DNA of 64,000 bases from Chitinophagaceae bacterium (GTDB taxonomy: Bacteria > Bacteroidota > Bacteroidia > Chitinophagales > Chitinophagaceae), in contig CBDHHD010000016.1 in NCBI GenBank assembly GCA_965263285.1, forward strand, positions 2,005,859 through 2,069,858. The letters run 5' to 3'. The notes under the pieces are model-generated. The model made no database searches, was not told the origin of the DNA, and worked only from the letters and a program-made list of their open reading frames with translations. Shown here one piece after another: positions 1-64,000 of this stretch (positions are counted from its first letter, which is position 1; each line of letters begins with the position of its first letter). The position numbers and the translations under genes are program-made.

Positions 1-3000
1 TTTATAGTAGCAAGAGTGATGTAGAAAATAAGATATTAAGTGCAATAAGATATTCGTTTCAATTAGATAAGGAATTGCCTATACAGATAAAGTTTTTTAT
101 ACCTAAAAAGAAAGATGATATAATCGTATTAACGATAGTGATTCATCATATAGCTTTTGATGGATGGTCTGTAGAGGTGTTTCAAAAAGAAGTGTATCAG
201 GCGTATCAATTATTAATGAATCATCAACCATTAATACATACGACTACTATACAATACAAGGATTATGCTTTATGGCAAAGGATTTTTTTGCAAGGGGAAC
301 GATACGAGAAAGGATTTAGTTATTGGAAAGGGCAATTAGATGGATATAATAATAGTCATTTGCCTATTGATTTTTCTCGTCCTCTAGAAGTTAACTATGA
401 GGGAGATGCTATTGTTGCTTTGTTGTCAAAAGAAACTAGTCAAAATTTAAAAGCAGTAGCTAAAGAATTAAATGCAAGTCTATACAGTGTTTTGCTATCT
501 GGTTATTATTTGTTTTTGTCTGCCTATAGCAATGATCAAGATATTGTGGTAGGCTCGCCTTTTGCAAATAGGCACTATGCAGGTACGGAAGATATGATTG
601 GCTTTTTTGTAAATAGCTTAGCTTTGAGAGTACAAATAGATTTCAAAGATACCTTGAAAGCATATATTGAAAAGGTAAATGCTATTGTTACGCAGGGGCA
701 AAGCTATCAAGATATTCCTTTTGAGCAATTGGTAGAGGGATTACATGTAGAACGAGATACGAGTCGTCATCCTATTTTTCAAATTATGTTTGGAGTACAA
801 GATTTTGGTAGTGATGATACAACATTGTTTAAGTCTTATCAAAGTAACAGGATAAATATAATGCCAGTGAAATTTGATATAACTACGATGGTATCGGAAA
901 GAAATGATGGATTACAAATTTATTTTAACTATGCTATAGCACTCTATAAACGAGAAACAATAGAACAATTTATTAAGACATATGAATTTATTCTAACCCA
1001 GATAGTGAGAGATAGTTTAGACAATGGTTTAAACTCAGTAAGATTTATTGATGATAGAGAGTATAATTATCTTGTATATGATTACAATAAAACTGAAAAA
1101 GAATACCCTAAAGATAAAACGATACATCAGCTATTTGAAGAGCAAGTAGCAAGAACGCCGAATAATATAGCGGTGGTATTTGAGGAGAAGCAACTAACCT
1201 ACCAAGAGTTGAATAGTATAGCTAATCAATTAGCTTATTATTTGCACAACAATTACAATACTAAAGCAGATGATATTATTTGTTTGTTGTTAGAGCGAAG
1301 CGAATGGATGATTATTGCCATCTTAGGAGTGCTTAAGAGTGGAGCTGCTTATTGTCCTATCTCACCCGAGTATCCAGAAGAGCGGATATTGTTTATTTTA
1401 CACGATACTCAGCCTAAGTGTTTAATTACAAATTGCAAATTGAAAATTGAAAATGTTCAGTTTCCAATTGTTAATGTAACAGATGAACAATTTCTAAAAG
1501 AATTATATTCATTAACCATTAACCATTTACCATTAATTATTAGTCCTCATGCGTTAGCCTATATTATCTATACTTCAGGTACAACGGGAAATCCTAAGGG
1601 GGTGATGATAGAGCATCTATCTGTAATAAATCTTAGGTATGCTTTAGATAATATATTTGTGTTACAAGATAGAGAAAGGATTATTAATTTTTCGTCATAT
1701 ATTTTTGATGCATCTGTAGATCAGTTTTTTTTGTCTCTTTTAAGAGGATTTGTTCTATTTATTATATCAGAAAGATTAATACAAGATGTAGATAGTTTAA
1801 TTAGTTTTATAAACAAAAATGAGATTACTCATTTTCTTACAACGCCTTCTTATTTTGATAGTTTTCCAATAGTGCCATTACCAACATTAAATAGATTAGT
1901 TCTTGGAGGTGAGCGATTGACAAATAAAATAAAAAATAAAGCATATAAAATAATATCAGATAATACACTTTTCTTTAATAAATATGGTCCTACAGAGACT
2001 ACTGTAACGAGCCTTGTATCCATATTAAGGGATACAAGTGATTTAAATATAGGAGCTCCCATATCGAATACTTGTATATATATAGTAAATAAAGAGGGTC
2101 TTTTATTACCTCAAGGATCTATGGGCGAATTGTACATTGGAGGTGATGGTGTAGCAAGAGGCTATTTGAATAGACCTGAATTAACTGCGGAAAGATTTAT
2201 TAAGAATCCTTTTCAAACAGAAGAAGATAAAAAGAAAGATAGAAATAGCAAACTCTACAAGACAGGTGATTTGGTTAGAATGCTCCCCGATGGCAATATT
2301 GAATATATAGGGAGAAATGACTTTCAAGTGAAGATAAGGGGCTATAGAATTGAATTAGGAGAGATAGAGACTAGGATTCAAGGATTTCAGACTAGGATTG
2401 AAGGATTAAAGGATGAACAAGTTATTGAACAAGCCGTGGTGTTGGTTAATGAGAAAGGAGATAATAAATACTTAGTGGGATATTTTGTTGCTAAGGAGCA
2501 AGTGGATGTAGAAGAATTAATAAGTTACCTATCTAAGCAATTGCCTGAATACATGGTGCCTACAGTACTGGTGCAAATAGAGCAAATGCCTTTAACGGTG
2601 AATGGCAAATTGGATAGAAAGGCATTGTTAGCCATAGAATATAACCTTACTGATAGCAAAGAATACAAAGCACCTAAAAATGAATTAGAACAACAGCTAC
2701 TATCTATTTGGGAGAAATTATTAGGAAATAATAATATAGGAGTACAAGATGATTTTTTTAGGGTAGGTGGAGATAGCATTAAATCTATTCAGTTGAGTAG
2801 CAGAGTGAGAAGTGAATTAGGAAAGGAGTTAAGTGTGAAGGATGTTTTTGAACATAGAACCATCGAAAGAATGGTAGCGCATGTATTGAGTAGCCATCAA
2901 ATTAAAGTGTATCTATCTGAACAAGGCAAACTATCAGGCGAGTTGCCCTTATTGCCGATACAACAATATTTTTTTGAATTAAAACTGACTAATGAGCATC

Positions 3001-4206
3001 ATTATAATCAATCTTTTTTAATAGAGACCCCAGAATTAGAGATAGAAAAATTGAAGATAGCGATAGAAAAAGTTATTGAACAGCATGATGCATTTAGACT
3101 TGCCTATAGAAAAGATGCAGAAGGAAATATTATTCAATATTACGATAGCGAGAAAGAAGCCATACCATTAGATGTTCTTGATATTAGCGAATGGAATGTG
3201 CAAGAAGGAACTGTTGTATTTGAAGAGAAATTAAAAAAGCAATACACGAGTTGGCAAGATGGTTTTAACATCTACGAAGGGAAGACCTATCAGATATCTT
3301 ATATATGGGGATATAAAAATAAGACTGCGAGAATATTTATTGCCGCACATCATCTTATTATTGATGCAGTGAGTTGGCGTATTTTGTTGGAAGATATAGA
3401 AACAGTGTATGCAGGCAAGAAGCTATTAGCTAAACGAACGAGCTATCGCCAATGGGCAAATTTGGGGAAAGAGTACATAATAAAATATCCCAATGAATTA
3501 AGCTATTGGGAAGGTGTAGAGAATAAAGTCCAAGAAAATATAATAAAACTCTTATCAAAGACTACTATACAAGAAGAGGATTATATTACAACTATTGCAA
3601 TAGATAGAGATATAACTAGTTATTTGTTATTATCTGCGAATCAAGTATTTCACACAGAGGTAAATGATTTGTTGTTAACTGCCTTAGCAAGAGCCTTAGG
3701 AAAGTTATTTAATGAGCAGGAAATATCTATTTTATTAGAAGGTCATGGGAGAGAGTCGTTACAAGACGATATAGATATTTCTAAGACAATGGGCTGGTTT
3801 ACGAGTATTATACCTATTCATTTGCCTATACATGATGATGTACAAGAGTCAATTATTGAAGTAAAGGAGGAGTTGAGAAGAATCCCCAATAAAGGTATTG
3901 GCTATGGATTTATAAGAGGGTATAAGCATTTGCCAAAGATTAGCTTCAACTACTTGGGGGTATTTAAGAAAGAAGAGCAACAAGATTGGTTTTTAACAAA
4001 CGAATCAAGTGGGATGTCGGTATCTAATAAAAATAAAAGCAATCTTTGGTTAGATATCAATGGGGGAGTGGGTGCAAATGGTGTTTTGGGATTTTCAATA
4101 CGAGGAAGGCTGACTAAGGAATATATAGATAATCTTTCAATATATTTTAAGCAAGAAATGATTGTTATTACTAATTATATTCAGTCAGTCAATAGATCTT
4201 ATCTTA
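1..4206 (+). other. Gene 1 module 1 (window numbering): C(partial)-A-T-E
   Basis: C HHIAFDG (His codons 144-149). A motifs YTSGTTGNPKG (~1570-1602), YKTGD, GRNDFQVKIRGYRIELGEIE, NGKLDRK (~2600). T GGDS with Ser codon 2775-2777. E motifs PIQQYFF, HHLIID (His 3348-3353), EGHGRE, GWFTS, FNYLG. Manual pocket code DADLVGKVTK (unassigned). Confidence 0.85.
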
Positions 4207-7200
4207 CTACAAGTGATACGAATTATATAGTAAGCAAAGATTTGCTCAATAGATTGCAACAAGAAAATGAGATGCAAGCTATTTATGTAACCAATAGTTT
4301 GCAAGCAGGATTTATCTATCATTATTTGAGTAAGTCTGAAGGAGACGATGCGTATAAGGTTCAGTTATTATGGAAATATAAAAGCCAAGTGAATGAGGAT
4401 TATTTTATTCAGTCATGGCAACAAGCATTAGATCGTTATCCTGGGTTAAGAGTTCGGTTTAATTGGGAAGAAGAGATAGTGCAGATTATAGATAAGAAGA
4501 TAACATTAGATTATCGATTTAGAGATATTCAGCATAAGAGAAATAAAGAAAAAGCGATAGAGGGTATTCGAATAGTAGATAGGAAAGAGGACTATGATTT
4601 AGCGAAGGGTAATTTATTAAGGGTTTATTTGATACAAGTAGATAAAGAAGAGTTTGTGGTTTTATATAGTAATCACCATGCGATAAGTGATGGGTGGAGT
4701 AATCCTAATTTATTAAATTATATTCATGAAGTTTATAATAGTTTAATAAATCAAAATACACCAGTTGAATTATTAGAGGAGCAAGCCTATTTGAGGGCAC
4801 AAGAATATCTGCAAGTAAAAAGTAAAAATAATACACATGATAGATGGTGGGTAGATTATCTATCTGGTGTAGAAAGAACGATAGAAGTAAGGGGATTGAG
4901 AAAACAAGAGGCGAACGGTATTAATCTGTTAGACTACAAATTTATTCAAGAACCCATCTCAAAAGGGGTTAAGATAAGAGATAAGGAATACAGAGCTTTG
5001 TCAAGTTTTATTAAACAAGAAGGACTTACCTGGAGTAATCTCATCATGTGGTGTTGGAGCAAGGCATTAAGTGTATATGACAACAGAAATGACAATATTA
5101 TTGGCATAACGCTTTCAGGCAGAGGGTTACCAATTAATGATATAGAGCAATCGGTAGGTTTGTATATTAACACGCTACCCTTGGTAGTGCGACATGATTC
5201 TAATGAGAGCATATTAAATATATTAAAGAATATTCAGAAAGATACGGAGCAATTGAATCAGTTAACGCATACTCATTTAAGTGGTTTACATAGCAATGCT
5301 TCAGATCGTTTATTTGCAACAATGGTAGTGTATGAGAATTATCCTATACCTACAAACAAAGACAATCAAGAATCGAATACATTAATGCCTATATTTTTAT
5401 CATCAGTAGAAAAGACAGATTATCCATTGACTGTATTGGCTTATGAGAAAGATGATGTGCTTAGTTTAGGAATTAAATATGCGGGAGAGTTATTTGAGGA
5501 GAAGCAAATAGAAAGGCTATTAAAATTAATGTCTTTGTTATTACAACAAATCCCTATTTGTTACAATAAATTAGAACAAGAACTTAGATTAATAGATAAT
5601 GAAGAATACAATTATCTTGTATACGATTATAATAAAACAGAAAAAGAATACCCTAAAGATAAAACGATACATCAGCTATTTGAAGAGCAAGTAGAAAGAA
5701 CGCCGAATAATATAGCGGTGGTATTTGAGGAGAAGCAACTAACCTACCAAGAGTTGAATAGTATAGCTAATCAATTAGCTTATTATTTGCACAACAATTA
5801 CAATACTAAAGCAGATGATATTATTTGTTTGTTGTTAGAGCGAAGCGAATGGATGATTATTGCCATCTTAGGAGTGCTTAAGAGTGGAGCTGCTTATTGT
5901 CCTATCTCACCCGAGTATCCAGAAGAGCGGATATTGTTTATTTTACACGATACTCAGCCTAAGTGTTTAATTACAAATTGCAAATTGAAAATTGAAAATG
6001 TTCAGTTTCCAATTGTTAATTTAACAGATGAACAATTTCTAAAAGAATTATATTCATTAACCATTAACCATTTACCATTAATTATTAGTCCTCATGCGTT
6101 AGCCTATATTATCTATACTTCAGGTACAACGGGAAATCCTAAGGGGGTGATGATAGAGCATCTATCTGTAATAAATCTTAGGTATGCTTTAGATAATATA
6201 TTTGTGTTACAAGATAGAGAAAGGATTATTAATTTTTCGTCATATATTTTTGATGCATCTGTAGATCAGTTTTTTTTGTCTCTTTTAAGAGGATTTGTTC
6301 TATTTATTATATCAGAAAGATTAATACAAGATGTAGATAGTTTAATTAGTTTTATAAACAAAAATGAGATTACTCATTTTCTTACAACGCCTTCTTATTT
6401 TGATAGTTTTCCAATAGTGCCATTACCAACATTAAATAGATTAGTTCTTGGAGGTGAGCGATTGACAAATAAAATAAAAAATAAAGCATATAAAATAATA
6501 TCAGATAATACACTTTTCTTTAATAAATATGGTCCTACAGAGACTACTGTAACGAGCCTTGTATCCATATTAAGGGATACAAGTGATTTAAATATAGGAG
6601 CTCCCATATCGAATACTTGTATATATATAGTAAATAAAGAGGGTCTTTTATTACCTCAAGGATCTATGGGCGAATTGTACATTGGAGGTGATGGTGTAGC
6701 AAGAGGCTATTTGAATAGACCTGAATTAACTGCGGAAAGATTTATTAAGAATCCTTTTCAAACAGAAGAAGAAAAACAACAAAATAGAAATGGGCGACTA
6801 TATAAAACAGGAGACATAGTGCGAATGCTACCCGATGGCAATATTGAATATATAGGGAGAAATGACTTTCAAGTGAAGATAAGGGGCTATAGAATTGAAT
6901 TAGGAGAGATAGAGATTAGGATTCAAGGATTTCAGACTAGGATTGAAGGATTAAAGGATGAACAAGTTATTGAACAAGTCGTGGTGTTGGTTAATGAGAA
7001 AGAAGATAATAAATATTTAGTGGGTTATTTTGTGGCTAAGGAACAAGTGGATGTAGAAGAATTGAGAAGTTATCTCTCTAAGCAATTGCCTGAATATATG
7101 GTACCTACAGGATTGGTGCAAATAGAGCAAATGCCTTTAACGGTGAATGGCAAACTGGATAGAAAGGTATTATTAGCCATAGAATATAACCTTGCTGATA

Positions 7201-10200
7201 GCAAAGAATACAAAGCACCTAAAAATGAATTAGAACAACAGCTACTATCTATTTGGGAGAAATTATTAGGAAATAATAATATAGGAGTACAAGATGATTT
7301 TTTTAGGGTAGGTGGAGATAGCATTAAATCTATTCAGTTGAGTAGCAGAGTGAGAAGTGAATTAGGAAAGGAGTTAAGTGTGAAGGATATTTTTGAACAT
7401 AGAACCATCGAAAGAATGGTAGCGCATGTATTGAGTAACCATCAAATTAAAGTGTATCTATCTGAACAAGGCAAACTATCAGGCGAGTTGCCCTTATTGC
7501 CGATACAACAATATTTTTTTGAATTAAAACTGACTAATGAGCATCATTATAATCAATCTTTTTTAATAGAGACCCCAGAATTAGAGATAGAAAAATTGAA
7601 GATAGCGATAGAAAAAGTTGTTGAGCAGCATGATGCATTCAGACTTACCTATAGAAAAGATGCAGAAGGAAATATTATTCAATATTATGATAGTAAGAAA
7701 GAAGCCATACCATTAGATGTTCTTGATATTAGCGAATGGAATGTGCAAGAAGGAACTGTTGTATTTGAAGAGAAATTAAAAAGGCAATATACGAGTTGGC
7801 AAGATGGTTTTAACATCTACGAAGGGAAGACCTATCAGATATCTTATATATGGGGATATAAAAATAAGATAGCGAGAATATTTATTGCTGCACATCATCT
7901 TATTATTGATGCAGTGAGTTGGCGTATTTTGTTGGAAGATATAGAAACAGTGTATACAGGCAAGAAGCTATTAGCTAAACGAACCAGCTATCGCCAATGG
8001 GTAAATTTGGGGAAAGAGTACATAATAAAATATCCCAATGAATTAAACTATTGGGAAGGTGTAGAGAAGAAGGTGCAAGAGAATATAATAAAACTCTCAT
8101 CAAAGATTATTATACAAGAAGAGAGTTGTTTTACAACTATTGCAATAGATAGAGATATAACTAGTTATTTGTTATTATCTGCGAATCAAGTATTTCACAC
8201 AGAGGTAAATGATTTGTTGTTAACTGCCTTAGCAAGAGCCTTAGGAAAGTTATTTAATGAGCAGGAAATATCTATTTTATTAGAAGGTCATGGGAGAGAG
8301 TCGTTACAAGACGATATAGATATTTCCAAGACAATGGGCTGGTTTACGAGTATTATACCTATTCATTTGCCTATATATGATAATGTGCAAGAGTCAATTA
8401 TTGAAGTAAAGGAGGAGTTGAGAAGAATCCCCAATAAAGGTATTGGCTATGGATTTATAAAAGGGTATAAGCATTTGCCAAAGATTAGCTTCAACTACTT
8501 GGGAGTATTTAAGAAAGAAGAGCAACAAGATTGGTTTTTAACAAATGAATCAAGTGGGATGTCGGTATCTAATAAAAATAAAAGCAATCTTTGGTTAGAT
8601 ATCAATGGGGGAGTGGGTGCAAATGGTGTTTTGGGATTTTCAATACGAGGAAGGCTGACTAAGGAATATATAGATAATCTTTCAATATATTTTAAGCAAG
8701 AAATGATTGTTATTACTAATTATATTCAGTCAGTCAATAGATCTTATCTTACTACAAGTGATACGAATTATATAGTAAGCAAAGATTTGCTCAATAGATT
8801 GCAACAAGAAAATGAGATGCAAGCTATTTATGTAACCAATAGTTTGCAAGCAGGATTTATCTATCATTATTTGAGTAAGTCTGAAGGAGACGATGCGTAT
8901 AAGGTTCAGTTATTATGGAAATATAAAAGCCAAGTGAATGAGGATTATTTTATTCAGTCATGGCAACAAGCCTTAGATCGTTATCCTGGGTTAAGAGTTC
9001 GGTTTAATTGGGAAGAAGAGATAGTGCAGATTATAGATAAGAAGGTAACATTAGATTATCGTTTTAGAGATATTCAGGATAAGAGAAATAAAGAAAAAGC
9101 GATAGAGGGTATTCGAATAGAAGATAGGAAAGAGGACTATGATTTAGCGAAGGGTAATTTATTAAGGGTTTATTTGATACAAGTAGATAAAGAAGAGTTT
9201 GTGGTTTTATATAGTAATCATCATGCGATAAGTGATGGATGGAGTAATCCTAATTTATTAAATTATATTCATGAAGTTTATAATAGTTTAATAAATCAAA
9301 ATACACCAGTTGAACTATTAGAGGAGCAAGCCTATTTGAGGGCACAAGAATATCTGCAAGTAAAAAGTAAAAATAATATACATGATAAATGGTGGGTAGA
9401 TTATTTGTCTGGTGTAGAAAGAACGATAGAAGTAAGGGGATTGAGAAAACAAGAGGCGAACGGTATTAATCTGTTAGACTACAAATTTATTCAAGAACCC
9501 ATATCAAAAGGGGTTAAGATAAGAGATAAGGAATACAGAGCTTTGTCAAGTTTTATTAAACAAGAAGGACTTACCTGGAGTAATTTAATCATGTGGTGTT
9601 GGAGCAAGGCATTAAGTGTATATGACAACAGAAATGACAATATTATTGGTATAACGCTTTCAGGCAGAGGGTTACCAATTAATGATATAGAGCAATCCGT
9701 AGGCTTGTATATCAACACACTACCCTTGGTAGTGCGACATAGTTCTAATGAGAGCATATTAAATATATTAAAAAATATTCAGAAAGATACGGAGCAATTG
9801 AATCAGTTAACACATACTAATTTAAGTAGTTTACATAGTAATTCTTCAGATCGTTTATTTGCTACGATGGTAGTGTATGAGAATTATCCGATACCTACAA
9901 ACAAAGATAATCAAGAAGCGAATACATTAATGCCTATATTTTTATCTTCAGTAGAAAAGACAGATTATCCATTGACTGTATTGGCTTATGAGAAAGATGA
10001 TGTGCTTAGTTTAGGAATTAAATATGCGGGAGAGTTATTTGAGGAGAAGCAAATAGAAAGGCTATTAAAATTAATGTCTTTGTTATTACAACAAATCCCT
10101 ATTTGTTACAATAAATTAGAACAAGAACTTATACTAATAGATAATGAAGAATACAATTATCTTGTATACGATTATAATAAAACAGAAAAAGAATACCCTA

Positions 10201-13200
10201 AAGATAAAACGATACATCAGCTGTTTGAAGAGCAAGTAGCAAGAACACCGAATAATATAGCGGTGGTATTTGAGAAGAAGCAATTAACCTACCAAGAGTT
10301 GAATAGTATAGCTAATCAATTAGCAAATTATTTGCACAATAATTATCAAACTAAAGCAGACGATATTATTTGTTTGTTATTGGAGCGAAGTGAGTGGATG
10401 ATTATTTCTATTTTAGGAGTGCTTAAGAGTGGAGCTGCTTATTGTCCTATTTCTCCCGAATACCCTGAAGAGCGGATATTGTTTATTTTACAAGACACTC
10501 AACCTAAGTGCTTAATTACAAATTGCAAATTGAAAATTGAAAATGTTCAGTTTCCAATTGTTAATTTAACAGATGAACAATTTCTAAAAAAATTATATTC
10601 ATTAACCATTAACCATTTGCCATTAACTATTAGCTCTCGTTCTTTAGCGTATATTATCTATACCTCAGGAACAATAGGGAATCCTAAGGGGGTAATGGTG
10701 GAACATAGAAATGTAGTTAATCTTTTATATGCTACTGCGTATATTTTATATCCAATTAATCAAACATATCTAAGGGCAAGTGCGTTTACCCCTTATCAAT
10801 TTGATGTTTCTGTTAGTGAATTTTTAAGTCCTTTAGTACAAGGAGGCGAATTACATATTTTTAATGAATTAGCAATACAAAACATTTCATTTTTATCTCA
10901 ATATATTATAGAAAAATCTATTAATTATCTATATATCCCTCCTGTATTGCTATCACAACTTCCGCAACATATCTATCCAGAATTAAAACATATTATCTAT
11001 GCAGGAGAGCCATGTAATAGAAACATAGCTAATGATTGGTCGAAAAATTATTCGTTGTTTAATTATTATGGACCTACAGAGTCAACCATATATGCTTTGG
11101 GTAAACAAATTAATATAGATGAAGTAGAACAAATTGGGAAATCAATATACAATATAAAGATATATTTATTAAATACAAAACTTCAAGTTGCGCCAATAGG
11201 AAGCATTGTAGAATTATACATTGGAGGCGATGGTGTAGCAAGAGGATATTTGAATAGACCTGAATTAACTGCGGAACGGTTTATAAAAAACCCTTTTCAA
11301 ACAGAAGAAGATAAAAAGAAAAAACGAAATGACCGATTGTATAAGACAGGAGATTTAGTGCGAATGCTACCCGATGGCAATATTGAATATATAGGGAGGA
11401 ATGATTTTCAAGTGAAGATAAGAGGCTATCGAATTGAATTAGGGGAGATAGAGAATAGGATTCAAGGATTTCAGACTAGGATTGAAGGGTTAAAGGATGA
11501 ACAAGTTATTGAACAAGTCGTAGTATTGATTAATGAGAAAGGAGATAATAAATATTTAGTGGGGTATTTTGTGGCTAAGGAGCAAGTGGATGTAGAAGAA
11601 TTAAGAAGTTATCTCTCTAAGCAATTGCCCGAATATATGGTACCTACAGGATTGGTGCAAATAGAGCAGATGCCTTTAACGGTGAATGGCAAACTAGATA
11701 GAAAGGCATTATTAGCCATAGAATATAATCTTGCTGATAGCAATGAATATAAAGCTCCTACAAATGAATTAGAACAACAACTGCTATCTATTTGGGAGAA
11801 ATTATTAGGAAATAATAACATAGGAGTAGAAGATGATTTTTTTAGGGTAGGAGGAGATAGCATACGATCTATTCAATTGTCTAGCCAATTAAGAGCTCAT
11901 ATGGGAGTAGACATATCAGTGAAAGATATTTTTCAATATAGAACTATAGCGCAACTAAGTGAGCAGATATCTTTTAATTTTAGAGAGAAAGATGTTGTAA
12001 GAGAGACAGGTAGATTAGAGGGTGAGGTTGGACTTCTCCCTATTCAAAAATGGTTTTTTGAAAAAGATTATCCTAATCCTGATTATTTTAATCAAGCCTT
12101 TGAGATTAAGACAGAGCTTTTAAATAAGGAAGTTTTAATTCAAGCTATAGCTGACTTAGTGGATTATCACGATGCTTTTAGATTGTCGTATAAGAAAGAT
12201 GAGGCGGGGAATATTATTCAATACTATGATTCAACGAAACCGATGACTCCTGTTGTTTTTTATAATCTTACCAATTATAAAGATAAGGTATCTCAAAAGA
12301 GAATATGGTATAATCAAGGGCATCAGGAATTGGATAGATGGAAGGGTAACTTGTATAAGATATTCTATATGGAAGATGAAGAAGAAAAGAAAGCATATAT
12401 TGGTATGATTTTTCATCATTTAATAATAGATGGGGTGAGTTGGCGGATTTTATATGATGATTTATTTTTGTTATATCAGGGGAAGAGCTTGGGAGATAAG
12501 AAAACGAGCTATCGACAATGGGTGAATAGTTTACTGGAGTATAGCGCTCAGATAGATTCTTCTTGGGATGCCATATATAAGGAATGGGCAATACAATGGC
12601 AAGAACAAAATGAGGAATTTATAAGATGGTTAGACAATGAAGACAACTGTTTTGTAACAGTTAGCCTTAGTAAAGAAGAGACAGAGCAACTCATCTATCA
12701 AGGGAATAAGCCCTACCATACAGAAATTAATGATTTGTTATTGTATAGCTTAGCTGCGTCTTTTAGACAGGTATTTGGTAAAAGCGATTTGTTTATTACC
12801 TTAGAGAGTCATGGTCGCGAAGAATGGAAGGAAGAGATTAGAATAGGAAATACAATGGGATGGTTTACTACGATGCATCCTGTATGCTTATCTGTAGGAG
12901 AAGATATCTCTGAAAGTATTATAAGTATTAAAGAGCGACTTCATTCTATAGAAAGGAATGGTTTAGGATATGGTATTCGCTGGGGATATAGTCATATGCC
13001 TTGTGTTGTTTTTAATTACTTAGGGGTGATAGATGGGAAAGAGCGCCAACAATCATGGTCATTGAAAATAAAAGATACAGGCATTTGGGTAGATAGTAAA
13101 AACGTAACAATTCAAGAGAACAGATTGCAAATAGGATCGGTAGTAGAAAATGGTCAATTTAGATTTACGATGGCTGGTCGCTTAAGTAAAGAGAAGATGG

Positions 13201-16200
13201 GATTATGGGGACAGGCTTGGGAAATGGAATTGAAAAATATGATTCAACATTTACTTAAGAGAAATACTGTAATATATAGTCCGTCTGATTTTAAAGATAT
13301 TCGATCAGAAGTAGATGTAAGAAGATTAATAATAGAGCCTAATAAAGAAAAGCTCTACGATTGGTTTGAAATGACGGATTTGCAAAAAGCCTATTTATTA
13401 GGTCGTTTAGATAATTTTGAAATAGGAGGCATTAGTAATACGATCTATATAAGATTTTGTTTTTCGGAGATAGATATAAAAGAGTTGAATAGAGCCTTGA
13501 ATCAATTGATTGTATGGCAACCTGCATTGAGGACTATTTTTTCTATGGAGATATTAAAACAAAGGTATCTAAGAATGGAAGAGATAGATGTATATACTAT
13601 TGAAGAAATAAACCTTGAAACAGAACCATACACAGCAGTACATAATGAAGAAATAGCCAATCGTGTGTTTCGTAAGGACTATGATGCTGGTAAATTTCCT
13701 TTGTTTCATTTTGTAGCTGTAAGATATAATGATATAGTGGTTTTGCATCATAGTATGGATTTGATTATTTTAGATGCACAAAGCAGGCAATCGTTTTGGA
13801 CAATATTGATTCAGTTGTATAAGAATAAGGACTATCAACCTGCATTTAGTGCTATATCGTTTAAGGATTATCAAGATATTGTATCTCAGTTGCGGTATTC
13901 TTCATGGTATGAGAGGGATAAAAGGTATTGGGAAGAAAAGCTAAGCAACATGCCGGGTAAACCACCTTTATTAGGCTTAGAGGATACTTCCTGGATTAAG
14001 AAAGCACATTTTTCTGAGCATACGCTTTTTGTAGACAAAAGTACCTGGATGTCATTTTGTAAAAAGATAGAAAGTTATAGATTGTCCCCTGCAGGTGTTA
14101 TTCTTGCTTTGTTTGGTAAAGTTATTGGCTACTATAGTGGAGTGGCTGAGTTTTTAATAACGATAACATTGTTTAATAGATATCATGTGCATAAAGATGT
14201 GAATCAGCTGTGGGGAGATTTTACCAATACAGATTTTTTTCATTTTTTAGATGTAGGGGGATTGTTTCCTACAATAGAAAGAACAAGTAGGAGATTATTA
14301 GACGATATAGAGCATCAATTGTATGGGGGGCAAAATGTTCAGAGAGACTGGATAAGAGCCCATGCTACAGATATACATAAGATTGTGTCTCCTATTGTTT
14401 TTACGGGAGTGTTTAATACTATAGGCAGGAACGATAATATAGTAGATAAGGAGAAGTATTTTCCTAGTGAGTATATAGAAAAGCGCTATAGTATGGGTCA
14501 AACCTCTCAAGCATGGATTGACTTGCAAGCTATTGGTACTGAAGAAGGTTTTTTAAGTAAATGGTTATTTGTTTCGGAATTGTTTAGCAAGGAGCAAATA
14601 GGACAAATGAATGGTCAAATGATTGCATGGATTGAGTGGTTGAGTAAAAATGATTGGAAAGAAAAATGTGTTATATCACCATTGAGTGCTTTTGATAGGA
14701 ATTGCATATTTGAATACGAAGAGAGAGGAAGGGTGTTAGCTCCTAAGATAGAACGAAGTTGGCTACAGGAATATGAAGAAAAGGTGATACAAAATCTATC
14801 TTTGAGAGATAGTGTTTCTGTTATAGATAGCGAACAAAATAGGATGTATACACATAAGGAGATATGGGATTTATCTAAGAAAATAGCATCGATACTTGTA
14901 AGTGAAGATAGAACAACTGTTGCTATTCTTTCCGAGAAAGGAATGTTGCAAGTAGTGAGTGCTATAGGTATTATGCAATCGGGTAAAGCTTATATTCCTT
15001 TGAATATCCATTGGTCTGTGAGCAGGATACTTGAGATAATGGAGGAGAGCGGCACGAAGGTGTTATTGATTTCTAAAAAGGAGTATGAGCATAAGATACA
15101 ATTGCAAGGATCAAATATAAGGCTATTGATTATTGAGGAGTTGTTATTAAAAGAGCAGGAGGGAGATATTTCTTTGCCAGCTGTATTGCTTTCAGATATA
15201 GCTTATATTATCTATACGTCAGGTAGTACGGGCAAGCCTAAGGGAGTGGCGATTAGCCATGAGAATATGATAAATACCCTTATAGCAGTGAATAATAGAT
15301 ATAAAGTTACAGAAAAGGATAGTGTATTGGCATTGTCGGAATTGAGTTTTGATTTATCTGTTTATGATATTTTTGGTTTGTTATTAGTGGGAGGGGGAAT
15401 TATTTTTGTGAATGATGAAGAGAGACAAGATCCTCGGCATTGGTTAGCGCTCATTGAAAAGCATAAAATAACTTTATGGAATACAGTGCCTCAATTAGCC
15501 GAGTTATTGGTAGATGAGGCAAGGGCGAGAGAAATGAGATTGGATAGTATAAGACTATATCTGTTAAGTGGCGATTGGTTGCCTTTGCAATTACCTGATA
15601 AGATAAAACGGCAATCTAAAGATACACAAGTAATAAGTTTAGGAGGAGCAACGGAAGGGAGTATTTGGTCAATATGGTATGAGATTAAGAATATAAATCC
15701 AGATTGGAAAAGTATTCCTTATGGTTATCCCATGCCTAATCAGCAAATCTATATTTTAAATCACGAATTGATTCATTCACCTGTTGGGGTTGAGGGAGAT
15801 ATTTATATAGGAGGCAAGGGAGTGGCGCAAGGATATTGGAATAATGAGGAGGAAACAGACAAACAATTTAAAGACCATCCCGAATTAGGGAAGATATATA
15901 AAACAGGAGATAGGGGTATTTTGCATGCAGAGGGATGGGTAGAGTTTAGAGGCAGAAAGGATTTTCAAGTGAAGATAAGAGGGTACAGAGTGGAATTGGA
16001 GGAGATTGAAAATAAATTAAATAAATTAGAGGGAGTTAAACAATCGGCAGTGCAGTTGTTTAAAAAGAATAATAGTGAAGTGTTGGTAGGCTTTGTGGTT
16101 AGAGAGCAATTAATAACTAAAGGAGCAGATGAAAACTTTGATAAGGAAGTCTTTAAGTTAGAACAAAGAGGAATAAGAAAGGGTTTAACAGATACCATAA

Positions 16201-19200
16201 TCTTTAAAGACAATGATATTGCCGAACAGGAATATAGATTAACGAAGAGCTATAGGAATTTTGGAGATAGAGTTGTAGATACTTCATTGATAGATACTAT
16301 TATTAGAGAAGCCAAACAGATTAAAGTAAAAACAAAAAATGTAGGAGATTCTTTGCTAACGAAAGACAAGATAGCAAGGGTTTTAACGAGATTACAGGGC
16401 AAGTCCTTATCAGACAAGATACTGCCAAAATATCTATATCCGTCTGGAGGTAGTGCATATCCAATAGAATGTTATGTAAGGGTTTCGGAATTAGGAATAA
16501 AAGGGATAGAGGGAGGTGTGTATTACTACCATCCTCTTAATAATGCACTTCAAAGAGTAGAGGATCATAGCAATAATAATCAAGATAGTATTGAGTTGAT
16601 AGTGAATTGGTCGGCTATCAAGCCTTTATATGGTGATTTTGCGGATAAATTAGTATGGATAGAATTAGGACATATTTTGGAGTTGTTGTCTACCGAGTTA
16701 AATAGATTGGGTATTGCCTTTGATATTCAAATTAAGCAAGAAAACAGGGATGAATCTAAAATGGTTTTAGCGGAGATAGTTTTAGGTGTTGATGGTAATC
16801 AAATAGAGCAATTGACAAGTGAATTGACCGCGTACTATGTGAGCAAGCGAGGGAATATATATGAGGGTTTAATAGATTTAGATAAGTATAGTGTATTTGA
16901 TAGAGCAATAGAACAAGCCAAGATATTAGAGAATGGCAAGGGTATGATTGTTGTAGAATGTGATTCTCGTAGAGACAAGGCATGCCTTGTCTCTCAATGG
17001 ATAGGTTCGGGTATAATGATTGAGAGGATAAAACAGCAATTATTGCAATATAATATAGGCTGTTGTCCTTTAGGCAGTGAGTTTGGAGAGAATAGATTGT
17101 ATAGTATGGTAATAGGCTATATTGCAAATGAGGAGAAGACGAAGGGAGAAAGCAAAGTGGTAGTGGAGAAATTAAGTAAGGTGATAAATGATAGTGTAGG
17201 ATTACCAGATTATATGTCATTGCAGGAGATAGTGTTTTTAGATAGTATGCCCTTGACGGCAAATGGCAAGTTAGATAAGTCTCGTTTGCCTGAACCTGAA
17301 ATAGAATGGCAATCGTATATAGCCCCCGTTACTAAAGAGGAGCAAGAGATGGTGGAAATATGGAGCGAGATATTGAATATAGATAAAGGTAAGATAGGTA
17401 TTGAGGATAGTTTTTTTAATTTAGGTGGTCATAGCATTACAGCGATACGGTTGATTAGCAAGATAAATAGTCGCTTTAATTTTGGGTTATCTTTTAAGGA
17501 TTTATTTGAATATCCTACCATTAGAGGCCTGATAAAAAATAGTATAACATTAAACCAAAGAGAGCAAGAAGGGGATTATATACCGTATCAATTAATAGAT
17601 AGTAGTGTTGTTATTTCTAAAGAATATTATGAGGATTGTTACCCAGCGGGGATGTTACAGTTAGGCATGTTTTTTGAACAGGAGAAATTAGGACATGGTA
17701 CTTATCTTGCATTTCAGATACAATATTTTTCGGGAAAATGTAATAGAGAAAAATTAGAGAGATGTCTTCAGACCATTATTAATAGACATGATATTTTAAG
17801 AACGGGGTATAGGATGTTAGAAGATGGCAATATCTATGTCATGGTGCAAAAGCGAGTGGAGGTAAAGGGTAAGTTGTTTTTTGTTACCGATAGTATTGAA
17901 GAGGTTAGAAAGAAAGAGATAGCATTAGCATTTAATAGAGAGATAGCTGGTTTATATAGATTCTATATTATTGAACATGCAGAAGTTTTTGTGTTATTTT
18001 TTAGTTTTCACCATGCTATTTTAGATGGGTATAGTTTAAATTTATTTATAAGGGAATTAGTTGATCTGTATCAGCATGATAATGATAAGCTATATGAAGA
18101 AGAGCAATCAAAACTATTATATGGGGAATTTATAAGAAATGAGCTATCGGCATTAAAGAATGAAGATACAAGATTGTTTTGGCAGGAATATTTAGCGGAA
18201 AGTATATTGTTGACTCCTCAATGGAATTTTAGTAAAAGCAATGGAATAAGTGTAGTAGCAGAACGACAACAGATAGAAGGATTACGCTTAGGACAGATAG
18301 AAGATATAGCGAGTAAGTATAGCTGTACAGTTGAAGAGTTATTATTATTGTCTTATATGACTGTGTTGTCGTTATTTTTTAATGAGCGAGATATTACAAT
18401 AGGGTTGGAGAAACATAATCGTATAGAGAAAGAGGGAGGGGATAGGCAATTAGGATTATTTGTTACGATGTTACCTTTCAGGTATGAGTTAAGAGATAAG
18501 GAAGCATTAGGTACAGCATTAAGCAGATTAAGAGATAGTGTAAAAAAGATAGTGAATCATAAGCAATATCCTTATAATGAAATCAAGCAACAATTAGGAG
18601 GCAGAGATTTGTTTGATATAGCGTATAGTTATAATGACTTTAGCCATTTTGTAGGGAATGAAAAGAGAACTCATATAAATGAGTTTTTAAATGAGGAGCT
18701 TAGCAACATAACAAGTATTCTTTTTATATGTAAAGTATATAAGTATAGTGGTGGATATGGGTTTGTTTTTAGTGGACATAGTAACAATATTGATCAAGCA
18801 TATTTATCTTATTTTGTAAGATACTATAATAGTGTATTAGATCAATTATGCAAAGAAGAAAGGGTGGTTTTCAAATTGATGGATGAAGACTATCAGTATT
18901 TAGTGTATGATTACAATAAAACAGAAAAAGAATATCCTAAAGATAAAACCATACATCAGCTATTTGAAGAGCAAGTAGAAAGAACGCCGAATAATATAGC
19001 GGTGGTATTTGAGGAGAAGCAATTAACCTACCAAGAGTTGAATGACAAAGCTAATCAATTGGCAAATTATTTGCATCATAATTATCAAACTAAAGCAGAC
19101 GATATTATTTGTTTGTTATTAGAACGCAGCGAATGGATGATTATTGCCATCTTAGGAGTGCTTAAGAGTGGCTCTGCTTATTGTCCTATCTCTCCCGAAT

Positions 19201-22200
19201 ATCCTAATGAGAGGGTATTATTTATTTTACGAGATACTCAACCCAAGTGTTTAATTACAAATTACAAATTGAAAATTGAAAATGTTCAGTTTGTAATTGT
19301 TAATTTAACAGATGAACAATTTCTAAAAGAATTATATTCATTTACCATTCACCATTTACCATTAATCATTCACTCTCATGCTTTAGCATATATTATCTAT
19401 ACTTCAGGAACAACGGGGAATCCTAAGGGGGTAATGGTAGATCATAGCAATGTAGTGTCTTTAGTAAAGGGAGTAGATTATGTTAAACTTGACAGCTATT
19501 CTTTTGCTATACAATTATCAGACATTTGTTTTGATGCTTTTACTTTTGAGTTGTGGGGCATGTTATTGAATGGAGGTAAGATATATGTGCCTAAAGATAT
19601 AAAAAACATGCTGGAAGTACAGATATTTAAAAGTTATTGTGTAGAACATAATATTAATACACTATGGTTAACAAAAACATTATTTGAAGCTTTGTATTTA
19701 CAAGACAATACACTTTTTAAACATCTAACTTATTTATTGGTGGGAGGAGAGGCTCTTAATTCTATATTGGTTCAACAATTGATGTGTGAGAATGGTCCGC
19801 AATTTTTTATAAATGGATATGGTCCTACCGAAAACACAACTTTTAGTTTGACTTATACATGTAATAAAAATAATAAAAATCAGAATATATCTATTGGCAA
19901 GCCATTAAATAACAGAACTGCTTTTGTAGTTTCAAATGATAATACACTATTACCCATAGGATCTATGGGCGAATTATATCTTGGTGGAGATGGTTTATCG
20001 AGAGGCTATTTGAATAGACCTGAATTGACTGCAGAACGATTTATTAAGAATCCTTTTCAAACTGAAGAAGAAAAAAAGCAAAATAGAAATGGGCGACTAT
20101 ATAAAACAGGAGACATAGTGCGCATGCTACCCGATGGTAATATTGAATACATAGGCAGAAATGATTTTCAAGTGAAGATACGAGGCTATAGAATTGAATT
20201 AGGGGAGATAGAGAATAGGATTCAAGGATTTCAGACTAGGATTGAAGGATTAAAGGATGAACAAGTGATTGAACAAGTCGTGGTATTGGTTAATGAGAAA
20301 GCGGATAATAAATATTTAGTGGGATATTTTGTGGCTAAGGAGCAAGTGGATGTAGAAGAATTAAGAAGCTATTTATCTAAGCAATTACCTGAGTATATGG
20401 TGCCTACAGGACTAGTGCAAATAGAACAAATGCCTTTAACAGTGAATGGGAAATTAGATAGAAGGACATTATTAAATATTGAATATAAAATAAGTGATGA
20501 GTCTATAGAATTGCCAAAGAACAATACGGAAGAACGATTGCTAAAGATATGGTCAAACTTATTGAAAATATCTGAATTGGAGTTAAGTGTAACGCAATCT
20601 TTTTTTAGATTAGGTGGGAATAGTTTGCTGTCTATTCGATTGGTTGGTCAATTGAATAGACAGCTGCTAGTGCAACTAAGTGTAAAAGATATTTTTGCTT
20701 ATCCTACTATTAGAGAGATATCGCATATCATTGAACAAAAAGATACGGGATTTGTATATCAAGATTATATGTTGACTGATATAAAAAAGGAGGATTATAG
20801 TTTGTTTCCGTTAAATAATGTGCAACAAGCTTATTATATAGGGAGAATAGATTTGTTTGAGATAGGCAATATTTCTACAGGGGGCTATAGTGAGTTTGTT
20901 GTGGATGATTTATCTGTTGAAAATTTAGAAAAAGCTTTAAATCGTTTAGTGCTAAGACATGCAGGTTTGCGAACTGTTTTTACTGATCAAGGTCAACAGA
21001 TTTTACCAGCTGATAATTGTCATTATTCTATTCCTGTTAATAAAATAACGACAGAAGAAGCCTTGTTAGATATTAGGAACAGGCTATTAAATATGAAGGT
21101 AGATGTAGCAAGGTTTCCTATAATCGTTATAGAAGTGTCAGAGTATAAAGGTTCGTATGTTATTCATTTTATGTTTGATGCTATTATTATGGATAATAAT
21201 AGTATGCGAATATTTTTTACTGAGTTGGTAAAGATTTATAATAATCTGGATATTGTGTTGCCCACGCTGCATATTACATATCATGAATATATTTTAGCAC
21301 TACAACGCATTCGTGATAGTAAATTGTTTGACAAAGCAAAAACATATTGGGAGACTAAGTTAGAGGATTATGATTTTAGCTGTAATCTTCCGATAGTGAT
21401 AGAACCATCAATGGTTAAGCAGTCTACTACTAAAAGGGGTTTAAGGATAATAGAGAAAGAGACGTATGATATATTACAGGAGAAATTAGCTAAAATACAA
21501 CTGAGTCCTACTTCGCTGTTATTGTCATTATATGGTAAGGTATTATGTCGTTGGTCAGGTCAAGATAAATTTAGTATTAATTTGACTTTGTTTAATCGCT
21601 TGCCGTTACATAAAGAGGTGAATGATATATTGGGTGATTTTACAAATTTAGAGTTATATAATTATGATGATGTAAAAAGTAGAGATATTGTAGAGCATTA
21701 TTTAAAAGGAGTACAAAATGTTCTTTGGGATGATATAGAGAATAATCTATTTGATGGGATTGACTTTCAAAGATTGATAAGAGAGCGAAAACAATGGTCT
21801 ATTTCCAAGGCTATAGCTCCGATTGTATTAACGAGTGTATTAGGATTTAAAGAAAAAAAAGAAGAAGGGGATGTTATTAATTTGTTTGGGAGACAACATT
21901 ATTCTATTTCAAGAACATCACAGGTTTGGATAGACAATGCGGTATATGAAGATTATAATGGCAATTTGATTCTTCGTTGGGATTTTGTAGAGCAGTTATT
22001 TTTACCTGAAGTAATAGAGGGGATGTTGGATGAGTATGCTTATTTGATAAGGAAGATAGCAGCGATGGATATACAGAGGGATAGATTGGAATGTTATAGA
22101 TTGCCTGCTACTTATCAACATATTATTGAAAAATATAATGCTACTGCAGAAGAATATGATGTGAAGACAATTATAGACTTCTATGATAACTGTGTTATAC

Positions 22201-25200
22201 AAGATGCATGCAAGTGTAATGCTATTGCTGTGGTGGAAGGAGGGAATAATAAGCAAGCATATAAACATAGAGAAGTGGCTATAGGATCTAAAAATATAGC
22301 TACTCATCTATATAAGTATTATAAAGAAGAACAAACTGTTGCTATTTTATCTGAGAAAGGCTATAATCAAGTAGTGAGTAGTCTTGGTATTATGCAATCG
22401 GGTAAAGCTTATATTCCTTTGAATATCCATTGGTCTGCGAGTAGGATACTTGAGATAATGGAGGAGAGCGGCACGAAGGTGTTATTGATTTCTAAAAAGG
22501 AATATGAGCATAAGAGACAATTGCAAGCATCAAATATAAGGCTATTGATTATTGAGGAATTATTAACAAAAGAGTGGGAGGGAGATATTTCTTTGCCAGC
22601 TGTATTACTTTCAGATATTGCTTATATTATCTATACATCAGGTAGTACGGGTAAACCTAAGGGAGTGGCGATTAGCCATGAGAATATGATGAATACCATT
22701 ATAGCAGTGAATAATAGATATAAAGTTACAGAAAAGGATAGTGTATTGGCATTGTCGGAATTGAGTTTTGATTTATCTGTTTATGATATTTTTGGTTTGT
22801 TATTAGTGGGAGGGGGAATTGTTTTTGTGAATGATGAAGAGAGACAAGATACTCAGCATTGGTTATCGCTCATTGAAAAGCATAAAATAACTTTATGGAA
22901 TACAGTGCCTCAATTAGCCGAGTTATTGGTAGATGAGGCAAGGACGAGAGCAATGAGATTGGATAGTATAAGACTATATCTGTTAAGTGGCGATTGGTTG
23001 CCTTTGCAATTACCTGATAAGATAAAACGGCAATCTAAAGATACACAAGTAATAAGTTTAGGAGGAGCAACGGAAGGGAGTGTTTGGTCAATATGGTATG
23101 AGATTAAGAATATAAATCCAGATTGGAAAAGTATTCCTTATGGTTATCCCATGCCTAATCAGCAAATCTATATTTTAAATCACGAATTGATTCATTCACC
23201 TATTGGGGTTGAGGGAGATATTTATATAGGAGGCAAGGGAGTGGCGCAAGGATATTGGAATAATGAGGAGCAAACAGACAAACAATTTAAAGAACATCCC
23301 GAATTAGGGAAGATATATAAAACAGGAGATAGGGGTATTTTGCATGCAGAGGGATGGGTAGAGTTTAGAGGCAGAAAGGATTTTCAAGTGAAGATAAGAG
23401 GGTACAGAGTGGAATTGGAGGAGATTGAAAATAAATTAAATAAATTAGAGGGAGTTAAACAATCGGCAGTGCAGTTGTTTAAAAAGAATAATAGTGAAGT
23501 GTTGGTAGGCTTTGTGGTTAGAGAGCAATTAATAACTAAAGGAGCAGATGAAACCTTTGATAAGGAAGTCTTTAAGTTAGAACAAAGAGGAATAAGAAAG
23601 GGTTTAACAGATACTATAACCTTTAATGATAATGGTATTGATGAGGAGTTATATAGATTAACGAAGAGCTATAGGAATTTTGGAGATAGAGTTGTAGATA
23701 CTTCATTGATAGATACTATTATTAGAGAAGCCAAACAGATTAAAGTAAAAACAAAAAATGTAGGAGATTCTTTGCTAACGAAAGACAAGATAGCAAGGGT
23801 TTTAACGAGATTACAGGGCAAGTCCTTATCAGACAAGATACTGCCAAAATATCTATATCCGTCTGGAGGTAGTGCATATCCAATAGAATGTTATGTAAGG
23901 GTTTCGGAATTAGGAATAAAAGGGATAGAGGGAGGTGTGTATTACTACCATCCTCTTAATAATGCACTTCAAAGAGTAGAGGATCATAGCAATAATAATC
24001 AAGATAGTATTGAGTTGATAGTGAATTGGTCGGCTATCAAGCCTTTATATGGTGATTTTGCGGATAAATTAGTATGGATAGAATTAGGACATATTTTGGA
24101 GTTGTTGTCTACCGAGTTAAATAGATTGGGTATTGCCTTTGATATTCAAATTAAGCAAGAAAACAGGGATGAATCTAAAATGGTTTTAGCTGAGATAGTT
24201 TTAGGCGTTGATGGTAATCAAATAGAGCAATTGACAAGTGAATTGACCGCCTACTATGTGAGCAAGCGAGGGAATATATATGAGGGTTTAATAGATTTAG
24301 ATAAGTATAGTGTATTTGAAAGAGCAATAGAACAAGCCAAGATATTAGAGAATGGCAAGGGTATGATTGTTGTAGAATGTGATTCTCGTAGAGACAAGGC
24401 ATGCCTTGTCTCTCAATGGATAGGTTCGGGTATAATGATTGAGAGGGTAAAACAGCAATTATTGCAATATAATATAGGCGGTTGTCCTTTAGGCAGTGAG
24501 TTTGGAGAGAATGAATTGTATAGTATGGTAATAGGATATATTGCAAACGAGGAGAAGACGAAGGGAGAAAGCAAAGTGGCAGTGGATAAATTAAGTAAGG
24601 TGATAAATGATAATTTAGGATTACCAGATTATATGTCATTGCAGGAGATAGTGTTTTTAGATAGTATGCCCTTGACGGCAAATGGCAAGTTAGATAAGTC
24701 TCGTTTGCCTGAACCTGAAATAGAATGGCAATCGTATATAGCCCCCGTTACTAAAGAGGAGCAAGAGATGGTGGAAATATGGAGCGAGATATTGAATATA
24801 GATAAAGGTAAGATAGGTATTGAGGATAGTTTTTTTAATTTAGGTGGTCATAGCATTACAGCGATACGGCTGATTAGCAAGATAAATAGTCGCTTTAATT
24901 TTGGGTTATCTTTTAAGGATTTATTTGAATATCCTACCATTAGAGGCCTGATAAAAAATAGTATAACATTAAACCAAAGAGAGCAAGAAGGGGATTATAT
25001 ACCGTATCAATTAATAGATAGTAGTGTTGTTATTTCTAAAGAATATTATGAGGATTGTTACCCAGCGGGGATGTTACAGTTAGGCATGTTTTTTGAACAG
25101 GAGAAATTAGGACATGGTACTTATCTTGCATTTCAGATACAATATTTTTCTGGAAAATGTAATAGAGAAAAATTAGAGAGATGTCTTCAGACCATTATTA

Positions 25201-28200
25201 ATAGACATGATATTTTAAGAACGGGGTATAGGATGTTAGAAGATGGCAATATCTATGCCATGGTGCAAAAGCGAGTGGAGGTAAAGGGTAAGTTGTTTTT
25301 TGTTACCGATAGTATTGAAGAGGTTAGAAAGAAAGAGATAGCATTAGCATTTAATAGAGAGATAGCTGGTTTATATAGATTCTATATTATTGAACAGGCA
25401 GAAGGTTTTGTGTTATTTTTTAGTTTTCACCATGCCATTTTAGATGGGTATAGTTTAAACTTATTTATAAGGGAATTAGCTGATCTGTATCAGCATGATA
25501 ATGATAAGTTATATGAAGAAGAGCAATCAAAACTATTATATGGGGAATTTATAAGAAATGAGCTATCTGCATTAAAGAATGAAGATACAAGATTGTTTTG
25601 GCGGGAATATTTAGCGGAAAGTATATTATTGACTCCTCAATGGAATTTTAGTAAAAGCAACGGAATAAGTGTAGTAGCAGAACGACAACAGATAGAAGGA
25701 TTACGCTTAAGACAGATAGAAGATATAGCGAGTAAGTATAGCTGTACAGTTGAAGAGTTATTATTATTGTCTTATATGACTGTGTTGTCGTTATTTTTTA
25801 ATGAGCGAGATATTACAATAGGGTTGGAGAAACATAATCGTATAGAGAAAGAGGGAGGGGATAGGCAATTAGGATTATTTGTTACGATTTTACCTTTCAG
25901 GTATGAGCTAAGAGATAAGGAAGCATTAGGTACAGCATTAAGCAGATTAAGAGATAGTGTAAAAAAGATAGTGAATCATAAGCAATATCCTTATAATGAA
26001 ATCAAGCAACAATTAGGAGGCAGAGATTTGTTTGATATAGCGTATAGTTATAATGACTTTAGTCATTTTGTAGGGAATGAAAAGAGAACTCATATAAATG
26101 AGTTTTTAAATGAGGAGCTTAGCAACATAACAAGTATTCTTTTTATATGTAAAGTATATAAGTATAGTGGTGGATATGGGTTTGTTTTTAGTGGACACAG
26201 TAATAGTGTTGATCAAGCATATTTATCTTATTTTGTAAGATACTATAATAGTGTATTAGATCAATTATGTAAAGAAGAAAGGGTGGTTTTCAAATTGATG
26301 GATGAAGACTATCAGTATTTAGTGTATGATTACAATAAAACAGAAAAAGAATATCCTAAAGATAAAACCATACATCAGCTATTTGAAGAGCAAGTAGAAA
26401 GAACGCCGAATAATATAGCCGTGGTATTTGAGGAGAAGCAATTAACCTACCAAGAGTTGAATGACAAAGCTAATCAATTGGCAAATTATTTGCATCATAA
26501 TTATCAAACTAAAGCAGACGATATTATTTGTTTGTTATTAGAACGCAGCGAATGGATGATTATTGCCATCTTAGGAGTGCTTAAGAGTGGAGTAGCTTAT
26601 TGTCCTATTTCACCTGAGTATCCCGAAGAGAGGATTTTATTTATTTTACAAGACACGCAATCTAAGTGTTTAATTACAAATTGCAAATTGAAAATTGAAA
26701 ATGTTCAGTTTGTAATTCTTAATTTAACAGATGAACAATTTCTAAAAGAATTATATTCATTTACCATTAACCATTTACCATTTACCATTCACTCTCATGC
26801 TTTAGCATATATTATTTACACTTCAGGCACAACAGGTAATCCTAAGGGGGTGATGGTAGATCATAGTAATGTAGTGTCTTTAGTAAAGGGAGTAGATTAT
26901 GTTAAGCTTGATAGCCATTCCTTTACTATACAGTTGTCAAATATTTGTTTTGATGCTTTTACTTTTGAGTTGTGGGGTATTTTATTGAATGGAGGTAAGA
27001 TATATGTACCTAAAGATATAAAAAACATGCTGGAAGTACAGATATTTAAAAGTTATTGTGTAGAACATAATATTAATACACTATTGTTAACAAAAACATT
27101 ATTTGAAGTTTTGTATTTACAAGACAATACACTTTTTAAACATCTAACTTATTTATTGGTGGGAGGAGAGGCTCTTAATCCTATATTGATTCAACAATTG
27201 ATGTGTGCGAATGGTCCTCAATTTTTTATAAATGGATATGGTCCTACCGAAAACACAACTTTTAGTTTGACTTATACATGTAATAAAAATAATAAAAATC
27301 AGAATATACCTATTGGCAAGCCATTAAATAACAGAACTGCTTTTGTAGTTTCAAATGATAATACACTATTACCCATAGGGTCTATGGGTGAATTGTATCT
27401 TGGTGGTGATGGTTTATCTAGGGGATATTTGAATAGACCTGAATTGACTGCAGAACGATTTATTAAAAATCCTTTTCAAACAGAAGAAGAGAAGCAAAAA
27501 AACAGAAATAGCAAACTCTACAAAACAGGCGATTTAGTGCGAATGCTATCCGATGGCAATATTGAATATATAGGCAGGAATGATTTTCAAGTGAAGATAA
27601 GAAGCTATAGAATTGAATTAGGAGAGATAGAGAATAGGATTCAAGGATTTCAGGATTATAGGATTATAGAACAAGCTGTAGTATTGGTTAATGAGAAAGG
27701 AGATAATAAATACTTGGTGGGATATTTTGTTGCTAAGGAGCAAGTGGATGTAGAAGAATTAATAAGTTACCTATCTAAGCAATTGCCTGAATACATGGTG
27801 CCTACAGTACTGGTGCAAATAGAGCAAATGCCTTTAACGGTGAATGGCAAGTTGGATAGAAAGGCATTATTAGCCATAGAATATAACCTTACTGATAGCA
27901 AAGAATACAAAGTACCTAAAAATGAATTAGAGCAACAGCTACTATCTATTTGGGAGAAATTACTGGGCAATAATAACATAGGAGTACAAGATGATTTTTT
28001 TAAGGTAGGAGGTGACAGTATTAAATCTATTCGGCTGAGTACTAGGGTGAGAAGTGAATTAGGAAAAGAATTAAGTGTGAAGGATATTTTTGAACATAGA
28101 ACCATCGAAAGAATGGTAGTGCATGTATTGAGTAACCATCAAATTAAAGTGTATCTATCTGAACAAGGCAAACTATCAGGCGAGTTGTCCTTATTGCCGA

Positions 28201-31200
28201 TACAACAATATTTTTTTGAATTAAAACTAACGAATGAGCATCATTATAATCAATCTTTTTTAATAGAGACTCCAGAATTAGAAATAGAAAAATTGAAGAT
28301 AGCGATAGAAAAAGTTGTTGAACAGCATGATGCATTTAGACTTGCCTATAGAAAAGATGCAGAAGGAAATATTATTCAATATTATGATAGTAAGAAAGAG
28401 GTTATGATGTTAGAAATACTTGATATTCGCGAATGGAATGAGCAAGAGGGTACTAGTGTATTTGAAGAGAAATTAAAAAAGCAATATACGAGTTGGCAAG
28501 ATGGTTTTAACATCTACGAAGGGAAAACCTATCAGATATCTTATATATGGGGATATGAAAATAAGATAGCGAGAATATTTATTGCTGCACACCATCTTAT
28601 TATTGATGCGGTGAGTTGGCGTATTTTGTTGGAAGATATAGAAATAGTGTATACAGGCAAGAAGCTATTAGCTAAACGAACGAGCTATCGCCAATGGGCA
28701 AATTTGGGGAAAGAGTACATAATAAAATATCCCAATGAGTTGACCTATTGGGAAGGGATAGAGAATAAAGTCCAAGAAAATATAATAAAACTCTTATCAA
28801 AGACTACTATACAAGAAGAGGATTATATTACAACTATTGCAATAGATAGAGATATAACTAGTTATTTGTTATTATCTGCGAATCAAGTATTTCATACAGA
28901 GGTAAATGATTTGTTGTTAACTGCCTTAGCAAGAGCCTTAGGAAAGTTATTTAATGAGCAGGAAATATCTATTTTATTAGAAGGTCATGGGAGAGAGTCG
29001 TTACAAGATGATATAGATATTTCTAAGACAATGGGCTGGTTTACGAGTATTGTGCCTATCCATCTACCTATATATGATAATGTGCAAGAGTCAATTATTG
29101 AAGTAAAGGAGGAGTTGAGAAGAATCCCCAATAAAGGTATTGGCTATGGATTTATAAGAGGGTATAAGCATTTGCCAAAGATTAGCTTTAACTACTTGGG
29201 GGTATTTAAGAAAGAAGAGCAACAAGATTGGTTTTTAACAAATGAGTCAAGTGGGATGTCGGTATCTAATAAAAATAAAAGCAATCTTTGGTTAGATATC
29301 AATGGGGGAGTGTTTAAAAATGGTATTTTAGAATTTTCAATACGAGGAAGGCTGACTAAGGAATATATAGATAATCTTTCAATATATTTTAAGCAAGAAA
29401 TGATTGTTATTATTAATTATATTCAGTCAGTCAATAGATCTTATCTTACTACAAGTGATACGAATTATATAGTAAGCAAAGATTTGCTTAATAGATTGCA
29501 ACAAGAAAATGAGATACAAGCCATTTATGTAGCCAATAGTTTACAAGCAGGATTTATCTATCATTATTTGAGTAAGTCTGAAGGAGACGATGCGTATAAG
29601 GTTCAGTTATTATGGAAATATAAAAGCCAAGTGAATGAGGATTATTTTATTCAGTCATGGCAACAAGCCTTAGATCGTTATCCTGGGTTAAGAGTTCGGT
29701 TTAATTGGGAAGAAGAGATAGTGCAGATTATAGATAAGAAGGTAACATTAGATTATCGATTTAGAGATATTCAGCATAAGAGAAATAAAGAAAAAGCGAT
29801 AGAGGGTATTAGAATAGAAGATAGGAAAGAGGACTATGATTTAGCGAAGGGTAATTTATTAAGGGTTTATTTGATACAAGTAGATAAAGAAGAGTTTGTG
29901 GTTTTATATAGTAATCATCATGCGATAAGTGATGGATGGAGTAATCCTAATTTATTAAATTATATTCATGAGGTTTATAATAGTTTAATAAATCAAAATA
30001 CACCAGTTGAACTATTAGAGGATCAAGCCTATTTGAGGGCACAAGAATATTTGCAACTGCAAAGTAAAAAGGATATATATAGTAAATGGTGGGTAGATTA
30101 TCTATCTGGTGTAGAAAGAACGATAGATGTAAGGGGATTGAGAAAGCAAGAGGCGAATGGTATTAATTTGTTAGACTACAAATTTATTCAAGAACCCATA
30201 TCAAAAGGGGTTAAGATAAGAGATAAGGAATACAGAGCTTTGTCAAGTTTCATTAAACAAGAAGGATTTACCTGGAGTAATTTAATCATGTGGTGTTGGA
30301 GCAAGGCATTAAGTATATATGACAATAGACATGAGAACATTATTGGTATAACGCTTTCAGGCAGAGGGTTGCCAATTAATGATATAGAGCAATCGGTAGG
30401 TTTGTATATCAACACACTACCCTTGGTAGTGCGACATGATTCTAATGAGAGCATATTAAATATATTAAAGAATATTCAGAAAGATACGGAGCAATTGAAT
30501 CAGTTAACACATACTAATTTAAGTAGTTTACATAGCAATGCTTCAGATCGTTTATTTGCTACGATGGTAGTGTATGAGAATTATCCTATACCTACAAACA
30601 AAGATAATCAAGAAGCGAATACATTATTGCCTATATTTTTATCTTCAGTAGAAAAGACAGATTATCCATTGACTGTATTGGCTTATGAGAAAGATGATGT
30701 GCTTAGTGTAGAAATCAAATATGCGGGAGAGTTGTTTGAGGAGAAGCAAATAGAAAGGCTATTAAAATTAATGTCTTTGCTATTGCAACAAATCCCTATT
30801 TGTTACAATAAATTAGAACAAGAACTTATACTAATAGATAATGAAGAATACAATTATCTTGTATACGATTATAACAAAACAGAAAAAGAATACCCTAAAG
30901 ATAAAACTATACATCAGCTGTTTGAAGAGCAAGTAGCAAGAACACCGAATAACATAGCGGTGGTTTTTGATGATAAGCAATTAACTTATCATGAGTTAAA
31001 TAGTCAAGCCAATCAATTGGCAAATTATTTGTATCATAATTACAATACTAAAGCAGATGATATTATTTGTTTGTTGTTAGAACGAAGTGAATGGATGATT
31101 ATTGCTATTTTAGGAGTGCTTAAGAGCGGAGTTGCGTATTGTCCTATCTCACCCGAATATCCTAATGAGAGAATTTTATTTATTTTACAGGATATTCAAC

Positions 31201-34200
31201 CTAAGTGTTTAATTACAAATTGCAAATTGAAAATTGAAAATGTTCAGTTTCCAATTGTTAATGTAACAGATGAACAATTTCTAAAAGAATTATATTCATT
31301 TACCATTAACCATTTACCATTAACCATTAGTTCTCGTTCTTTAGCATATATTATCTATACTTCTGGTACAACGGGGAATCCTAAGGGAGTGATGATTGAA
31401 CATAGTTCAGTAATAAATCTTCAAATGGCACAGAGTAGAATATGGTTAGATTCTATAAAAGAAAATAAGACTTTTAGATTGTTATTATATGCCAACTATT
31501 CTTTTGACGCATTTGTTTTTGAATTATTTGCATCTATTTGTAATGGGCATACTTCTTATCTTATATCTTCAGATATACAACAAGACTTTTATTTATTAGC
31601 AAATTATATTCAAACTAATAATATAGTAATAGCCACTTTACCTCCAGCTATTTTACAAAAAGATGTTTTTTTGTCTCTTGATAAAATCATATTAGCAGGA
31701 GAATCACCCAATATAGATATAATAAAAAGATATTATGAACAAGAGATAGAAGTATTTAATGCGTATGGACCCACTGAAATTACAGTGTGCGCTACCATGC
31801 ATCATTATAGCATGGGTGATAACAATAATAATATAGGGAAGCCTATAGATAATAAGTCTATATATGTATTAAATAATAATCTACAGTTGTTACCCATAGG
31901 ATCTATTGGCGAATTATACATTGGAGGCGATGGAGTGGCAAGAGGATATTTGAATAGAGCTGAATTAACTGTAGAACGGTTTATAAAAAATCCTTTTCAA
32001 ACAGAAGAAGAAAAAAAGAAAAATAGAAATAGTAGGCTGTATAAAACAGGCGATTTAGTGCGAATGCTACCCGATGGCAATATTGAATATATAGGTAGAA
32101 ATGATTTTCAAGTGAAGATAAGGGGCTATAGAATTGAATTAGGGGAGATAGAGATTAGGATTCAAGGATTAAAGGATGAACAAGTTATTGAACAAGCTGT
32201 AGTATTGGTTAATGAGAAAGCGGATAATAAATATTTAGTGGTATATTTTGTGGCTAAGGAGCAAGTGGATGTAGAAGAATTAAGAAGTTATTTATCTAAG
32301 CAATTGCCTGAATATATGGTACCTACAGTATTGGTACAAATAGAACAAATGCCTTTAACGGTGAATGGTAAGTTAGATAGAAAAGCATTGTTAAATATTG
32401 AATATAAAATAATTGATGAGTCTATAGAACTGCCAAAGAACAATACGGAAGAACGATTGCTAAAGATATGGTCAAACTTATTGAAAATCTCAGAATCTGA
32501 GATAAGTGTAACGCAATCTTTTTTTAGATTAGGTGGGAATAGTTTGCTGTCTATTCGATTGGTTGGTCAATTGAATAGAGAGCTGCTAGTGCAACTAAGT
32601 GTAAAAGATATTTTTGCTTATCCTACTATTAGAGAGCTAGCGCATATCATTGAACAAAAAGATACGGGATTTGTATATCAAGATTATATGTTGACTGATA
32701 TAAAAAAGGAGGATTATAGTTTGTTTCTGTTAAATAATGTGCAACAAGCTTATTATATGGGGAGAATAGATTTGTTTGAGATAGGCAATATTTCTACAGG
32801 GGGCTATAGTGAGTTTGTTGTGGATGATTTATCCGTTGAAAATTTAGAAAAAGCTTTAAATCGTTTAGTGCTAAGACATGCGGGTTTGCGAACTGTTTTT
32901 ACTGATCAAGGTCAACAGATTTTACCAGCTGATAATTGTCATTATTCTATTCCTGTTAATAAAATAACGACAGAAGAAGCCTTGTTAGATATTAGGAACA
33001 GGCTATTAAATATGAAGGTAGATGTAGCAAGGTTTCCTATAATCGTTATAGAAGTGTCAGAGTATAAAGGTTCGTATGTTATTCATTTTATGTCTGATGC
33101 TATTATTATGGATGATAATAGTATGCGAATATTTTTTACTGAGTTGGTAAAGATTTATAATAATCTGGATATTGTATTGCCCACGCTGCATATTACATAT
33201 CATGAATATATTTTAGCGCTACAACGCATTCGTGATAGTAAATTGTTTGACAAAGCAAAAACATATTGGGAGACTAAGTTAGAGGATTATGATTTTAGCT
33301 GTAATCTTCCGATAGTAATAGAACCATCAATGGTTAAGCAGTCTACTACTAAAAGGGGTTTAAGGATAATAGAGAAAGAGACGTATGATATATTACAGGA
33401 GAAATTAGCTAAAATACAACTGAGTCCTACTTCGCTGTTATTGTCATTATATGGTAAGGTATTATGTCGTTGGTCAGGTCAAGATAAATTTAGTATTAAT
33501 TTGACTTTGTTTAATCGCTTGCCGTTACATAAAGAGGTGAATGATATATTGGGTGATTTTACAAATTTAGAGTTGTATAATTATGATGATGTAAAAAGTA
33601 GAGATATTGTAGAGCATTATTTAAAAGGAGTACAAAATGTTCTTTGGGATGATATAGAGAATAATCTATTTGATGGGATTGACTTTCAAAGATTGATAAG
33701 AGAGCGAAAACAATGGTCTATTTCCAAGGCTATAGCTCCGATTGTATTAACGAGTGTATTAGGATTTAAAGAAAAAAAAGAAGAAGGGGATGTTATTAAT
33801 TTGTTTGGGCGACAACATTATTCTATTTCAAGAACATCACAGGTTTGGATAGACAATGCGGTATATGAAGATGATAATGGCAATTTGATTCTTCGTTGGG
33901 ATTTTGTAGAGCAGTTATTTTTACCTGAAGTAATAGAGGGGATGTTGGATGAGTATGCTTATTTGATAAGGAAGATAGCAGCGATGGATATACAGAGGGA
34001 TAGATTAGAATTTTATAGATTGCCTGCTACTTATCAACATATTATTGAAAAATATAATGCTACTGCAGAAGAATATGATGTGAAGACAATTATAGACTTC
34101 TATGATAACTGTGTTATACAAGATGCATACAAGTGTAATGCTATTGCTGTGGTGGAAGGAGGGAATAATAAGCAAGCATATAAACATAGAGAAGTGGCTA

Positions 34201-37200
34201 TAGGATCTAAAAATATAGCTACTCATCTATATAAGTATTATAAAGAAGAACAAACTGTTGCTATTTTATCTGAGAAAGGCTATAATCAAGTAGTGAGTAG
34301 TCTTGGTATTATGCAATCGGGTAAAGCTTATATTCCTTTGAATATCCATTGGTCTGCGAGCAGGATACTTGAGATAATGGAGGAGAGCGGCACGAAGGTG
34401 TTATTGATTTCTAAAAAGGAATATGAGTATAAGAGACAATTGCAAGTATCAAATATAAGGCTATTGATTATTGAGGAATTATTAACAAAAGAGCGGGAGA
34501 AAAATATTCATTTGCCCATTGTATTGCTTTCAGATATAGCTTATATTATCTATACATCAGGTAGTACGGGTAAACCTAAGGGAGTGGCGATTAGCCATGA
34601 GAATATGATGAATACCATTGTGGCAGTGAATAATAGATATAAAGTTACAGAAAAGGATAGTGTATTGGCATTGTCTGAATTGAGTTTTGATTTATCTGTT
34701 TATGATATTTTTGGTTTGTTATTAGTGGGAGGGGGAATTGTTTTTGTGAATGATGAAGAGAGACAAGATCCTCATCATTGGTTATCGCTCATTGAAAAGC
34801 ATAAAATTACTTTATGGAATACAGTGCCTCAATTAGCCGAGTTATTGGTAGATGAGGCAAGGGCGAGAGAAATGAGATTGGATAGTATAAGACTATATCT
34901 GTTAAGTGGCGATTGGTTGCCTTTGCAATTACCTGATAAGATAAAACGGCAATCTAAAGATACACAAGTAATAAGTTTAGGAGGAGCAACGGAAGGGAGT
35001 ATTTGGTCAATATGGTATGAGATAGGGATAGTTGAAGGGCATTGGAAAAGCATTCCTTATGGATATCCCATGCCTAATCAGCAAATCTATATTTTAAATC
35101 ACGAATTGATTCATTCACCTGTTGGGGTTGAGGGAGATATTTATATAGGAGGCAAGGGAGTGGCGCAAGGATATTGGAATAATGAGGAGCAAACAGACAA
35201 ACAATTTAAAGAACATCATGAATTAGGGAAGATATATAAAACAGGAGATAGAGGTATTTTGCATGCAGAGGGATGGGTAGAGTTTAGAGGCAGAAAGGAT
35301 TTTCAAGTGAAGATAAGAGGGTACAGAGTGGAATTAGAGGAGATTGAAAATAAATTAAATAAATTAGAGGGAGTTAAACAATCGGCAGTGCAGTTGTTTA
35401 AAAAGAATAATAGTGAAGTGTTGGTAGGCTTTGTGGTTAGAGAGCAACTAATAACTAAAGGAGTAGATGAAAACTTTGATAAGGAAGTCTTTAAGTTAGA
35501 ACAAAGAGGAATAAGAAAGGGTTTAACAGATACCATAACCTTTAATGATAATGGTATTGATGAGGAGTTATATAGATTAACTAAGAGTTATAGGAATTTT
35601 GGAGATAGAGTTGTAGATACTTCATTGATAGACACTATTATTAGAGAAGCAAAACAGATTAAAGTAAAAACAAAAAATGTAGGAGATTCTTTGCTAACGA
35701 AAGACAAGATAGCAAGGGTTTTAACGAGATTACAGGGCAAGTCCTTATCAGACAAGATACTGCCAAAATATCTATATCCGTCTGGAGGTAGTGCATATCC
35801 AATAGAATGTTATGTAAGGGCTTCGGCATTAGGAATAAAAGGGATAGAGGAAGGTGTGTATTACTACCATCCTCTTAATAATGCACTTCAAAGAGTAGAG
35901 GATCATAGCAATAATAATCAAGATAGTATTGAGTTGATAGTGAATTGGTCGGCTATCAAGCCTTTATATGGTGATTTTGCGGATAAATTAGTATGGATAG
36001 AATTAGGACATATTTTGGAGTTGTTGTCTACCGAGTTAAATAGATTGGGTATTGCCTTTGATATTCAAATTAAGCAAGAAAACAGGGATGAATCTAAAAT
36101 GGTTTTAGCTGAGATAGTTTTAGGCGTTGATGGTAATCAAATAGAGCAATTGACAAGTGAATTGACCGCGTACTATGTGAGCAAGCGAGGGAATATATAT
36201 GAGGGTTTAATAGATTTAGATAAGTATAGTGTATTTGATAGAGCAATAGAACAAGCCAAGATATTAGAGAATGGCAAGGGTATGATTGTTGTAGAATGTG
36301 ATTCTCGTAGAGACAAGGCATGCCTTGTCTCTCAATGGATAGGTTCGGGTATAATGATTGAGAGGATAAAACAGCAATTATTGCGATATGATATAGGCGG
36401 TTGTCCTTTAGGCAGTGAGTTTGGAGAGAATGAATTGTATAGTATAGTAATAGGATATATTGCAAATGAGGAGAAGACGAAGGGAGAAAGCAAAGTGGCA
36501 GTGGATAAATTAAGTAAGGTGATAAATGATAGTGTAGGATTACCAGATTATATGTCATTGCAGGAGATAGTGTTTTTAGATAGTATGCCCTTGACGGCAA
36601 ATGGCAAGTTAGATAAGTCTCGTTTGCCTAAACCTGAAATAGAATGGCAATCGTATATAGCCCCTAATACCCAAGAGGAGCAAGAGATGGTGGAAATATG
36701 GAGTGAGATATTGAATATAGGTAAAAACAAGATAGGTATTGAGGATAGTTTTTTTAATTTGGGTGGTCATAGCATTACAGCGATACGACTGATTAGCAAG
36801 ATAAATAGTCGCTTTAATTTTGGATTGTCCTTTAAGGATTTATTTGAATATCCTACCATTAGAGGCCTGATAAAAAATAGTATAACATTAAAGCAAAGAG
36901 AGCAAGAAGGGGATTATATACCGTATCAATTAATAGATAGTAGTGTTGTTATTTCTAAAGAAGATTATGAGGATTGTTACCCAGCGGGGATGTTACAGTT
37001 AGGCATGTTTTTTGAACAGGAGAAATTAGGACATGGTACTTATCTTGCATTTCAGATACAATATTTTTCGGGAAAATGCAATAGAGAAAAATTAGAGAGA
37101 TGTCTTCAGACCATTATTAATAGACATGATATTTTAAGAACGGGGTATAGGATGTTAGAAGATGGCAATATCTATGTCATGGTGCAAAAGCGAGTGGAGG

Positions 37201-40200
37201 TAAAGGGTAAGTTGTTTTTTGTTACCGATAGTATTGAAGAGGTTAGAAAGAAAGAGATAGCATTAGCATTTAATAGAGAGATAGCTGGTTTATATAGATT
37301 CTATATTATTGAACATGCAGAAGTTTTTGTGTTATTTTTTAGTTTTCACCATGCTATTTTAGATGGGTATAGTTTAAATTTATTTATAAGGGAATTAGTT
37401 GATCTGTATCAGCATGATAATGATAAGCTATATGAAGAAGAGCAATCAAAACTATTATATGGGGAATTTATAAGAAATGAGCTATCGGCATTAAAGAATG
37501 AAGATACAAGATTGTTTTGGCAGGAATATTTAGCGGAAAGTATATTGTTGACTCCTCAATGGAATTTTAGTAAAAGCAATGGAATAAGTGTAGTAGCAGA
37601 ACGACAACAGATAGAAGGATTACGCTTAAGACAGATAGAAGATATAGCGAGTAAGTATAGCTGTACAGTTGAAGAGTTATTATTATTGTCTTATATGACT
37701 GTGTTGTCGTTATTTTTTAATGAGCGAGATATTACAATAGGGTTGGAGAAACATAATCGTATAGAGAAAGAGGGAGGGGATAGGCAATTAGGATTATTTG
37801 TTACGATGTTACCTTTCAGGTATGAGTTAAGAGATAAGGAAGCATTAGGTGCTGCATTAAGCAGATTAAGAGATAGTGTAAGAAAGGTAGTGAATCATAA
37901 GCAATATCCTTATAATGAAATCAAGCAACAATTAGGAGGCAGAGATTTGTTTGATATAGCGTATAGTTATAATGACTTTAGCCATTTTGTAGGGAATGAA
38001 AAGAGAACTCATATAAATGAGTTTTTAAATGAGGAGCTTAGCAACATAACAAGTATTCTTTTTATATGTAAAGTATATAAGTATAGTGGTGGATATGGGT
38101 TTGTTTTTAGTGGACACAGTAACAATATTGATCAAGCATATTTATCTTATTTTGTAAGATACTATAATAGTGTATTAGATCAATTATATAAAGAAGAAAG
38201 GGTAGTTTTTAAATTGATGGATGAAGACTATCAGTATTTAGTGTATGATTACAATAAAACAGAGAGAGAATATCCTAAAGATAAAACCATACATCAGCTA
38301 TTTGAGGAGCAAGTAGAAAGAACGCCGAATAATATAGCCGTGGTATTTGAGGAGAAGCAATTAACCTACCAAGAGTTGAATGACAAAGCTAATCAATTGG
38401 CAAATTATTTGCATCATAATTATCAAACTAAAGCAGATGATATTATTTGTTTGTTATTAGAACGCAGTGAATGGATGATTATTGCCATCTTAGGAGTGCT
38501 TAAGAGTGGAGCTGCTTATTGTCCTATCTCACCCGAATATTCCGAAGAGAGAATTTTATTTATTTTACAAGACACGCAACCTAAGTGTTTAATTACAAAT
38601 TGCAAATTGGAAATTGAACATGTTCAGTTTGTAATTGTTAATTTAACAAATGAACAATTTCTAAAAGAATTATATTTATTAACTATTAACCATTTATCAT
38701 TAACCATTAGCTCTCATTCCTTAGCTTATATTATTTATACCTCTGGAACAACGGGAAATCCTAAAGGAGTGATGATTGAACATGGAGGAGTTATAAATCT
38801 TATCTATGCTTTAGATAAGAGTCATTTTTGGCAAGATGAAGAAAGAATGCTTAATTTTTTCTCATATATTTTTGACCCATCAGTGGAGCAATTTTTTATA
38901 CCTCTTCTAAAAGGATTTACTCTTTTTATGATATCAGAAGAATTAATACAAGATGTAGATGGTTTAATTAGTTTTATAAATAAAAATGAAATTACACATT
39001 TTCACACGACACCTTCTTATTTTAATAGTTTGCCAATAGTGACATTGCCAACACTCAATAGATTGATTCTTGGAGGAGAGCGTGTAACAAATGAGATAAG
39101 AAATAAAGTATATAAAACAGTATTGGATAATACATTTTTTTTAAATGAGTATGGACCTACGGAGACTACTATTACTAGCCTCGTTTCTTCTTTAAATAAT
39201 ACAATAGACTTAAATATAGGATATCCCATATCGAATACTTGTATATATATATTAAATAAAGAGGATCTTTTATTACCACAAGGATCTATTGGCGAATTGT
39301 ATATTGGAGGTGATGGATTGGCAAGAGGGTATTTGAATAGAGCCGAACTAACGGAAGAAAAATTTATTAGTAATCCTTTTCAAACAGAAGAAGATAAAAA
39401 GAAAGATAGAAATAGCAAACTCTACAAGACAGGTGATTTGGTTAGAATGCTCCCCGATGGTAATATTGAATATATAGGGAGAAATGACTTTCAAGTGAAG
39501 ATAAGGGGTTACAGAATTGAATTGGGAGAGATAGAGAATAGGATTCAAGGATTTCAGACTAGGATTGAAGGATTTCAGGATTTTAGGATGATAGAACAAG
39601 CTGTCGTGTTGGTTAATAAGAAAGCAGAAAATAAATACTTAGTGGGGTATTTTGTGGCTAAGGAGCAAGTGGATGTAGAAGAATTAAGAAGTCATTTGTC
39701 TAAGCAATTGCCTGACTATATGGTGCCTACAGGGCTGGTGCAAATAGAGCGGATGCCTTTAACGGTGAATGGCAAATTGGATAGAAAGGCATTATTAGCC
39801 ATAGAATATAACCTTACTGATAGCAAAGAATATAAAGCCCCTAAAAATGAATTAGAACAACAGCTACTATCTATTTGGGAGAAATTACTGGGCAATAATA
39901 ACATAGGAGTACAAGATGATTTTTTTAGGGTAGGTGGAGATAGCATTAAATCTATTCAGTTGAGTAGCAGAGTGAGAAGTGAATTAGGAAAGGAATTAAG
40001 TGTGAAAGATGTTTTTGAACATAGAACCATTGAAAGAATGTTAGCGCATGTATTGAGTAACCATCAAATTAAAGTGTATCTATCTGAACAAGGCAAACTA
40101 TCAGGCGAGTTGTCCTTATTGCCGATACAACAATATTTTTTTGAATTAAAACTAACGAATGAACATCATTATAATCAATCTTTTTTAATAGAGACCCCAG

Positions 40201-43200
40201 AATTAGAGATAGAAAAATTGAAGATAGCGATAGAAAAAGTTGTTGAACACCATGATGCATTCAGACTTACCTATAGAAAAGATGCAGAAGGAAATATTAT
40301 TCAATATTATGATAGTAAGAAAGAAGCGATACCATTAGATGTTCTTGATATTAGCGAATGGAATGTGCAAGAAGGAACTGTTGTATTTGAAGAGAAATTA
40401 AAAAAGCAATACACGAGTTGGCAAGATAGTTTTAACATCTACGAGAGGAAGACTTATCAAATAGCTTATATTCATGGCTATAAAAATAAGACAGCGAGAA
40501 TATTTATTGCTGCACATCATCTTATTATTGATGCAGTGAGTTGGCGTATTTTGTTGGAAGATATAGAAACAGTGTATGCAGGCAAGAAGCTATTAGCTAA
40601 ACGAACCAGCTATCGCCAATGGGTAAATATAGGGAAAGATTATGTCGCACATTATCCCAATGAATTAAGTTATTGGGAAGGTGTAGAGAAGAAAGTGCAA
40701 GAGAATATTGCAAAATTATCATCAAAGATTACTATACAAGAAGAGAGCTATTTTACAATTATTACAATAGATAGAGATATAACTAATTATCTATTGCTAT
40801 CTTCGAATCAAGTATTTTATACAGAGATAAACAATTTGTTATTAACTGCCTTAGCAAGAGCCTTAGGAAAGTTATTTAATGAGCAGGAGGTATCTATTCT
40901 ATTAGAAGGTCATGGGAGAGAGTCGTTACAAGACGATATAGATATTTCTAAGACAATGGGCTGGTTTACGAGTATTATACCTATTCATTTGCCTATATAT
41001 GATAATGTGCAAGAGTCAATTATTGAAGTAAAGGAGGAGTTGAGAAGAATTCCCAATAAAGGCATTGGTTATGGATTTATAAGAGGCTATAAGCATTTGC
41101 CAAAGATTAGCTTTAACTACTTGGGAGTATTTAAGAAAGAAGAGCAACAAGATTGGTTTTTAACAAACGAATCAAGTGGGATATCGGTATCTAATAAAAA
41201 TAAAAGCAATCTTTGGTTAGATATCAATGGGGGAGTGGGTGTAAATGGTGTTTTGGTATTTTCAATACGAGGAAGGCTGACTAAGGAATATATAGATAAT
41301 CTTTCAATATATTTTAAGCAAGAAATGATTGTTATTACTAATTATATTCAGTCAGTCAATCGTTCTTATCTTACTCCAAGTGATACGCATTATATAGTAA
41401 GCAAGGACTTGCTCAATAGATTGCAACAAGAAAATGAGATACAAGCCATTTATGTAGCCAATAGTTTACAAGCAGGATTCATCTATCATTATTTGAGTAA
41501 GTCTAAAGGAGACGATGCGTATAAAGTTCAGTTATTGTGGAAATATAAAAGCCAAGTGAATGAGGATTATTTTATTCAGTCATGGCAACAAGCCTTAGAT
41601 CGTTATCCTGGGTTAAGAGTTCGGTTTAATTGGGAAGAAGAGATAGTGCAGATTATAGATAAGAAGATAACATTAGATTATCGATTTAGAGATATTCAGC
41701 ATAAGAGAAATAAAGAAAAAGCGATAGAGACTATTAGAATAGAAGATAGGAAAGAGGACTATGATTTAGCAAAGGGTAATTTATTAAGGGTTTATTTGAT
41801 AAAAGTAGATAAAGAAGAGTTTGTAGTTTTATATAGTAATCATCATGTAATCAGTGATGGATGGAGTAATCCTAATTTATTAAATTATATTCATGAAGTT
41901 TATAACAGTTTAATAAACCAAAATACACCAGTTGAACTATTAGAGGATCAAGCCTATTTGAGGGCACAAGAATATTTGCAAGTAAAAAGTAAAAAGGATA
42001 CACATGATAGATGGTGGGTAGATTATCTATCCGGTGTAGAAAGAACGATAGAAGTAAGGGGATTGAGAAAGCAAGAGGCGAACGGTATTAATCTGTTAGA
42101 CTACAAATTTATTCAAGAACCCATCTCAAAAGGGGTTAAGATAAGAGATAAGGAATACAGAGCTTTGTCAAGTTTTATTAAACAAGAAGGACTTACCTGG
42201 AGTAATTTAATCATGTGGTGTTGGAGCAAGGCATTAAGTGTATATGACAATAGGAATGAGAACATTATTGGTATAACACTTTCAGGCAGAAGCTTGCTAA
42301 TTAATGATATAGAGCAATCGGTAGGCTTGTATATCAACACACTACCCTTGGTAGTGCGACATGATTCTAATGAGAGCATATTAAATATATTAAAGAATAT
42401 TCAGAAAGATACGGAGCAATTAAATCAGTTGACACATACTAACTTAAGTAGTTTAAATAGTAATACTTTAGATCGTTTATTTGCAACAATGGTAGTGTAC
42501 GAGAATTATCCGATACCTATTAAGAAAGACAATCAAGAAGCTAATACATTAACACCTATATTTTTATCATCAGTAGAAAAGACAGATTATCCATTGACTG
42601 TATTGACTTATGAGAAAGATAGTGTGCTTAGTGTAGAAATCAAATATGCGGGCGAGTTGTTTGAGGAGAAGCAAATAGAAAGGCTATTAAAATTAATGTC
42701 TTTGCTATTGCAACAAATCCCTATTTGTTACAATAAATTAGAACAAGAACTTAGATTAATAGATAATGAAGAATACAATTATCTTGTATACGATTATAAT
42801 AAAACAGAAAAAGAATACCCCAAAGACAAAACCATACATCAGTTATTTGAGGAGCAAGTGGCACGAACGCCGAATAATATAGCGGTGATATTTGAGGATA
42901 AAAAATTAACTTATCAAGAGTTAAATGACAAAGCTAATCAGCTAGCACATTATTTGCATCACAATTATGATACTAAAGCAGACGATATTATTTGTTTATT
43001 ATTGGAGCGAAGCGAATGGATGATTATTGCTATTTTAGGAGTGCTTAAGAGTGGAGCAGCTTATTGTCCTATCTCACCCGAATATCCTAATGAGAGAGTT
43101 TTATTTATTTTACAAGATACTCAGCCTAAGTGTTTAATTACAAATTGCAGATTGAAAATTGAAAATGTTCAGTTGCCGATTGTTAATGTAATAGATGAAC

Positions 43201-45362: not shown

Positions 45363-45388
45363 ATTGCAGATATAAATAGATTTGATTG

Positions 45389-45422
45389 TTTGTTGAGATG
45401 AGAAATAATTATATTAGCTTTG
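45389..45422 (+). promoter_or_regulatory. Candidate Bacteroidota-type promoter (TTTG ... TAnnTTTG) for gene 2
   Basis: TTTG at 45389-45392 and TAGCTTTG at 45415-45422, separated by 22 nt, with the -7-like box 16 nt upstream of ATG 45438. No Shine-Dalgarno-like purine run is present. Motif match only. Confidence 0.25.
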
Positions 45423-45437
45423 TGTTAAAATTTATGT

Positions 45438-46770
45438 ATGCATCTTGATTTAGATAATAGCCTTCTACTATCACCTTATCAAGAGTTGTTTTTTTATGAG
45501 TGGGAATTAGATCCATTAGGCTATAATGTATTCTTTTTACAGGAAATCCATGGTTTTTTAGATATAGAAAGATTATCCTTGGCGTGGAAAAGAATAGTGA
45601 GGGATTTTTTATATTATCACCTATATGTTTCAAAAGAACAAGGTAAAATTTTATTAGCTTCATTTGATAATCGATCTAGTTCTATAGAGTATATTGATCA
45701 AGCTTTGTCATTTGATGAAATAAAGAGTTTGATTAGAAAGCCATTTGATTTAACGAATAAAAGTAGCTTAACAAGACTGTGTGTTATTAAAAAAGGAATA
45801 GATAAATATTGTATTTTGTTTGTGTGTCATCATCTTATCAGCGGTGGGATGATTATATATGAGTTTGTTCGGTTACTTTCAAATTATTATAATGATATTC
45901 ATTTTAGATATTCGATTTCAATTAAAACTCAACAACAAGAAAATCTTCTTTTTGTAAGGAAAGTTAAAGGGATGTTAGAAACACATCGTGAGATTTTAAT
46001 GAATTTTTGGAGAGAGAAATTAGAGGGAGGAGAGAGTATATCTTTAGACTTTTTAAAGCTACCTCAAGGGGCATATAAATATAATAAAGAAAATAAAATT
46101 TTTAGATACTATTCTGTTCCTCTTGAATATGTTATGGGAGTGGCAAGATTAGCGAAACAGCGTGTTGTAACAGACTATATTATTTATATAACGACTTTGT
46201 CTGTTCTTTTTTATAAACATTTATATGAAGCTCCCTCTAAATTATTGTTTTCTTTGCCCTACCTTTTAAATAGTAAGGCGTATATACAAGGAGTTAATAA
46301 TATTTTTATTCCTTTTTGTATTACTCGTACAAAGAGTTTTTTATGCTTGCTGGAGGATACAAAAGGATTTTTTAAGGAAATTAAAAAGACATTAGTAATA
46401 GGAGAAGAAGTTATTCCTGCCTATACCCCTACTTATTGGATGATAGATGCAGGGGATATTCATAGATTAGATAGGCCAGTAGCGCTAGTGCAACAAGACA
46501 ATGTGAGTAAATTATTGTTTTCTTTTGATGGCACAAGTAAAGGAGAGTGGCAATATGATACGTTTGAGAGCACTATGTTTTCAGATAGGCTAACAATAAA
46601 TATGCAAAGAGTAGGTGAACAAGGTATTCGTTTTTTTGTGGAATGCAAAGAAACTGGAATAAATGAGCAGTTAATGGATGTTTTTTTTGAAAGATATTTT
46701 AAATTGTTAGGGGATGTTTTGTTAGATGCAACTAAAACTATTGGCGAATATAATATACTTACAGATAAGG
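45438..46770 (+). other. N-terminal condensation domain of gene 2 (starter position, degenerate active-site motif)
   Basis: About 445 aa preceding the first A domain. LSPYQELFFYEW at the N-terminus and HHLISGG instead of HHxxxDG. No close sequence relative among the other C domains in the window. Confidence 0.7.
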
Positions 46771-48628
46771 AATATCAATACCTGTTATATGATTACAACA
46801 AAACAGAAAGAGACTACCCCAAAGATAAAACCATACACCAGCTATTTGAAGAACAAGTAACACGAACGCCGAATAACATAGCAGTGGTATTTGAGGAGAA
46901 AGAATTAACTTATCAAGAGTTAAATAATAAAGCTAATCAGTTAGCCTATTATTTGTATAATAATTATCAAACTAAAGCGGATGATATTATTTGTTTGTTA
47001 TTAGAGCGCAGTGAATGGATGATTATTGCTATTTTAGGGGTGCTTAAGAGTGGAGCTACTTATTGTCCTATCTCTCCTGAGTATCCCGAAGAGAGAGTGT
47101 TGTTTGTTTTACAAGACACTCAACCTAAGTGCTTAATTACAAATTGCAAATTGAAAATTGAAAATGTTCAGTTTCCAATTGTTAATGTAACAGATGAACA
47201 ATTTCTAAAAGAATTATATTCATTTACCATTAACCATTTACCATTAACCATTAGCTCTCGTTCTTTAGCATATATTATCTATACTTCAGGTACAACGGGG
47301 AATCCTAAGGGAGTGATGATTGAACATGGCGGAGTTATAAATCTTATCTATGCTTTAGATAAGAGTCATTTTTGGCAAGATGAAGAAAGAATGCTTAATT
47401 TTTTCTCATATATTTTTGATCCATCAGTGGAGCAATTTTTTATACCTCTTCTAAAAGGATTTACTCTTTTTATGATATCAGAAGAGTTAATACAAGATGT
47501 AAATGGTTTAATTAATTTTATAAACAAAAATAAAATTACACATTTTGACACGACACCTTCTTATTTTGATAGTTTGCCAATAGTTACATTAGCAACATTA
47601 AATAGATTGATTCTTGGGGGAGAGAGGTTAACAAAAGAAACAAGAAATAAAGCATATAAAACAGTATTGGATAATACACTTTTTTTTAATGAGTATGGGC
47701 CTACGGAGACTACTATTACTAGCCTTGTTTCTTCTTTAAACAATACAATTGATTTGAATATAGGATCTCCCATATCTAACACTTGTATATATATATTAAA
47801 TAAAGAGGGTCTTTTATTACCCCAAGGAAGCGTTGGTGAGTTATACATTGGAGGCGATGGAGTGGCAAGAGGATATTTGAATAGACCCGAATTAACTGTG
47901 GAACGGTTTATAAAAAATCCTTTTCAAACAGAAGAAGAGAAACAAAAAAATAGAAATGGGCGACTATATAAAACAGGAGACATAGTGCGCATGCTACCCG
48001 ATGGCAATATTGAATATATAGGCAGAAATGATTTTCAAGTGAAGATACGAGGCTATAGAATTGAATTAGGGGAGATAGAGAATAGAATTCAAGGATTTCA
48101 GACTAGGATTGAAGGATTAAAGGATGAACAAGTTATTGAACAAGCTGTAGTATTGGTTAATGAGAAAGCGGATAATAAATATTTAGTGGGATATTTTGTG
48201 GCTAAGGAGCAAGTGGATGTAGAAGAATTAAGAAGCTATTTATCTAAGCAATTACCAGAATATATGGTGCCTACAGGACTAGTGCAAATAGAACAAATGC
48301 CTTTAACGGTGAATGGTAAGTTAGATAGAAAAGCATTGTTAAATATTGAATATAAAATAATTGATGAGTCTATAGAACTGCCAAAGAACAATACGGAAGA
48401 GCTATTGTTAAAGATATGGTCAAATTTATTGAAAATCTCAGAATCTGAGATAAGTGTAACGCAATCTTTTTTTAGATTAGGCGGGAATAGTTTGCTGTCT
48501 ATTCGATTGGTTGGTCAATTGAATAGAGAGCTGCTAGTGCAACTAAGTGTAAAAGATATTTTTGCTTATCCTACTATTAGAGAGATATCGCATATCATTG
48601 AACAAAAAGATACGGGATTTGTATATCA
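45438..48628 (+). other. Gene 2 module 1: N-terminal C (starter position)-A-T
   Basis: C1-like LSPYQELFFYEW. C3 reads CHHLISGGM (His 45828-45833; GGT 45843-45845 where Asp is expected). Pocket code DPEDIGEITK (GAC 47547-47549 versus CAC in gene 1 module 10). T GGNS with Ser 48489-48491. Confidence 0.8.
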
Positions 48629-51600
48629 AGATTATATGTTGACTGATATAAAAAAGGAGGATTATAGTTTGTTTCCGTTAAATAATGTGCAACAAGCTTA
48701 TTATATGGGGAGAATAGATTTGTTTGAGATAGGCAATATTTCTACAGGGGGCTATAGTGAGTTTGTTGTGGATGATTTATCCGTTGAAAATTTAGAAAAA
48801 GCTTTAAATCGTTTAGTGCTAAGACATGCAGGTTTGCGAACTGTTTTTACTGATCAAGGTCAACAGATTTTACCAGCTGATAATTGTCATTATTCTATTC
48901 CTGTTAATAAAATAACGACAGAAGAAGCCTTGTTAGATATTAGGAACAGGCTATTAAATATGAAGGTAGATGTAGCAAGGTTTCCTATAATCGTTATAGA
49001 AGTGTCAGAGTATAAAGGTTCGTATGTTATTCATTTTATGTCTGATGCTATTATTATGGATGATAATAGTATGCGAATATTTTTTACTGAGTTGGTAAAG
49101 ATTTATAATAATCTGGATATTGTATTGCCCACGCTGCATATTACATATCATGAATATATTTTAGCGCTACAACGCATTCGTGATAGTAAATTGTTTGACA
49201 AAGCAAAAACATATTGGGAGACTAAGTTAGAGGATTATGATTTTAGCTGTAATCTTCCGATAGTGATAGAACCATCAATGGTTAAGCAGTCTACTACTAA
49301 AAGGGGTTTAAGGATAATAGAGAAAGAGACGTATGATATATTACAGGAGAAATTAGCTAAAATACAACTGAGTCCTACTTCGCTGTTATTGTCATTATAT
49401 GGTAAGGTATTATGTCGTTGGTCAGGTCAAGATAAATTTAGTATTAATTTGACTTTGTTTAATCGCTTGCCGTTACATAAAGAGGTGAATGATATATTGG
49501 GTGATTTTACAAATTTAGAGTTGTATAATTATGATGATGTAAAAAGTAGAGATATTGTAGAGCATTATTTAAAAGGAGTACAAAATGTTCTTTGGGATGA
49601 TATAGAGAATAATCTATTTGATGGGATTGACTTTCAAAGATTGATAAGAGAGCGAAAACAATGGTCTATTTCCAAGGCTATAGCTCCGATTGTATTAACG
49701 AGTGTATTAGGATTTAAAGAAAAAAAAGAAGAAGGGGATGTTGTTAATTTATTTGGGCGACAACATTATTCTATTTCAAGAACATCACAGGTTTGGATAG
49801 ACAATGCGGTATATGAAGATTATAATGGCAATTTGATTCTTCGTTGGGATTTTGTAGAGCAGTTATTTTTACCTGAAGTAATAGAGGGGATGTTGGATGA
49901 GTATGCTTATTTGATAAGGAAGATAGCAGCGATGGATATACAGAGGGATAGATTGGAATTTTATAGATTGCCTGCCACTTATCAACATATTATTGAAAAA
50001 TATAATGCTACTGCAGAAGAATATGATGTGAAGACAATTATAGACTTCTATGACAACTGTGTTATACAAGATGCATGCAAGTGTAATGCTATTGCTGTGG
50101 TGGAAGGAGGGAATAATAAGCAAGCATATAAACATAGAGAAGTGGCTATAGGATTTAAAAATATAGCTACTCATCTATATAAGTATTATAAAGAAGAACA
50201 AACTGTTGCTATTTTATCTGAGAAAGGCTACAATCAAGTAGTGAGTAGTCTTGGTATTATGCAATCGGGTCAAGCTTATATTCCTTTGAATATTCATTGG
50301 TCTGCGAGCAGGATACTTGAGATAATGGAGGAGAGTGGCACGAAGGTGTTATTGATTTCTAAAAAGGAGTATGAGCATAAGAGACAATTACAAGTATCAA
50401 ATATAAGGCTATTGATTATTGAGGAATTATTAACAAAAGAGCGGGAGAAAAATATTCATTTGCCGATTGTATTGCTTTCAGATATAGCTTATATTATCTA
50501 TACGTCAGGTAGTACGGGTAAACCTAAGGGAGTGGCGATTAGCCATGAGAATATGATGAATACCATTATAGCAGTGAATAATAGATATAAAGTTACAGAA
50601 AAGGATAGTGTATTGGCATTGTCTGAATTGAGTTTTGATTTATCTGTTTATGATATTTTTGGTTTGTTATTAGTGGGAGGGGGAATTGTTTTTGTGAATG
50701 ATGAAGAGAGACAAGATCCTCATCATTGGTTATCGCTCATTGAAAAGCATAAAATTACTTTATGGAATACAGTGCCTCAATTAGCCGATTTGTTGGTAGA
50801 TGAGGCAAGGACGAGAGAAATGAGATTGGATAGTATAAGACTATATCTGTTAAGTGGCGATTGGTTGCCTTTGCAATTACCTGACAAGATAAAACGGCAA
50901 TCTAAAGATACACAAGTAATAAGTTTAGGAGGAGCAACGGAAGGCAGTATTTGGTCAATATGGTATGAGATTAAGAATATAAATCCAGATTGGAAAAGTA
51001 TTCCTTATGGTTATCCCATGCCTAATCAGCAAATCTATATTTTAAATCACGAATTGATTCATTCACCTGTTGGGGTTGAGGGAGATATTTATATAGGAGG
51101 CAAGGGAGTGGCGCAAGGATATTGGAATAATGAGGAGCAAACAGACAAACAATTTAAAGAACATCCCGAATTAGGGAGGATATATAAAACAGGAGATAGG
51201 GGTATTTTGCATGCAGAGGGATGGGTAGAGTTTAGAGGCAGAAAGGATTTTCAAGTGAAGATAAGGGGGTACAGAGTAGAATTAGAGGAGATTGAAAATA
51301 AATTAAATAAATTAGAGGGAGTTAAACAATCGGCAGTGCAGTTGTTTAAAAAGAATAATAGTGAAGTGTTGGTAGGCTTTGTGGTTAGAGAGCAACTAAT
51401 AACTAAAGGAGTAGATGAAAACTTTGATAAGGAAGTCTTTAAGTTAGAACAAAGAGGAATAAGAAAGGATTTAACAGATACTATAACCTTTAATGATAAT
51501 GGTATTGATGAGGAGTTATATAGATTAACTAAGAGCTATAGGAATTTTGGAGATAGATTTGTAGATGCTTCATTGATAGATACTATTATTAGAGAAGCCA

Positions 51601-54600
51601 AACATATTAAAGTAAAAACAAAAAATGTAGGAGATTCTTTGCTAACGAAAGACAAGATAGCAAGGGTTTTAACGAGATTACAGGGCAAGTCCTTATCAGA
51701 CAAGATACTGCCAAAATATCTATATCCGTCTGGAGGTAGTGCATATCCAATAGAATGTTATGTAAGGGTTTCGGCATTAGGAATAAAAGGGATAGAGGGA
51801 GGTGTGTATTACTACCATCCTCTTAATAATGCACTTCAAAGAGTAGAGGATCATAGCAATAATAATCAAGATAGTATTGAGTTGATAGTGAATTGGTCGG
51901 CTATCAAGCCTTTATATGGTGATTTTGCGGATAAATTAGTATGGATAGAATTAGGACATATTTTGGAGTTGTTGTCTACCGAGTTAAATAGATTGGGAAT
52001 TGCCTTTGATATTCAAATTAAGCAAGAAAACAGGGATGAATCTAAAATGGTTTTAGCGGAGATAGTTTTAGGCGTTGATGGTAATCAAATAGAGCAATTG
52101 ACAAGTGAATTGACCGCCTACTATGTGAGCAAGCGAGGGAATATATATGAGGGTTTAATAGATTTAGATAAGTATAGTGTATTTGACAGAGCAATAGAAC
52201 AAGCCAAGATATTAGAGAATGGCAAGGGTATGATTGTTGTAGAATGTGATTCTCGTATAGACAAGGCATGCATTGTCTCTCAATGGATAGGTTCGGGTAT
52301 AATGATTGAGAGGGTAAAACAGCAATTATTGCAATATGATATAGGCGGTTGTCCTTTAGGCAGTGAGTTTGGAGAGAATGAATTGTATAGTATGGTAATA
52401 GGATATATTGCAAACGAGGAGAAGACGAAGGGAGAAAGCAAAGTGGCAGTGGATAAATTAAGTAAGGTGATAAATGATAATTTAGGATTACCAGATTATA
52501 TGTCATTGCAGGAGATAGTGTTTTTAGATAGTATGCCCTTGACGGCAAATGGCAAGTTAGATAAGTCTCGTTTGTCTGACCCTGAAATAGAATGGCAATC
52601 GTATATAGCCCCCGTTACTAAAGAGGAGCAAGAGATGGTGGAAATATGGAGCGAGATATTGAATATAGATAAAGGTAAGATAAGTATTGAGGGTAGTTTT
52701 TTTAATTTAGGTGGTCATAGCATTACAGCGATACGGCTGATTAGCAAGATAAATAGTCGCTTTAATTTTGGATTATCTTTTAAGGATTTATTTGAATATC
52801 CTACCATTAGAGGCCTGATAAAAAATAGTATAACATTAAAGCAAAGAGAGCAAGAAGGGGATTATATGCCGTATCAATTAATAGATAGCGGTGTTGTTAT
52901 TTCTAAAGAAGATTATGAGGATTGTTACCCAGCGGGGATGTTACAGTTAGGCATGTTTTTTGAACAGGAGAAATTAGGACATGGTACTTATCTTGCATTT
53001 CAGATACAATATTTTTCGGGAAAATGCAATAGAGAAAAAATAGAGAGCTGTCTTCAGACCATTATTAATAGGCATGATATTTTAAGAACGGTGTATAGGA
53101 TGTTAGAAGATGGCAATATCTATGCCCTGGTGCAAAAGCGAGTAGAGGTAAAGAGTAAGTTATTTTTTGTTACCGATAGTATTGAAGAGGTTAGAAAGAA
53201 AGAGATAGCATTAGCATTTAATAGAGAGATAGCGGGTTTATATAGATTCTATATTATTGAACAGGCAGAAGGTTTTGTGTTATTTTTTAGTTTTCACCAT
53301 GCCATTTTAGATGGGTATAGTTTAAACTTATTTATAAGGGAATTAGTTGATCTGTATCAGCATGATAATGATAAGCTATATGAAGAAGAGCAATCAAAAT
53401 TATTATATGGGGAATTTATAAGAAATGAGCTATCTGCATTAAAGAATGAAGATACAAGATTGTTTTGGCGGGAATATTTAGCGGAAAGTATATTGTTGAC
53501 TCCTCAATGGAATTTTAGTAAAAGCAATGGAATAAGTGTAGTAGCAGAACGACAACAGATAGAAGGATTACGCTTAAGACAGATAGAAGATATAGCGAGT
53601 AAGTATAGCTGTACAGTTGAAGAGTTATTATTATTATCTTATATGACTGTGTTGTCGTTATTTTTTAATGAGCGAGATATTACAATAGGGTTGGAGAAAC
53701 ATAATCGTATAGAGAAAGAGGGAGGGGATAGGCAATTAGGATTATTTGTTACGATGTTACCTTTCAGGTATGAGCTAAGAGATAAGGAAGCATTAGGTAC
53801 AGCATTAAGCAGATTAAGAGATAGTGTAAGAAAGATAGTGAATCATAAGCAATACCCTTATAATGAAATCAAGCAACAATTAGGAGGCAGAGATTTGTTT
53901 GATATAGCATATAGTTATAATGACTTTAGCCATTTTGTAGGGAATGAAAAGAGAACTCATATAAATGAGTTTTTAAATGAGGAGCTTAGCAACATAACAA
54001 GTATTCTTTTTATATGTAAAGTATATAAGTATAGTGGTGGATATGGGTTTGTTTTTAGTGGACACAGTAACAATATTGATCAAGCATATTTATCTTATTT
54101 TGTAAGATACTATAATAGTGTATTAGATCAATTATATAAAGAAGAAAGGGTGGTTTTTAAATTGATGGATGAAGACTATCAGTATTTAGTGTATGATTAC
54201 AATAAAACAGAAAAAGAATATCCTAAAGACAAAACCATACATCAGTTATTTGAGGAGCAAGTGGCACGAACGCCGAATAATATAGCGGTGATATTTGAGG
54301 ATAAAAAATTAACTTATCAAGAGTTAAATAACAAAGCTAATCAGTTAGCACACTATTTGCATAATAATTATAATACTAAAGCGGATGATATTATTTGTTT
54401 GCTATTGGAGCGAAGTGAGTGGATGATCATTTCTATTTTAGGAGTGCTTAAGAGTGGAGCTGCTTATTGTCCTATCTCTCCTGAGTATCCCGAAGAGAGA
54501 ATTTTATTTATTTTACAAGACACTCAGCCTAAATGTTTAATTACAAATTGCACATTGGAAATTGAAAATGTTCAGTTTCCAATTGTTAATGTAACAGATG

Positions 54601-57600
54601 AACAATTTCTAAAAGAATTATATTCATTCACCATTCACCATTTACCATTAATCATTAGCTCTCATGCTTTGGCATATCTTATTTATACCTCAGGAACAAT
54701 GGGGAATCCCAAGGGAGTGATGGTAGAACATGGTTCAGTAATAAATCTTCAAATGGCACAGAGTAGAATATGGTTAGTGCCTATAAAAGAAAATAAGATT
54801 TTTAGATTATTGTTATATGCTAATTATTCTTTTGATGCATTTGTTTCTGAGCTATTTGTCTCTATTTGTAATGGACACACCTCTTATCTCATATCTTCAG
54901 ATATACAACAAGACTTTTATCTATTAGCAAATTATATTCAAATTAATAATATAGAAATAGCCACTTTACCCCCAGCTATTTTACAAAAAGATGTTTTTTT
55001 GTCTCTTGATAAAATGATATTAGCAGGAGAATCACCGAATATAGATATAATAAAAAGGTATTATGAACAAGAGATAGAAGTATTTAATGCGTATGGACCC
55101 ACTGAAATTACAGTGTGCGCTACCATGCATCATTATAGCATGGGTGATAACAATAATAATATAGGGAAGCCTATAGATAATAAGTCTATATATGTATTAA
55201 ATAATAATCTACAGTTGTTACCCATAGGATCTATTGGCGAATTATACATTGGAGGTGATGGCTTGGCAAGAGGATATTTGAATAGACCCGAATTAACTGC
55301 GGAAAGATTTATTAAAAACCCTTTTCAAACAGAAGAAGATAAAAAGAAAGATAGAAATAGCAAACTCTACAAGACAGGTGATTTGGTTAGAATGCTCCCC
55401 GATGGTAATATTGAATATATAGGGAGAAATGACTTTCAAGTGAAGATAAGGGGTTATAGAATTGAATTGGGAGAGATAGAGAATAGGATTCAAAGATTTC
55501 AGACTAGGATTCAAGGATTTCAGGATTTTAGGATGATAGAACAAGCTGTGGTATTGGTTAATGATAAAGGAGATAATAAATATTTAGTGGGTTATTTTGT
55601 GGCTAAGGAGCAAGTGGATGTAGAAGAATTAAGAAGTCATTTGTCTAAGCAATTGCCTGACTATATGGTGCCTACAGGGCTGGTGCAAATAGAGCGGATG
55701 CCTTTAACGGTGAATGGCAAATTGGATAGAAAGGCATTATTAGCCATAGAATATAACCTTACTGATAGCAAAGAATATAAAGCCCCTAAAAATGAATTAG
55801 AACAACAGCTACTATCTATTTGGGAGAAATTACTGGGCAATAATAACATAGGAGTACAAGATGATTTTTTTAGGGTAGGGGGAGATAGCATTAAATCTAT
55901 TCAGTTGAGTAGCAGAGTGAGAAGTGAATTAGGAAAGGAATTAAGTGTGAAAGATGTTTTTGAACATAGAACCATTGAAAGAATGGTAGCGCATGTATTG
56001 AGTAACCATCAAATTAAAGTGTATCTATCTGAACAAGGCAAACTATCAGGCGAGTTGTCCTTATTGCCGATACAACAATATTTTTTTGAATTAAAACTAA
56101 CGAATGAACATCATTATAATCAATCTTTTTTAATAGAGACCCCAGAATTAGAGATAGAAAAATTGAAGATAGCGATAGAAAAAGTTGTTGAACACCATGA
56201 TGCATTCAGACTTACCTATAGAAAAGATGCAGAAGGAAATATTATTCAATATTATGATAGTAAGAAAGAAGCCATACTATTAGATGTTCTTGATATTAGC
56301 GAATGGAATGTGCAAGAAGGAACTGTTGTATTTGAAGAGAAATTAAAAAAGCAATACACGAGTTGGCAAGATAGTTTTAACATCTACGAGAGGAAGACTT
56401 ATCAAATAGCTTATATTCATGGCTATAAAAATAAGACAGCGAGAATATTTATTGCTGCACATCATCTTATTATTGATGCAGTGAGTTGGCGTATTTTGTT
56501 GGAAGATATAGAAACAGTGTATGCAGGCAAGAAGCTATTAGCTAAACGAACCAGCTATCGCCAATGGGTAAATTTGGGGAAAGATTATGTCGCACATTAT
56601 CCCAATGAATTAAGTTATTGGGAAGGTGTAGAGAAGAAAGTGCAAGAGAATATTGCAAAATTATCATCAAAGATTACTATACAAGAAGAGAGCTATTTTA
56701 CAATTATTACAATAGATAGAGATATAACTAATTATCTATTGCTATCTTCGAATCAAGTATTTCATACAGAGATAAACGATTTATTATTAACTGCCTTAGC
56801 AAGAGCCTTAGGAAAGTTATTTGATGAGCAGGAGGTATCTATTCTATTAGAAGGTCATGGGAGAGAGTCGTTACAAGACGATATAGATATTTCTAAGACA
56901 ATGGGCTGGTTTACGAGTATTATACCTATTCATTTGCCTATATATGATAATGTGCAAGAGTCAATTATTGAAGTAAAGGAGGAGTTGAGAAGAATTCCCA
57001 ATAAAGGCATTGGTTATGGATTTATAAGAGGCTATAAGCATTTGCCAAAGATTAGCTTTAACTACTTGGGAGTATTTAAGAAAGAAGAGCAACAAGATTG
57101 GTTTTTAACAAACGAATCAAGTGGGATATCGGTATCTAATAAAAATAAAAGCAATCTTTGGTTAGATATCAATGGGGGAGTGGGTGTAAATGGTGTTTTG
57201 GTATTTTCAATACGAGGAAGGCTGACTAAGGAATATATAGATAATCTTTCAATATATTTTAAGCAAGAAATGATTGTTATTACTAATTATATTCAGTCAG
57301 TCAATCGTTCTTATCTTACTACAAGTGATACGAATTATATAGTAAGCAAGGACTTGCTCAATAGATTGCAACAAGAAAATGAGATACAAGCCATTTATGT
57401 AGCCAATAGTTTGCAAGCAGGATTTATTTATCATTATTTGAGTAAGTCTGAAGGAGACGATGCGTATAAAGTTCAGTTATTGTGGAAATATAAAAGCCAA
57501 GTGAATGAGGATTATTTTATTCAGTCATGGCAACAAGCCTTAGATCGTTATCCTGGGTTAAGAGTTCGGTTTAATTGGGAAGAAGAGATAGTGCAGATTA

Positions 57601-60600
57601 TAGATAAGAAGATAACATTAGATTATCGATTTAGAGATATTCAGCATAAGAGAAATAAAGAAAAAGCGATAGAGACTATTAGAATAGAAGATAGGAAAGA
57701 GGACTATGATTTAGCAAAGGGTAATTTATTAAGGGTTTATTTGATAAAAGTAGATAAAGAAGAGTTTGTAGTTTTATATAGTAATCATCATGTAATCAGT
57801 GATGGATGGAGTAATCCTAATTTATTAAATTATATTCATGAAGTTTATAACAGTTTAATAAACCAAAATACACCAGTTGAACTATTAGAGGATCAAGCCT
57901 ATTTGAGGGCACAAGAATATTTGCAAGTAAAAAGTAAAAAGGATACACATGATAGATGGTGGGTAGATTATCTATCCGGTGTAGAAAGAACGATAGAAGT
58001 AAGGGGATTGAGAAAGCAAGAGGCGAACGGTATTAATCTGTTAGACTACAAATTTATTCAAGAACCCATCTCAAAAGGGGTTAAGATAAGAGATAAGGAA
58101 TACAGAGCTTTGTCAAGTTTTATTAAACAAGAAGGACTTACCTGGAGTAATTTAATCATGTGGTGTTGGAGCAAGGCATTAAGTGTATATGACAATAGGA
58201 ATGAGAACATTATTGGTATAACACTTTCAGGCAGAAGCTTGCCAATTAATGATATAGAGCAATCGGTAGGCTTGTATATCAACACACTACCCTTGGTAGT
58301 GCGACATGATTCTAATGAGAGCATATTAAATATATTAAAGAATATTCAGAAAGATACGGAGCAATTGAATCAGCTAACGCATACTCATTTAAGTGGTTTA
58401 CATAGCAATGCTTCAGATCGTTTATTTGTAACAATGGTAGTGTATGAGAATTATCCAAGACCTACAAACAAAGATAATCAAGATGCACATGCATTATTGC
58501 CTATATTTTTATCATCAGTAGAAAAGACAGATTATCCATTGACTGTATTGGCTTATGAGAAAGATAGTGTGCTTAGTGTAGAAATCAAATATGCGGGCGA
58601 GTTGTTTGAGGAGAAGCAAATAGAAAGGCTATTAAAATTAATGTCTTTGCTATTGCAACAAATCCCTATTTGTTACAATAAATTAGAACAAGAACTTAGA
58701 TTAATAGATAATGAAGAATACAATTATCTTGTATACGATTATAATAAAACAGAAAAAGAATACCCCAAAGACAAAACCATACATCAGTTATTTGAGGAGC
58801 AAGTGGCACGAACGCCGAATAATATAGCCGTGGTATTTGAGGAGAAGCAATTAACCTATCAAGAGTTGAATGACAAAGCAAATCAGTTAGCAAATTATTT
58901 GCACAATAATTATCAAACTAAAGCAGACGATATTATTTGTTTATTATTGGAGCGCAGCGAATGGATGATTATTGCCATCTTAGGAGTGCTTAAGAGTGGA
59001 GCTGCTTATTGTCCTATCTCACCTGAGTATCCAGAAAAAAGAATTTTATTTGTTCTACAAGATACACAGCCTAAGTGTTTAATTACAAATTGCAGATTGA
59101 AAATTGAAAATGTTCAGTTGCCGATTGTTAATGTAATAGATGAACAATTTCTAAAAGAGTTATATTCATTTACCATTTACCATTTACCATTAATCATTAG
59201 TCCTCATGCTTTAGCATATATTATTTATACCTCTGGAATAACAGGAAGCCCTAAGGGGGTAATGATAGCACATGTAACTTTTTCTCATGCTATTCAAAAT
59301 TTAATTGCTCTTTTTTCAAAGAGTTTAACTTCTTTTAATACTTATAGTACTACAAATTATACTTTTGATATTTTTGGATTAGAATATACCCTTCCTTTAT
59401 TACATGGTAATGTGCTTACTCTGGGTAGTATGCATGAGAATTTGAATTTGAATTTATATGATTTTATTCAAATTACACCTACTGTCTTACAAAGTTATTT
59501 ATCTACTATTAATAAAATTAATCCTAATTTAATATGGTTAATAGGAGGAGAAAAAGTGCCTATGGCTTTATTAACAGACATATTAAAAAGAAGTGCTAAA
59601 AGAGAAGTAAATATTTATAATGTATATGGTCCTACCGAAACAACTATTTGGTCTGTAGTTTATTTCTATAATAGAAGAGCAGTTGAATTGGGTATAGAGT
59701 CTATTGGTAAGCCTATTGATAACACAGTTGTTTATATTTTAGATAGTGATAAGAGGTTGTTACCTATGGGTGCTATGGGAGAATTGTATATTGGAGGTGA
59801 TGGCGTAGCAAGAGGATATTTGAATAGACCTGAATTAACTGCGGAACGATTTATAAAAAATCCTTTTCAAACTGAAGAAGAGAAACAAAAAAATAGAAAT
59901 GGGCGACTATATAAAACAGGAGATGTAGTGCGAATGCTATCCGATGGTAATATTGAATATATAGGGAGGAATGATTTTCAAGTGAAGATAAGGGGCTACA
60001 GAATTGAATTGGGAGAGATAGAGAATAGGATTCAAGGATTTCAGACTAGGATTGAAGGATTAAAGGATGAACAATTTATTGAACAAGTCGTGGTATTGGT
60101 TAATGAGAAAGCGGATAATAAATATTTAGTGGGATATTTTGTGGCTAAAGAAAAAGTGGATGTAGAAGAATTAAGAAGTTATTTGTCTAAGCAATTGCCC
60201 GAATATATGGTACCTATAGTATTGTTACAAATAGAGCAGATGCCTTTAACGATAAATGGCAAGTTGGATAGAAAGATACTGTTAGATATGAACGCTAATT
60301 TTGTAGAAGATAATATGGAAGCTCCAGCTAATAAATTAGAATTAAGGATGTTACAGATTTTTGCTACGCTATTATCGCTTGAGTCTAATACCATAAGTGT
60401 AACTAATAGCTTTTTTAGACTTGGGGGGAATAGTATTTTGTCGATTAGGTTGGCGAGTCTTTTAAATAGGGAATTTGGTACATTCTTAAGTGTAGTAGAT
60501 ATTTTCAAATACCCTACTATTAGAGAATTGGCAGTTCAAGTAAATTATAAAAAAACTTCATTTGACTTAATTTTAATGCTAAACAATAGTGTTGCTAAAC

Positions 60601-61307
60601 AAATAATTTATATGGTACATCCTGGAGGAGGAGGTGCAGAGGTGTATTATAATATGGCGTATAGATTACAAGAATCTTATAGATGTTATGGCATTGGTAA
60701 TTATAATTTATTTTCAGATAATAAGATGAGTGAGATAAGTCTATTAGCAAAGTATTATCTACATGAAATTAAAAATAACACAACAATAGAGCCTTGTATT
60801 TTATTAGGCTGGTCGTTAGGAGGAAAGATAGCATTAGAAATGGCTTGTCATTTAGAACAACAAGGTATTAAAGATATTGTTGTTTATCTATTAGACACTA
60901 CTATAATGGATGAAACGCTAACAAATATCTTAAACAAAAAAGATATGAGTTTTAGAAAACAAGCATTAAATGAATTACTAGATAATTTGAATGTAGGTGA
61001 AGATTATAAGCAAAGAATATTAGCTAATAGATCTATTGAAGAAAAACTTAATAATGGTGTATTAACTGGCAAGCTAATATATAGTCGTTGTGTTTTATTT
61101 AAAGCGATGCTATCTGATAAAGATGAAATTGCCGATTTTTTTCAATACAAATTATCATTGCCTTATAATAATGTAGATAAATTTGTTTCTATAGAAAATA
61201 TTAAACTAATAGAAATGCAAGTTAGTCATCAAGATATTATTAAAAAAGAAGATGAAATAGTAGATGTTATTAAGCAAAGAACATTGTTAAAACGGATCTT
61301 CCTATGA
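45438..61307 (+). CDS. Four-module non-ribosomal peptide synthetase (gene 2): C-A-T / Cy-A(Ox)-T / C-A-T-E / C-A-T-TE
   Basis: ATG 45438 to TGA 61305-61307, 5,289 codons, 75 nt downstream of the gene 1 stop. The first residues (LSPYQELFFYEW) resemble a C-domain C1 motif, so this ATG is a plausible true start. Same motif set as gene 1; ends in a GWSLGG thioesterase. Confidence 0.96.
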   Translation: MHLDLDNSLLLSPYQELFFYEWELDPLGYNVFFLQEIHGFLDIERLSLAWKRIVRDFLYYHLYVSKEQGKILLASFDNRSSSIEYIDQALSFDEIKSLIRKPFDLTNKSSLTRLCVIKKGIDKYCILFVCHHLISGGMIIYEFVRLLSNYYNDIHFRYSISIKTQQQENLLFVRKVKGMLETHREILMNFWREKLEGGESISLDFLKLPQGAYKYNKENKIFRYYSVPLEYVMGVARLAKQRVVTDYIIYITTLSVLFYKHLYEAPSKLLFSLPYLLNSKAYIQGVNNIFIPFCITRTKSFLCLLEDTKGFFKEIKKTLVIGEEVIPAYTPTYWMIDAGDIHRLDRPVALVQQDNVSKLLFSFDGTSKGEWQYDTFESTMFSDRLTINMQRVGEQGIRFFVECKETGINEQLMDVFFERYFKLLGDVLLDATKTIGEYNILTDKEYQYLLYDYNKTERDYPKDKTIHQLFEEQVTRTPNNIAVVFEEKELTYQELNNKANQLAYYLYNNYQTKADDIICLLLERSEWMIIAILGVLKSGATYCPISPEYPEERVLFVLQDTQPKCLITNCKLKIENVQFPIVNVTDEQFLKELYSFTINHLPLTISSRSLAYIIYTSGTTGNPKGVMIEHGGVINLIYALDKSHFWQDEERMLNFFSYIFDPSVEQFFIPLLKGFTLFMISEELIQDVNGLINFINKNKITHFDTTPSYFDSLPIVTLATLNRLILGGERLTKETRNKAYKTVLDNTLFFNEYGPTETTITSLVSSLNNTIDLNIGSPISNTCIYILNKEGLLLPQGSVGELYIGGDGVARGYLNRPELTVERFIKNPFQTEEEKQKNRNGRLYKTGDIVRMLPDGNIEYIGRNDFQVKIRGYRIELGEIENRIQGFQTRIEGLKDEQVIEQAVVLVNEKADNKYLVGYFVAKEQVDVEELRSYLSKQLPEYMVPTGLVQIEQMPLTVNGKLDRKALLNIEYKIIDESIELPKNNTEELLLKIWSNLLKISESEISVTQSFFRLGGNSLLSIRLVGQLNRELLVQLSVKDIFAYPTIREISHIIEQKDTGFVYQDYMLTDIKKEDYSLFPLNNVQQAYYMGRIDLFEIGNISTGGYSEFVVDDLSVENLEKALNRLVLRHAGLRTVFTDQGQQILPADNCHYSIPVNKITTEEALLDIRNRLLNMKVDVARFPIIVIEVSEYKGSYVIHFMSDAIIMDDNSMRIFFTELVKIYNNLDIVLPTLHITYHEYILALQRIRDSKLFDKAKTYWETKLEDYDFSCNLPIVIEPSMVKQSTTKRGLRIIEKETYDILQEKLAKIQLSPTSLLLSLYGKVLCRWSGQDKFSINLTLFNRLPLHKEVNDILGDFTNLELYNYDDVKSRDIVEHYLKGVQNVLWDDIENNLFDGIDFQRLIRERKQWSISKAIAPIVLTSVLGFKEKKEEGDVVNLFGRQHYSISRTSQVWIDNAVYEDYNGNLILRWDFVEQLFLPEVIEGMLDEYAYLIRKIAAMDIQRDRLEFYRLPATYQHIIEKYNATAEEYDVKTIIDFYDNCVIQDACKCNAIAVVEGGNNKQAYKHREVAIGFKNIATHLYKYYKEEQTVAILSEKGYNQVVSSLGIMQSGQAYIPLNIHWSASRILEIMEESGTKVLLISKKEYEHKRQLQVSNIRLLIIEELLTKEREKNIHLPIVLLSDIAYIIYTSGSTGKPKGVAISHENMMNTIIAVNNRYKVTEKDSVLALSELSFDLSVYDIFGLLLVGGGIVFVNDEERQDPHHWLSLIEKHKITLWNTVPQLADLLVDEARTREMRLDSIRLYLLSGDWLPLQLPDKIKRQSKDTQVISLGGATEGSIWSIWYEIKNINPDWKSIPYGYPMPNQQIYILNHELIHSPVGVEGDIYIGGKGVAQGYWNNEEQTDKQFKEHPELGRIYKTGDRGILHAEGWVEFRGRKDFQVKIRGYRVELEEIENKLNKLEGVKQSAVQLFKKNNSEVLVGFVVREQLITKGVDENFDKEVFKLEQRGIRKDLTDTITFNDNGIDEELYRLTKSYRNFGDRFVDASLIDTIIREAKHIKVKTKNVGDSLLTKDKIARVLTRLQGKSLSDKILPKYLYPSGGSAYPIECYVRVSALGIKGIEGGVYYYHPLNNALQRVEDHSNNNQDSIELIVNWSAIKPLYGDFADKLVWIELGHILELLSTELNRLGIAFDIQIKQENRDESKMVLAEIVLGVDGNQIEQLTSELTAYYVSKRGNIYEGLIDLDKYSVFDRAIEQAKILENGKGMIVVECDSRIDKACIVSQWIGSGIMIERVKQQLLQYDIGGCPLGSEFGENELYSMVIGYIANEEKTKGESKVAVDKLSKVINDNLGLPDYMSLQEIVFLDSMPLTANGKLDKSRLSDPEIEWQSYIAPVTKEEQEMVEIWSEILNIDKGKISIEGSFFNLGGHSITAIRLISKINSRFNFGLSFKDLFEYPTIRGLIKNSITLKQREQEGDYMPYQLIDSGVVISKEDYEDCYPAGMLQLGMFFEQEKLGHGTYLAFQIQYFSGKCNREKIESCLQTIINRHDILRTVYRMLEDGNIYALVQKRVEVKSKLFFVTDSIEEVRKKEIALAFNREIAGLYRFYIIEQAEGFVLFFSFHHAILDGYSLNLFIRELVDLYQHDNDKLYEEEQSKLLYGEFIRNELSALKNEDTRLFWREYLAESILLTPQWNFSKSNGISVVAERQQIEGLRLRQIEDIASKYSCTVEELLLLSYMTVLSLFFNERDITIGLEKHNRIEKEGGDRQLGLFVTMLPFRYELRDKEALGTALSRLRDSVRKIVNHKQYPYNEIKQQLGGRDLFDIAYSYNDFSHFVGNEKRTHINEFLNEELSNITSILFICKVYKYSGGYGFVFSGHSNNIDQAYLSYFVRYYNSVLDQLYKEERVVFKLMDEDYQYLVYDYNKTEKEYPKDKTIHQLFEEQVARTPNNIAVIFEDKKLTYQELNNKANQLAHYLHNNYNTKADDIICLLLERSEWMIISILGVLKSGAAYCPISPEYPEERILFILQDTQPKCLITNCTLEIENVQFPIVNVTDEQFLKELYSFTIHHLPLIISSHALAYLIYTSGTMGNPKGVMVEHGSVINLQMAQSRIWLVPIKENKIFRLLLYANYSFDAFVSELFVSICNGHTSYLISSDIQQDFYLLANYIQINNIEIATLPPAILQKDVFLSLDKMILAGESPNIDIIKRYYEQEIEVFNAYGPTEITVCATMHHYSMGDNNNNIGKPIDNKSIYVLNNNLQLLPIGSIGELYIGGDGLARGYLNRPELTAERFIKNPFQTEEDKKKDRNSKLYKTGDLVRMLPDGNIEYIGRNDFQVKIRGYRIELGEIENRIQRFQTRIQGFQDFRMIEQAVVLVNDKGDNKYLVGYFVAKEQVDVEELRSHLSKQLPDYMVPTGLVQIERMPLTVNGKLDRKALLAIEYNLTDSKEYKAPKNELEQQLLSIWEKLLGNNNIGVQDDFFRVGGDSIKSIQLSSRVRSELGKELSVKDVFEHRTIERMVAHVLSNHQIKVYLSEQGKLSGELSLLPIQQYFFELKLTNEHHYNQSFLIETPELEIEKLKIAIEKVVEHHDAFRLTYRKDAEGNIIQYYDSKKEAILLDVLDISEWNVQEGTVVFEEKLKKQYTSWQDSFNIYERKTYQIAYIHGYKNKTARIFIAAHHLIIDAVSWRILLEDIETVYAGKKLLAKRTSYRQWVNLGKDYVAHYPNELSYWEGVEKKVQENIAKLSSKITIQEESYFTIITIDRDITNYLLLSSNQVFHTEINDLLLTALARALGKLFDEQEVSILLEGHGRESLQDDIDISKTMGWFTSIIPIHLPIYDNVQESIIEVKEELRRIPNKGIGYGFIRGYKHLPKISFNYLGVFKKEEQQDWFLTNESSGISVSNKNKSNLWLDINGGVGVNGVLVFSIRGRLTKEYIDNLSIYFKQEMIVITNYIQSVNRSYLTTSDTNYIVSKDLLNRLQQENEIQAIYVANSLQAGFIYHYLSKSEGDDAYKVQLLWKYKSQVNEDYFIQSWQQALDRYPGLRVRFNWEEEIVQIIDKKITLDYRFRDIQHKRNKEKAIETIRIEDRKEDYDLAKGNLLRVYLIKVDKEEFVVLYSNHHVISDGWSNPNLLNYIHEVYNSLINQNTPVELLEDQAYLRAQEYLQVKSKKDTHDRWWVDYLSGVERTIEVRGLRKQEANGINLLDYKFIQEPISKGVKIRDKEYRALSSFIKQEGLTWSNLIMWCWSKALSVYDNRNENIIGITLSGRSLPINDIEQSVGLYINTLPLVVRHDSNESILNILKNIQKDTEQLNQLTHTHLSGLHSNASDRLFVTMVVYENYPRPTNKDNQDAHALLPIFLSSVEKTDYPLTVLAYEKDSVLSVEIKYAGELFEEKQIERLLKLMSLLLQQIPICYNKLEQELRLIDNEEYNYLVYDYNKTEKEYPKDKTIHQLFEEQVARTPNNIAVVFEEKQLTYQELNDKANQLANYLHNNYQTKADDIICLLLERSEWMIIAILGVLKSGAAYCPISPEYPEKRILFVLQDTQPKCLITNCRLKIENVQLPIVNVIDEQFLKELYSFTIYHLPLIISPHALAYIIYTSGITGSPKGVMIAHVTFSHAIQNLIALFSKSLTSFNTYSTTNYTFDIFGLEYTLPLLHGNVLTLGSMHENLNLNLYDFIQITPTVLQSYLSTINKINPNLIWLIGGEKVPMALLTDILKRSAKREVNIYNVYGPTETTIWSVVYFYNRRAVELGIESIGKPIDNTVVYILDSDKRLLPMGAMGELYIGGDGVARGYLNRPELTAERFIKNPFQTEEEKQKNRNGRLYKTGDVVRMLSDGNIEYIGRNDFQVKIRGYRIELGEIENRIQGFQTRIEGLKDEQFIEQVVVLVNEKADNKYLVGYFVAKEKVDVEELRSYLSKQLPEYMVPIVLLQIEQMPLTINGKLDRKILLDMNANFVEDNMEAPANKLELRMLQIFATLLSLESNTISVTNSFFRLGGNSILSIRLASLLNREFGTFLSVVDIFKYPTIRELAVQVNYKKTSFDLILMLNNSVAKQIIYMVHPGGGGAEVYYNMAYRLQESYRCYGIGNYNLFSDNKMSEISLLAKYYLHEIKNNTTIEPCILLGWSLGGKIALEMACHLEQQGIKDIVVYLLDTTIMDETLTNILNKKDMSFRKQALNELLDNLNVGEDYKQRILANRSIEEKLNNGVLTGKLIYSRCVLFKAMLSDKDEIADFFQYKLSLPYNNVDKFVSIENIKLIEMQVSHQDIIKKEDEIVDVIKQRTLLKRIFL
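48629..52846 (+). other. Gene 2 module 2: Cy-A(Cys)-Ox(embedded)-T, thiazole-forming
   Basis: Cy DAIIMDDNS (49044-49061). Pocket code DLYNLSLIWK. YPSGGSAYP at 51723. T Ser 52719-52721. All landmarks lie 15,948 nt after those of gene 1 module 9. Confidence 0.85.
51395..52445 (+). other. Embedded Ox domain, copy 4 (gene 2)
   Basis: Same motifs (YPS at 51723). Confidence 0.75.
52847..57323 (+). other. Gene 2 module 3: C-A-T-E (Tyr/Phe-like, D-configured)
   Basis: C His 53295-53300. Pocket code DASTIAAVCK (9/10 to a Tyr code DASTVAAVCK as I recall it; TCT 54846-54848 versus TTT in gene 1 module 8). T Ser 55887-55889. E His 56460-56465. Confidence 0.8.
57324..61304 (+). other. Gene 2 module 4: C-A-T-TE (Gly-like, terminating)
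   Basis: C His 57786-57791. Pocket code DILQLGVIWK. T Ser 60432-60434. TE GWSLGG with Ser 60813-60815. Confidence 0.85.
60556..61304 (+). other. Thioesterase domain of gene 2
   Basis: YMVHPGGGGAE, GWSLGG (Ser 60813-60815), YLLDT, QVSHQD. The last four residues (RIFL) differ from the gene 1 tail (DANKEL). Confidence 0.85.
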
Positions 61308-61381
61308 AATTTAACGATAAAATCTGTGGAATGCCTTTGTAGCATTGACTTTACAGAAAAAAAGCATTAATTTTTTAATAT

Positions 61382-61455
61382 CTACAAAACCATGGTATGT
61401 AATTTTATTTTTAACTTATGTAAAATATTGGTCTGATCTTCATTGAAAACATTAG
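61382..61455 (-). pseudogene. IS-B transposase gene, displaced 3' end
   Basis: Conceptually removing IS-A plus one TTAG copy joins ...IQIKKVP to NVFNEDQTNILHKLKIKLHTMVL-stop (TAG at 61384-61382) in the same frame. Confidence 0.65.
61452..61455. repeat. Target-site duplication TTAG (left)
   Basis: TTAG lies immediately outside the left IR and is repeated at 63689-63692, immediately outside the right IR. Confidence 0.7.
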
Positions 61456-61469
61456 CCCAACTTGGTAAA
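61456..61469. repeat. IS-A terminal inverted repeat (left)
   Basis: CCCAACTTGGTAAA, the exact reverse complement of 63675-63688. Confidence 0.85.
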
Positions 61470-61523
61470 CGACATTACGCAAATGATTGACAGTAAAGCG
61501 TTTGCGTGATTACAACTCGTTTT

Positions 61524-63485
61524 TTAGGGACTACATCTTCGTCTTGTGTAATAGGGGGCAGGTTTGTATTTGGTGGCGGAATAGATGGCTTGTGCCTCTG
61601 CTATTGGTCTTGTACATTGCCGAATAATGACTGTTTTTTTATTTGCATTTTGTGCGACAGAAGTGATGATTTTTTGTGTATTCATTATTCTGACAATGTT
61701 TTTCCAATCGTGTTGGATACCATGCTGTTTAAGTTTATATCTAATAGTAGATACAATGGTGTACGCCAATACACCTAAAAATAAATGAGCTTTGCAACTG
61801 TTATCGTGAATATGGTAAACAGGTCGTAAAGACAAATCTGTTTTAAGAATGCGAAAGGAAGACTCAACCTCTCTAATCGTATTATAAATATCCCACATCC
61901 CTTCTTCTTTAATTAATTCAACGGGAGGAATAGATGTTCTTAAAAAATAAATACCCTCTGTTTTTGTATGCTCTTTTCTTTTCCAGGTTATTCTTTTTAC
62001 CGTGTCGCTTTTTCTTTTCTGTTTTTTTCTTTTCGTTGCTTTTTGTGCAGTATTACCTTCCTCTGTATTCTCATCCTCTTTATTACTTTCATTTTCTTTG
62101 TTTTCTTCTACTGAAACCTCGTATTCACTGTATACTTGTTTGTTCCTTTCCCGTATGCGTCCTAAACGAATCAAAATCTTTTTTATATCTTTGGTTGTCT
62201 TAGGTTTTTCCAATGAACTTACCAAAGCATTTAATTCTTTTTCTAATCGAGTACAATACTGTTTAAACATGGCATCTTCTTTCTTTTCTTTTTCCTCACT
62301 GTGTACTTTCAAATAAGCATCAGCATCATTATCAACATAAGCAAATGAAAGCTCTATTTTATTACCCCTGTTATCTGTTACCCATTTCTTTTCTTTATTA
62401 TTTGTCGTATAATTTTTTAACAAATAACGGTTTACACACAAATAATCATATCCTTTGTTTCTTACGAGTGTCAAATTTTCTTGTGTGGCAAATGCTGCGT
62501 CCATCACAACAATTGGCTTTTTAACTGCAGGTGCAATAAATGAAGACAAAGATTCTAAAGTGGCTTCTAATGTATTACACTCCGCAATATTGCCTTCATA
62601 AATTTGAGAGTACTTTAAAAAACCTTCCGCATTTACCACTAATGCTAAAGTAGCCAGTTTGCAATCTCTTCTTTTTTCTTTACTTCTCCCAAACTGTGCC
62701 AAGCTACTGCCTTCCTTTCTGCCCTCAAAATAGCTATTCGTCAAATCATATAAAATAATTTTGTCCTGTAAGCTAAACAAGTGGTTTGTTCTGAGGGATA
62801 AATGCTGCTCCAATTCAGATTTTATTTTGAATAATTTAAGGGCGTTATCATAAAGATGGTGACGGGTTATTTTATTAGGCAAGTGAGTAAACAATTCCTT
62901 TGCACCACTGTTGATTGACAGCCAGCTTTCCATTTTATGTTCAGAGCAGGGAAAAGCAGCCTTTGCAATAAGATGCAGCAAGGCTATATCAATCTGTTTG
63001 TCAGTCCATCCTAATTCAGTTAATTTTTTAGACACCTGAAGCTCATCTAAAGCTTGTCTGCAAAGCCATTCTATTCCTATCTCTTTGGCTTGCTCATGCT
63101 CTAATGAAGCGCTGTCTATTAAAGTATCAACACCCTCATTTATGTCTGCACTTGTATAGATATTTGTTTTGCTATCCCTCTCTTCCTCTCTTTTTTGCTT
63201 TTGTTTTAATTGATGTAATCTAACCTTCTCTGCCATATCAAAAGCCATCTTCTCAATAACCGGATCAATAAAGTCAGGAAATAATGTATCTTGTTGCTGT
63301 AATAGACTTTCAATACGTTTCACCAGTTGCTTTCTTGCCTGATTGGTTGTTAATTGCTCTAATTTACCTAGTGAACAAAGCGTCTCATGTTGAATCTTGT
63401 TCCCTGCTCGATAGCTACTTACTAATTTGTAGTAAATAACCGTATTGCCGAATTTATCCTTAATCTTTTGTTCTTTTAAATACAT
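61524..63485 (-). CDS. IS-A transposase (DDE, IS4/IS1634-like)
   Basis: 653 codons from ATG 63485-63483; the track start at 63506 is a TTG 7 codons upstream. The N-terminus MYLKEQKIKDKFGNTVIYYKLVSSYRAGNKIQHETLCSLGKL is typical of IS1634-type transposases. Also VVMDAAFAT and the C-terminal YNTIREVESSFRILKTDLSLRPVYH...KAHLFLGVLAY (an IS4-type Y-R-E-K region). Stop TAA at 61526-61524. Confidence 0.88.
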   Translation of the reverse strand: MYLKEQKIKDKFGNTVIYYKLVSSYRAGNKIQHETLCSLGKLEQLTTNQARKQLVKRIESLLQQQDTLFPDFIDPVIEKMAFDMAEKVRLHQLKQKQKREEERDSKTNIYTSADINEGVDTLIDSASLEHEQAKEIGIEWLCRQALDELQVSKKLTELGWTDKQIDIALLHLIAKAAFPCSEHKMESWLSINSGAKELFTHLPNKITRHHLYDNALKLFKIKSELEQHLSLRTNHLFSLQDKIILYDLTNSYFEGRKEGSSLAQFGRSKEKRRDCKLATLALVVNAEGFLKYSQIYEGNIAECNTLEATLESLSSFIAPAVKKPIVVMDAAFATQENLTLVRNKGYDYLCVNRYLLKNYTTNNKEKKWVTDNRGNKIELSFAYVDNDADAYLKVHSEEKEKKEDAMFKQYCTRLEKELNALVSSLEKPKTTKDIKKILIRLGRIRERNKQVYSEYEVSVEENKENESNKEDENTEEGNTAQKATKRKKQKRKSDTVKRITWKRKEHTKTEGIYFLRTSIPPVELIKEEGMWDIYNTIREVESSFRILKTDLSLRPVYHIHDNSCKAHLFLGVLAYTIVSTIRYKLKQHGIQHDWKNIVRIMNTQKIITSVAQNANKKTVIIRQCTRPIAEAQAIYSATKYKPAPYYTRRRCSP

Positions 63486-63674
63486 AGTGCAAAAATAAAG
63501 GCTCAAAATGAGAAAAACAATATTTTTTAAAATATTAACAAAAGATTAACTTATTTTAGGGACTACAAATTCGGTTTTTCGCACTTTTTTGTTTTTCAAA
63601 ATATTCAAAATCAATACTTTATAAAATTGACACCCCCTAAAAAACAGCCGTTTTTACTGCTTTTTTCCTACTTT

Positions 63675-63688
63675 TTTACCAAGTTGGG
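63675..63688. repeat. IS-A terminal inverted repeat (right)
   Basis: TTTACCAAGTTGGG, the exact reverse complement of 61456-61469. Confidence 0.85.
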
Positions 63689-64000
63689 TTAGGTACTTTC
63701 TTTATTTGAATATCTTTGTTTTTATAAATTTGATATTGAATAGCATTGAGACTTTCTAATATACTAGCTTGTGTTAACCCAAGTGTTTTGCATTCGTCCC
63801 ATATATATTTCATTATTATATAACCTAACATGCATACAAACACATGTCCCCTTGTTCTACTTTCTTTTCTAACATACACTGGCTGTATTTCTTCAAAGCT
63901 TTGTTTAAAAGTTCTAAATGCTTGCTCTACCAAGGCTAAATCTTTGTACTTTTGATGTATATATTCCTTATCCCCATCTCTTTCATTTACATTCGTTTTA
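63676..64000 (-). pseudogene. IS-B transposase gene (IS4/IS1634-like), upstream part; interrupted by IS-A and running off the right window edge
   Basis: The minus-strand frame is open from 64000 (the track start at 63933 is an in-frame TTG). It encodes ...KDLALVEQAFRTFKQSFEEIQPVYVRKESRTRGHVFVCMLGYII..., paralogous to the C-terminal catalytic region of the IS-A transposase. The last 4 sense codons plus the stop (63676-63690) read into the IS-A inverted repeat. Confidence 0.75.
63689..63692. repeat. Target-site duplication TTAG (right)
   Basis: See the left copy. Confidence 0.7.

Follow-up and report, generated by a model that had tools for sequence, protein, structure and literature searches.

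The open frame that fills the first 45.4 kb of the window, i.e. of the whole 64-kb stretch of DNA analysed here, is genuine; it encodes a non-ribosomal peptide synthetase (NRPS) of 11 modules that is intact, is maintained by selection and runs past the window edge. Taken together, domain content, catalytic motifs and repeat divergence are in all likelihood best explained by this gene, hereafter p1, being the 3' 45.4 kb of a very large type I NRPS gene, whose functionality is predicted. p1 is among the largest bacterial NRPSs, while belonging to a well-known enzyme class and representing neither a new kind of enzyme nor a new mechanism.

Reading frame and domain organization of p1

The p1 gene lies in frame 3 of the + strand, runs without a stop from nt 3 through 45359, a span of 15,119 codons, and is terminated by a TAA at 45360-45362, the visible part corresponding to a protein of 1,752 kDa (1.75 MDa). 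The same frame had been delimited in the initial annotation, which also gave 168 codons for the longest alternative-frame ORF, a value in agreement with the longest stop-free stretch of 190 codons detected in the other five frames, each of them containing between 768 and 1,898 stops over 1-45362. From the base composition, a codon is a stop with a probability of 0.090, which puts the log10 probability of a run of 15,119 open codons at about -616. Besides, no frameshift was found in the 61 kb of coding sequence made up by p1 and the following gene, p2.

Pfam domain calling on p1 yields 11 AMP-binding, 11 PP-binding and 16 condensation-family domains (one being cut by the window edge) and one thioesterase (TE), thereby recovering the NRPS nature and the 11 modules initially proposed. 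In total, 42 domains are arranged in 11 colinear modules, in the order (C)-A-T-E, C-A-T-E, C-A-T-E, Cy-A(Ox)-T, C-A-T, Cy-A(Ox)-T, C-A-T-E, C-A-T, Cy-A(Ox)-T, C-A-T-E, C-A-T-TE (Table 1). The first motif, HHIAFDG, had been placed at nt 144 and is indeed found there (aa 48), and the C domain that carries it begins at position 92 of the 456 of the Pfam profile, as expected from a gene cut off at its 5' edge, which had also been claimed.

The E domains, which match the TycA and GrsA E-domain structures and TIGR01720, close five of the p1 modules and are followed in four of these five cases by one distinct type of C domain, HH[A/V]ISDG, the domain coming after the E domain of module 3 being a Cy domain of the DLIILD type. 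Core motifs A3, A7, A8 and A10 are present in the AMP-binding domains (11 in p1 and 4 in p2), A3 being a variant in four of them that is still recognizable in the two inspected (TSGTMGNPK and TSGITGSPK). The serine of the T-domain GGxS motif is intact in all 15 modules of p1 and p2, with the GGDSI form occurring exactly before E domains. In the same line, all the inspected catalytic motifs of the C, E, Cy and TE domains are intact, the sole exception to HHxxxDG being the N-terminal C-like domain of p2, and the TE displays its GWSLG serine motif with an Asp at +27. Among the specificity codes of the locus, DPE(H/D)IGEITK is encountered in two forms. No PPTase gene was found within the 64-kb window, and any gene for an MbtH-like protein or a transporter likewise lies outside it.

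Table 1. Features of the window, in window coordinates (nt); amino acid positions refer to the visible part of p1.
Feature	Coordinates	Strand	Organization, codes and motifs	Basis
NRPS gene 1 (p1)	3..45362	+	5' end beyond the window edge	Open frame, Pfam domains, molecular weight
p1 module 1	3..4262	+	(C, partial)-A-T-E; HHIAFDG aa 48, E motif HHLIIDA aa 1116; code DADLVGKVTK	Pfam, motifs, E-domain structure match
p1 module 2	4275..8762	+	C(HHAISDG, after E domain)-A-T-E; code DADLVGKVTK	Pfam, motifs
p1 module 3	8820..13289	+	C-A-T-E (HHLIIDG); code DVSYIAYIYK	Pfam, motifs
p1 module 4	13350..17534	+	Cy(DLIILD)-A(Cys code DLYNLSLIWK)-T; Ox insert ~16338-17417	Pfam, motifs
p1 module 5	17631..20726	+	C(HHAILDG)-A-T; code DAFWLGGTFK (Val-like)	Pfam, motifs
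p1 module 6	20790..24953	+	Cy(DAIIMD)-A(Cys code DLYNLSLVWK)-T; Ox insert ~23757-24836	Pfam, motifs
p1 module 7	25050..29462	+	C-A-T-E; code DAFLLGGTFK	Pfam, motifs
p1 module 8	29520..32648	+	C(HHAISDG)-A-T; code DAFTIAAVCK (Phe/Tyr-like); pocket cassette 31348-31916	Pfam, code, cassette comparison
p1 module 9	32700..36872	+	Cy-A(Cys code)-T; Ox insert ~35679-36758	Pfam, motifs
p1 module 10	36969..41369	+	C-A-T-E; code DPEHIGEITK; pocket cassette 38796-39224	Pfam, code, cassette comparison
p1 module 11	41445..45359	+	C(HHVISDG)-A-T-TE; code DILNIKVIWK; TE serine in GWSLG aa 14952-14956	Pfam, motifs
NRPS gene 2 (p2)	45438..61307	+	5,289 aa, 613 kDa; 4 modules + TE	Pfam, motifs, codes, alignment to p1
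p2 module 1 A-domain pocket cassette	47272..47843	+	~50% identical to its positional counterpart in p1 module 8; 93% nt identity to the p1 module 10 cassette
p2 module 3 A-domain pocket cassette	54744..55169	+	~50% identical to its positional counterpart in p1 module 10; 94% nt identity to the p1 module 8 cassette
IS1634-family insertion sequence	61453..63691	-	Candidate 17-nt terminal inverted repeats; transposase ORF 61524-63485, 653 aa from ATG
Second IS1634 transposase	63676..63933	-	85-aa C-terminal fragment	Profile match

Predicted thiazole-forming modules

In the Cy domains, HHxxxDG is replaced by DxxxxD (DLIILD, DAIIMD), and the best PDB matches are the heterocyclisation domains of BmdB, EpoB and HMWP2 (E = 1e-61 to 1e-47). 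The A-domain code DLYNLSL(I/V)WK, which we take to be the canonical Cys code, was detected in exactly the four Cy modules, three of them in p1 and one in p2. In three p1 A domains, an Ox insert is located between the A8 and A10 motifs; it resembles BmdC, McbC and SagB-type dehydrogenases (phmmer against BmdC, 6e-6) and matches TIGR03605 at 4e-12, which is under the curated cut-off. An AlphaFold model of this insert (pLDDT 70) retrieved BmdC, ThcOx, McbC and nitroreductases in Foldseek (E = 4e-8, prob 1.0). The weak sequence similarity and this model of medium confidence both point to an FMN-oxidase-like domain with a nitroreductase fold. Taken with the Cy domains that precede them, the oxidase inserts of the three long A domains mark three p1 modules that are predicted to be thiazole-forming. 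An N-methyltransferase identity of the 340-aa inserts was also considered and rejected, as no Pfam MT match was obtained and both sequence and fold indicate an azoline oxidase.

The initial annotation had overlooked the oxidase inserts and thiazole modules, as well as the second TE-terminated gene and the cassette exchange described below.

The p2 gene and the exchange of pocket cassettes

The p2 gene starts 75 nt downstream of p1, in the same orientation, and promoter and terminator scans of the gap between them and of the region downstream of p2 gave nothing above the shuffled expectation. Its modules are ordered as follows: a divergent C-like starter (HHLISGG)-A-T, Cy-A(Cys, Ox 51384-52463)-T, C-A-T-E and C-A-T-TE. 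The N-terminal Met is conserved in two relatives (P0177 and P0178). The C-like starter lacks the Asp of HHxxxDG, and a PDB sequence search with this domain returned no match.

From 47.8 kb on, p2 duplicates the final 13.4 kb of p1 (31.9-45.3 kb), with 97-100% identity save for two cassettes. Across the A domains, the scaffold is 84-98% identical, whereas the cassette, which spans ~150-190 aa from A3 to just past A5, is 16-32% identical between specificity classes. In view of the positional and crosswise identities (Table 1), two A-domain pocket cassettes have reciprocally swapped places between p1 and p2. As for the origin of p2, it would be a recent duplicate of p1 modules 8-11 joined to a divergent C-like N-terminus.

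In terms of products, p1 would assemble a peptide 11 or more residues long that includes five D-residues and three thiazoles, the order read from the visible part being D-X, D-X, D-X, thiazole, Val, thiazole, D-Val/Leu-like, Phe/Tyr-like, thiazole, D-X, X, and the terminal TE would release the product. p2 would yield a thiazole-containing tetrapeptide that is related to the p1 product but has two residue positions swapped.

Relatives and genomic context

The nearest match to the locus among genome contigs reaches 63% amino acid identity, and a protein-guided search of metagenome contigs returned at most 47% identity; no match was obtained by an exact DNA search of the metagenome contigs, nor in the plasmid collection. 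The protein collection that was searched lists nothing above ~8,000 aa and contains neither p1 nor p2. Concerning the nearest MAG contig (L001), its 'Phycisphaerales' label is doubtful, as it has 34.5% GC and IS and NRPS affinities that are Bacteroidota-like. Two loci on the probable source contig are broken, one beginning inside an E domain (P0174) and the other being a 300-aa fragment (P0001), and a related contig, L074, carries three 1-nt frameshifts, so that the family is not uniformly maintained.

Downstream of p2, the transposase of the IS1634 element matches NF033559 with 231 bits (cut-off 100), and its candidate 17-nt inverted repeats are 94% complementary. The host is probably a small-genome (~2.08-Mb, 32% GC), IS1634-rich bacterium, a BamG equivalog pointing to the Bacteroidota as its likely phylum.

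Repeats, selection and evolution of the array

The internal repeats already reported for p1 were found again and measure 4-7 kb at 91-97% identity, with offsets ranging from 4,545 to 15,945 nt and beyond. Differences between copies are clustered in a mosaic pattern (dispersion 6.7-7.6, versus at most 1.84 in permutations). Since the copies, with dS values of 0.06-0.29, differ by 3-9% at a dN/dS of 0.17-0.30, they are diverged copies under purifying selection rather than pseudogenes. Moreover, p1 offers 2,836 nonsense-target sites, where a neutral divergence of 3-10% predicts ~85-280 stops, and none is seen. It had been proposed initially that the uninterrupted frame reflected either strong selection or a very recent origin: these data speak for the former. 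In the light of these observations, the array would have grown as multi-domain blocks of 4-7 kb were duplicated in tandem, recombination would homogenise the domain scaffolds yet keep or swap the specificity cassettes of ~150-190 aa, and purifying selection would hold all the copies intact.

One could argue that repeat-driven misassembly has inflated or scrambled the modules, the true gene being shorter or split into several, as repeats of this length and identity are hard for short reads and as relatives in other assemblies appear as ORFs of 3,000-5,000 aa. This is nevertheless very unlikely, because the copies are non-identical and their differences are biased to synonymous sites (dN/dS ~0.2), a bias that does not arise from collapse or read error, and because the 61 kb of coding sequence are free of frameshifts. 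All junctions also obey assembly-line logic, E domains being followed by a HHAISDG-type C domain and Cy domains occurring together with Ox and an A domain that bears the Cys code; frame and logic would however also survive a mis-join between homologous positions, which makes this last argument weak. It is just as hard to believe, and perhaps slightly more so, that the array was inactivated recently and survives as a relic in a genome that is degrading and ridden with IS elements, with frames still open for want of time. IS1634 copies and fragments adjoining the cluster, the broken paralogues on the probable source contig, the frameshifts of L074 and the deletion of the Ox insert in P0176 and P0181 would fit such decay, but the repeat copies have already diverged under constraint, even 3% of neutral change would have left ~85 stops in p1, and catalytic motifs are intact across 15 modules. 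The reading of p1 as part of an intact gene held by selection is therefore preferred.

Upstream end of p1 and size record

The initial annotation had argued that at least one further A-T unit lies upstream of the window. In close relatives, the HHIAFDG-type C domain is internal in six of six occurrences (P0176, P0177 twice, P0179, P0221 twice), each time with the T-domain serine 190 aa before HHIAFDG and the A10 motif 246 aa upstream of it, the Ser motif being intact in five of the six (the first P0221 copy has GVNS, not GGxS). By homology, the upstream unit is thus supported, although it is not required to belong to the same polypeptide. Indeed, in the distant relatives P0182, P0231 and P0268, this type of C domain is N-terminal (residue 207-213), so that p1 might be just ~170-210 aa longer than its visible part. 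p1 would then be nearly complete, starting with its first C domain, receiving its donor in trans and totalling ~15,300 aa, i.e. less than kolossin synthetase; the fact that downstream subunits of multi-protein NRPS lines commonly open with a C domain goes in the same direction. Considering that all six close-relative occurrences are internal and preceded by the T serine and A10, such a short extension is rather unlikely, and a longer p1 is favoured.

Kolossin synthetase had been put forward as the largest single-polypeptide NRPS characterised. Its 15 modules and its size (49.1 kb, 1.8 MDa, PMC10589681) hold, but it is no longer the largest, SelB of Burkholderia (59.9 kb, 2.2 MDa) being reported as the largest contiguous NRPS so far. 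With 45.36 kb visible, p1 would overtake kolossin synthetase if it had over 3.7 kb of additional upstream sequence, and SelB if it had over 14.5 kb. Fungal peptaibol synthetases, too, exceed kolossin synthetase in size.

Comparison with known systems

Kolossin synthetase (KolS, plu2670, from Photorhabdus laumondii TTO1) resembles p1 in being a giant bacterial NRPS encoded by a single gene, with many E domains and a D/L-mixed peptide, and in its similar size (for p1, 45.4 kb and 1.75 MDa are minimum values). It differs by its 15 modules and its origin in a gammaproteobacterial insect pathogen, and it is absent from the relatives found because of the upper size of the proteins listed in the collection. 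SelB, the selethramide synthetase of Burkholderia sp. FERM BP-3421, is likewise a contiguous giant NRPS, but is ~14.5 kb larger than the visible p1, makes a lipodepsipeptide and comes from a betaproteobacterium with a large genome.

As regards thiazole formation, EpoB (epothilone) and BmdB with BmdC (bacillamide) share with p1 and p2 the DxxxxD Cy domain, the Cys-specific A domain and the nitroreductase-fold oxidase, whose FMN dependence is predicted here. The oxidase of EpoB reportedly sits within the A domain, as it does in p1, whereas BmdC is a separate protein and is only ~19-20% identical to the p1/p2 oxidase. Compared to EpoB and BmdB, p1 and p2 have four such modules distributed over two long all-NRPS proteins. 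To our knowledge, KolS contains neither Cy nor Ox domains, selethramide contains no thiazole, and neither kolossin synthetase nor SelB is thiazole-forming. The bacitracin synthetase BacA, which among named and characterised NRPSs came closest in the protein search (30-31% identity over ~55% of p2), combines a Cy domain with E domains like p1; it has no oxidase and therefore forms a thiazoline, not a thiazole, and further differs by its five modules, its Firmicutes origin and its low identity.

Natural exchange of A-domain subdomains is said to have occurred in the hormaomycin and microcystin systems and in related cases. Compared to these, two cassettes are here reciprocally swapped between otherwise 97-100% identical four-module blocks of one locus. 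Finally, beyond the immediate family, the closest relative with a name is an NRPS/PKS of a Candidatus Tisiphia endosymbiont (P0182, 7,378 aa, 39% identity). Tisiphia is intracellular and, like the source of the present locus, a small-genome, AT-rich bacterium, but it is an alphaproteobacterium, the present source more likely belonging to the Bacteroidota, and the identity is low.

Biological significance

Contiguous NRPS genes of more than 45 kb are rare, and the literature consulted cites only kolossin synthetase and SelB as comparable. That a genome of ~2 Mb keeps no less than 61 kb of NRPS sequence intact under selection suggests the production of an important metabolite, as in the case of the toxins of defensive symbionts. 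Besides, the changes that NRPSs undergo in nature are recorded at this locus with unusual clarity, namely block duplication, scaffold homogenisation and A-domain cassette exchange, and the sharp boundaries of the cassettes could guide engineering. As a tentative view, in which we place less than even confidence, the locus might be a natural workshop for combinatorial NRPS assembly in a member of the Bacteroidota that has a small genome and is probably host-associated, where recently duplicated module blocks recombine freely, cassettes are swapped reciprocally between paralogous lines, oxidases are gained or lost, and lines are created or broken, with p1 extending so far upstream as to be the largest known thiazole-forming NRPS and possibly the largest known bacterial NRPS polypeptide. 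If this were true, the share of more than 3% of the 2-Mb genome that the locus occupies would imply a host-protective or host-manipulating metabolite.

An open 45-kb frame with the make-up of an assembly line

The first NRPS gene of the window, p1, is read in frame 3 of the forward strand, which is stop-free from nt 3 to 45359 (15,119 codons) and closed by a TAA at 45360-45362. The uninterrupted frame described in the initial annotation is thus borne out, as is its HHIAFDG motif at nt 144, found at residue 48. Over the same 45.4 kb, the five remaining frames contain 768-1,898 stops each, with a longest stop-free stretch of 190 codons. Since base composition predicts one stop every 11 codons at the local 32% G+C, the log10 probability of 15,119 codons being open by chance is about -616.

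Features of the p1-p2 locus
Feature	Position	Strand	Remarks
p1, first NRPS gene	3-45362	+	5'-truncated at window edge
p2, second NRPS gene	45438-61307	+	complete; 5,289 aa, 613 kDa, 4 modules, own TE; begins 75 nt past p1
C-like domain, p2 N-terminus	45438-46700	+	HHLISGG
Pocket cassettes, p1	31348-31916, 38796-39224
Pocket cassettes, p2	47272-47843, 54744-55169
IS1634-family element	61453-63691	-	transposase ORF 61524-63485, NF033559 231 bits
Candidate 17-nt inverted repeats of this element	61453 and 63691
Fragment of a second IS1634 transposase	63676-63933	-	85 aa, abuts full element

Pfam scans of p1, run on 1,000-aa slices, recorded 11 AMP-binding and 11 PP-binding domains, 1 thioesterase and 16 domains of the condensation family, one of which is cut by the window edge; this agrees with the 11 modules previously proposed. 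The ten-residue specificity codes were taken by alignment to GrsA-PheA, whose reference sequence was checked by recovering DAWTIAAIC. For the E domains, matches were obtained with TIGR01720 and with the TycA and GrsA epimerisation domains of known structure (E ~1e-48). Carrier serines are present in 15 out of 15 cases in p1 and p2, the GGDSI variant occurring in exactly those carriers that precede E domains, and those C, E, Cy and TE motifs that were checked are all intact; in the TE, an Asp lies 27 residues past the serine of GWSLG. C domains of the HH(A/V)ISDG type always follow an E domain, those of the HHAILDG type always follow a Cy-A(Ox)-T module, and the Cy domain placed after an E domain belongs to a subtype of its own (DLIILD). 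Judged from these motifs, the domain types obey assembly-line logic, matching the look of a working assembly line.

Modules of p1 (C, condensation; Cy, heterocyclisation; A, adenylation; T, carrier; E, epimerisation; Ox, oxidase insert; TE, thioesterase)
Module	Domains	Code	Resemblance
1	(C)-A-T-E	DADLVGKVTK
2	C-A-T-E	DADLVGKVTK
3	C-A-T-E	DVSYIAYIYK
4, 6, 9	Cy-A(Ox)-T	DLYNLSL(I/V)WK
5	C-A-T	DAFWLGGTFK	Val-like
7	C-A-T-E	DAFLLGGTFK
8	C-A-T	DAFTIAAVCK	Phe/Tyr-like
10	C-A-T-E	DPEHIGEITK
11	C-A-T-TE	DILNIKVIWK

Predicted thiazole-forming modules

Three of the p1 "condensation" domains carry DxxxxD in place of HHxxxDG; among solved structures they come closest to the heterocyclisation domains of BmdB, EpoB and HMWP2 (E = 1e-61 to 1e-47). 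The A domains downstream of them hold an insert of ~340 aa between motifs A8 and A10, for which a methyltransferase identity was rejected, no Pfam methyltransferase match being obtained. This insert matches the NRPS oxidase BmdC, McbC and SagB-type dehydrogenases in sequence, and TIGR03605 at 4e-12, under the curated cut-off. Its structure model, built from a 7-sequence alignment (pLDDT 70, pTM 0.79), has as best folds BmdC, the cyanobactin oxidase ThcOx, McbC and FMN nitroreductases (E = 4e-8, probability 1.0, TM 0.3-0.6). The code DLYNLSL(I/V)WK, the canonical Cys code, is confined exactly to the Cy modules. Taken together, Cy domain, Ox insert and Cys code point to thiazole-forming modules of the type of EpoB, with three such modules predicted in p1 and one more in p2. 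In the related proteins P0176 (~residue 960) and P0181 (~residue 2045), the Ox insert of a Cy-A-T module is cleanly deleted (~290 aa), which would yield thiazoline rather than thiazole.

The second gene and the exchange of specificity cassettes

No terminator-like site was found between p1 and p2. The latter is organised as C-like(HHLISGG)-A-T, Cy-A(Cys,Ox)-T, C-A-T-E and C-A-T-TE, and the homologues P0177 and P0178 share its N-terminal Met. Its N-terminal C-like domain is devoid of the catalytic-motif Asp, has a weak Pfam match (56 bits, covering only the first half of the profile) and no PDB sequence match; it may serve in starter acylation or docking, or be inactive.

From 47.8 kb on, p2 (3' 13.4 kb) is 97-100% identical to p1 31.9-45.3 kb, except for two patches of ~430-570 nt with ~50% identity, each of them an A-domain pocket cassette. 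Nucleotide identity is 94% between the cassettes of p1 module 8 and p2 module 3, and 93% between those of p1 module 10 and p2 module 1, pointing to a reciprocal exchange between two near-identical four-module blocks. The cassette edges are sharp, lying just past motif A3 and past A5: among all 11 non-Cys A domains, the part up to A3 is 83-98% identical and the part after A5 71-99%, versus just 16-32% for the cassette between specificity classes. Besides, the p1-p2 differences are strongly clustered (index of dispersion 6.7-7.6, with a maximum of 1.84 over 2,000 permutations) and leave identical runs of up to 477 and 792 nt, a pattern that fits mosaic recombination or gene conversion.

Selection, completeness and size of p1

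The open frame had been ascribed to either strong selection or a very recent origin. The internal repeats of p1 are 4-7 kb long and 91-97% identical, with dS ranging over 0.06-0.29 and dN/dS over 0.17-0.30 across seven codon-aligned Nei-Gojobori comparisons; moreover, its 2,836 nonsense-target sites would be expected to give 85-280 stops at 3-10% neutral divergence, and none is seen. Purifying selection has therefore acted on the repeat copies as they diverged, so that the first explanation stands, whereas recent origin alone is insufficient to account for the frame. The synonymous bias between the copies also speaks against the repeats being assembly duplicates.

Since the first C domain starts at profile position 92 of 456, p1 extends beyond the window. 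An upstream A-T unit had been regarded as a necessity. Homology supports at least one more A-T on the same polypeptide, as the homologous C domain is internal in 6/6 occurrences in close relatives (P0176, P0177 twice, P0179, P0221 twice), with the A10 motif 246 aa before HHIAFDG in all six and the T-domain Ser motif, 190 aa before it, intact in five (the first P0221 copy reads GVNS). It is not a necessity, however: three distant relatives start with an HHIAFDG-type C domain, and p1 could likewise be a protein of ~15,300 aa with this domain first, fed in trans, which we regard as unlikely given the internal position in every close relative. With a further upstream module, probably a full one, the protein would reach ~16,200 aa or more.

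Concerning the comparison with kolossin synthetase, the dimensions given for it are sound (49.1 kb, 15 modules, 1.8 MDa), but its rank as the largest characterised single-polypeptide NRPS is not, the selethramide synthetase SelB being reported as the largest contiguous NRPS with 59.9 kb and 2.2 MDa (PMC10589681). The visible part of p1, 45.36 kb and 1.75 MDa, belongs to the top size class and is no record on present evidence. Fungal peptaibol synthetases are larger than SelB.

Genomic surroundings and relatives

The IS1634 element lies 145 nt past the end of p2, and its family is represented in the protein collection by 63 near-identical members along with many fragments. Along the whole coding strand of window 1-62000, AT skew is positive and GC skew strongly so (0.16-0.43); both change sign at 62-64 kb, where the sole gene lies on the opposite strand, so that skew tracks the coding strand here.

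The window transposase is identical to a protein of a 2,077,807-bp contig that also encodes P0174 (4,589 aa, beginning within an E domain, matching p1 residues 31-3999 at 82% identity and ending on the same residues as p1, ...DANKEL) and P0001, a C-A fragment of 300 aa. This suggests broken NRPS copies beside intact ones in the probable source genome. Shuffled versions with 70-98% identity occur in a related genome (1,058,636-bp contig) and several ENA contigs. The C-terminus of P0175 resembles a ketosynthase (KS) domain start (...IAVIAMSGEF...LWEVLEKGK), so the family takes in NRPS-PKS hybrids. On contig L074 (ENA ERZ26695388 ctg145686), three 1-nt frameshifts at 2250, 12235 and 13290 split a related NRPS into ORFs of 750, 3,292, 306 and 3,054 aa, reflecting either real decay or assembly errors at low coverage (~9x).

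L075, from the same ENA sample, encodes housekeeping proteins identical to those of the 2.08-Mb contig. It also encodes LptC, LptG, a PRK13320-type CoaX and a BamG equivalog (259 bits, cut-off 250), the last taken as a Bacteroidota marker. A prokaryotic viperin-family radical SAM gene (L075:3149-4003, +; NF038283 231 bits, cut-off 180) adjoins its LptG, BamG and CoaX genes. The closest relatives of the NRPS and the IS likewise come mostly from Bacteroidota, Chryseobacterium (48%) among them; the closest named NRPS relative is that of Candidatus Tisiphia (39% identity) and the closest characterised one BacA (30%). L001 (JASGCP010000009.1), closest in the genome collection (NRPS 63% aa identity, IS1634 transposase 59%), is a MAG contig labelled Phycisphaerales; given its 34.5% GC and its start within an NRPS gene, this label or the binning looks doubtful.

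By its sequence features, p1 is a real, intact and selectively maintained giant NRPS of a known enzyme class, involving no new mechanism. The host genome is apparently small and IS-rich, p1 and p2 alone making up ~3% of its DNA, and the locus shows very clearly how modules were duplicated and specificity cassettes reciprocally exchanged.

What the first reader, a model, noticed from the sequence alone, without database searches (positions are those of the whole stretch)
12010..14680. Epimerisation domain feeding directly into a divergent Cy domain (D-donor Cy subtype?)
Module 3 ends in an E domain with all seven E motifs, and the next domain is a Cy, not a C. This E domain (12010-13270) and Cy domain (13276-14680) are the only copies of their types not belonging to the near-identical repeat families. 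Cy1 reads FEMTDLQKAYLLGR / HHSMDLIILDAQS / QAWIDLQ. The other three Cy domains all follow a T domain directly and read FPLNNVQQAYY[IM]GR / FM[FS]DAIIMD[ND]NS / QVWIDN. Within one protein, Cy sequence class therefore tracks donor stereochemistry, analogous to the DCL/LCL split of ordinary C domains. E-to-Cy junctions are uncommon but, as far as I recall, not unprecedented (D-aminoacyl-thiazole units exist in some NRPs).
Basis: partly seen in the sequence, partly recalled or inferred. Interest (0 to 1): 0.6.

Follow-up and report, generated by a model that had tools for sequence, protein, structure and literature searches.

The report
Epimerase-fed thiazole-forming domain subtype
In a giant peptide-making enzyme, a domain that flips an amino acid to its mirror form hands straight on to a thiazole ring-forming domain; that domain belongs to a distinct, widespread subfamily almost always found behind such flippers, an arrangement already present in the althiomycin antibiotic pathway.

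Summary
Module 3 ends in an epimerisation domain with intact motifs (E3, nt 12009-13322). It abuts a heterocyclisation domain (Cy4, nt 13323-14702) that keeps DxxxxD and the Thr/Asp/Gln catalytic residues. Cy4 feeds a Cys-type A domain with an embedded oxidase.

E3 is 40% identical to the other E domains, and Cy4 is 31-32% identical to the other three Cy domains, which are 99% alike.

The block is unique only inside the window. The genome holds at least 10 copies at 96-98% identity, and in every one E abuts Cy.

In a tree of 389 Cy domains from 253 proteins, Cy4 falls in a fully supported clade of 66. Sixty of these directly follow an E domain, against 10 of 323 outside the clade. The clade includes proteins matching althiomycin synthetase Alb5/AlmB, so the E-to-Cy junction already exists in a genetically characterised pathway.

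The E partners are not one lineage (AU p=0.022). In this genome the same donor A-domain cassettes feed both Cy types. Cy type therefore tracks E presence, not the donor side chain.

Against a strict D-donor reading, at least four other Cy lineages follow E without the clade's 29-position signature. No stereochemistry was measured.

Verdict: a real member of a known arrangement. The "D-donor Cy" subtype is plausible but unproven, and I found no description of it in the searchable papers.

The parts
10233..11786 (+). A domain of module 3 (donor residue; pocket code about DVSVIAYIYK, specificity unknown)
   Evidence: phmmer self-search. Motif-anchored code extraction. The same code also sits directly upstream of T->Cy6-type domains elsewhere in the genome.
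11748..11972 (+). T domain of module 3 with the GGDSI serine motif (nt 11850-11864)
   Evidence: Pfam PF00550. It is 71% identical to the other T domains that precede E. Motif position.
11948..14904 (+). Block without a near-identical copy inside the window: end of T3, E3, Cy4 and the first ~35 aa of A4
   Evidence: Window self-blastn. Repeats end at nt 11947 and resume at nt 14905 at 96-98% nt identity. Genome-wide this block has at least 10 copies.
12009..13322 (+). Epimerisation domain E3 with all seven E motifs, including HHLIIDG (12414-12434) and ESHGRE (12804-12821)
   Evidence: Pfam Condensation 1.4e-43. TIGR01720 scores 56.6 bits, below its 74.2-bit cutoff. Competitive HMM assignment to E. 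Motifs.
13323..14702 (+). Heterocyclisation domain Cy4. Motifs: FEMTDLQKAYLLGR (13365), DLIILD (13758), TITLFNR (14160), SPIVFT (14388), QAWIDLQ (14508)
   Evidence: Full-length alignment to BmdB Cy2 structure 5T3E (4.2e-51), and to EpoB and HMWP2 Cy structures. Member of the E-associated clade, with 26 of 29 signature positions.
14799..17354 (+). Cys-type A domain (code DLYQLSLIWK) with a ~300-aa insert carrying a SagB-like dehydrogenase (Ox) segment
   Evidence: Split AMP-binding hit. TIGR03605 SagB-family hit at 4.7e-12, below its cutoff. Code. It is 91-92% identical to the other three A-Ox domains.
17316..17543 (+). T domain of module 4 (acceptor carrier)
   Evidence: Pfam PF00550. It is 95-100% identical to the other post-Ox T domains.
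20766..22103 (+). Cy6-type heterocyclisation domain, directly after a T domain (comparison copy)
   Evidence: It lies in a small T-preceded sister group of the E-associated clade.
32685..34016 (+). Second Cy6-type domain, directly after a T domain
48633..49964 (+). Third Cy6-type domain, in the second NRPS gene, directly after a T domain

Best explanation
**What it is.** Nt 11748-17543 encode a working T-E-Cy-A(Cys, Ox)-T stretch of a 13-module, roughly 17,358-aa non-ribosomal peptide synthetase.

**Proposed mechanism.**
1. The module-3 residue is loaded on T3.
2. E3 equilibrates its alpha-carbon.
3. Cy4 takes the D-epimer as donor, condenses it with Cys-S-T4 and cyclodehydrates the product to a thiazoline.
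4. The oxidase embedded in A4 aromatises the ring.

The peptide would then carry a D-Xaa-thiazole unit.

**Why Cy4 is divergent.** It is not a decayed copy. It belongs to an old, widespread Cy subfamily that is almost always fused behind an E domain. That subfamily includes the module-4 Cy of proteins matching the althiomycin synthetases Alb5/AlmB. It most likely plays the role for Cy domains that DCL plays for ordinary C domains.

**Shown here:** the domain order, intact catalytic motifs, clade membership, and the association of the clade with an upstream E domain.

**Inferred:** that E3 is active, and that the clade selects D-configured donors.
For: **Architecture and motifs.**

**Catalytic residues of Cy4.** It keeps D146/D151 (DxxxxD), the Thr in VFT, and the Asp and Gln in QAWIDLQ. 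By alignment these match HMWP2-Cy2 T1830, D1862 and Q1864, which are named in PMC9547227.

**Acceptor specificity.** The acceptor A code is Cys-like. All clade members with a readable code also have Cys-like acceptor codes.

**Phylogeny.**
- The clade of 66 has support 1.0 and a stem length of 0.48. Sixty members follow E, against 10 of 323 outside.
- IQ-TREE PMSF gives SH-aLRT 100 for the clade.
- The Cy-only search shows the same split.

**Signature.**
- About 40 positions are conserved in the clade and rare outside it.
- Examples are N39, R155, T280, S356, A397 and L401.
- By sequence alignment these lie next to the residues that PMC9547227 places in the active-site tunnel: S1520, N1751, T1830 and D1862.

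**E partners.** They are scattered among ordinary E domains, with 13 label changes on the FastTree tree. The AU test rejects their monophyly at p=0.022. So one E-Cy block was not simply inherited intact.

**Within this genome.**
- All 10 Cy4-type domains follow an E3-type E.
- All 14 Cy6-type domains follow T.
- All 30 E1-type E domains precede an ordinary C domain.
- The same donor A codes (DVSVIAYIYK, DAFAIAAVCK) feed both Cy types.
- Both Cy types occur with and without the oxidase.

**Characterised relatives.** Clade members P0038 (Serratia marcescens, 5348 aa) and P0004 (Myxococcus xanthus, 5427 aa) match Alb5 (5347 aa) and AlmB (5428 aa) of PMC3445576 in organism and length.
Against: - No stereochemistry or enzyme activity has been measured for any clade member that I could find. 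I could not retrieve the configuration of althiomycin.
- Ten E-preceded Cy domains in at least four other lineages lack the signature, with a mean of 2 of 29 positions. The signature is therefore not required for working behind an E domain.
- Three clade members follow T directly and keep the signature.
- Within this genome the strict E3-Cy4 pairing could be mechanical. Neither half has a similar enough paralogue (40% and 31% identity) for homologous recombination to separate them.
- A test for residues shared by the clade and by DCL domains gave no net signal, about 5 columns for and 5 against.
- The placing of signature positions near the tunnel rests on sequence alignment, not on coordinates.
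Confidence: 0.6

Rival explanations
1. Historical lineage without stereoselectivity. An E-Cy fusion arose once and its Cy lineage spread by module transfer. Cy domains in general do not discriminate donor chirality, so the clade marks ancestry and not function.
For: - Ordinary-type Cy domains follow E in at least four independent lineages without any of the clade signature.
- Three clade members work behind T.
- No net sharing of residues with DCL domains.
- The coupling within this genome can be explained by the absence of recombination partners.
Against: - The E partners of the clade are not monophyletic: 13 changes and AU p=0.022. The Cy lineage has therefore kept or regained an upstream E through several partner changes.
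- 60 of the 63 members with a readable upstream domain still follow E, across Proteobacteria, Myxococcota, Actinomycetota and Bacteroidota.
- Signature positions lie next to catalytic and tunnel residues.
Confidence: 0.25
2. Interface adaptation. The clade's distinctive residues adapt the Cy domain to pack against, or take the carrier protein from, an adjacent E domain. They do not read the chirality of the donor.
For: - The E-Cy junction has almost no linker by HMM envelopes.
- Many signature positions, such as W195, R213, L415 and N430, are not next to known catalytic residues.
Against: - The E partners are diverse, so a specific E-Cy surface would have to be re-formed repeatedly.
- Several signature positions flank the catalytic Thr and Asp and the tunnel Asn equivalent.
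Confidence: 0.1
3. One partner is inactive. E3 would be a structural relic, or Cy4 would only condense without forming a ring, so no D-Xaa-thiazole is made.
For: - E3 sits on a very long branch, 1.2-1.7 changes per site.
- Its TIGR01720 score is below the curated cutoff.
Against: - All seven E motifs are present, including HHxxxDG and the Glu-containing ESHGRE.
- Cy4 keeps DxxxxD, the Thr/Asp dyad and the helper Gln.
- At least 10 copies are kept at 96-98% identity in intact ORFs.
Confidence: 0.05

Closest known systems
Althiomycin synthetase Alb5 (Serratia marcescens Db10) / AlmB (Myxococcus xanthus DK897), modules 3-4
   Same: My domain annotation of the matching proteins P0038 and P0004 gives C-A(Ser-like)-T-E-Cy-A(Cys)-T. 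An E domain directly abuts a Cy domain. Their Cy falls in the same fully supported clade as Cy4, at up to 43% identity. PMC3445576 describes six modules (Gly, Cys, Ser, Cys, Gly, malonate) and lists Cy, Ox and E domains.
   Different: - Althiomycin's second Cys module has no oxidase and yields a thiazoline, and it is followed by another E.
- The window's module has an embedded oxidase, so a thiazole is predicted, and it has no downstream E.
- The donor residue, the host phylum (Bacteroidota) and the 13-module context all differ.
- The identity of P0038 and P0004 with Alb5 and AlmB rests on organism and length, not on accession numbers.
DCL condensation domains (Rausch et al. 2007, PMC1894796)
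   Same: They form a phylogenetically distinct subtype of a C-superfamily domain that sits directly after E domains, and they are taken to select the D-epimer from the equilibrated donor.
   Different: - DCL selectivity has been shown biochemically. For this Cy clade it is only inferred.
- The Cy split is leakier. Ten E-preceded Cy domains lie outside the clade and three T-preceded ones lie inside.
- There is no net sharing of subtype-specific residues with DCL.
Structurally solved Cy domains: BmdB Cy2 (5T3E), EpoB Cy (5T7Z), HMWP2 Cy2 (7JTJ)
   Same: Full-length alignment with E-values from 4e-51 to 2e-31. DxxxxD, the gating Phe, the Thr/Asp dyad and, as in EpoB and HMWP2, the helper Gln are all conserved.
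   Different: - In the tree, Cy4 is separated from the bulk of T-preceded Cy domains by a fully supported branch. The solved domains were not placed in that tree.
- By alignment, the solved domains carry the non-clade residues at the signature positions checked, for example Asn where Cy4 has T280, Val where it has A397 and Met where it has S356.
Thiamyxin assembly line (PMC10100342)
   Same: A D-residue made by an E-containing module precedes a thiazoline-forming HC (Cy) module.
   Different: In thiamyxin a C-PCP 'transfer' module with a DCL-type C domain is proposed to sit between the E module and the HC module. Here E feeds Cy directly.

Membership tests
NRPS heterocyclisation (Cy) domain | Condensation-superfamily domain with DxxxxD in place of HHxxxDG | tested here: met
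   Pfam PF00668 at 2.8e-26. DLIILD at aa 4586-4591.
NRPS heterocyclisation (Cy) domain | Cyclodehydration residues: Thr/Asp dyad with or without the helper Gln (HMWP2-Cy2 T1830, D1862, Q1864) | tested here: met
   The alignment to 7JTJ and 5T3E puts SPIVFT and QAWIDLQ on these residues. The columns are more than 85% conserved in all 389 Cy domains.
NRPS heterocyclisation (Cy) domain | Acceptor A domain specific for Cys, Ser or Thr | tested here: met
   Motif-anchored pocket code DLYQLSLIWK, close to the Cys code. The positional guide sequence was recalled from memory, so position 278 may be off by one.
NRPS epimerisation (E) domain | HHxxxDG plus E-specific motifs (EGHGRE-type Glu motif, GWFT, GxGYG, FNYLG) | tested here: met
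   HHLIIDG, ESHGRE, MGWFTT, GLGYG and FNYLG are all present. It scores best with the E model among the C-superfamily models.
NRPS epimerisation (E) domain | Match to TIGR01720 (E-associated C-terminal region) above the curated cutoff | tested here: inconclusive
   56.6 bits at E 2.6e-15, against a cutoff of 74.2.
NRPS epimerisation (E) domain | Catalytic epimerisation of the carrier-bound donor | not testable with these tools
   Needs an enzyme assay or product analysis.
E-associated Cy clade (althiomycin Alb5/AlmB module-4 type) | Falls inside the clade in a Cy-domain phylogeny | tested here: met
   FastTree support 1.0 with 389 domains. IQ-TREE PMSF SH-aLRT 100 with 87 rows.
E-associated Cy clade (althiomycin Alb5/AlmB module-4 type) | Directly preceded by an E domain | tested here: met
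   E3 ends at aa 4440 and Cy4 starts at aa 4441. This also holds for all 10 genomic copies.
E-associated Cy clade (althiomycin Alb5/AlmB module-4 type) | Clade signature residues (29 chosen columns) | tested here: met
   Cy4 matches 26 of 29. Clade members have a mean of 27.2 and a minimum of 21. T-preceded domains outside the clade have a mean of 1.6 and a maximum of 9.
E-associated Cy clade (althiomycin Alb5/AlmB module-4 type) | Selects a D-configured donor | not testable with these tools
Thiazole-forming Cy-A(Ox)-T module (epothilone/bleomycin type) | FMN-dependent oxidase domain associated with the Cys module | tested here: inconclusive
   A ~300-aa insert splits the A domain. TIGR03605 SagB-family hit at 4.7e-12 and 45.8 bits, below the 78.4-bit cutoff. 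Pfam Nitroreductase scores only E 0.28.

The most novel reading that the evidence does not exclude
Cy domains may split, like ordinary C domains, into donor-chirality subtypes. Under this reading there is a phylogenetically coherent 'D-donor Cy' subfamily, recognisable by about 29-40 signature positions, several of them next to the catalytic Thr/Asp and tunnel residues. A residue preceding a thiazoline or thiazole made by such a domain would be D-configured. Standard classifiers (antiSMASH, NaPDoS, CDD), as described in PMC10212144, treat Cyc as one subtype, and I found no paper that describes this split. If true, it would give a sequence rule for predicting stereochemistry next to thiazol(in)es and a compatibility rule for engineering E-Cy junctions.
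Probability: 0.35. Interest if true: 0.65.

Novelty: new member of a known kind. Interest (0 to 1): 0.5.

Why it matters
Stereocentres next to thiazolines are chemically labile and hard to assign, as noted for thiamyxin in PMC10100342. A sequence marker that tells whether the ring-forming domain expects a D-donor would help structure prediction from genomes. It would also tell engineers which Cy domains can be placed behind an E domain.

The host genome offers a natural experiment. The same donor cassettes are wired either as T->Cy6-type or as T-E->Cy4-type. Both Cy types are combined freely with oxidase-containing and oxidase-free Cys modules.

For the window itself the result is more modest. 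It is one more instance of the arrangement present in althiomycin synthetase.

Tried and rejected
- **Argyrin as a precedent for E->Cy.** Rejected. PMC8719831 states that the module incorporating that D-residue lacks an E domain and that the D-amino acid is probably loaded directly.
- **Co-inheritance of a single E-Cy didomain.** Tested with an E-domain tree. It is not supported: 13 label changes and AU p=0.022.
- **Convergence between the clade and DCL domains at homologous columns.**
  - About 5 columns fit and about 5 show the opposite pattern, so there is no net signal.
  - In the C4-motif region, the clade's Gln (Cy4 Q184) and the clade-consensus Tyr two columns later (Ile in Cy4) are shared with DCL.
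- **Convergence of out-of-clade E-preceded Cy domains on the clade signature.** None was found, with a mean of 2 of 29 positions.
- **Donor side chain as the driver of Cy type.** Rejected. Donor codes in the clade are diverse, including Ser-, Val-, Cys- and Phe-like codes. Two codes are shared between the two Cy types in this genome.
- **Literature searches for a described Cy subtype or an 'E-Cy' junction.** Nothing specific was found. The BmdB structure paper (PMC5224394) is not held. The absolute configuration of althiomycin was not retrievable.
- **Structural mapping of signature residues by coordinates.** Not done, because the structure tools return no coordinates. The mapping is by sequence alignment to 7JTJ and 5T3E only.
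- **One failed call.** One search failed on a wrong reference format and was repeated.

Full report
**1. What is in the window**

The + strand carries two NRPS genes. The first is nt 3-45362, 15,119 aa, and is open at the window's 5' end. The second is nt 45438-61307, 5,289 aa. An IS1634-family transposase lies on the - strand at nt 61524-63506.

Motif scans, Pfam/NCBIfam and phmmer self-searches give this order for gene 1 inside the window:

C-A-T-E | C-A-T-E | C-A-T-E | Cy-A(Ox)-T | C-A-T | Cy-A(Ox)-T | C-A-T-E | C-A-T | Cy-A(Ox)-T | C-A-T-E | C-A-T-TE

Gene 2 reads (partial C)-A-T | Cy-A(Ox)-T | C-A-T-E | C-A-T-TE. In the genome the first ORF runs 2,239 aa further upstream. That gives about 17,358 aa and 13 modules.

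**2. The observation**

- The third E domain (aa 4003-4440, nt 12009-13322) abuts a Cy domain (aa 4441-4900, nt 13323-14702).
- E3 carries all seven E motifs.
- Cy4 carries FEMTDLQKAYLLGR, DLIILD, TITLFNR, SPIVFT and QAWIDLQ.
- E3 is 40% identical to the other five E domains, which are 89-98% alike.
- Cy4 is 31-32% identical to the other three Cy domains, which are 99% alike and each follow a T domain.
- At the DNA level the segment without a close copy in the window is nt ~11948-14904. From nt 14905 the sequence is 96-98% identical to the other A-Ox modules.

**3. Are both domains likely to work?**

Cy4 aligns over its full length with solved Cy structures: BmdB Cy2 5T3E at 4.2e-51, EpoB 5T7Z, and HMWP2-Cy2 7JTJ.

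PMC9547227 names a Thr/Asp dyad (T1830, D1862), a helper Gln (Q1864), a gating Phe (F1755), and N1751 and T1753 in the tunnel. By the alignment, Cy4 has the Thr (VFT), the Asp and Gln (QAWIDLQ), the Phe, and T1753. At the N1751 position it has Thr.

The downstream A domain has a Cys-like pocket code, DLYQLSLIWK. It also has a ~300-aa insert with a weak SagB-type dehydrogenase match, consistent with an embedded oxidase. The predicted local product is a D-Xaa-thiazole. The D configuration is inferred from the E domain only.

**4. The block is not unique in the genome**

The assembly is 3.56 Mb in 16 contigs at about 31.6% GC. The window is C16:2005859-2069858.

tblastn finds at least 10 full E3-Cy4 blocks at 96-98% aa identity, always contiguous. 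It also finds 14 Cy6-type domains.

The partition is perfect:
- 10 of 10 Cy4-type domains follow an E3-type E.
- 14 of 14 Cy6-type domains follow T.
- 30 of 30 E1-type E domains that have a downstream neighbour precede an ordinary C domain.

The downstream partner is shuffled freely. Cy4-type has 6 copies with the oxidase and 3 without. Cy6-type has 8 with and 3 without.

The same donor cassettes occur before both types. DVSVIAYIYK and DAFAIAAVCK are each found as A-T-E3-Cy4-type and as A-T-Cy6-type. Within this genome, Cy type therefore follows the presence of E and not the donor side chain.

One caveat applies. E3 and Cy4 have no similar paralogue, so homologous recombination could not easily split them. 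The pairing in this genome may be partly mechanical.

**5. Relatives elsewhere**

A didomain query returned many large NRPSs that align over 97-100% of E3-Cy4 at 35-40% identity. A search with Cy4 alone against 1.84 billion representatives gave two classes of hits:
- 34-46% identity, aligned from residue 1.
- 25-32% identity, mostly in multi-Cy proteins.

I annotated domains in all 251 retrieved proteins plus the two window proteins, using competing HMMs checked against motifs. This gave 389 full Cy domains. Of these, 70 directly follow E and 242 follow T.

**6. Phylogeny**

- In a FastTree LG+G tree rooted on C and E domains, Cy4 lies in a clade of 66 with support 1.0 and a stem of 0.48. Sixty members follow E, three follow T and three are at protein N-termini.
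- Outside the clade, 10 of 323 follow E.
- IQ-TREE (LG+C20+F+G4, PMSF) on 87 rows recovers the clade with SH-aLRT 100. It places the window's Cy6-type in a small T-preceded sister group.
- Among the first 60 hits of the Cy-only search, those at 34% identity or more are preceded by E 19 times, by T twice, and are N-terminal three times. Of the 36 weaker hits, none is preceded by E.
- Named clade members come from Serratia, Myxococcus, Streptomyces, Saccharomonospora, Nocardiopsis, Pseudoduganella, Pseudoalteromonas, Zooshikella, Legionella/Coxiellaceae MAGs and Flavitalea.

**7. A characterised precedent**

P0038 is from Serratia marcescens, is 5,348 aa long, and represents a cluster of 1,090 member sequences. 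P0004 is from Myxococcus xanthus and is 5,427 aa long. They match Alb5 (5,347 aa) and AlmB (5,428 aa) of the althiomycin pathway in organism and length.

My annotation of both gives C-A(Ser-like)-T-E-Cy-A(Cys)-T-E-C-A-T-...-TE. This fits the published module order Gly, Cys, Ser, Cys, Gly, malonate and the domain list that includes E. The E-to-Cy junction therefore exists in a genetically proven pathway, and its Cy belongs to the same clade.

Argyrin is not a precedent, because its D-residue module has no E. In thiamyxin a DCL-PCP 'transfer' module is proposed between the E module and the HC module.

**8. Function or ancestry?**

For function:
- E domains upstream of clade Cy domains are scattered among ordinary E domains. 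There are 15 separate pure groups and 13 label changes.
- In an IQ-TREE analysis their monophyly is rejected (delta lnL 81.9, AU p=0.022). E3 itself sits nearest its own genome's E1-type on a long branch.
- The Cy clade has therefore stayed behind E through several partner changes.
- The clade has about 40 positions conserved inside it and rare outside.
- By alignment to 7JTJ, some of these lie next to residues that PMC9547227 places in the active site or tunnel:
  - N39 aligns with S1520.
  - T280 aligns with N1751.
  - S356 lies five residues before T1830.
  - A397 and L401 flank D1862.
  - R155 follows DxxxxDxxS.

Against function:
- The ten out-of-clade E-preceded Cy domains, in at least four lineages including a Brevibacillus NRPS, match only about 2 of 29 signature columns. 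That is no more than T-preceded domains match.
- The three T-preceded clade members keep 25-28 of 29.
- The clade shares no net excess of subtype-specific residues with DCL domains.

**9. Known or new?**

Reviews and large-scale classification papers treat Cyc as a single subtype. Searches for a donor-chirality split or for 'E-Cy' found nothing. Most subscription journals are not in the library, so this does not prove absence.

**10. Verdict**

The thing in the window is a new member of a known arrangement, the one in modules 3-4 of althiomycin synthetase.

The broader idea is a donor-chirality subtype of Cy domains. It is plausible, at roughly 0.6 for D-selection by the clade, and apparently undescribed. 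It rests on association only, and the exceptions show that the signature is not required for working behind an E domain.

Noticed in passing
window 3-45362, extending upstream to G000 C16:1999144: The first NRPS ORF is uninterrupted for about 17,358 aa and 13 modules, and it starts with a C domain whose His motif reads HHLISGG. That is roughly 2 MDa, which would place it among the largest bacterial proteins that I know of.
   Followed up: partly
whole genome G000 (16 contigs, 3.56 Mb): About 180,650 aa of NRPS ORFs, roughly 15% of the genome, lie in about 40 ORFs or fragments. They are built from a small set of near-identical domain blocks. Several contigs are almost entirely NRPS and end inside modules, so assembly of the repeats may be incomplete.
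   Followed up: partly
G000 C16:1934713-1938981: RpoB is 1,420 aa, against about 1,267 aa in its best relatives. It has Lys/Glu/Asn-rich insertions. In its conserved C-terminal part it is at most 77% identical to Chitinophagaceae and Chitinophagia MAG proteins. The host therefore looks like a divergent, AT-rich member of Bacteroidota with no close sequenced relative in the collection.
   Followed up: partly
window 45438-46850 (N-terminus of gene 2): Gene 2 starts with only pieces of a C domain. Pfam matches profile positions 5-223, and a separate short match covers the C-terminal end, before the first A domain. This may be a truncated or degenerate starter C domain.
   Followed up: no
window 16756-17262, 24175-24681, 36094-36600, 52042-52548 (- strand): Four identical-length 168-aa antisense ORFs lie inside the four oxidase-bearing A domains. 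They are most simply a by-product of the repeated block on a strongly strand-skewed sequence, not genes.
   Followed up: no
protein P0003 (Pseudoduganella chitinolytica, 6365 aa): Its architecture is A-T-Cy-A-T-E-Cy-A-T-E-Cy-A-T. It has two consecutive E-to-Cy junctions whose donor modules are themselves Cys/Cy modules. That implies epimerisation of thiazoline-bearing intermediates before the next clade-type Cy.
   Followed up: no
window 20766-22103, 32685-34016, 48633-49964: The three Cy6-type domains read QVWIDNA. Like BmdB Cy2, they lack the helper Gln two residues after the catalytic Asp, which Cy4 (QAWIDLQ), EpoB and HMWP2-Cy2 have.
   Followed up: partly
window 61524-63506 (- strand): An IS1634-family transposase (NCBIfam NF033559, 3e-68) lies directly downstream of the second NRPS gene.
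   Followed up: no

Follow-up and report, generated by a model that had tools for sequence, protein, structure and literature searches.

Architecture of the locus

The window (the whole 64,000-nt stretch of DNA that was analysed) holds two NRPS genes on the forward strand, gene 1 and gene 2, followed by an insertion sequence on the reverse strand. Gene 1 occupies positions 1-45362 and exits the window at its left edge; its reading frame is open from base 3 and extends upstream, with 11 of its 13 modules inside the window. The remainder was taken from L005, a metagenome contig whose positions 17946-21185 match window positions 1-3240 at 99.75% identity (8 substitutions and zero indels); ENA sample ERZ26695388 holds a 99.75% relative. 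With L005 11261-17945 added, gene 1 encodes 17,348 aa in 13 modules, as a composite of sequence from two assemblies that differ by 0.25%. The original prediction was of a product of at least 11 residues; the overlapping contig raises the count of modules from 11 to 13. Their order is C*-A-T, C-A-T, three times C-A-T-E, Cy-A(Ox)-T, C-A-T, Cy-A(Ox)-T, C-A-T-E, C-A-T, Cy-A(Ox)-T, C-A-T-E and C-A-T-TE, where C* is a divergent N-terminal condensation domain.

Gene 2 (45438-61307, forward strand) encodes 5289 aa and is an intact four-module NRPS of the order C*-A-T, Cy-A(Ox)-T, C-A-T-E, C-A-T-TE, with all of the features listed below on the same strand. Its C* domain (45438-46757) carries the motif HHLISGG and is followed by the A domain of module 1 (46845-48320), which contains the cassette that we call e' (47100-47850; code DPEDIGEITK), and by a T domain with its serine at 48489. 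Module 2 starts with a heterocyclisation (Cy) domain (48774-49931) with DAIIMDDNS at 49044, continues with a Cys-specific A domain (50079-52556; code DLYNLSLIWK) that accommodates an oxidase insert of ~340 aa between A8 and A10 (~51270-52460), and ends with a T serine at 52719. Module 3 comprises a C domain (52917-53951; HHAILDG), an A domain (54249-55721) with the Tyr/Phe-like cassette d' (54710-55200; code DASTIAAVCK), a T serine at 55887 and an epimerisation (E) domain at 56049-57329, which, like the other E domains, matches TIGR01720. Module 4 (57387-60533) is built from a C domain with HHVISDG, a Gly-type A domain (DILQLGVIWK) and a T domain with its serine at 60432. The gene closes with a TE domain (60603-61292; PF00975 match at 60603-60896) containing GWSLG, with the serine at 60813, and retaining the His of VSHQD.

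Congruently with this layout, the Pfam families Condensation, AMP-binding, AMP-binding_C and PP-binding appear in the order expected of a modular NRPS. Motifs A3, A5, A7, A8 and A10 and the T serine are present in all four modules of gene 2 and in all 11 in-window modules of gene 1. The A3 loops of modules 3 and 4 of gene 2 are non-canonical (TSGTMGNPKG and TSGITGSPKG), and gene 1 likewise has non-canonical A3 loops. Both genes end in a TE of their own, as had been predicted, with GWSLG at 60807 in gene 2 and at 44856 in gene 1 and a candidate catalytic His (VSHQD) in each.

The Cy domains carry DxxxxD in place of HHxxxDG, at 49044 in gene 2 and at 13758, 21177 and 33096 in gene 1. The A domains of these modules have the code DLYNLSLIWK (DLYNLSLVWK in one copy), which is established as a code for Cys. 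In the A domains that bear the insert A8 and A10 lie ~437 aa apart, versus ~97 aa in the remaining A domains. The insert matches the BmdC oxidase (E=5e-6 over ~75 residues), McbC and SagB-type dehydrogenases, with a score of 46 bits against the SagB profile TIGR03605, under its cut-off of 78 bits. Judging from the Cy motif, the Cys code and the oxidase-like insert, the Cy-A(Ox)-T modules have the make-up of the thiazole-forming type. They resemble in these three respects the epothilone EpoB, bleomycin and bacillamide types (BmdC, 7ly4-7ly7), which share the Cy DxxxxD, the Cys code and an FMN-oxidase-like insert between A8 and A10, but the similarity of the insert to these oxidases is modest, and here four nearly identical copies are found in one locus.

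The two genes are joined by a canonical TE tail (..DANKEL*) and a 75-nt spacer (45342-45437, forward strand), which holds a TAGCTTTG box 15 nt ahead of the ATG of gene 2. A terminator scan of the spacer and the 3' end of gene 2 found none, and in a promoter scan of the same regions promoter-like matches were no commoner than in shuffled sequence. Four antisense ORFs of 168 aa gave no Pfam match and were treated as by-products of the repeats.

On the right-hand side, the homology of gene 2 with gene 1 and with a further upstream paralogue described below (gene 0) ends at 61292, and the last codons of gene 2 are aberrant (RIFL*), lacking the canonical ..DANKEL tail; we therefore regard 61292 as the right-hand breakpoint of the repeated region. 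Between gene 1 and gene 2 the homology stops at 45341/61292, which is 21 nt short of the stop codon of gene 1 and 15 nt short of that of gene 2. Beyond lies an IS1634-family insertion sequence (61452-63693, reverse strand) with 17-nt inverted repeats at 61453-61469 and 63675-63691 and a transposase ORF at 61524-63506; an exact look-up of this transposase found it not on record. We considered a direct truncation of gene 2 by this element; its inverted repeats start at 61453, 160 nt past the breakpoint, so that the element alone does not account for the truncation. Another copy of the element, on contig L006, lies in an unrelated genomic place and is uninformative on the boundary of gene 2.

A mosaic scaffold with probably exchangeable specificity cassettes

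Gene 2 was originally predicted to be a derivative of the tail of gene 1. The alignment of the two by blastn pairs 47833-54749 with 31906-38801 at 96.5% identity and 55187-61292 with 39242-45341 at 97.4%, a collinearity far beyond chance. The whole tail block of gene 1 (30864-45341, forward strand), with the order A(d)-T, Cy-A(Cys)-Ox-T, C-A(e)-T-E, C-A(Gly)-T-TE, is collinear with gene 2 from 46788 to 61292. In a global alignment the offset is 15,948 nt from 32162/48110, becomes 15,945 nt past the third A domain and changes to 15,951 nt past an extra AATTTG, a 6-bp duplication at ~59446-59457 (gene 2 GAATTTGAATTTGAATTTA, gene 1 GAATTTGAATTTA). A motif scan reproduced every coordinate pair given for the T serines (32541/48489, 36771/52719, 39942/55887 and 44481/60432), for the Cy DxxxxD (33096/49044) and for the TE serine (44862/60813). 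The E domain comes after the third T domain in both genes.

The order of the specificity cassettes differs, as predicted. According to the Stachelhaus codes the tail of gene 1 reads d-Cys-e-Gly (DAFTIAAVCK, DLYNLSLIWK, DPEHIGEITK, DILQLGVIWK) and gene 2 reads e'-Cys-d'-Gly (DPEDIGEITK, DLYNLSLIWK, DASTIAAVCK, DILQLGVIWK). Cassette d, in module 10 of gene 1 (31350-32000, forward strand; Phe-like), matches its positional counterpart in gene 2 at ~50% identity and the third-module cassette of gene 2 at 85-100%, and cassette e, in module 12 (38760-39200, forward strand), is 86-99% identical to the cassette of the first module of gene 2. Gene 2 is thus a complete, intact and TE-terminated four-module NRPS. 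Its modules align in order with the final four of gene 1, but the cassette type in position 1 of one gene occupies position 3 of the other, and vice versa. All A domains share this construction: their flanks are 78-100% identical (mostly 83-99%) and enclose a variable core of ~630 nt. The specificity cassettes measure ~0.45-0.63 kb and run from A3 to ~15 aa ahead of A7. As in A-core exchange, their breakpoints fall within the A domain and leave the C-A linker and the Asub-T region in place.

One account of these data would be that the final four modules of gene 1 were recently copied to form gene 2, in which cassettes 1 and 3 were then swapped with each other, giving a release-competent mini-line for a permuted form of the C-terminus of the long product. 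It is favored by a collinear stretch of 13-14 kb (96.5-97.4% identity, constant offsets), by the orders d-Cys-e-Gly and e'-Cys-d'-Gly, and by the presence of T-E-C-A(Gly)-T-TE within the window only in the tail of gene 1 and in gene 2, with stretches at 99-100% identity. The ages of the parts argue against it, and we consider it unlikely. The e and d cassettes have a dS of 0.24-0.30 (omega 0.12-0.18) versus 0.02-0.08 for the scaffold, that is, they are 3-4 times more diverged, and their dS is ~10 times the 0.023 of the Gly cassette. The first of these ratios makes it unlikely that the tail was recently copied and its cassettes swapped, and since the dS of the cassettes is far above that of both the scaffold and the Gly cassette, e' and d' were not copied from the tail along with the scaffold. 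A recent permutation does not agree with the dS values for the individual pairs (e/e', 0.30; d/d', 0.24; scaffold, 0.07-0.08; Gly cassette, 0.023). Moreover, d' is equally close to the cassettes of module 1 and of module 10 (the d of the tail) of gene 1, and the C* start and the spacer are common to all members of the array described below.

The scaffold itself points in the same direction. Positions 47835-54731 of gene 2 are also collinear with an internal block of gene 1 (19968-26864, forward strand; C-terminal part of an A domain and T, Cy-A(Cys)-Ox-T, C and the N-terminal part of an A domain) at 96.8% identity and an offset of 27,867 nt, compared with 96.5% for the tail block. Across 6588 nt the T-Cy-A(Cys)-Ox-T-C scaffold of gene 2 shows 187 differences from the internal block and 192 from the tail, so that these first 6.6 kb are as near to one as to the other, and a derivation from the tail in particular is not borne out. 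Three-way site patterns among gene 2, the tail and the internal block (53/69/48) are clustered, with a longest run of 15 (permutation p<5e-5), and form a mosaic in which conversion tracts alternate. Gene 2 and the tail are between ~91% and 100% identical, with runs of >1 kb at 100%, and a patch of gene 2 at 58200-58500 resembles the C domain of module 10 of gene 1 (30331-30780) more closely than the segment at the same position in the tail. We also rejected a plain tandem duplication with a period of 15.9 kb; it would predict a third tail-spacer-C* unit after gene 2, which is absent, and a uniform divergence, which is not seen.

The same pattern extends over the array, in which 45% of the 300-nt segments have a paralogue at ≥98% identity, 68% at ≥95% and 86% at ≥90%. 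At 2434-2649, four consecutive differences between L005 and the window show the base of a paralogue 4545 nt off, like a conversion tract.

Repeats of this kind are hard to assemble, with runs of >1 kb at 100% identity and ~6 kb at 97-99%, and the arrangement of the gene 1 tail and gene 2 could, wholly or partly, be a chimera between near-identical repeats or strains. The linkage of the two comes from one assembly of a very repetitive region, which is the one that covers the 45.3-45.5 kb junction in this organism; the related contig L003 matches window positions 45370-47327 but represents a different paralogue. Some of the differences between L005 and the window, as mentioned, match the paralogue 4545 nt off. 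Against an artefact, more than 327 sites separate the two copies, with a dN/dS of ~0.2, their cassettes differ, and gene 2 has a start domain of its own; they are therefore distinct sequences rather than a single locus that was assembled two times. In addition, the reading frames are unbroken over 45 kb and 15.9 kb, the junction of TE, 75 nt and C* was assembled independently in L005 between gene 0 and gene 1, and a TE-stop/C*-start junction is found in the distant relative L001. We regard a chimeric arrangement as very unlikely.

A tandem array of genes with a common N-terminal domain

In L005, gene 1 starts at 11261 with C* and is preceded by T-TE, a ..DANKEL* tail and a 75-nt spacer. This region (9634-13168) matches window positions 43798-47345 at 93.9% identity; gene 0/gene 1 and gene 1/gene 2 are joined by the same TE tail and spacer. 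Gene 0, seen in L005 only, has two modules and the same C*...TE form, and it is degraded: within 7.1 kb its frame is interrupted by one in-frame stop and four frameshifts, compared with none of either for gene 1 on L005 over at least 9.9 kb. The closest genome is a MAG of 33% GC that bears the label Phycisphaerales. We found no tRNAs on the related loci, and a literature search for the accessions JASGCP, GCA_030053995 and ERZ26695388 returned no paper.

C* is an N-terminal domain. It opens every gene that carries it (gene 0, gene 1, gene 2 and the genes of L001, L002, L003 and L004); its DNA occurs once within the window, and in L005 the first domains of gene 1 and gene 0 match it at ~95% identity. 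When its profile was run against 1.84 billion representative proteins, the best 150 matches included 50 of full length, and 49 of these begin within the first 32 residues of the matched protein. Many of the full-length relatives among the matches listed are single-module C-A-T-R enzymes. Close relatives are scarce (3 matches among 5.8 billion proteins); a scan of JGI metagenomes gave no relatives of C*, and the homologues of the TE in them are all at ≤40% identity. One Rickettsiales MAG and one Treponema MAG are among the relatives of C*.

The motif of C*, HHLISGG (HHLINGG in L001), keeps both His residues and has Gly in place of Asp in all four aligned C* sequences, and so departs from the canonical HHxxxDG of starter C domains. 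With phmmer nothing in the PDB reached E<0.01. When we compared a four-sequence profile with the PDB the matches were weak, the best being the starter C domain of surfactin SrfA-A (8f7f; E=1.4e-4), just slightly ahead of ordinary C domains (E=7e-4). C* is like that domain in its strictly N-terminal position and its HH dyad, and 8f7f is its best solved match, but the match is very weak (23.9 bits) and HHxxxGG stands against HHxxxDG. An AlphaFold2 model from a three-sequence alignment had a pLDDT of 36.6 and was unusable. No acyl-activating gene, FAAL or ACP was seen in the window; in L003 the gene ahead of the C* gene is a PKS ending in ACP-TE. Taken from its position and its relatives, C* would be a starter-type C domain with a possible acylating role.

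The two genes had been proposed to form two release-competent lines. The architecture fits two separately released products, and at that level each gene is a separate line with its own loading function and TE; the count of two falls short, as at least three C*...TE genes lie in tandem, one of them degraded. Alternatively, all modules could work as one long line, in which the TE of gene 1 is bypassed, the C* of gene 2 takes the 13-mer from the last T domain and a 17-mer is released by the TE of gene 2. Both genes lie on one strand, separated by a 75-nt gap in which no terminator was found, and TE-then-C* junctions recur in relatives, as this reading would have it. However, the homologues of C* in L002 and L004 open NRPS genes that come after unrelated genes. 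The full-length relatives of C* are nearly always N-terminal, many of them in the C-A-T-R enzymes mentioned above; the TE of gene 1 has an intact GWSLG and the candidate catalytic His, and by inspection we saw no docking sequences after the TE. A single line is, in our judgement, highly improbable.

Gene 2 also appears to be under selection, as its intact ORF and a dN/dS of ~0.2 suggest. Its dN/dS is 0.20-0.26, and its 5289 codons at 32% GC contain zero stops versus ~10 expected under neutrality (P about 4e-5). Part of the low dN/dS and of the intact ORF could reflect import from functional paralogues by conversion. This leads to a further alternative, in which gene 2 is a dispensable relic that makes no product, decays like gene 0 and is kept intact-looking by conversion from gene 1. 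The degraded state of gene 0 in the same array, the missing ..DANKEL tail and the proximity of gene 2 to IS elements, the non-canonical A3 loops of its modules 3 and 4 and a dN/dS rising to 0.47 across its last 1.8 kb would be in line with decay. Conversion does not account for e', d' and C*, which are without an identical donor in the window or in L005 and yet are intact, with an omega of 0.12-0.18 for the cassettes; nor would decay be expected to leave the frame without a stop and the catalytic Ser, His and Asp motifs all in place. We think it quite unlikely that gene 2 is such a relic.

The reading that we prefer, and hold to be probable with moderate confidence, is that starter-C/TE synthetases stand here in a tandem array that undergoes concerted evolution and exchanges A-core cassettes. 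The window would hold the right-hand two thirds of an array of at least three paralogous NRPS genes, namely gene 0 (two modules, degraded), gene 1 (13 modules) and gene 2 (four modules), with the same C*, TE and 75-nt spacer. The 75-kb array would be built from a few domain blocks (C*, C, Cy, A flanks, Ox, T, E and TE) that gene conversion and unequal recombination between modules keep 90-100% identical, while the A-core stretches of ~0.45-0.63 kb, which set the choice of substrate, would escape homogenisation and act as exchangeable cassettes. The collinearity of gene 2 with the tail would then be one case of array-wide concerted evolution, and the apparent permutation a difference in which older cassette occupies which slot.

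On this array model each intact gene would be an autonomous line, in which C* may N-acylate the first residue, Cy together with Ox would convert Cys to a thiazole, E would epimerise residue 3 and the TE would release the product. The predicted product of gene 2 is acyl-X(e')-thiazole-D-(Tyr/Phe-like)-Gly; for gene 1 a 13-mer is predicted that is acylated, contains three thiazoles and ends in Phe-like-thiazole-D-X(e)-Gly. We infer that the genes may be co-transcribed.

Precedents and significance

The original prediction knew of no described system with this arrangement, but precedents exist (PMC2569948, PMC9205934, PMC8097286, PMC4256081, PMC8256042). The likeness of gene 2 to the end of gene 1 would reflect ongoing copy-and-paste between repeats, a known mode of NRPS evolution and not a new kind of system.

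The mycolactone mls locus on pMUM of Mycobacterium ulcerans (mlsA1/mlsA2 and mlsB) has independent lines, each with its own loading module and TE, and >98% identical blocks (PMC2569948). Both loci combine separate lines that have a loading function and a TE of their own with near-identical blocks, homogenised by recombination-mediated domain replacement, and share giant genes, nearby IS elements and variants that arise by swaps of specificity domains (PMC2569948). As in mls, domains of the same function have near-identical DNA here and the sites follow mosaic tracts rather than one tree. In contrast, mls is a PKS locus and this one encodes NRPSs, its identity is 98.7-100% versus 90-100% here, its two products are joined into one molecule, whereas neither a joining enzyme nor a product is known for this locus, and the genes described here follow one another head to tail, with a conserved TE-spacer-C* junction between them and a pseudogene as one member (PMC2569948).

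In the wollamide/desotamide cluster, wolG1 and wolG2 likewise represent a TE-terminated NRPS gene duplicated in its cluster, with an A specificity changed by intragenomic recombination and two release routes (PMC9205934). WolG1 and WolG2, however, serve as alternatives for the final subunit and are supplied by one set of upstream enzymes; in this locus gene 2 begins with a starter-type C* and its counterpart is fused in cis to modules 1-9 of gene 1, and two cassettes differ rather than one (PMC9205934). The locus accordingly shares with wolG1/wolG2 a duplicated TE-terminated gene with a recombined A domain, but not free-standing subunits that share an intermediate.

The cassettes are like the A-core exchanges of Baunach et al. 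(2021; PMC8097286) in having their breakpoints inside the A domain. Their cases were inferred by comparing orthologous clusters across strains or species, whereas the cassettes described here occupy different slots of paralogous scaffolds in one locus. Homogenised domains, mosaic tracts and diverged segments that escape are also typical of concerted evolution (Medema et al., 2014, PMC4256081) and of GRINS (PMC8256042), the latter being defined in PKS genes. The extent found here (45% of a 75-kb NRPS array at ≥98%) is at the extreme end of reports on NRPSs, in which syringopeptin is cited as the extreme case (PMC4256081, PMC8256042).

A bolder reading, which we offer as doubtful speculation, would see in the locus a cassette-shuffling factory of an uncultured, IS-rich, low-GC bacterium: autonomous starter-C/TE synthetases whose interoperable scaffolds are re-dealt by conversion and unequal crossing-over, yielding a family of acylated thiazole peptides (a 4-mer, a 13-mer and others elsewhere in the genome), in which the short product, as a deliberately permuted fragment of the long one, might have a role of its own, for example as partner, antagonist or signal.

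The locus reveals no new kind of biosynthetic logic. If the assembly holds, it is an unusually clean natural experiment for NRPS engineering, in which d- and e-type cassettes work in different slots of near-identical scaffolds, one type after a starter C domain, an ordinary C domain or a Cy-made thiazole donor, and the other either before an E domain or not before one. These slots bear on the debate about acceptor gatekeeping by C domains and safe cut sites in A domains (PMC8097286), and the array would provide exact, field-tested breakpoints, from A3 to just before A7. On the same condition, it would be the NRPS counterpart of the mycolactone PKS locus and would contribute, from a lineage that has hardly been sampled, one very large NRPS of 17,348 aa and one starter-type C domain of a rare kind.

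Domain order and permuted specificity cassettes

The window has a GC content of 32%, a strong purine skew on the + strand, and contains two very long + strand ORFs plus an IS element. Gene 1, a giant NRPS gene, is open from base 3, ends at 45362 and extends past the window's left edge, while gene 2 (45438-61307, + strand) encodes 5289 aa in four modules. According to Pfam, NCBIfam and a motif scan, gene 2 reads C*-A-T, Cy-A(Ox)-T, C-A-T-E, C-A-T-TE, where C* is a divergent N-terminal condensation domain. The part of gene 1 inside the window reads three C-A-T-E modules, Cy-A(Ox)-T, C-A-T, Cy-A(Ox)-T, C-A-T-E, C-A-T, Cy-A(Ox)-T, C-A-T-E and C-A-T-TE. Each Cys module carries a ~340-aa A8-A10 insert that matches the bacillamide oxidase BmdC, McbC and SagB-type dehydrogenases, and the domains following 'VGGDSI' T domains matched TIGR01720, an epimerase-associated model. 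Four antisense ORFs of 168 aa (minus strand, 16756-17262, 24175-24681, 36094-36600 and 52042-52548) are identically placed in every Cys-module Ox/A10 block; none of the four had a Pfam match, and the repeat most likely generated them as a by-product.

The original prediction held that gene 2 derives from the tail of gene 1 (its last four modules) with the specificity cassettes permuted. Our motif scan reproduced all of its coordinates, and a global alignment recovered the offsets of 15,948, 15,945 and 15,951 nt and the extra AATTTG in gene 2. Stachelhaus codes were read by alignment to a GrsA-PheA segment, which we take from established knowledge as the reference. In order, they are DAFTIAAVCK, DLYNLSLIWK, DPEHIGEITK and DILQLGVIWK in the gene 1 tail, and DPEDIGEITK, DLYNLSLIWK, DASTIAAVCK and DILQLGVIWK in gene 2. 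The permutation is therefore real: the tail reads d-Cys-e-Gly and gene 2 reads e'-Cys-d'-Gly, and in each of them the E domain belongs to module 3.

Gene 2 appears constrained. Its dN/dS against paralogues is 0.20-0.26 (0.47 in the last 1.8 kb), with 0.18 for the e' and 0.12 for the d' cassette. A random substitution in gene 2 has a 6.2% chance of producing a stop. With half of the 327 scaffold differences (those in the blocks surrounding the cassettes) arising neutrally on gene 2, ~10 stops would be expected, and 0 are present (P about 4e-5). Its catalytic motifs are all preserved, and both genes have two A3 loops of non-canonical sequence. Import by conversion from functional paralogues could explain part of this constrained look, but for C*, e' and d' neither the window nor L005, a contig overlapping the window's left end, contains an identical donor.

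A conversion mosaic with older cassettes

The likeness of gene 2 is not specific to the tail. In blastn comparisons gene 2 47835-54731 was 96.8% identical (2 gaps) to an internal block of gene 1 (19968-26864) and 96.5% identical (8 gaps) to the tail at 31906-38801. At 6588 positions free of gaps, the differences number 192 between gene 2 and the tail block and 187 between gene 2 and the internal block. The collinearity stands, while an origin from the tail in particular is not supported. Three-way informative sites group gene 2 with the tail in 53 cases, gene 2 with the internal block in 69 and both gene 1 blocks together in 48. They are strongly clustered (81 runs in 172 sites, the longest of 15; 0 of 20,000 permutations equally clustered). 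Painting in 300-nt windows placed stretches of more than 1 kb at 100% identity next to stretches at 91-95%, and found a patch at 58200-58500 nearer to another gene 1 C domain than to its positional partner. Judged from the sequence, such a mosaic is the signature of repeated gene conversion rather than of one duplication event. Of all 300-nt windows in the 75-kb array, 45% have a paralogue with at least 98% identity and 68% one with at least 95%.

Two local cases were also observed. The DADLVGKVTK cassettes of gene 1 modules 3 and 4 (regions 1572-2310 and 6117-6855) are nucleotide-identical (dS = 0), indicating a very recent module duplication or conversion within gene 1. A run of four single-base differences separates window 2434-2649 from L005 20379-20594, each with the base found in the paralogous module 4545 nt downstream; this is either a strain-specific gene-conversion tract or assembly/consensus cross-talk between repeats.

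Cassette boundaries were drawn from an alignment of all non-Cys A domains. The flanks (first and last ~450 nt) are 78-100% identical across all of them, mostly 83-99%, and enclose a core of ~630 nt, from motif A3 to ~15 residues before A7, that is 35-60% identical between specificities and 85-100% inside a specificity group. The dS values are 0.30 for e vs e', 0.24 for d vs d' and 0.25 for d' vs the cassette in module 1 of gene 1, compared with 0.07-0.08 for the scaffold, 0.025 for the last 1.8 kb of the genes, 0.023 for the Gly cassettes and 0.04-0.075 for the Cys cassettes. By this measure the d/d' and e/e' cassettes are older than the scaffold. Had the tail been copied and its cassettes then swapped, these would be as young as the scaffold, so the dS values make a recent copy with swapped cassettes unlikely. 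Two readings remain: the scaffolds may have been homogenised after an older split, with the cassettes protected, or older cassettes may have been imported into a young scaffold. Under either one, the breakpoints coincide with the units of A-core exchange that Baunach et al. described (PMC8097286).

The C* domain and the upstream array

The C* DNA is unique within the window, and a search of 5.8 billion proteins returned only three relatives of its protein. Its active site reads HHLISGG, with both His kept, and it opens a gene in every case found. Among the best 150 matches of an exhaustive profile search of 1.84 billion representatives, counted by hand, 49 of 50 full-length C* matches begin within the first 32 residues of the matched protein; several of those starting near the N-terminus are C-A-T-R enzymes of about 1,460-1,510 aa. 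The best solved relative, a weak match, is the starter C domain of SrfA-A. We take C* to be a starter-type domain with a putative role in acyl transfer.

In this organism C* leads gene 0, gene 1, gene 2 and L003, a PKS-associated paralogue behind a gene ending in ACP-TE. L003 (ENA ERZ26695388 ctg116793, 1-14180; 2.4x coverage, many frame breaks) reads C*-A(Ser)-T-E-C-A(Phe-like)-T-E-C..., after a KS-AT-ACP-TE gene, and is 96.8% identical to window 45370-47327, starting 8 nt past gene 1's stop codon. C*-led genes thus occur at other sites in this population too, with their blocks arranged differently. GCA_030053995.1, a MAG of 33% GC, holds three C* genes of ~60% identity, one after a TE-terminated gene and two after unrelated genes. 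It is the only other genome in which relatives of C* (60%), the TE (52%) and the IS1634 transposase (59%) were seen (L001, L002 and L004), and its Phycisphaerales label looks doubtful for so low a GC content. The lineage is barely sampled.

L005 (ENA metagenome contig ERZ26695388 ctg148058) was found with the TE as query (95% identical protein). Its positions 17946-21185 equal window 1-3240 with 8 substitutions and 0 indels (99.75% identical), so it shows the window's upstream region in a near-identical strain. On L005 gene 1 starts 6685 nt upstream of the window; its opening C* is ~95% identical to that of gene 2, and two further modules follow (DASTIAAVCK and DVWHFSLIDK). The composite gene 1 (window 1-45362 plus L005 11261-17945) is one ORF of 17,348 aa and about 2 MDa, among the largest NRPS proteins known to us. 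In front of it lies gene 0 (L005 4034-11182), which reads C*-A-T-C-A(Val-like)-T-TE and ends in a ..LLKDANKEL* tail; this tail and the 75-nt spacer after it are those also found between gene 1 and gene 2. The segment across the junction is a repeat as well (L005 9634-13168 against window 43798-47345, 93.9%). Over 7.1 kb, gene 0 is broken by one in-frame stop and four frameshifts, and the adjacent gene 1 by none on L005, so gene 0 is probably a pseudogene. Two release-competent lines had been proposed; L005 adds this degraded third member to the array and brings gene 1 to 13 modules. Upstream of gene 0 there is a fragment of an IS66 transposase (L005 3033-3353), as well as a protein of 2915 aa with ricin-type lectin matches.

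In the 75-nt spacer neither a terminator nor a sigma-70 promoter above chance was found, and so co-transcription of genes 1 and 2 is possible. The spacers of the window, L005 and L003 keep TAGCTTTG (TAnnTTTG; 45415-45422, 15 nt before the gene 2 ATG), which we take to be a Bacteroidota-type -7 box, and gene 2, the transposase gene and the L001 gene all lack an upstream Shine-Dalgarno sequence; both features may hint at promoter type and taxon.

At its other end, gene 2 has a TE tail reading RIFL* in place of the canonical ..DANKEL*. Homology to the other array members stops at 61292, with IS sequences beyond, 160 nt short of the inverted repeat of an IS1634-family element (61452-63693; 17-nt repeats at 61453-61469 and 63675-63691) that encodes a 660-aa DDE transposase (61524-63506, minus strand). 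The 63 member sequences of its 90% cluster all come from ENA, and the sole contig retrieved for it (L006) is from the same ENA sample, which suggests an IS expansion. Region 63700-64000 resembles another transposase fragment by eye; one minus-strand frame gave no Pfam match.

Predicted products and precedents

Each intact gene would act as an autonomous line. C* would acylate residue 1, Cy would condense and cyclodehydrate Cys, Ox would oxidise the ring to a thiazole, E would invert residue 3 for a next C domain that takes the D-residue, and TE would release the product. The predicted products are acyl-X(e')-thiazole-D-(Tyr/Phe-like)-Gly for gene 2, the e and e' pockets having two acidic residues, and an acylated 13-mer with three thiazoles for gene 1. 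The gene 1/gene 2 junction is provisional, as it is taken from one assembly of a very repetitive region.

The observation in the original prediction was thus upheld and its interpretation in part, its claim that no such arrangement had been described being at odds with several precedents. The mycolactone mls genes encode independent lines that each possess a loading module and a TE, with >98% identical blocks reshuffled by recombination (PMC2569948). For wollamide, a TE-terminated NRPS gene was duplicated and intragenomic A-domain recombination followed (PMC9205934). Concerted evolution and conversion of megasynthase genes are documented as well (PMC4256081, PMC8256042). A wollamide-type bifurcation was rejected: gene 2 is equipped with a starter domain of its own, and its counterpart is here fused into gene 1. 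The description that fits the locus best is that of a homogenised multi-line megasynthase array of the NRPS type, in which A-core cassettes are exchanged. Known evolutionary processes account for it, and it offers a useful natural test of whether cassettes are interoperable.
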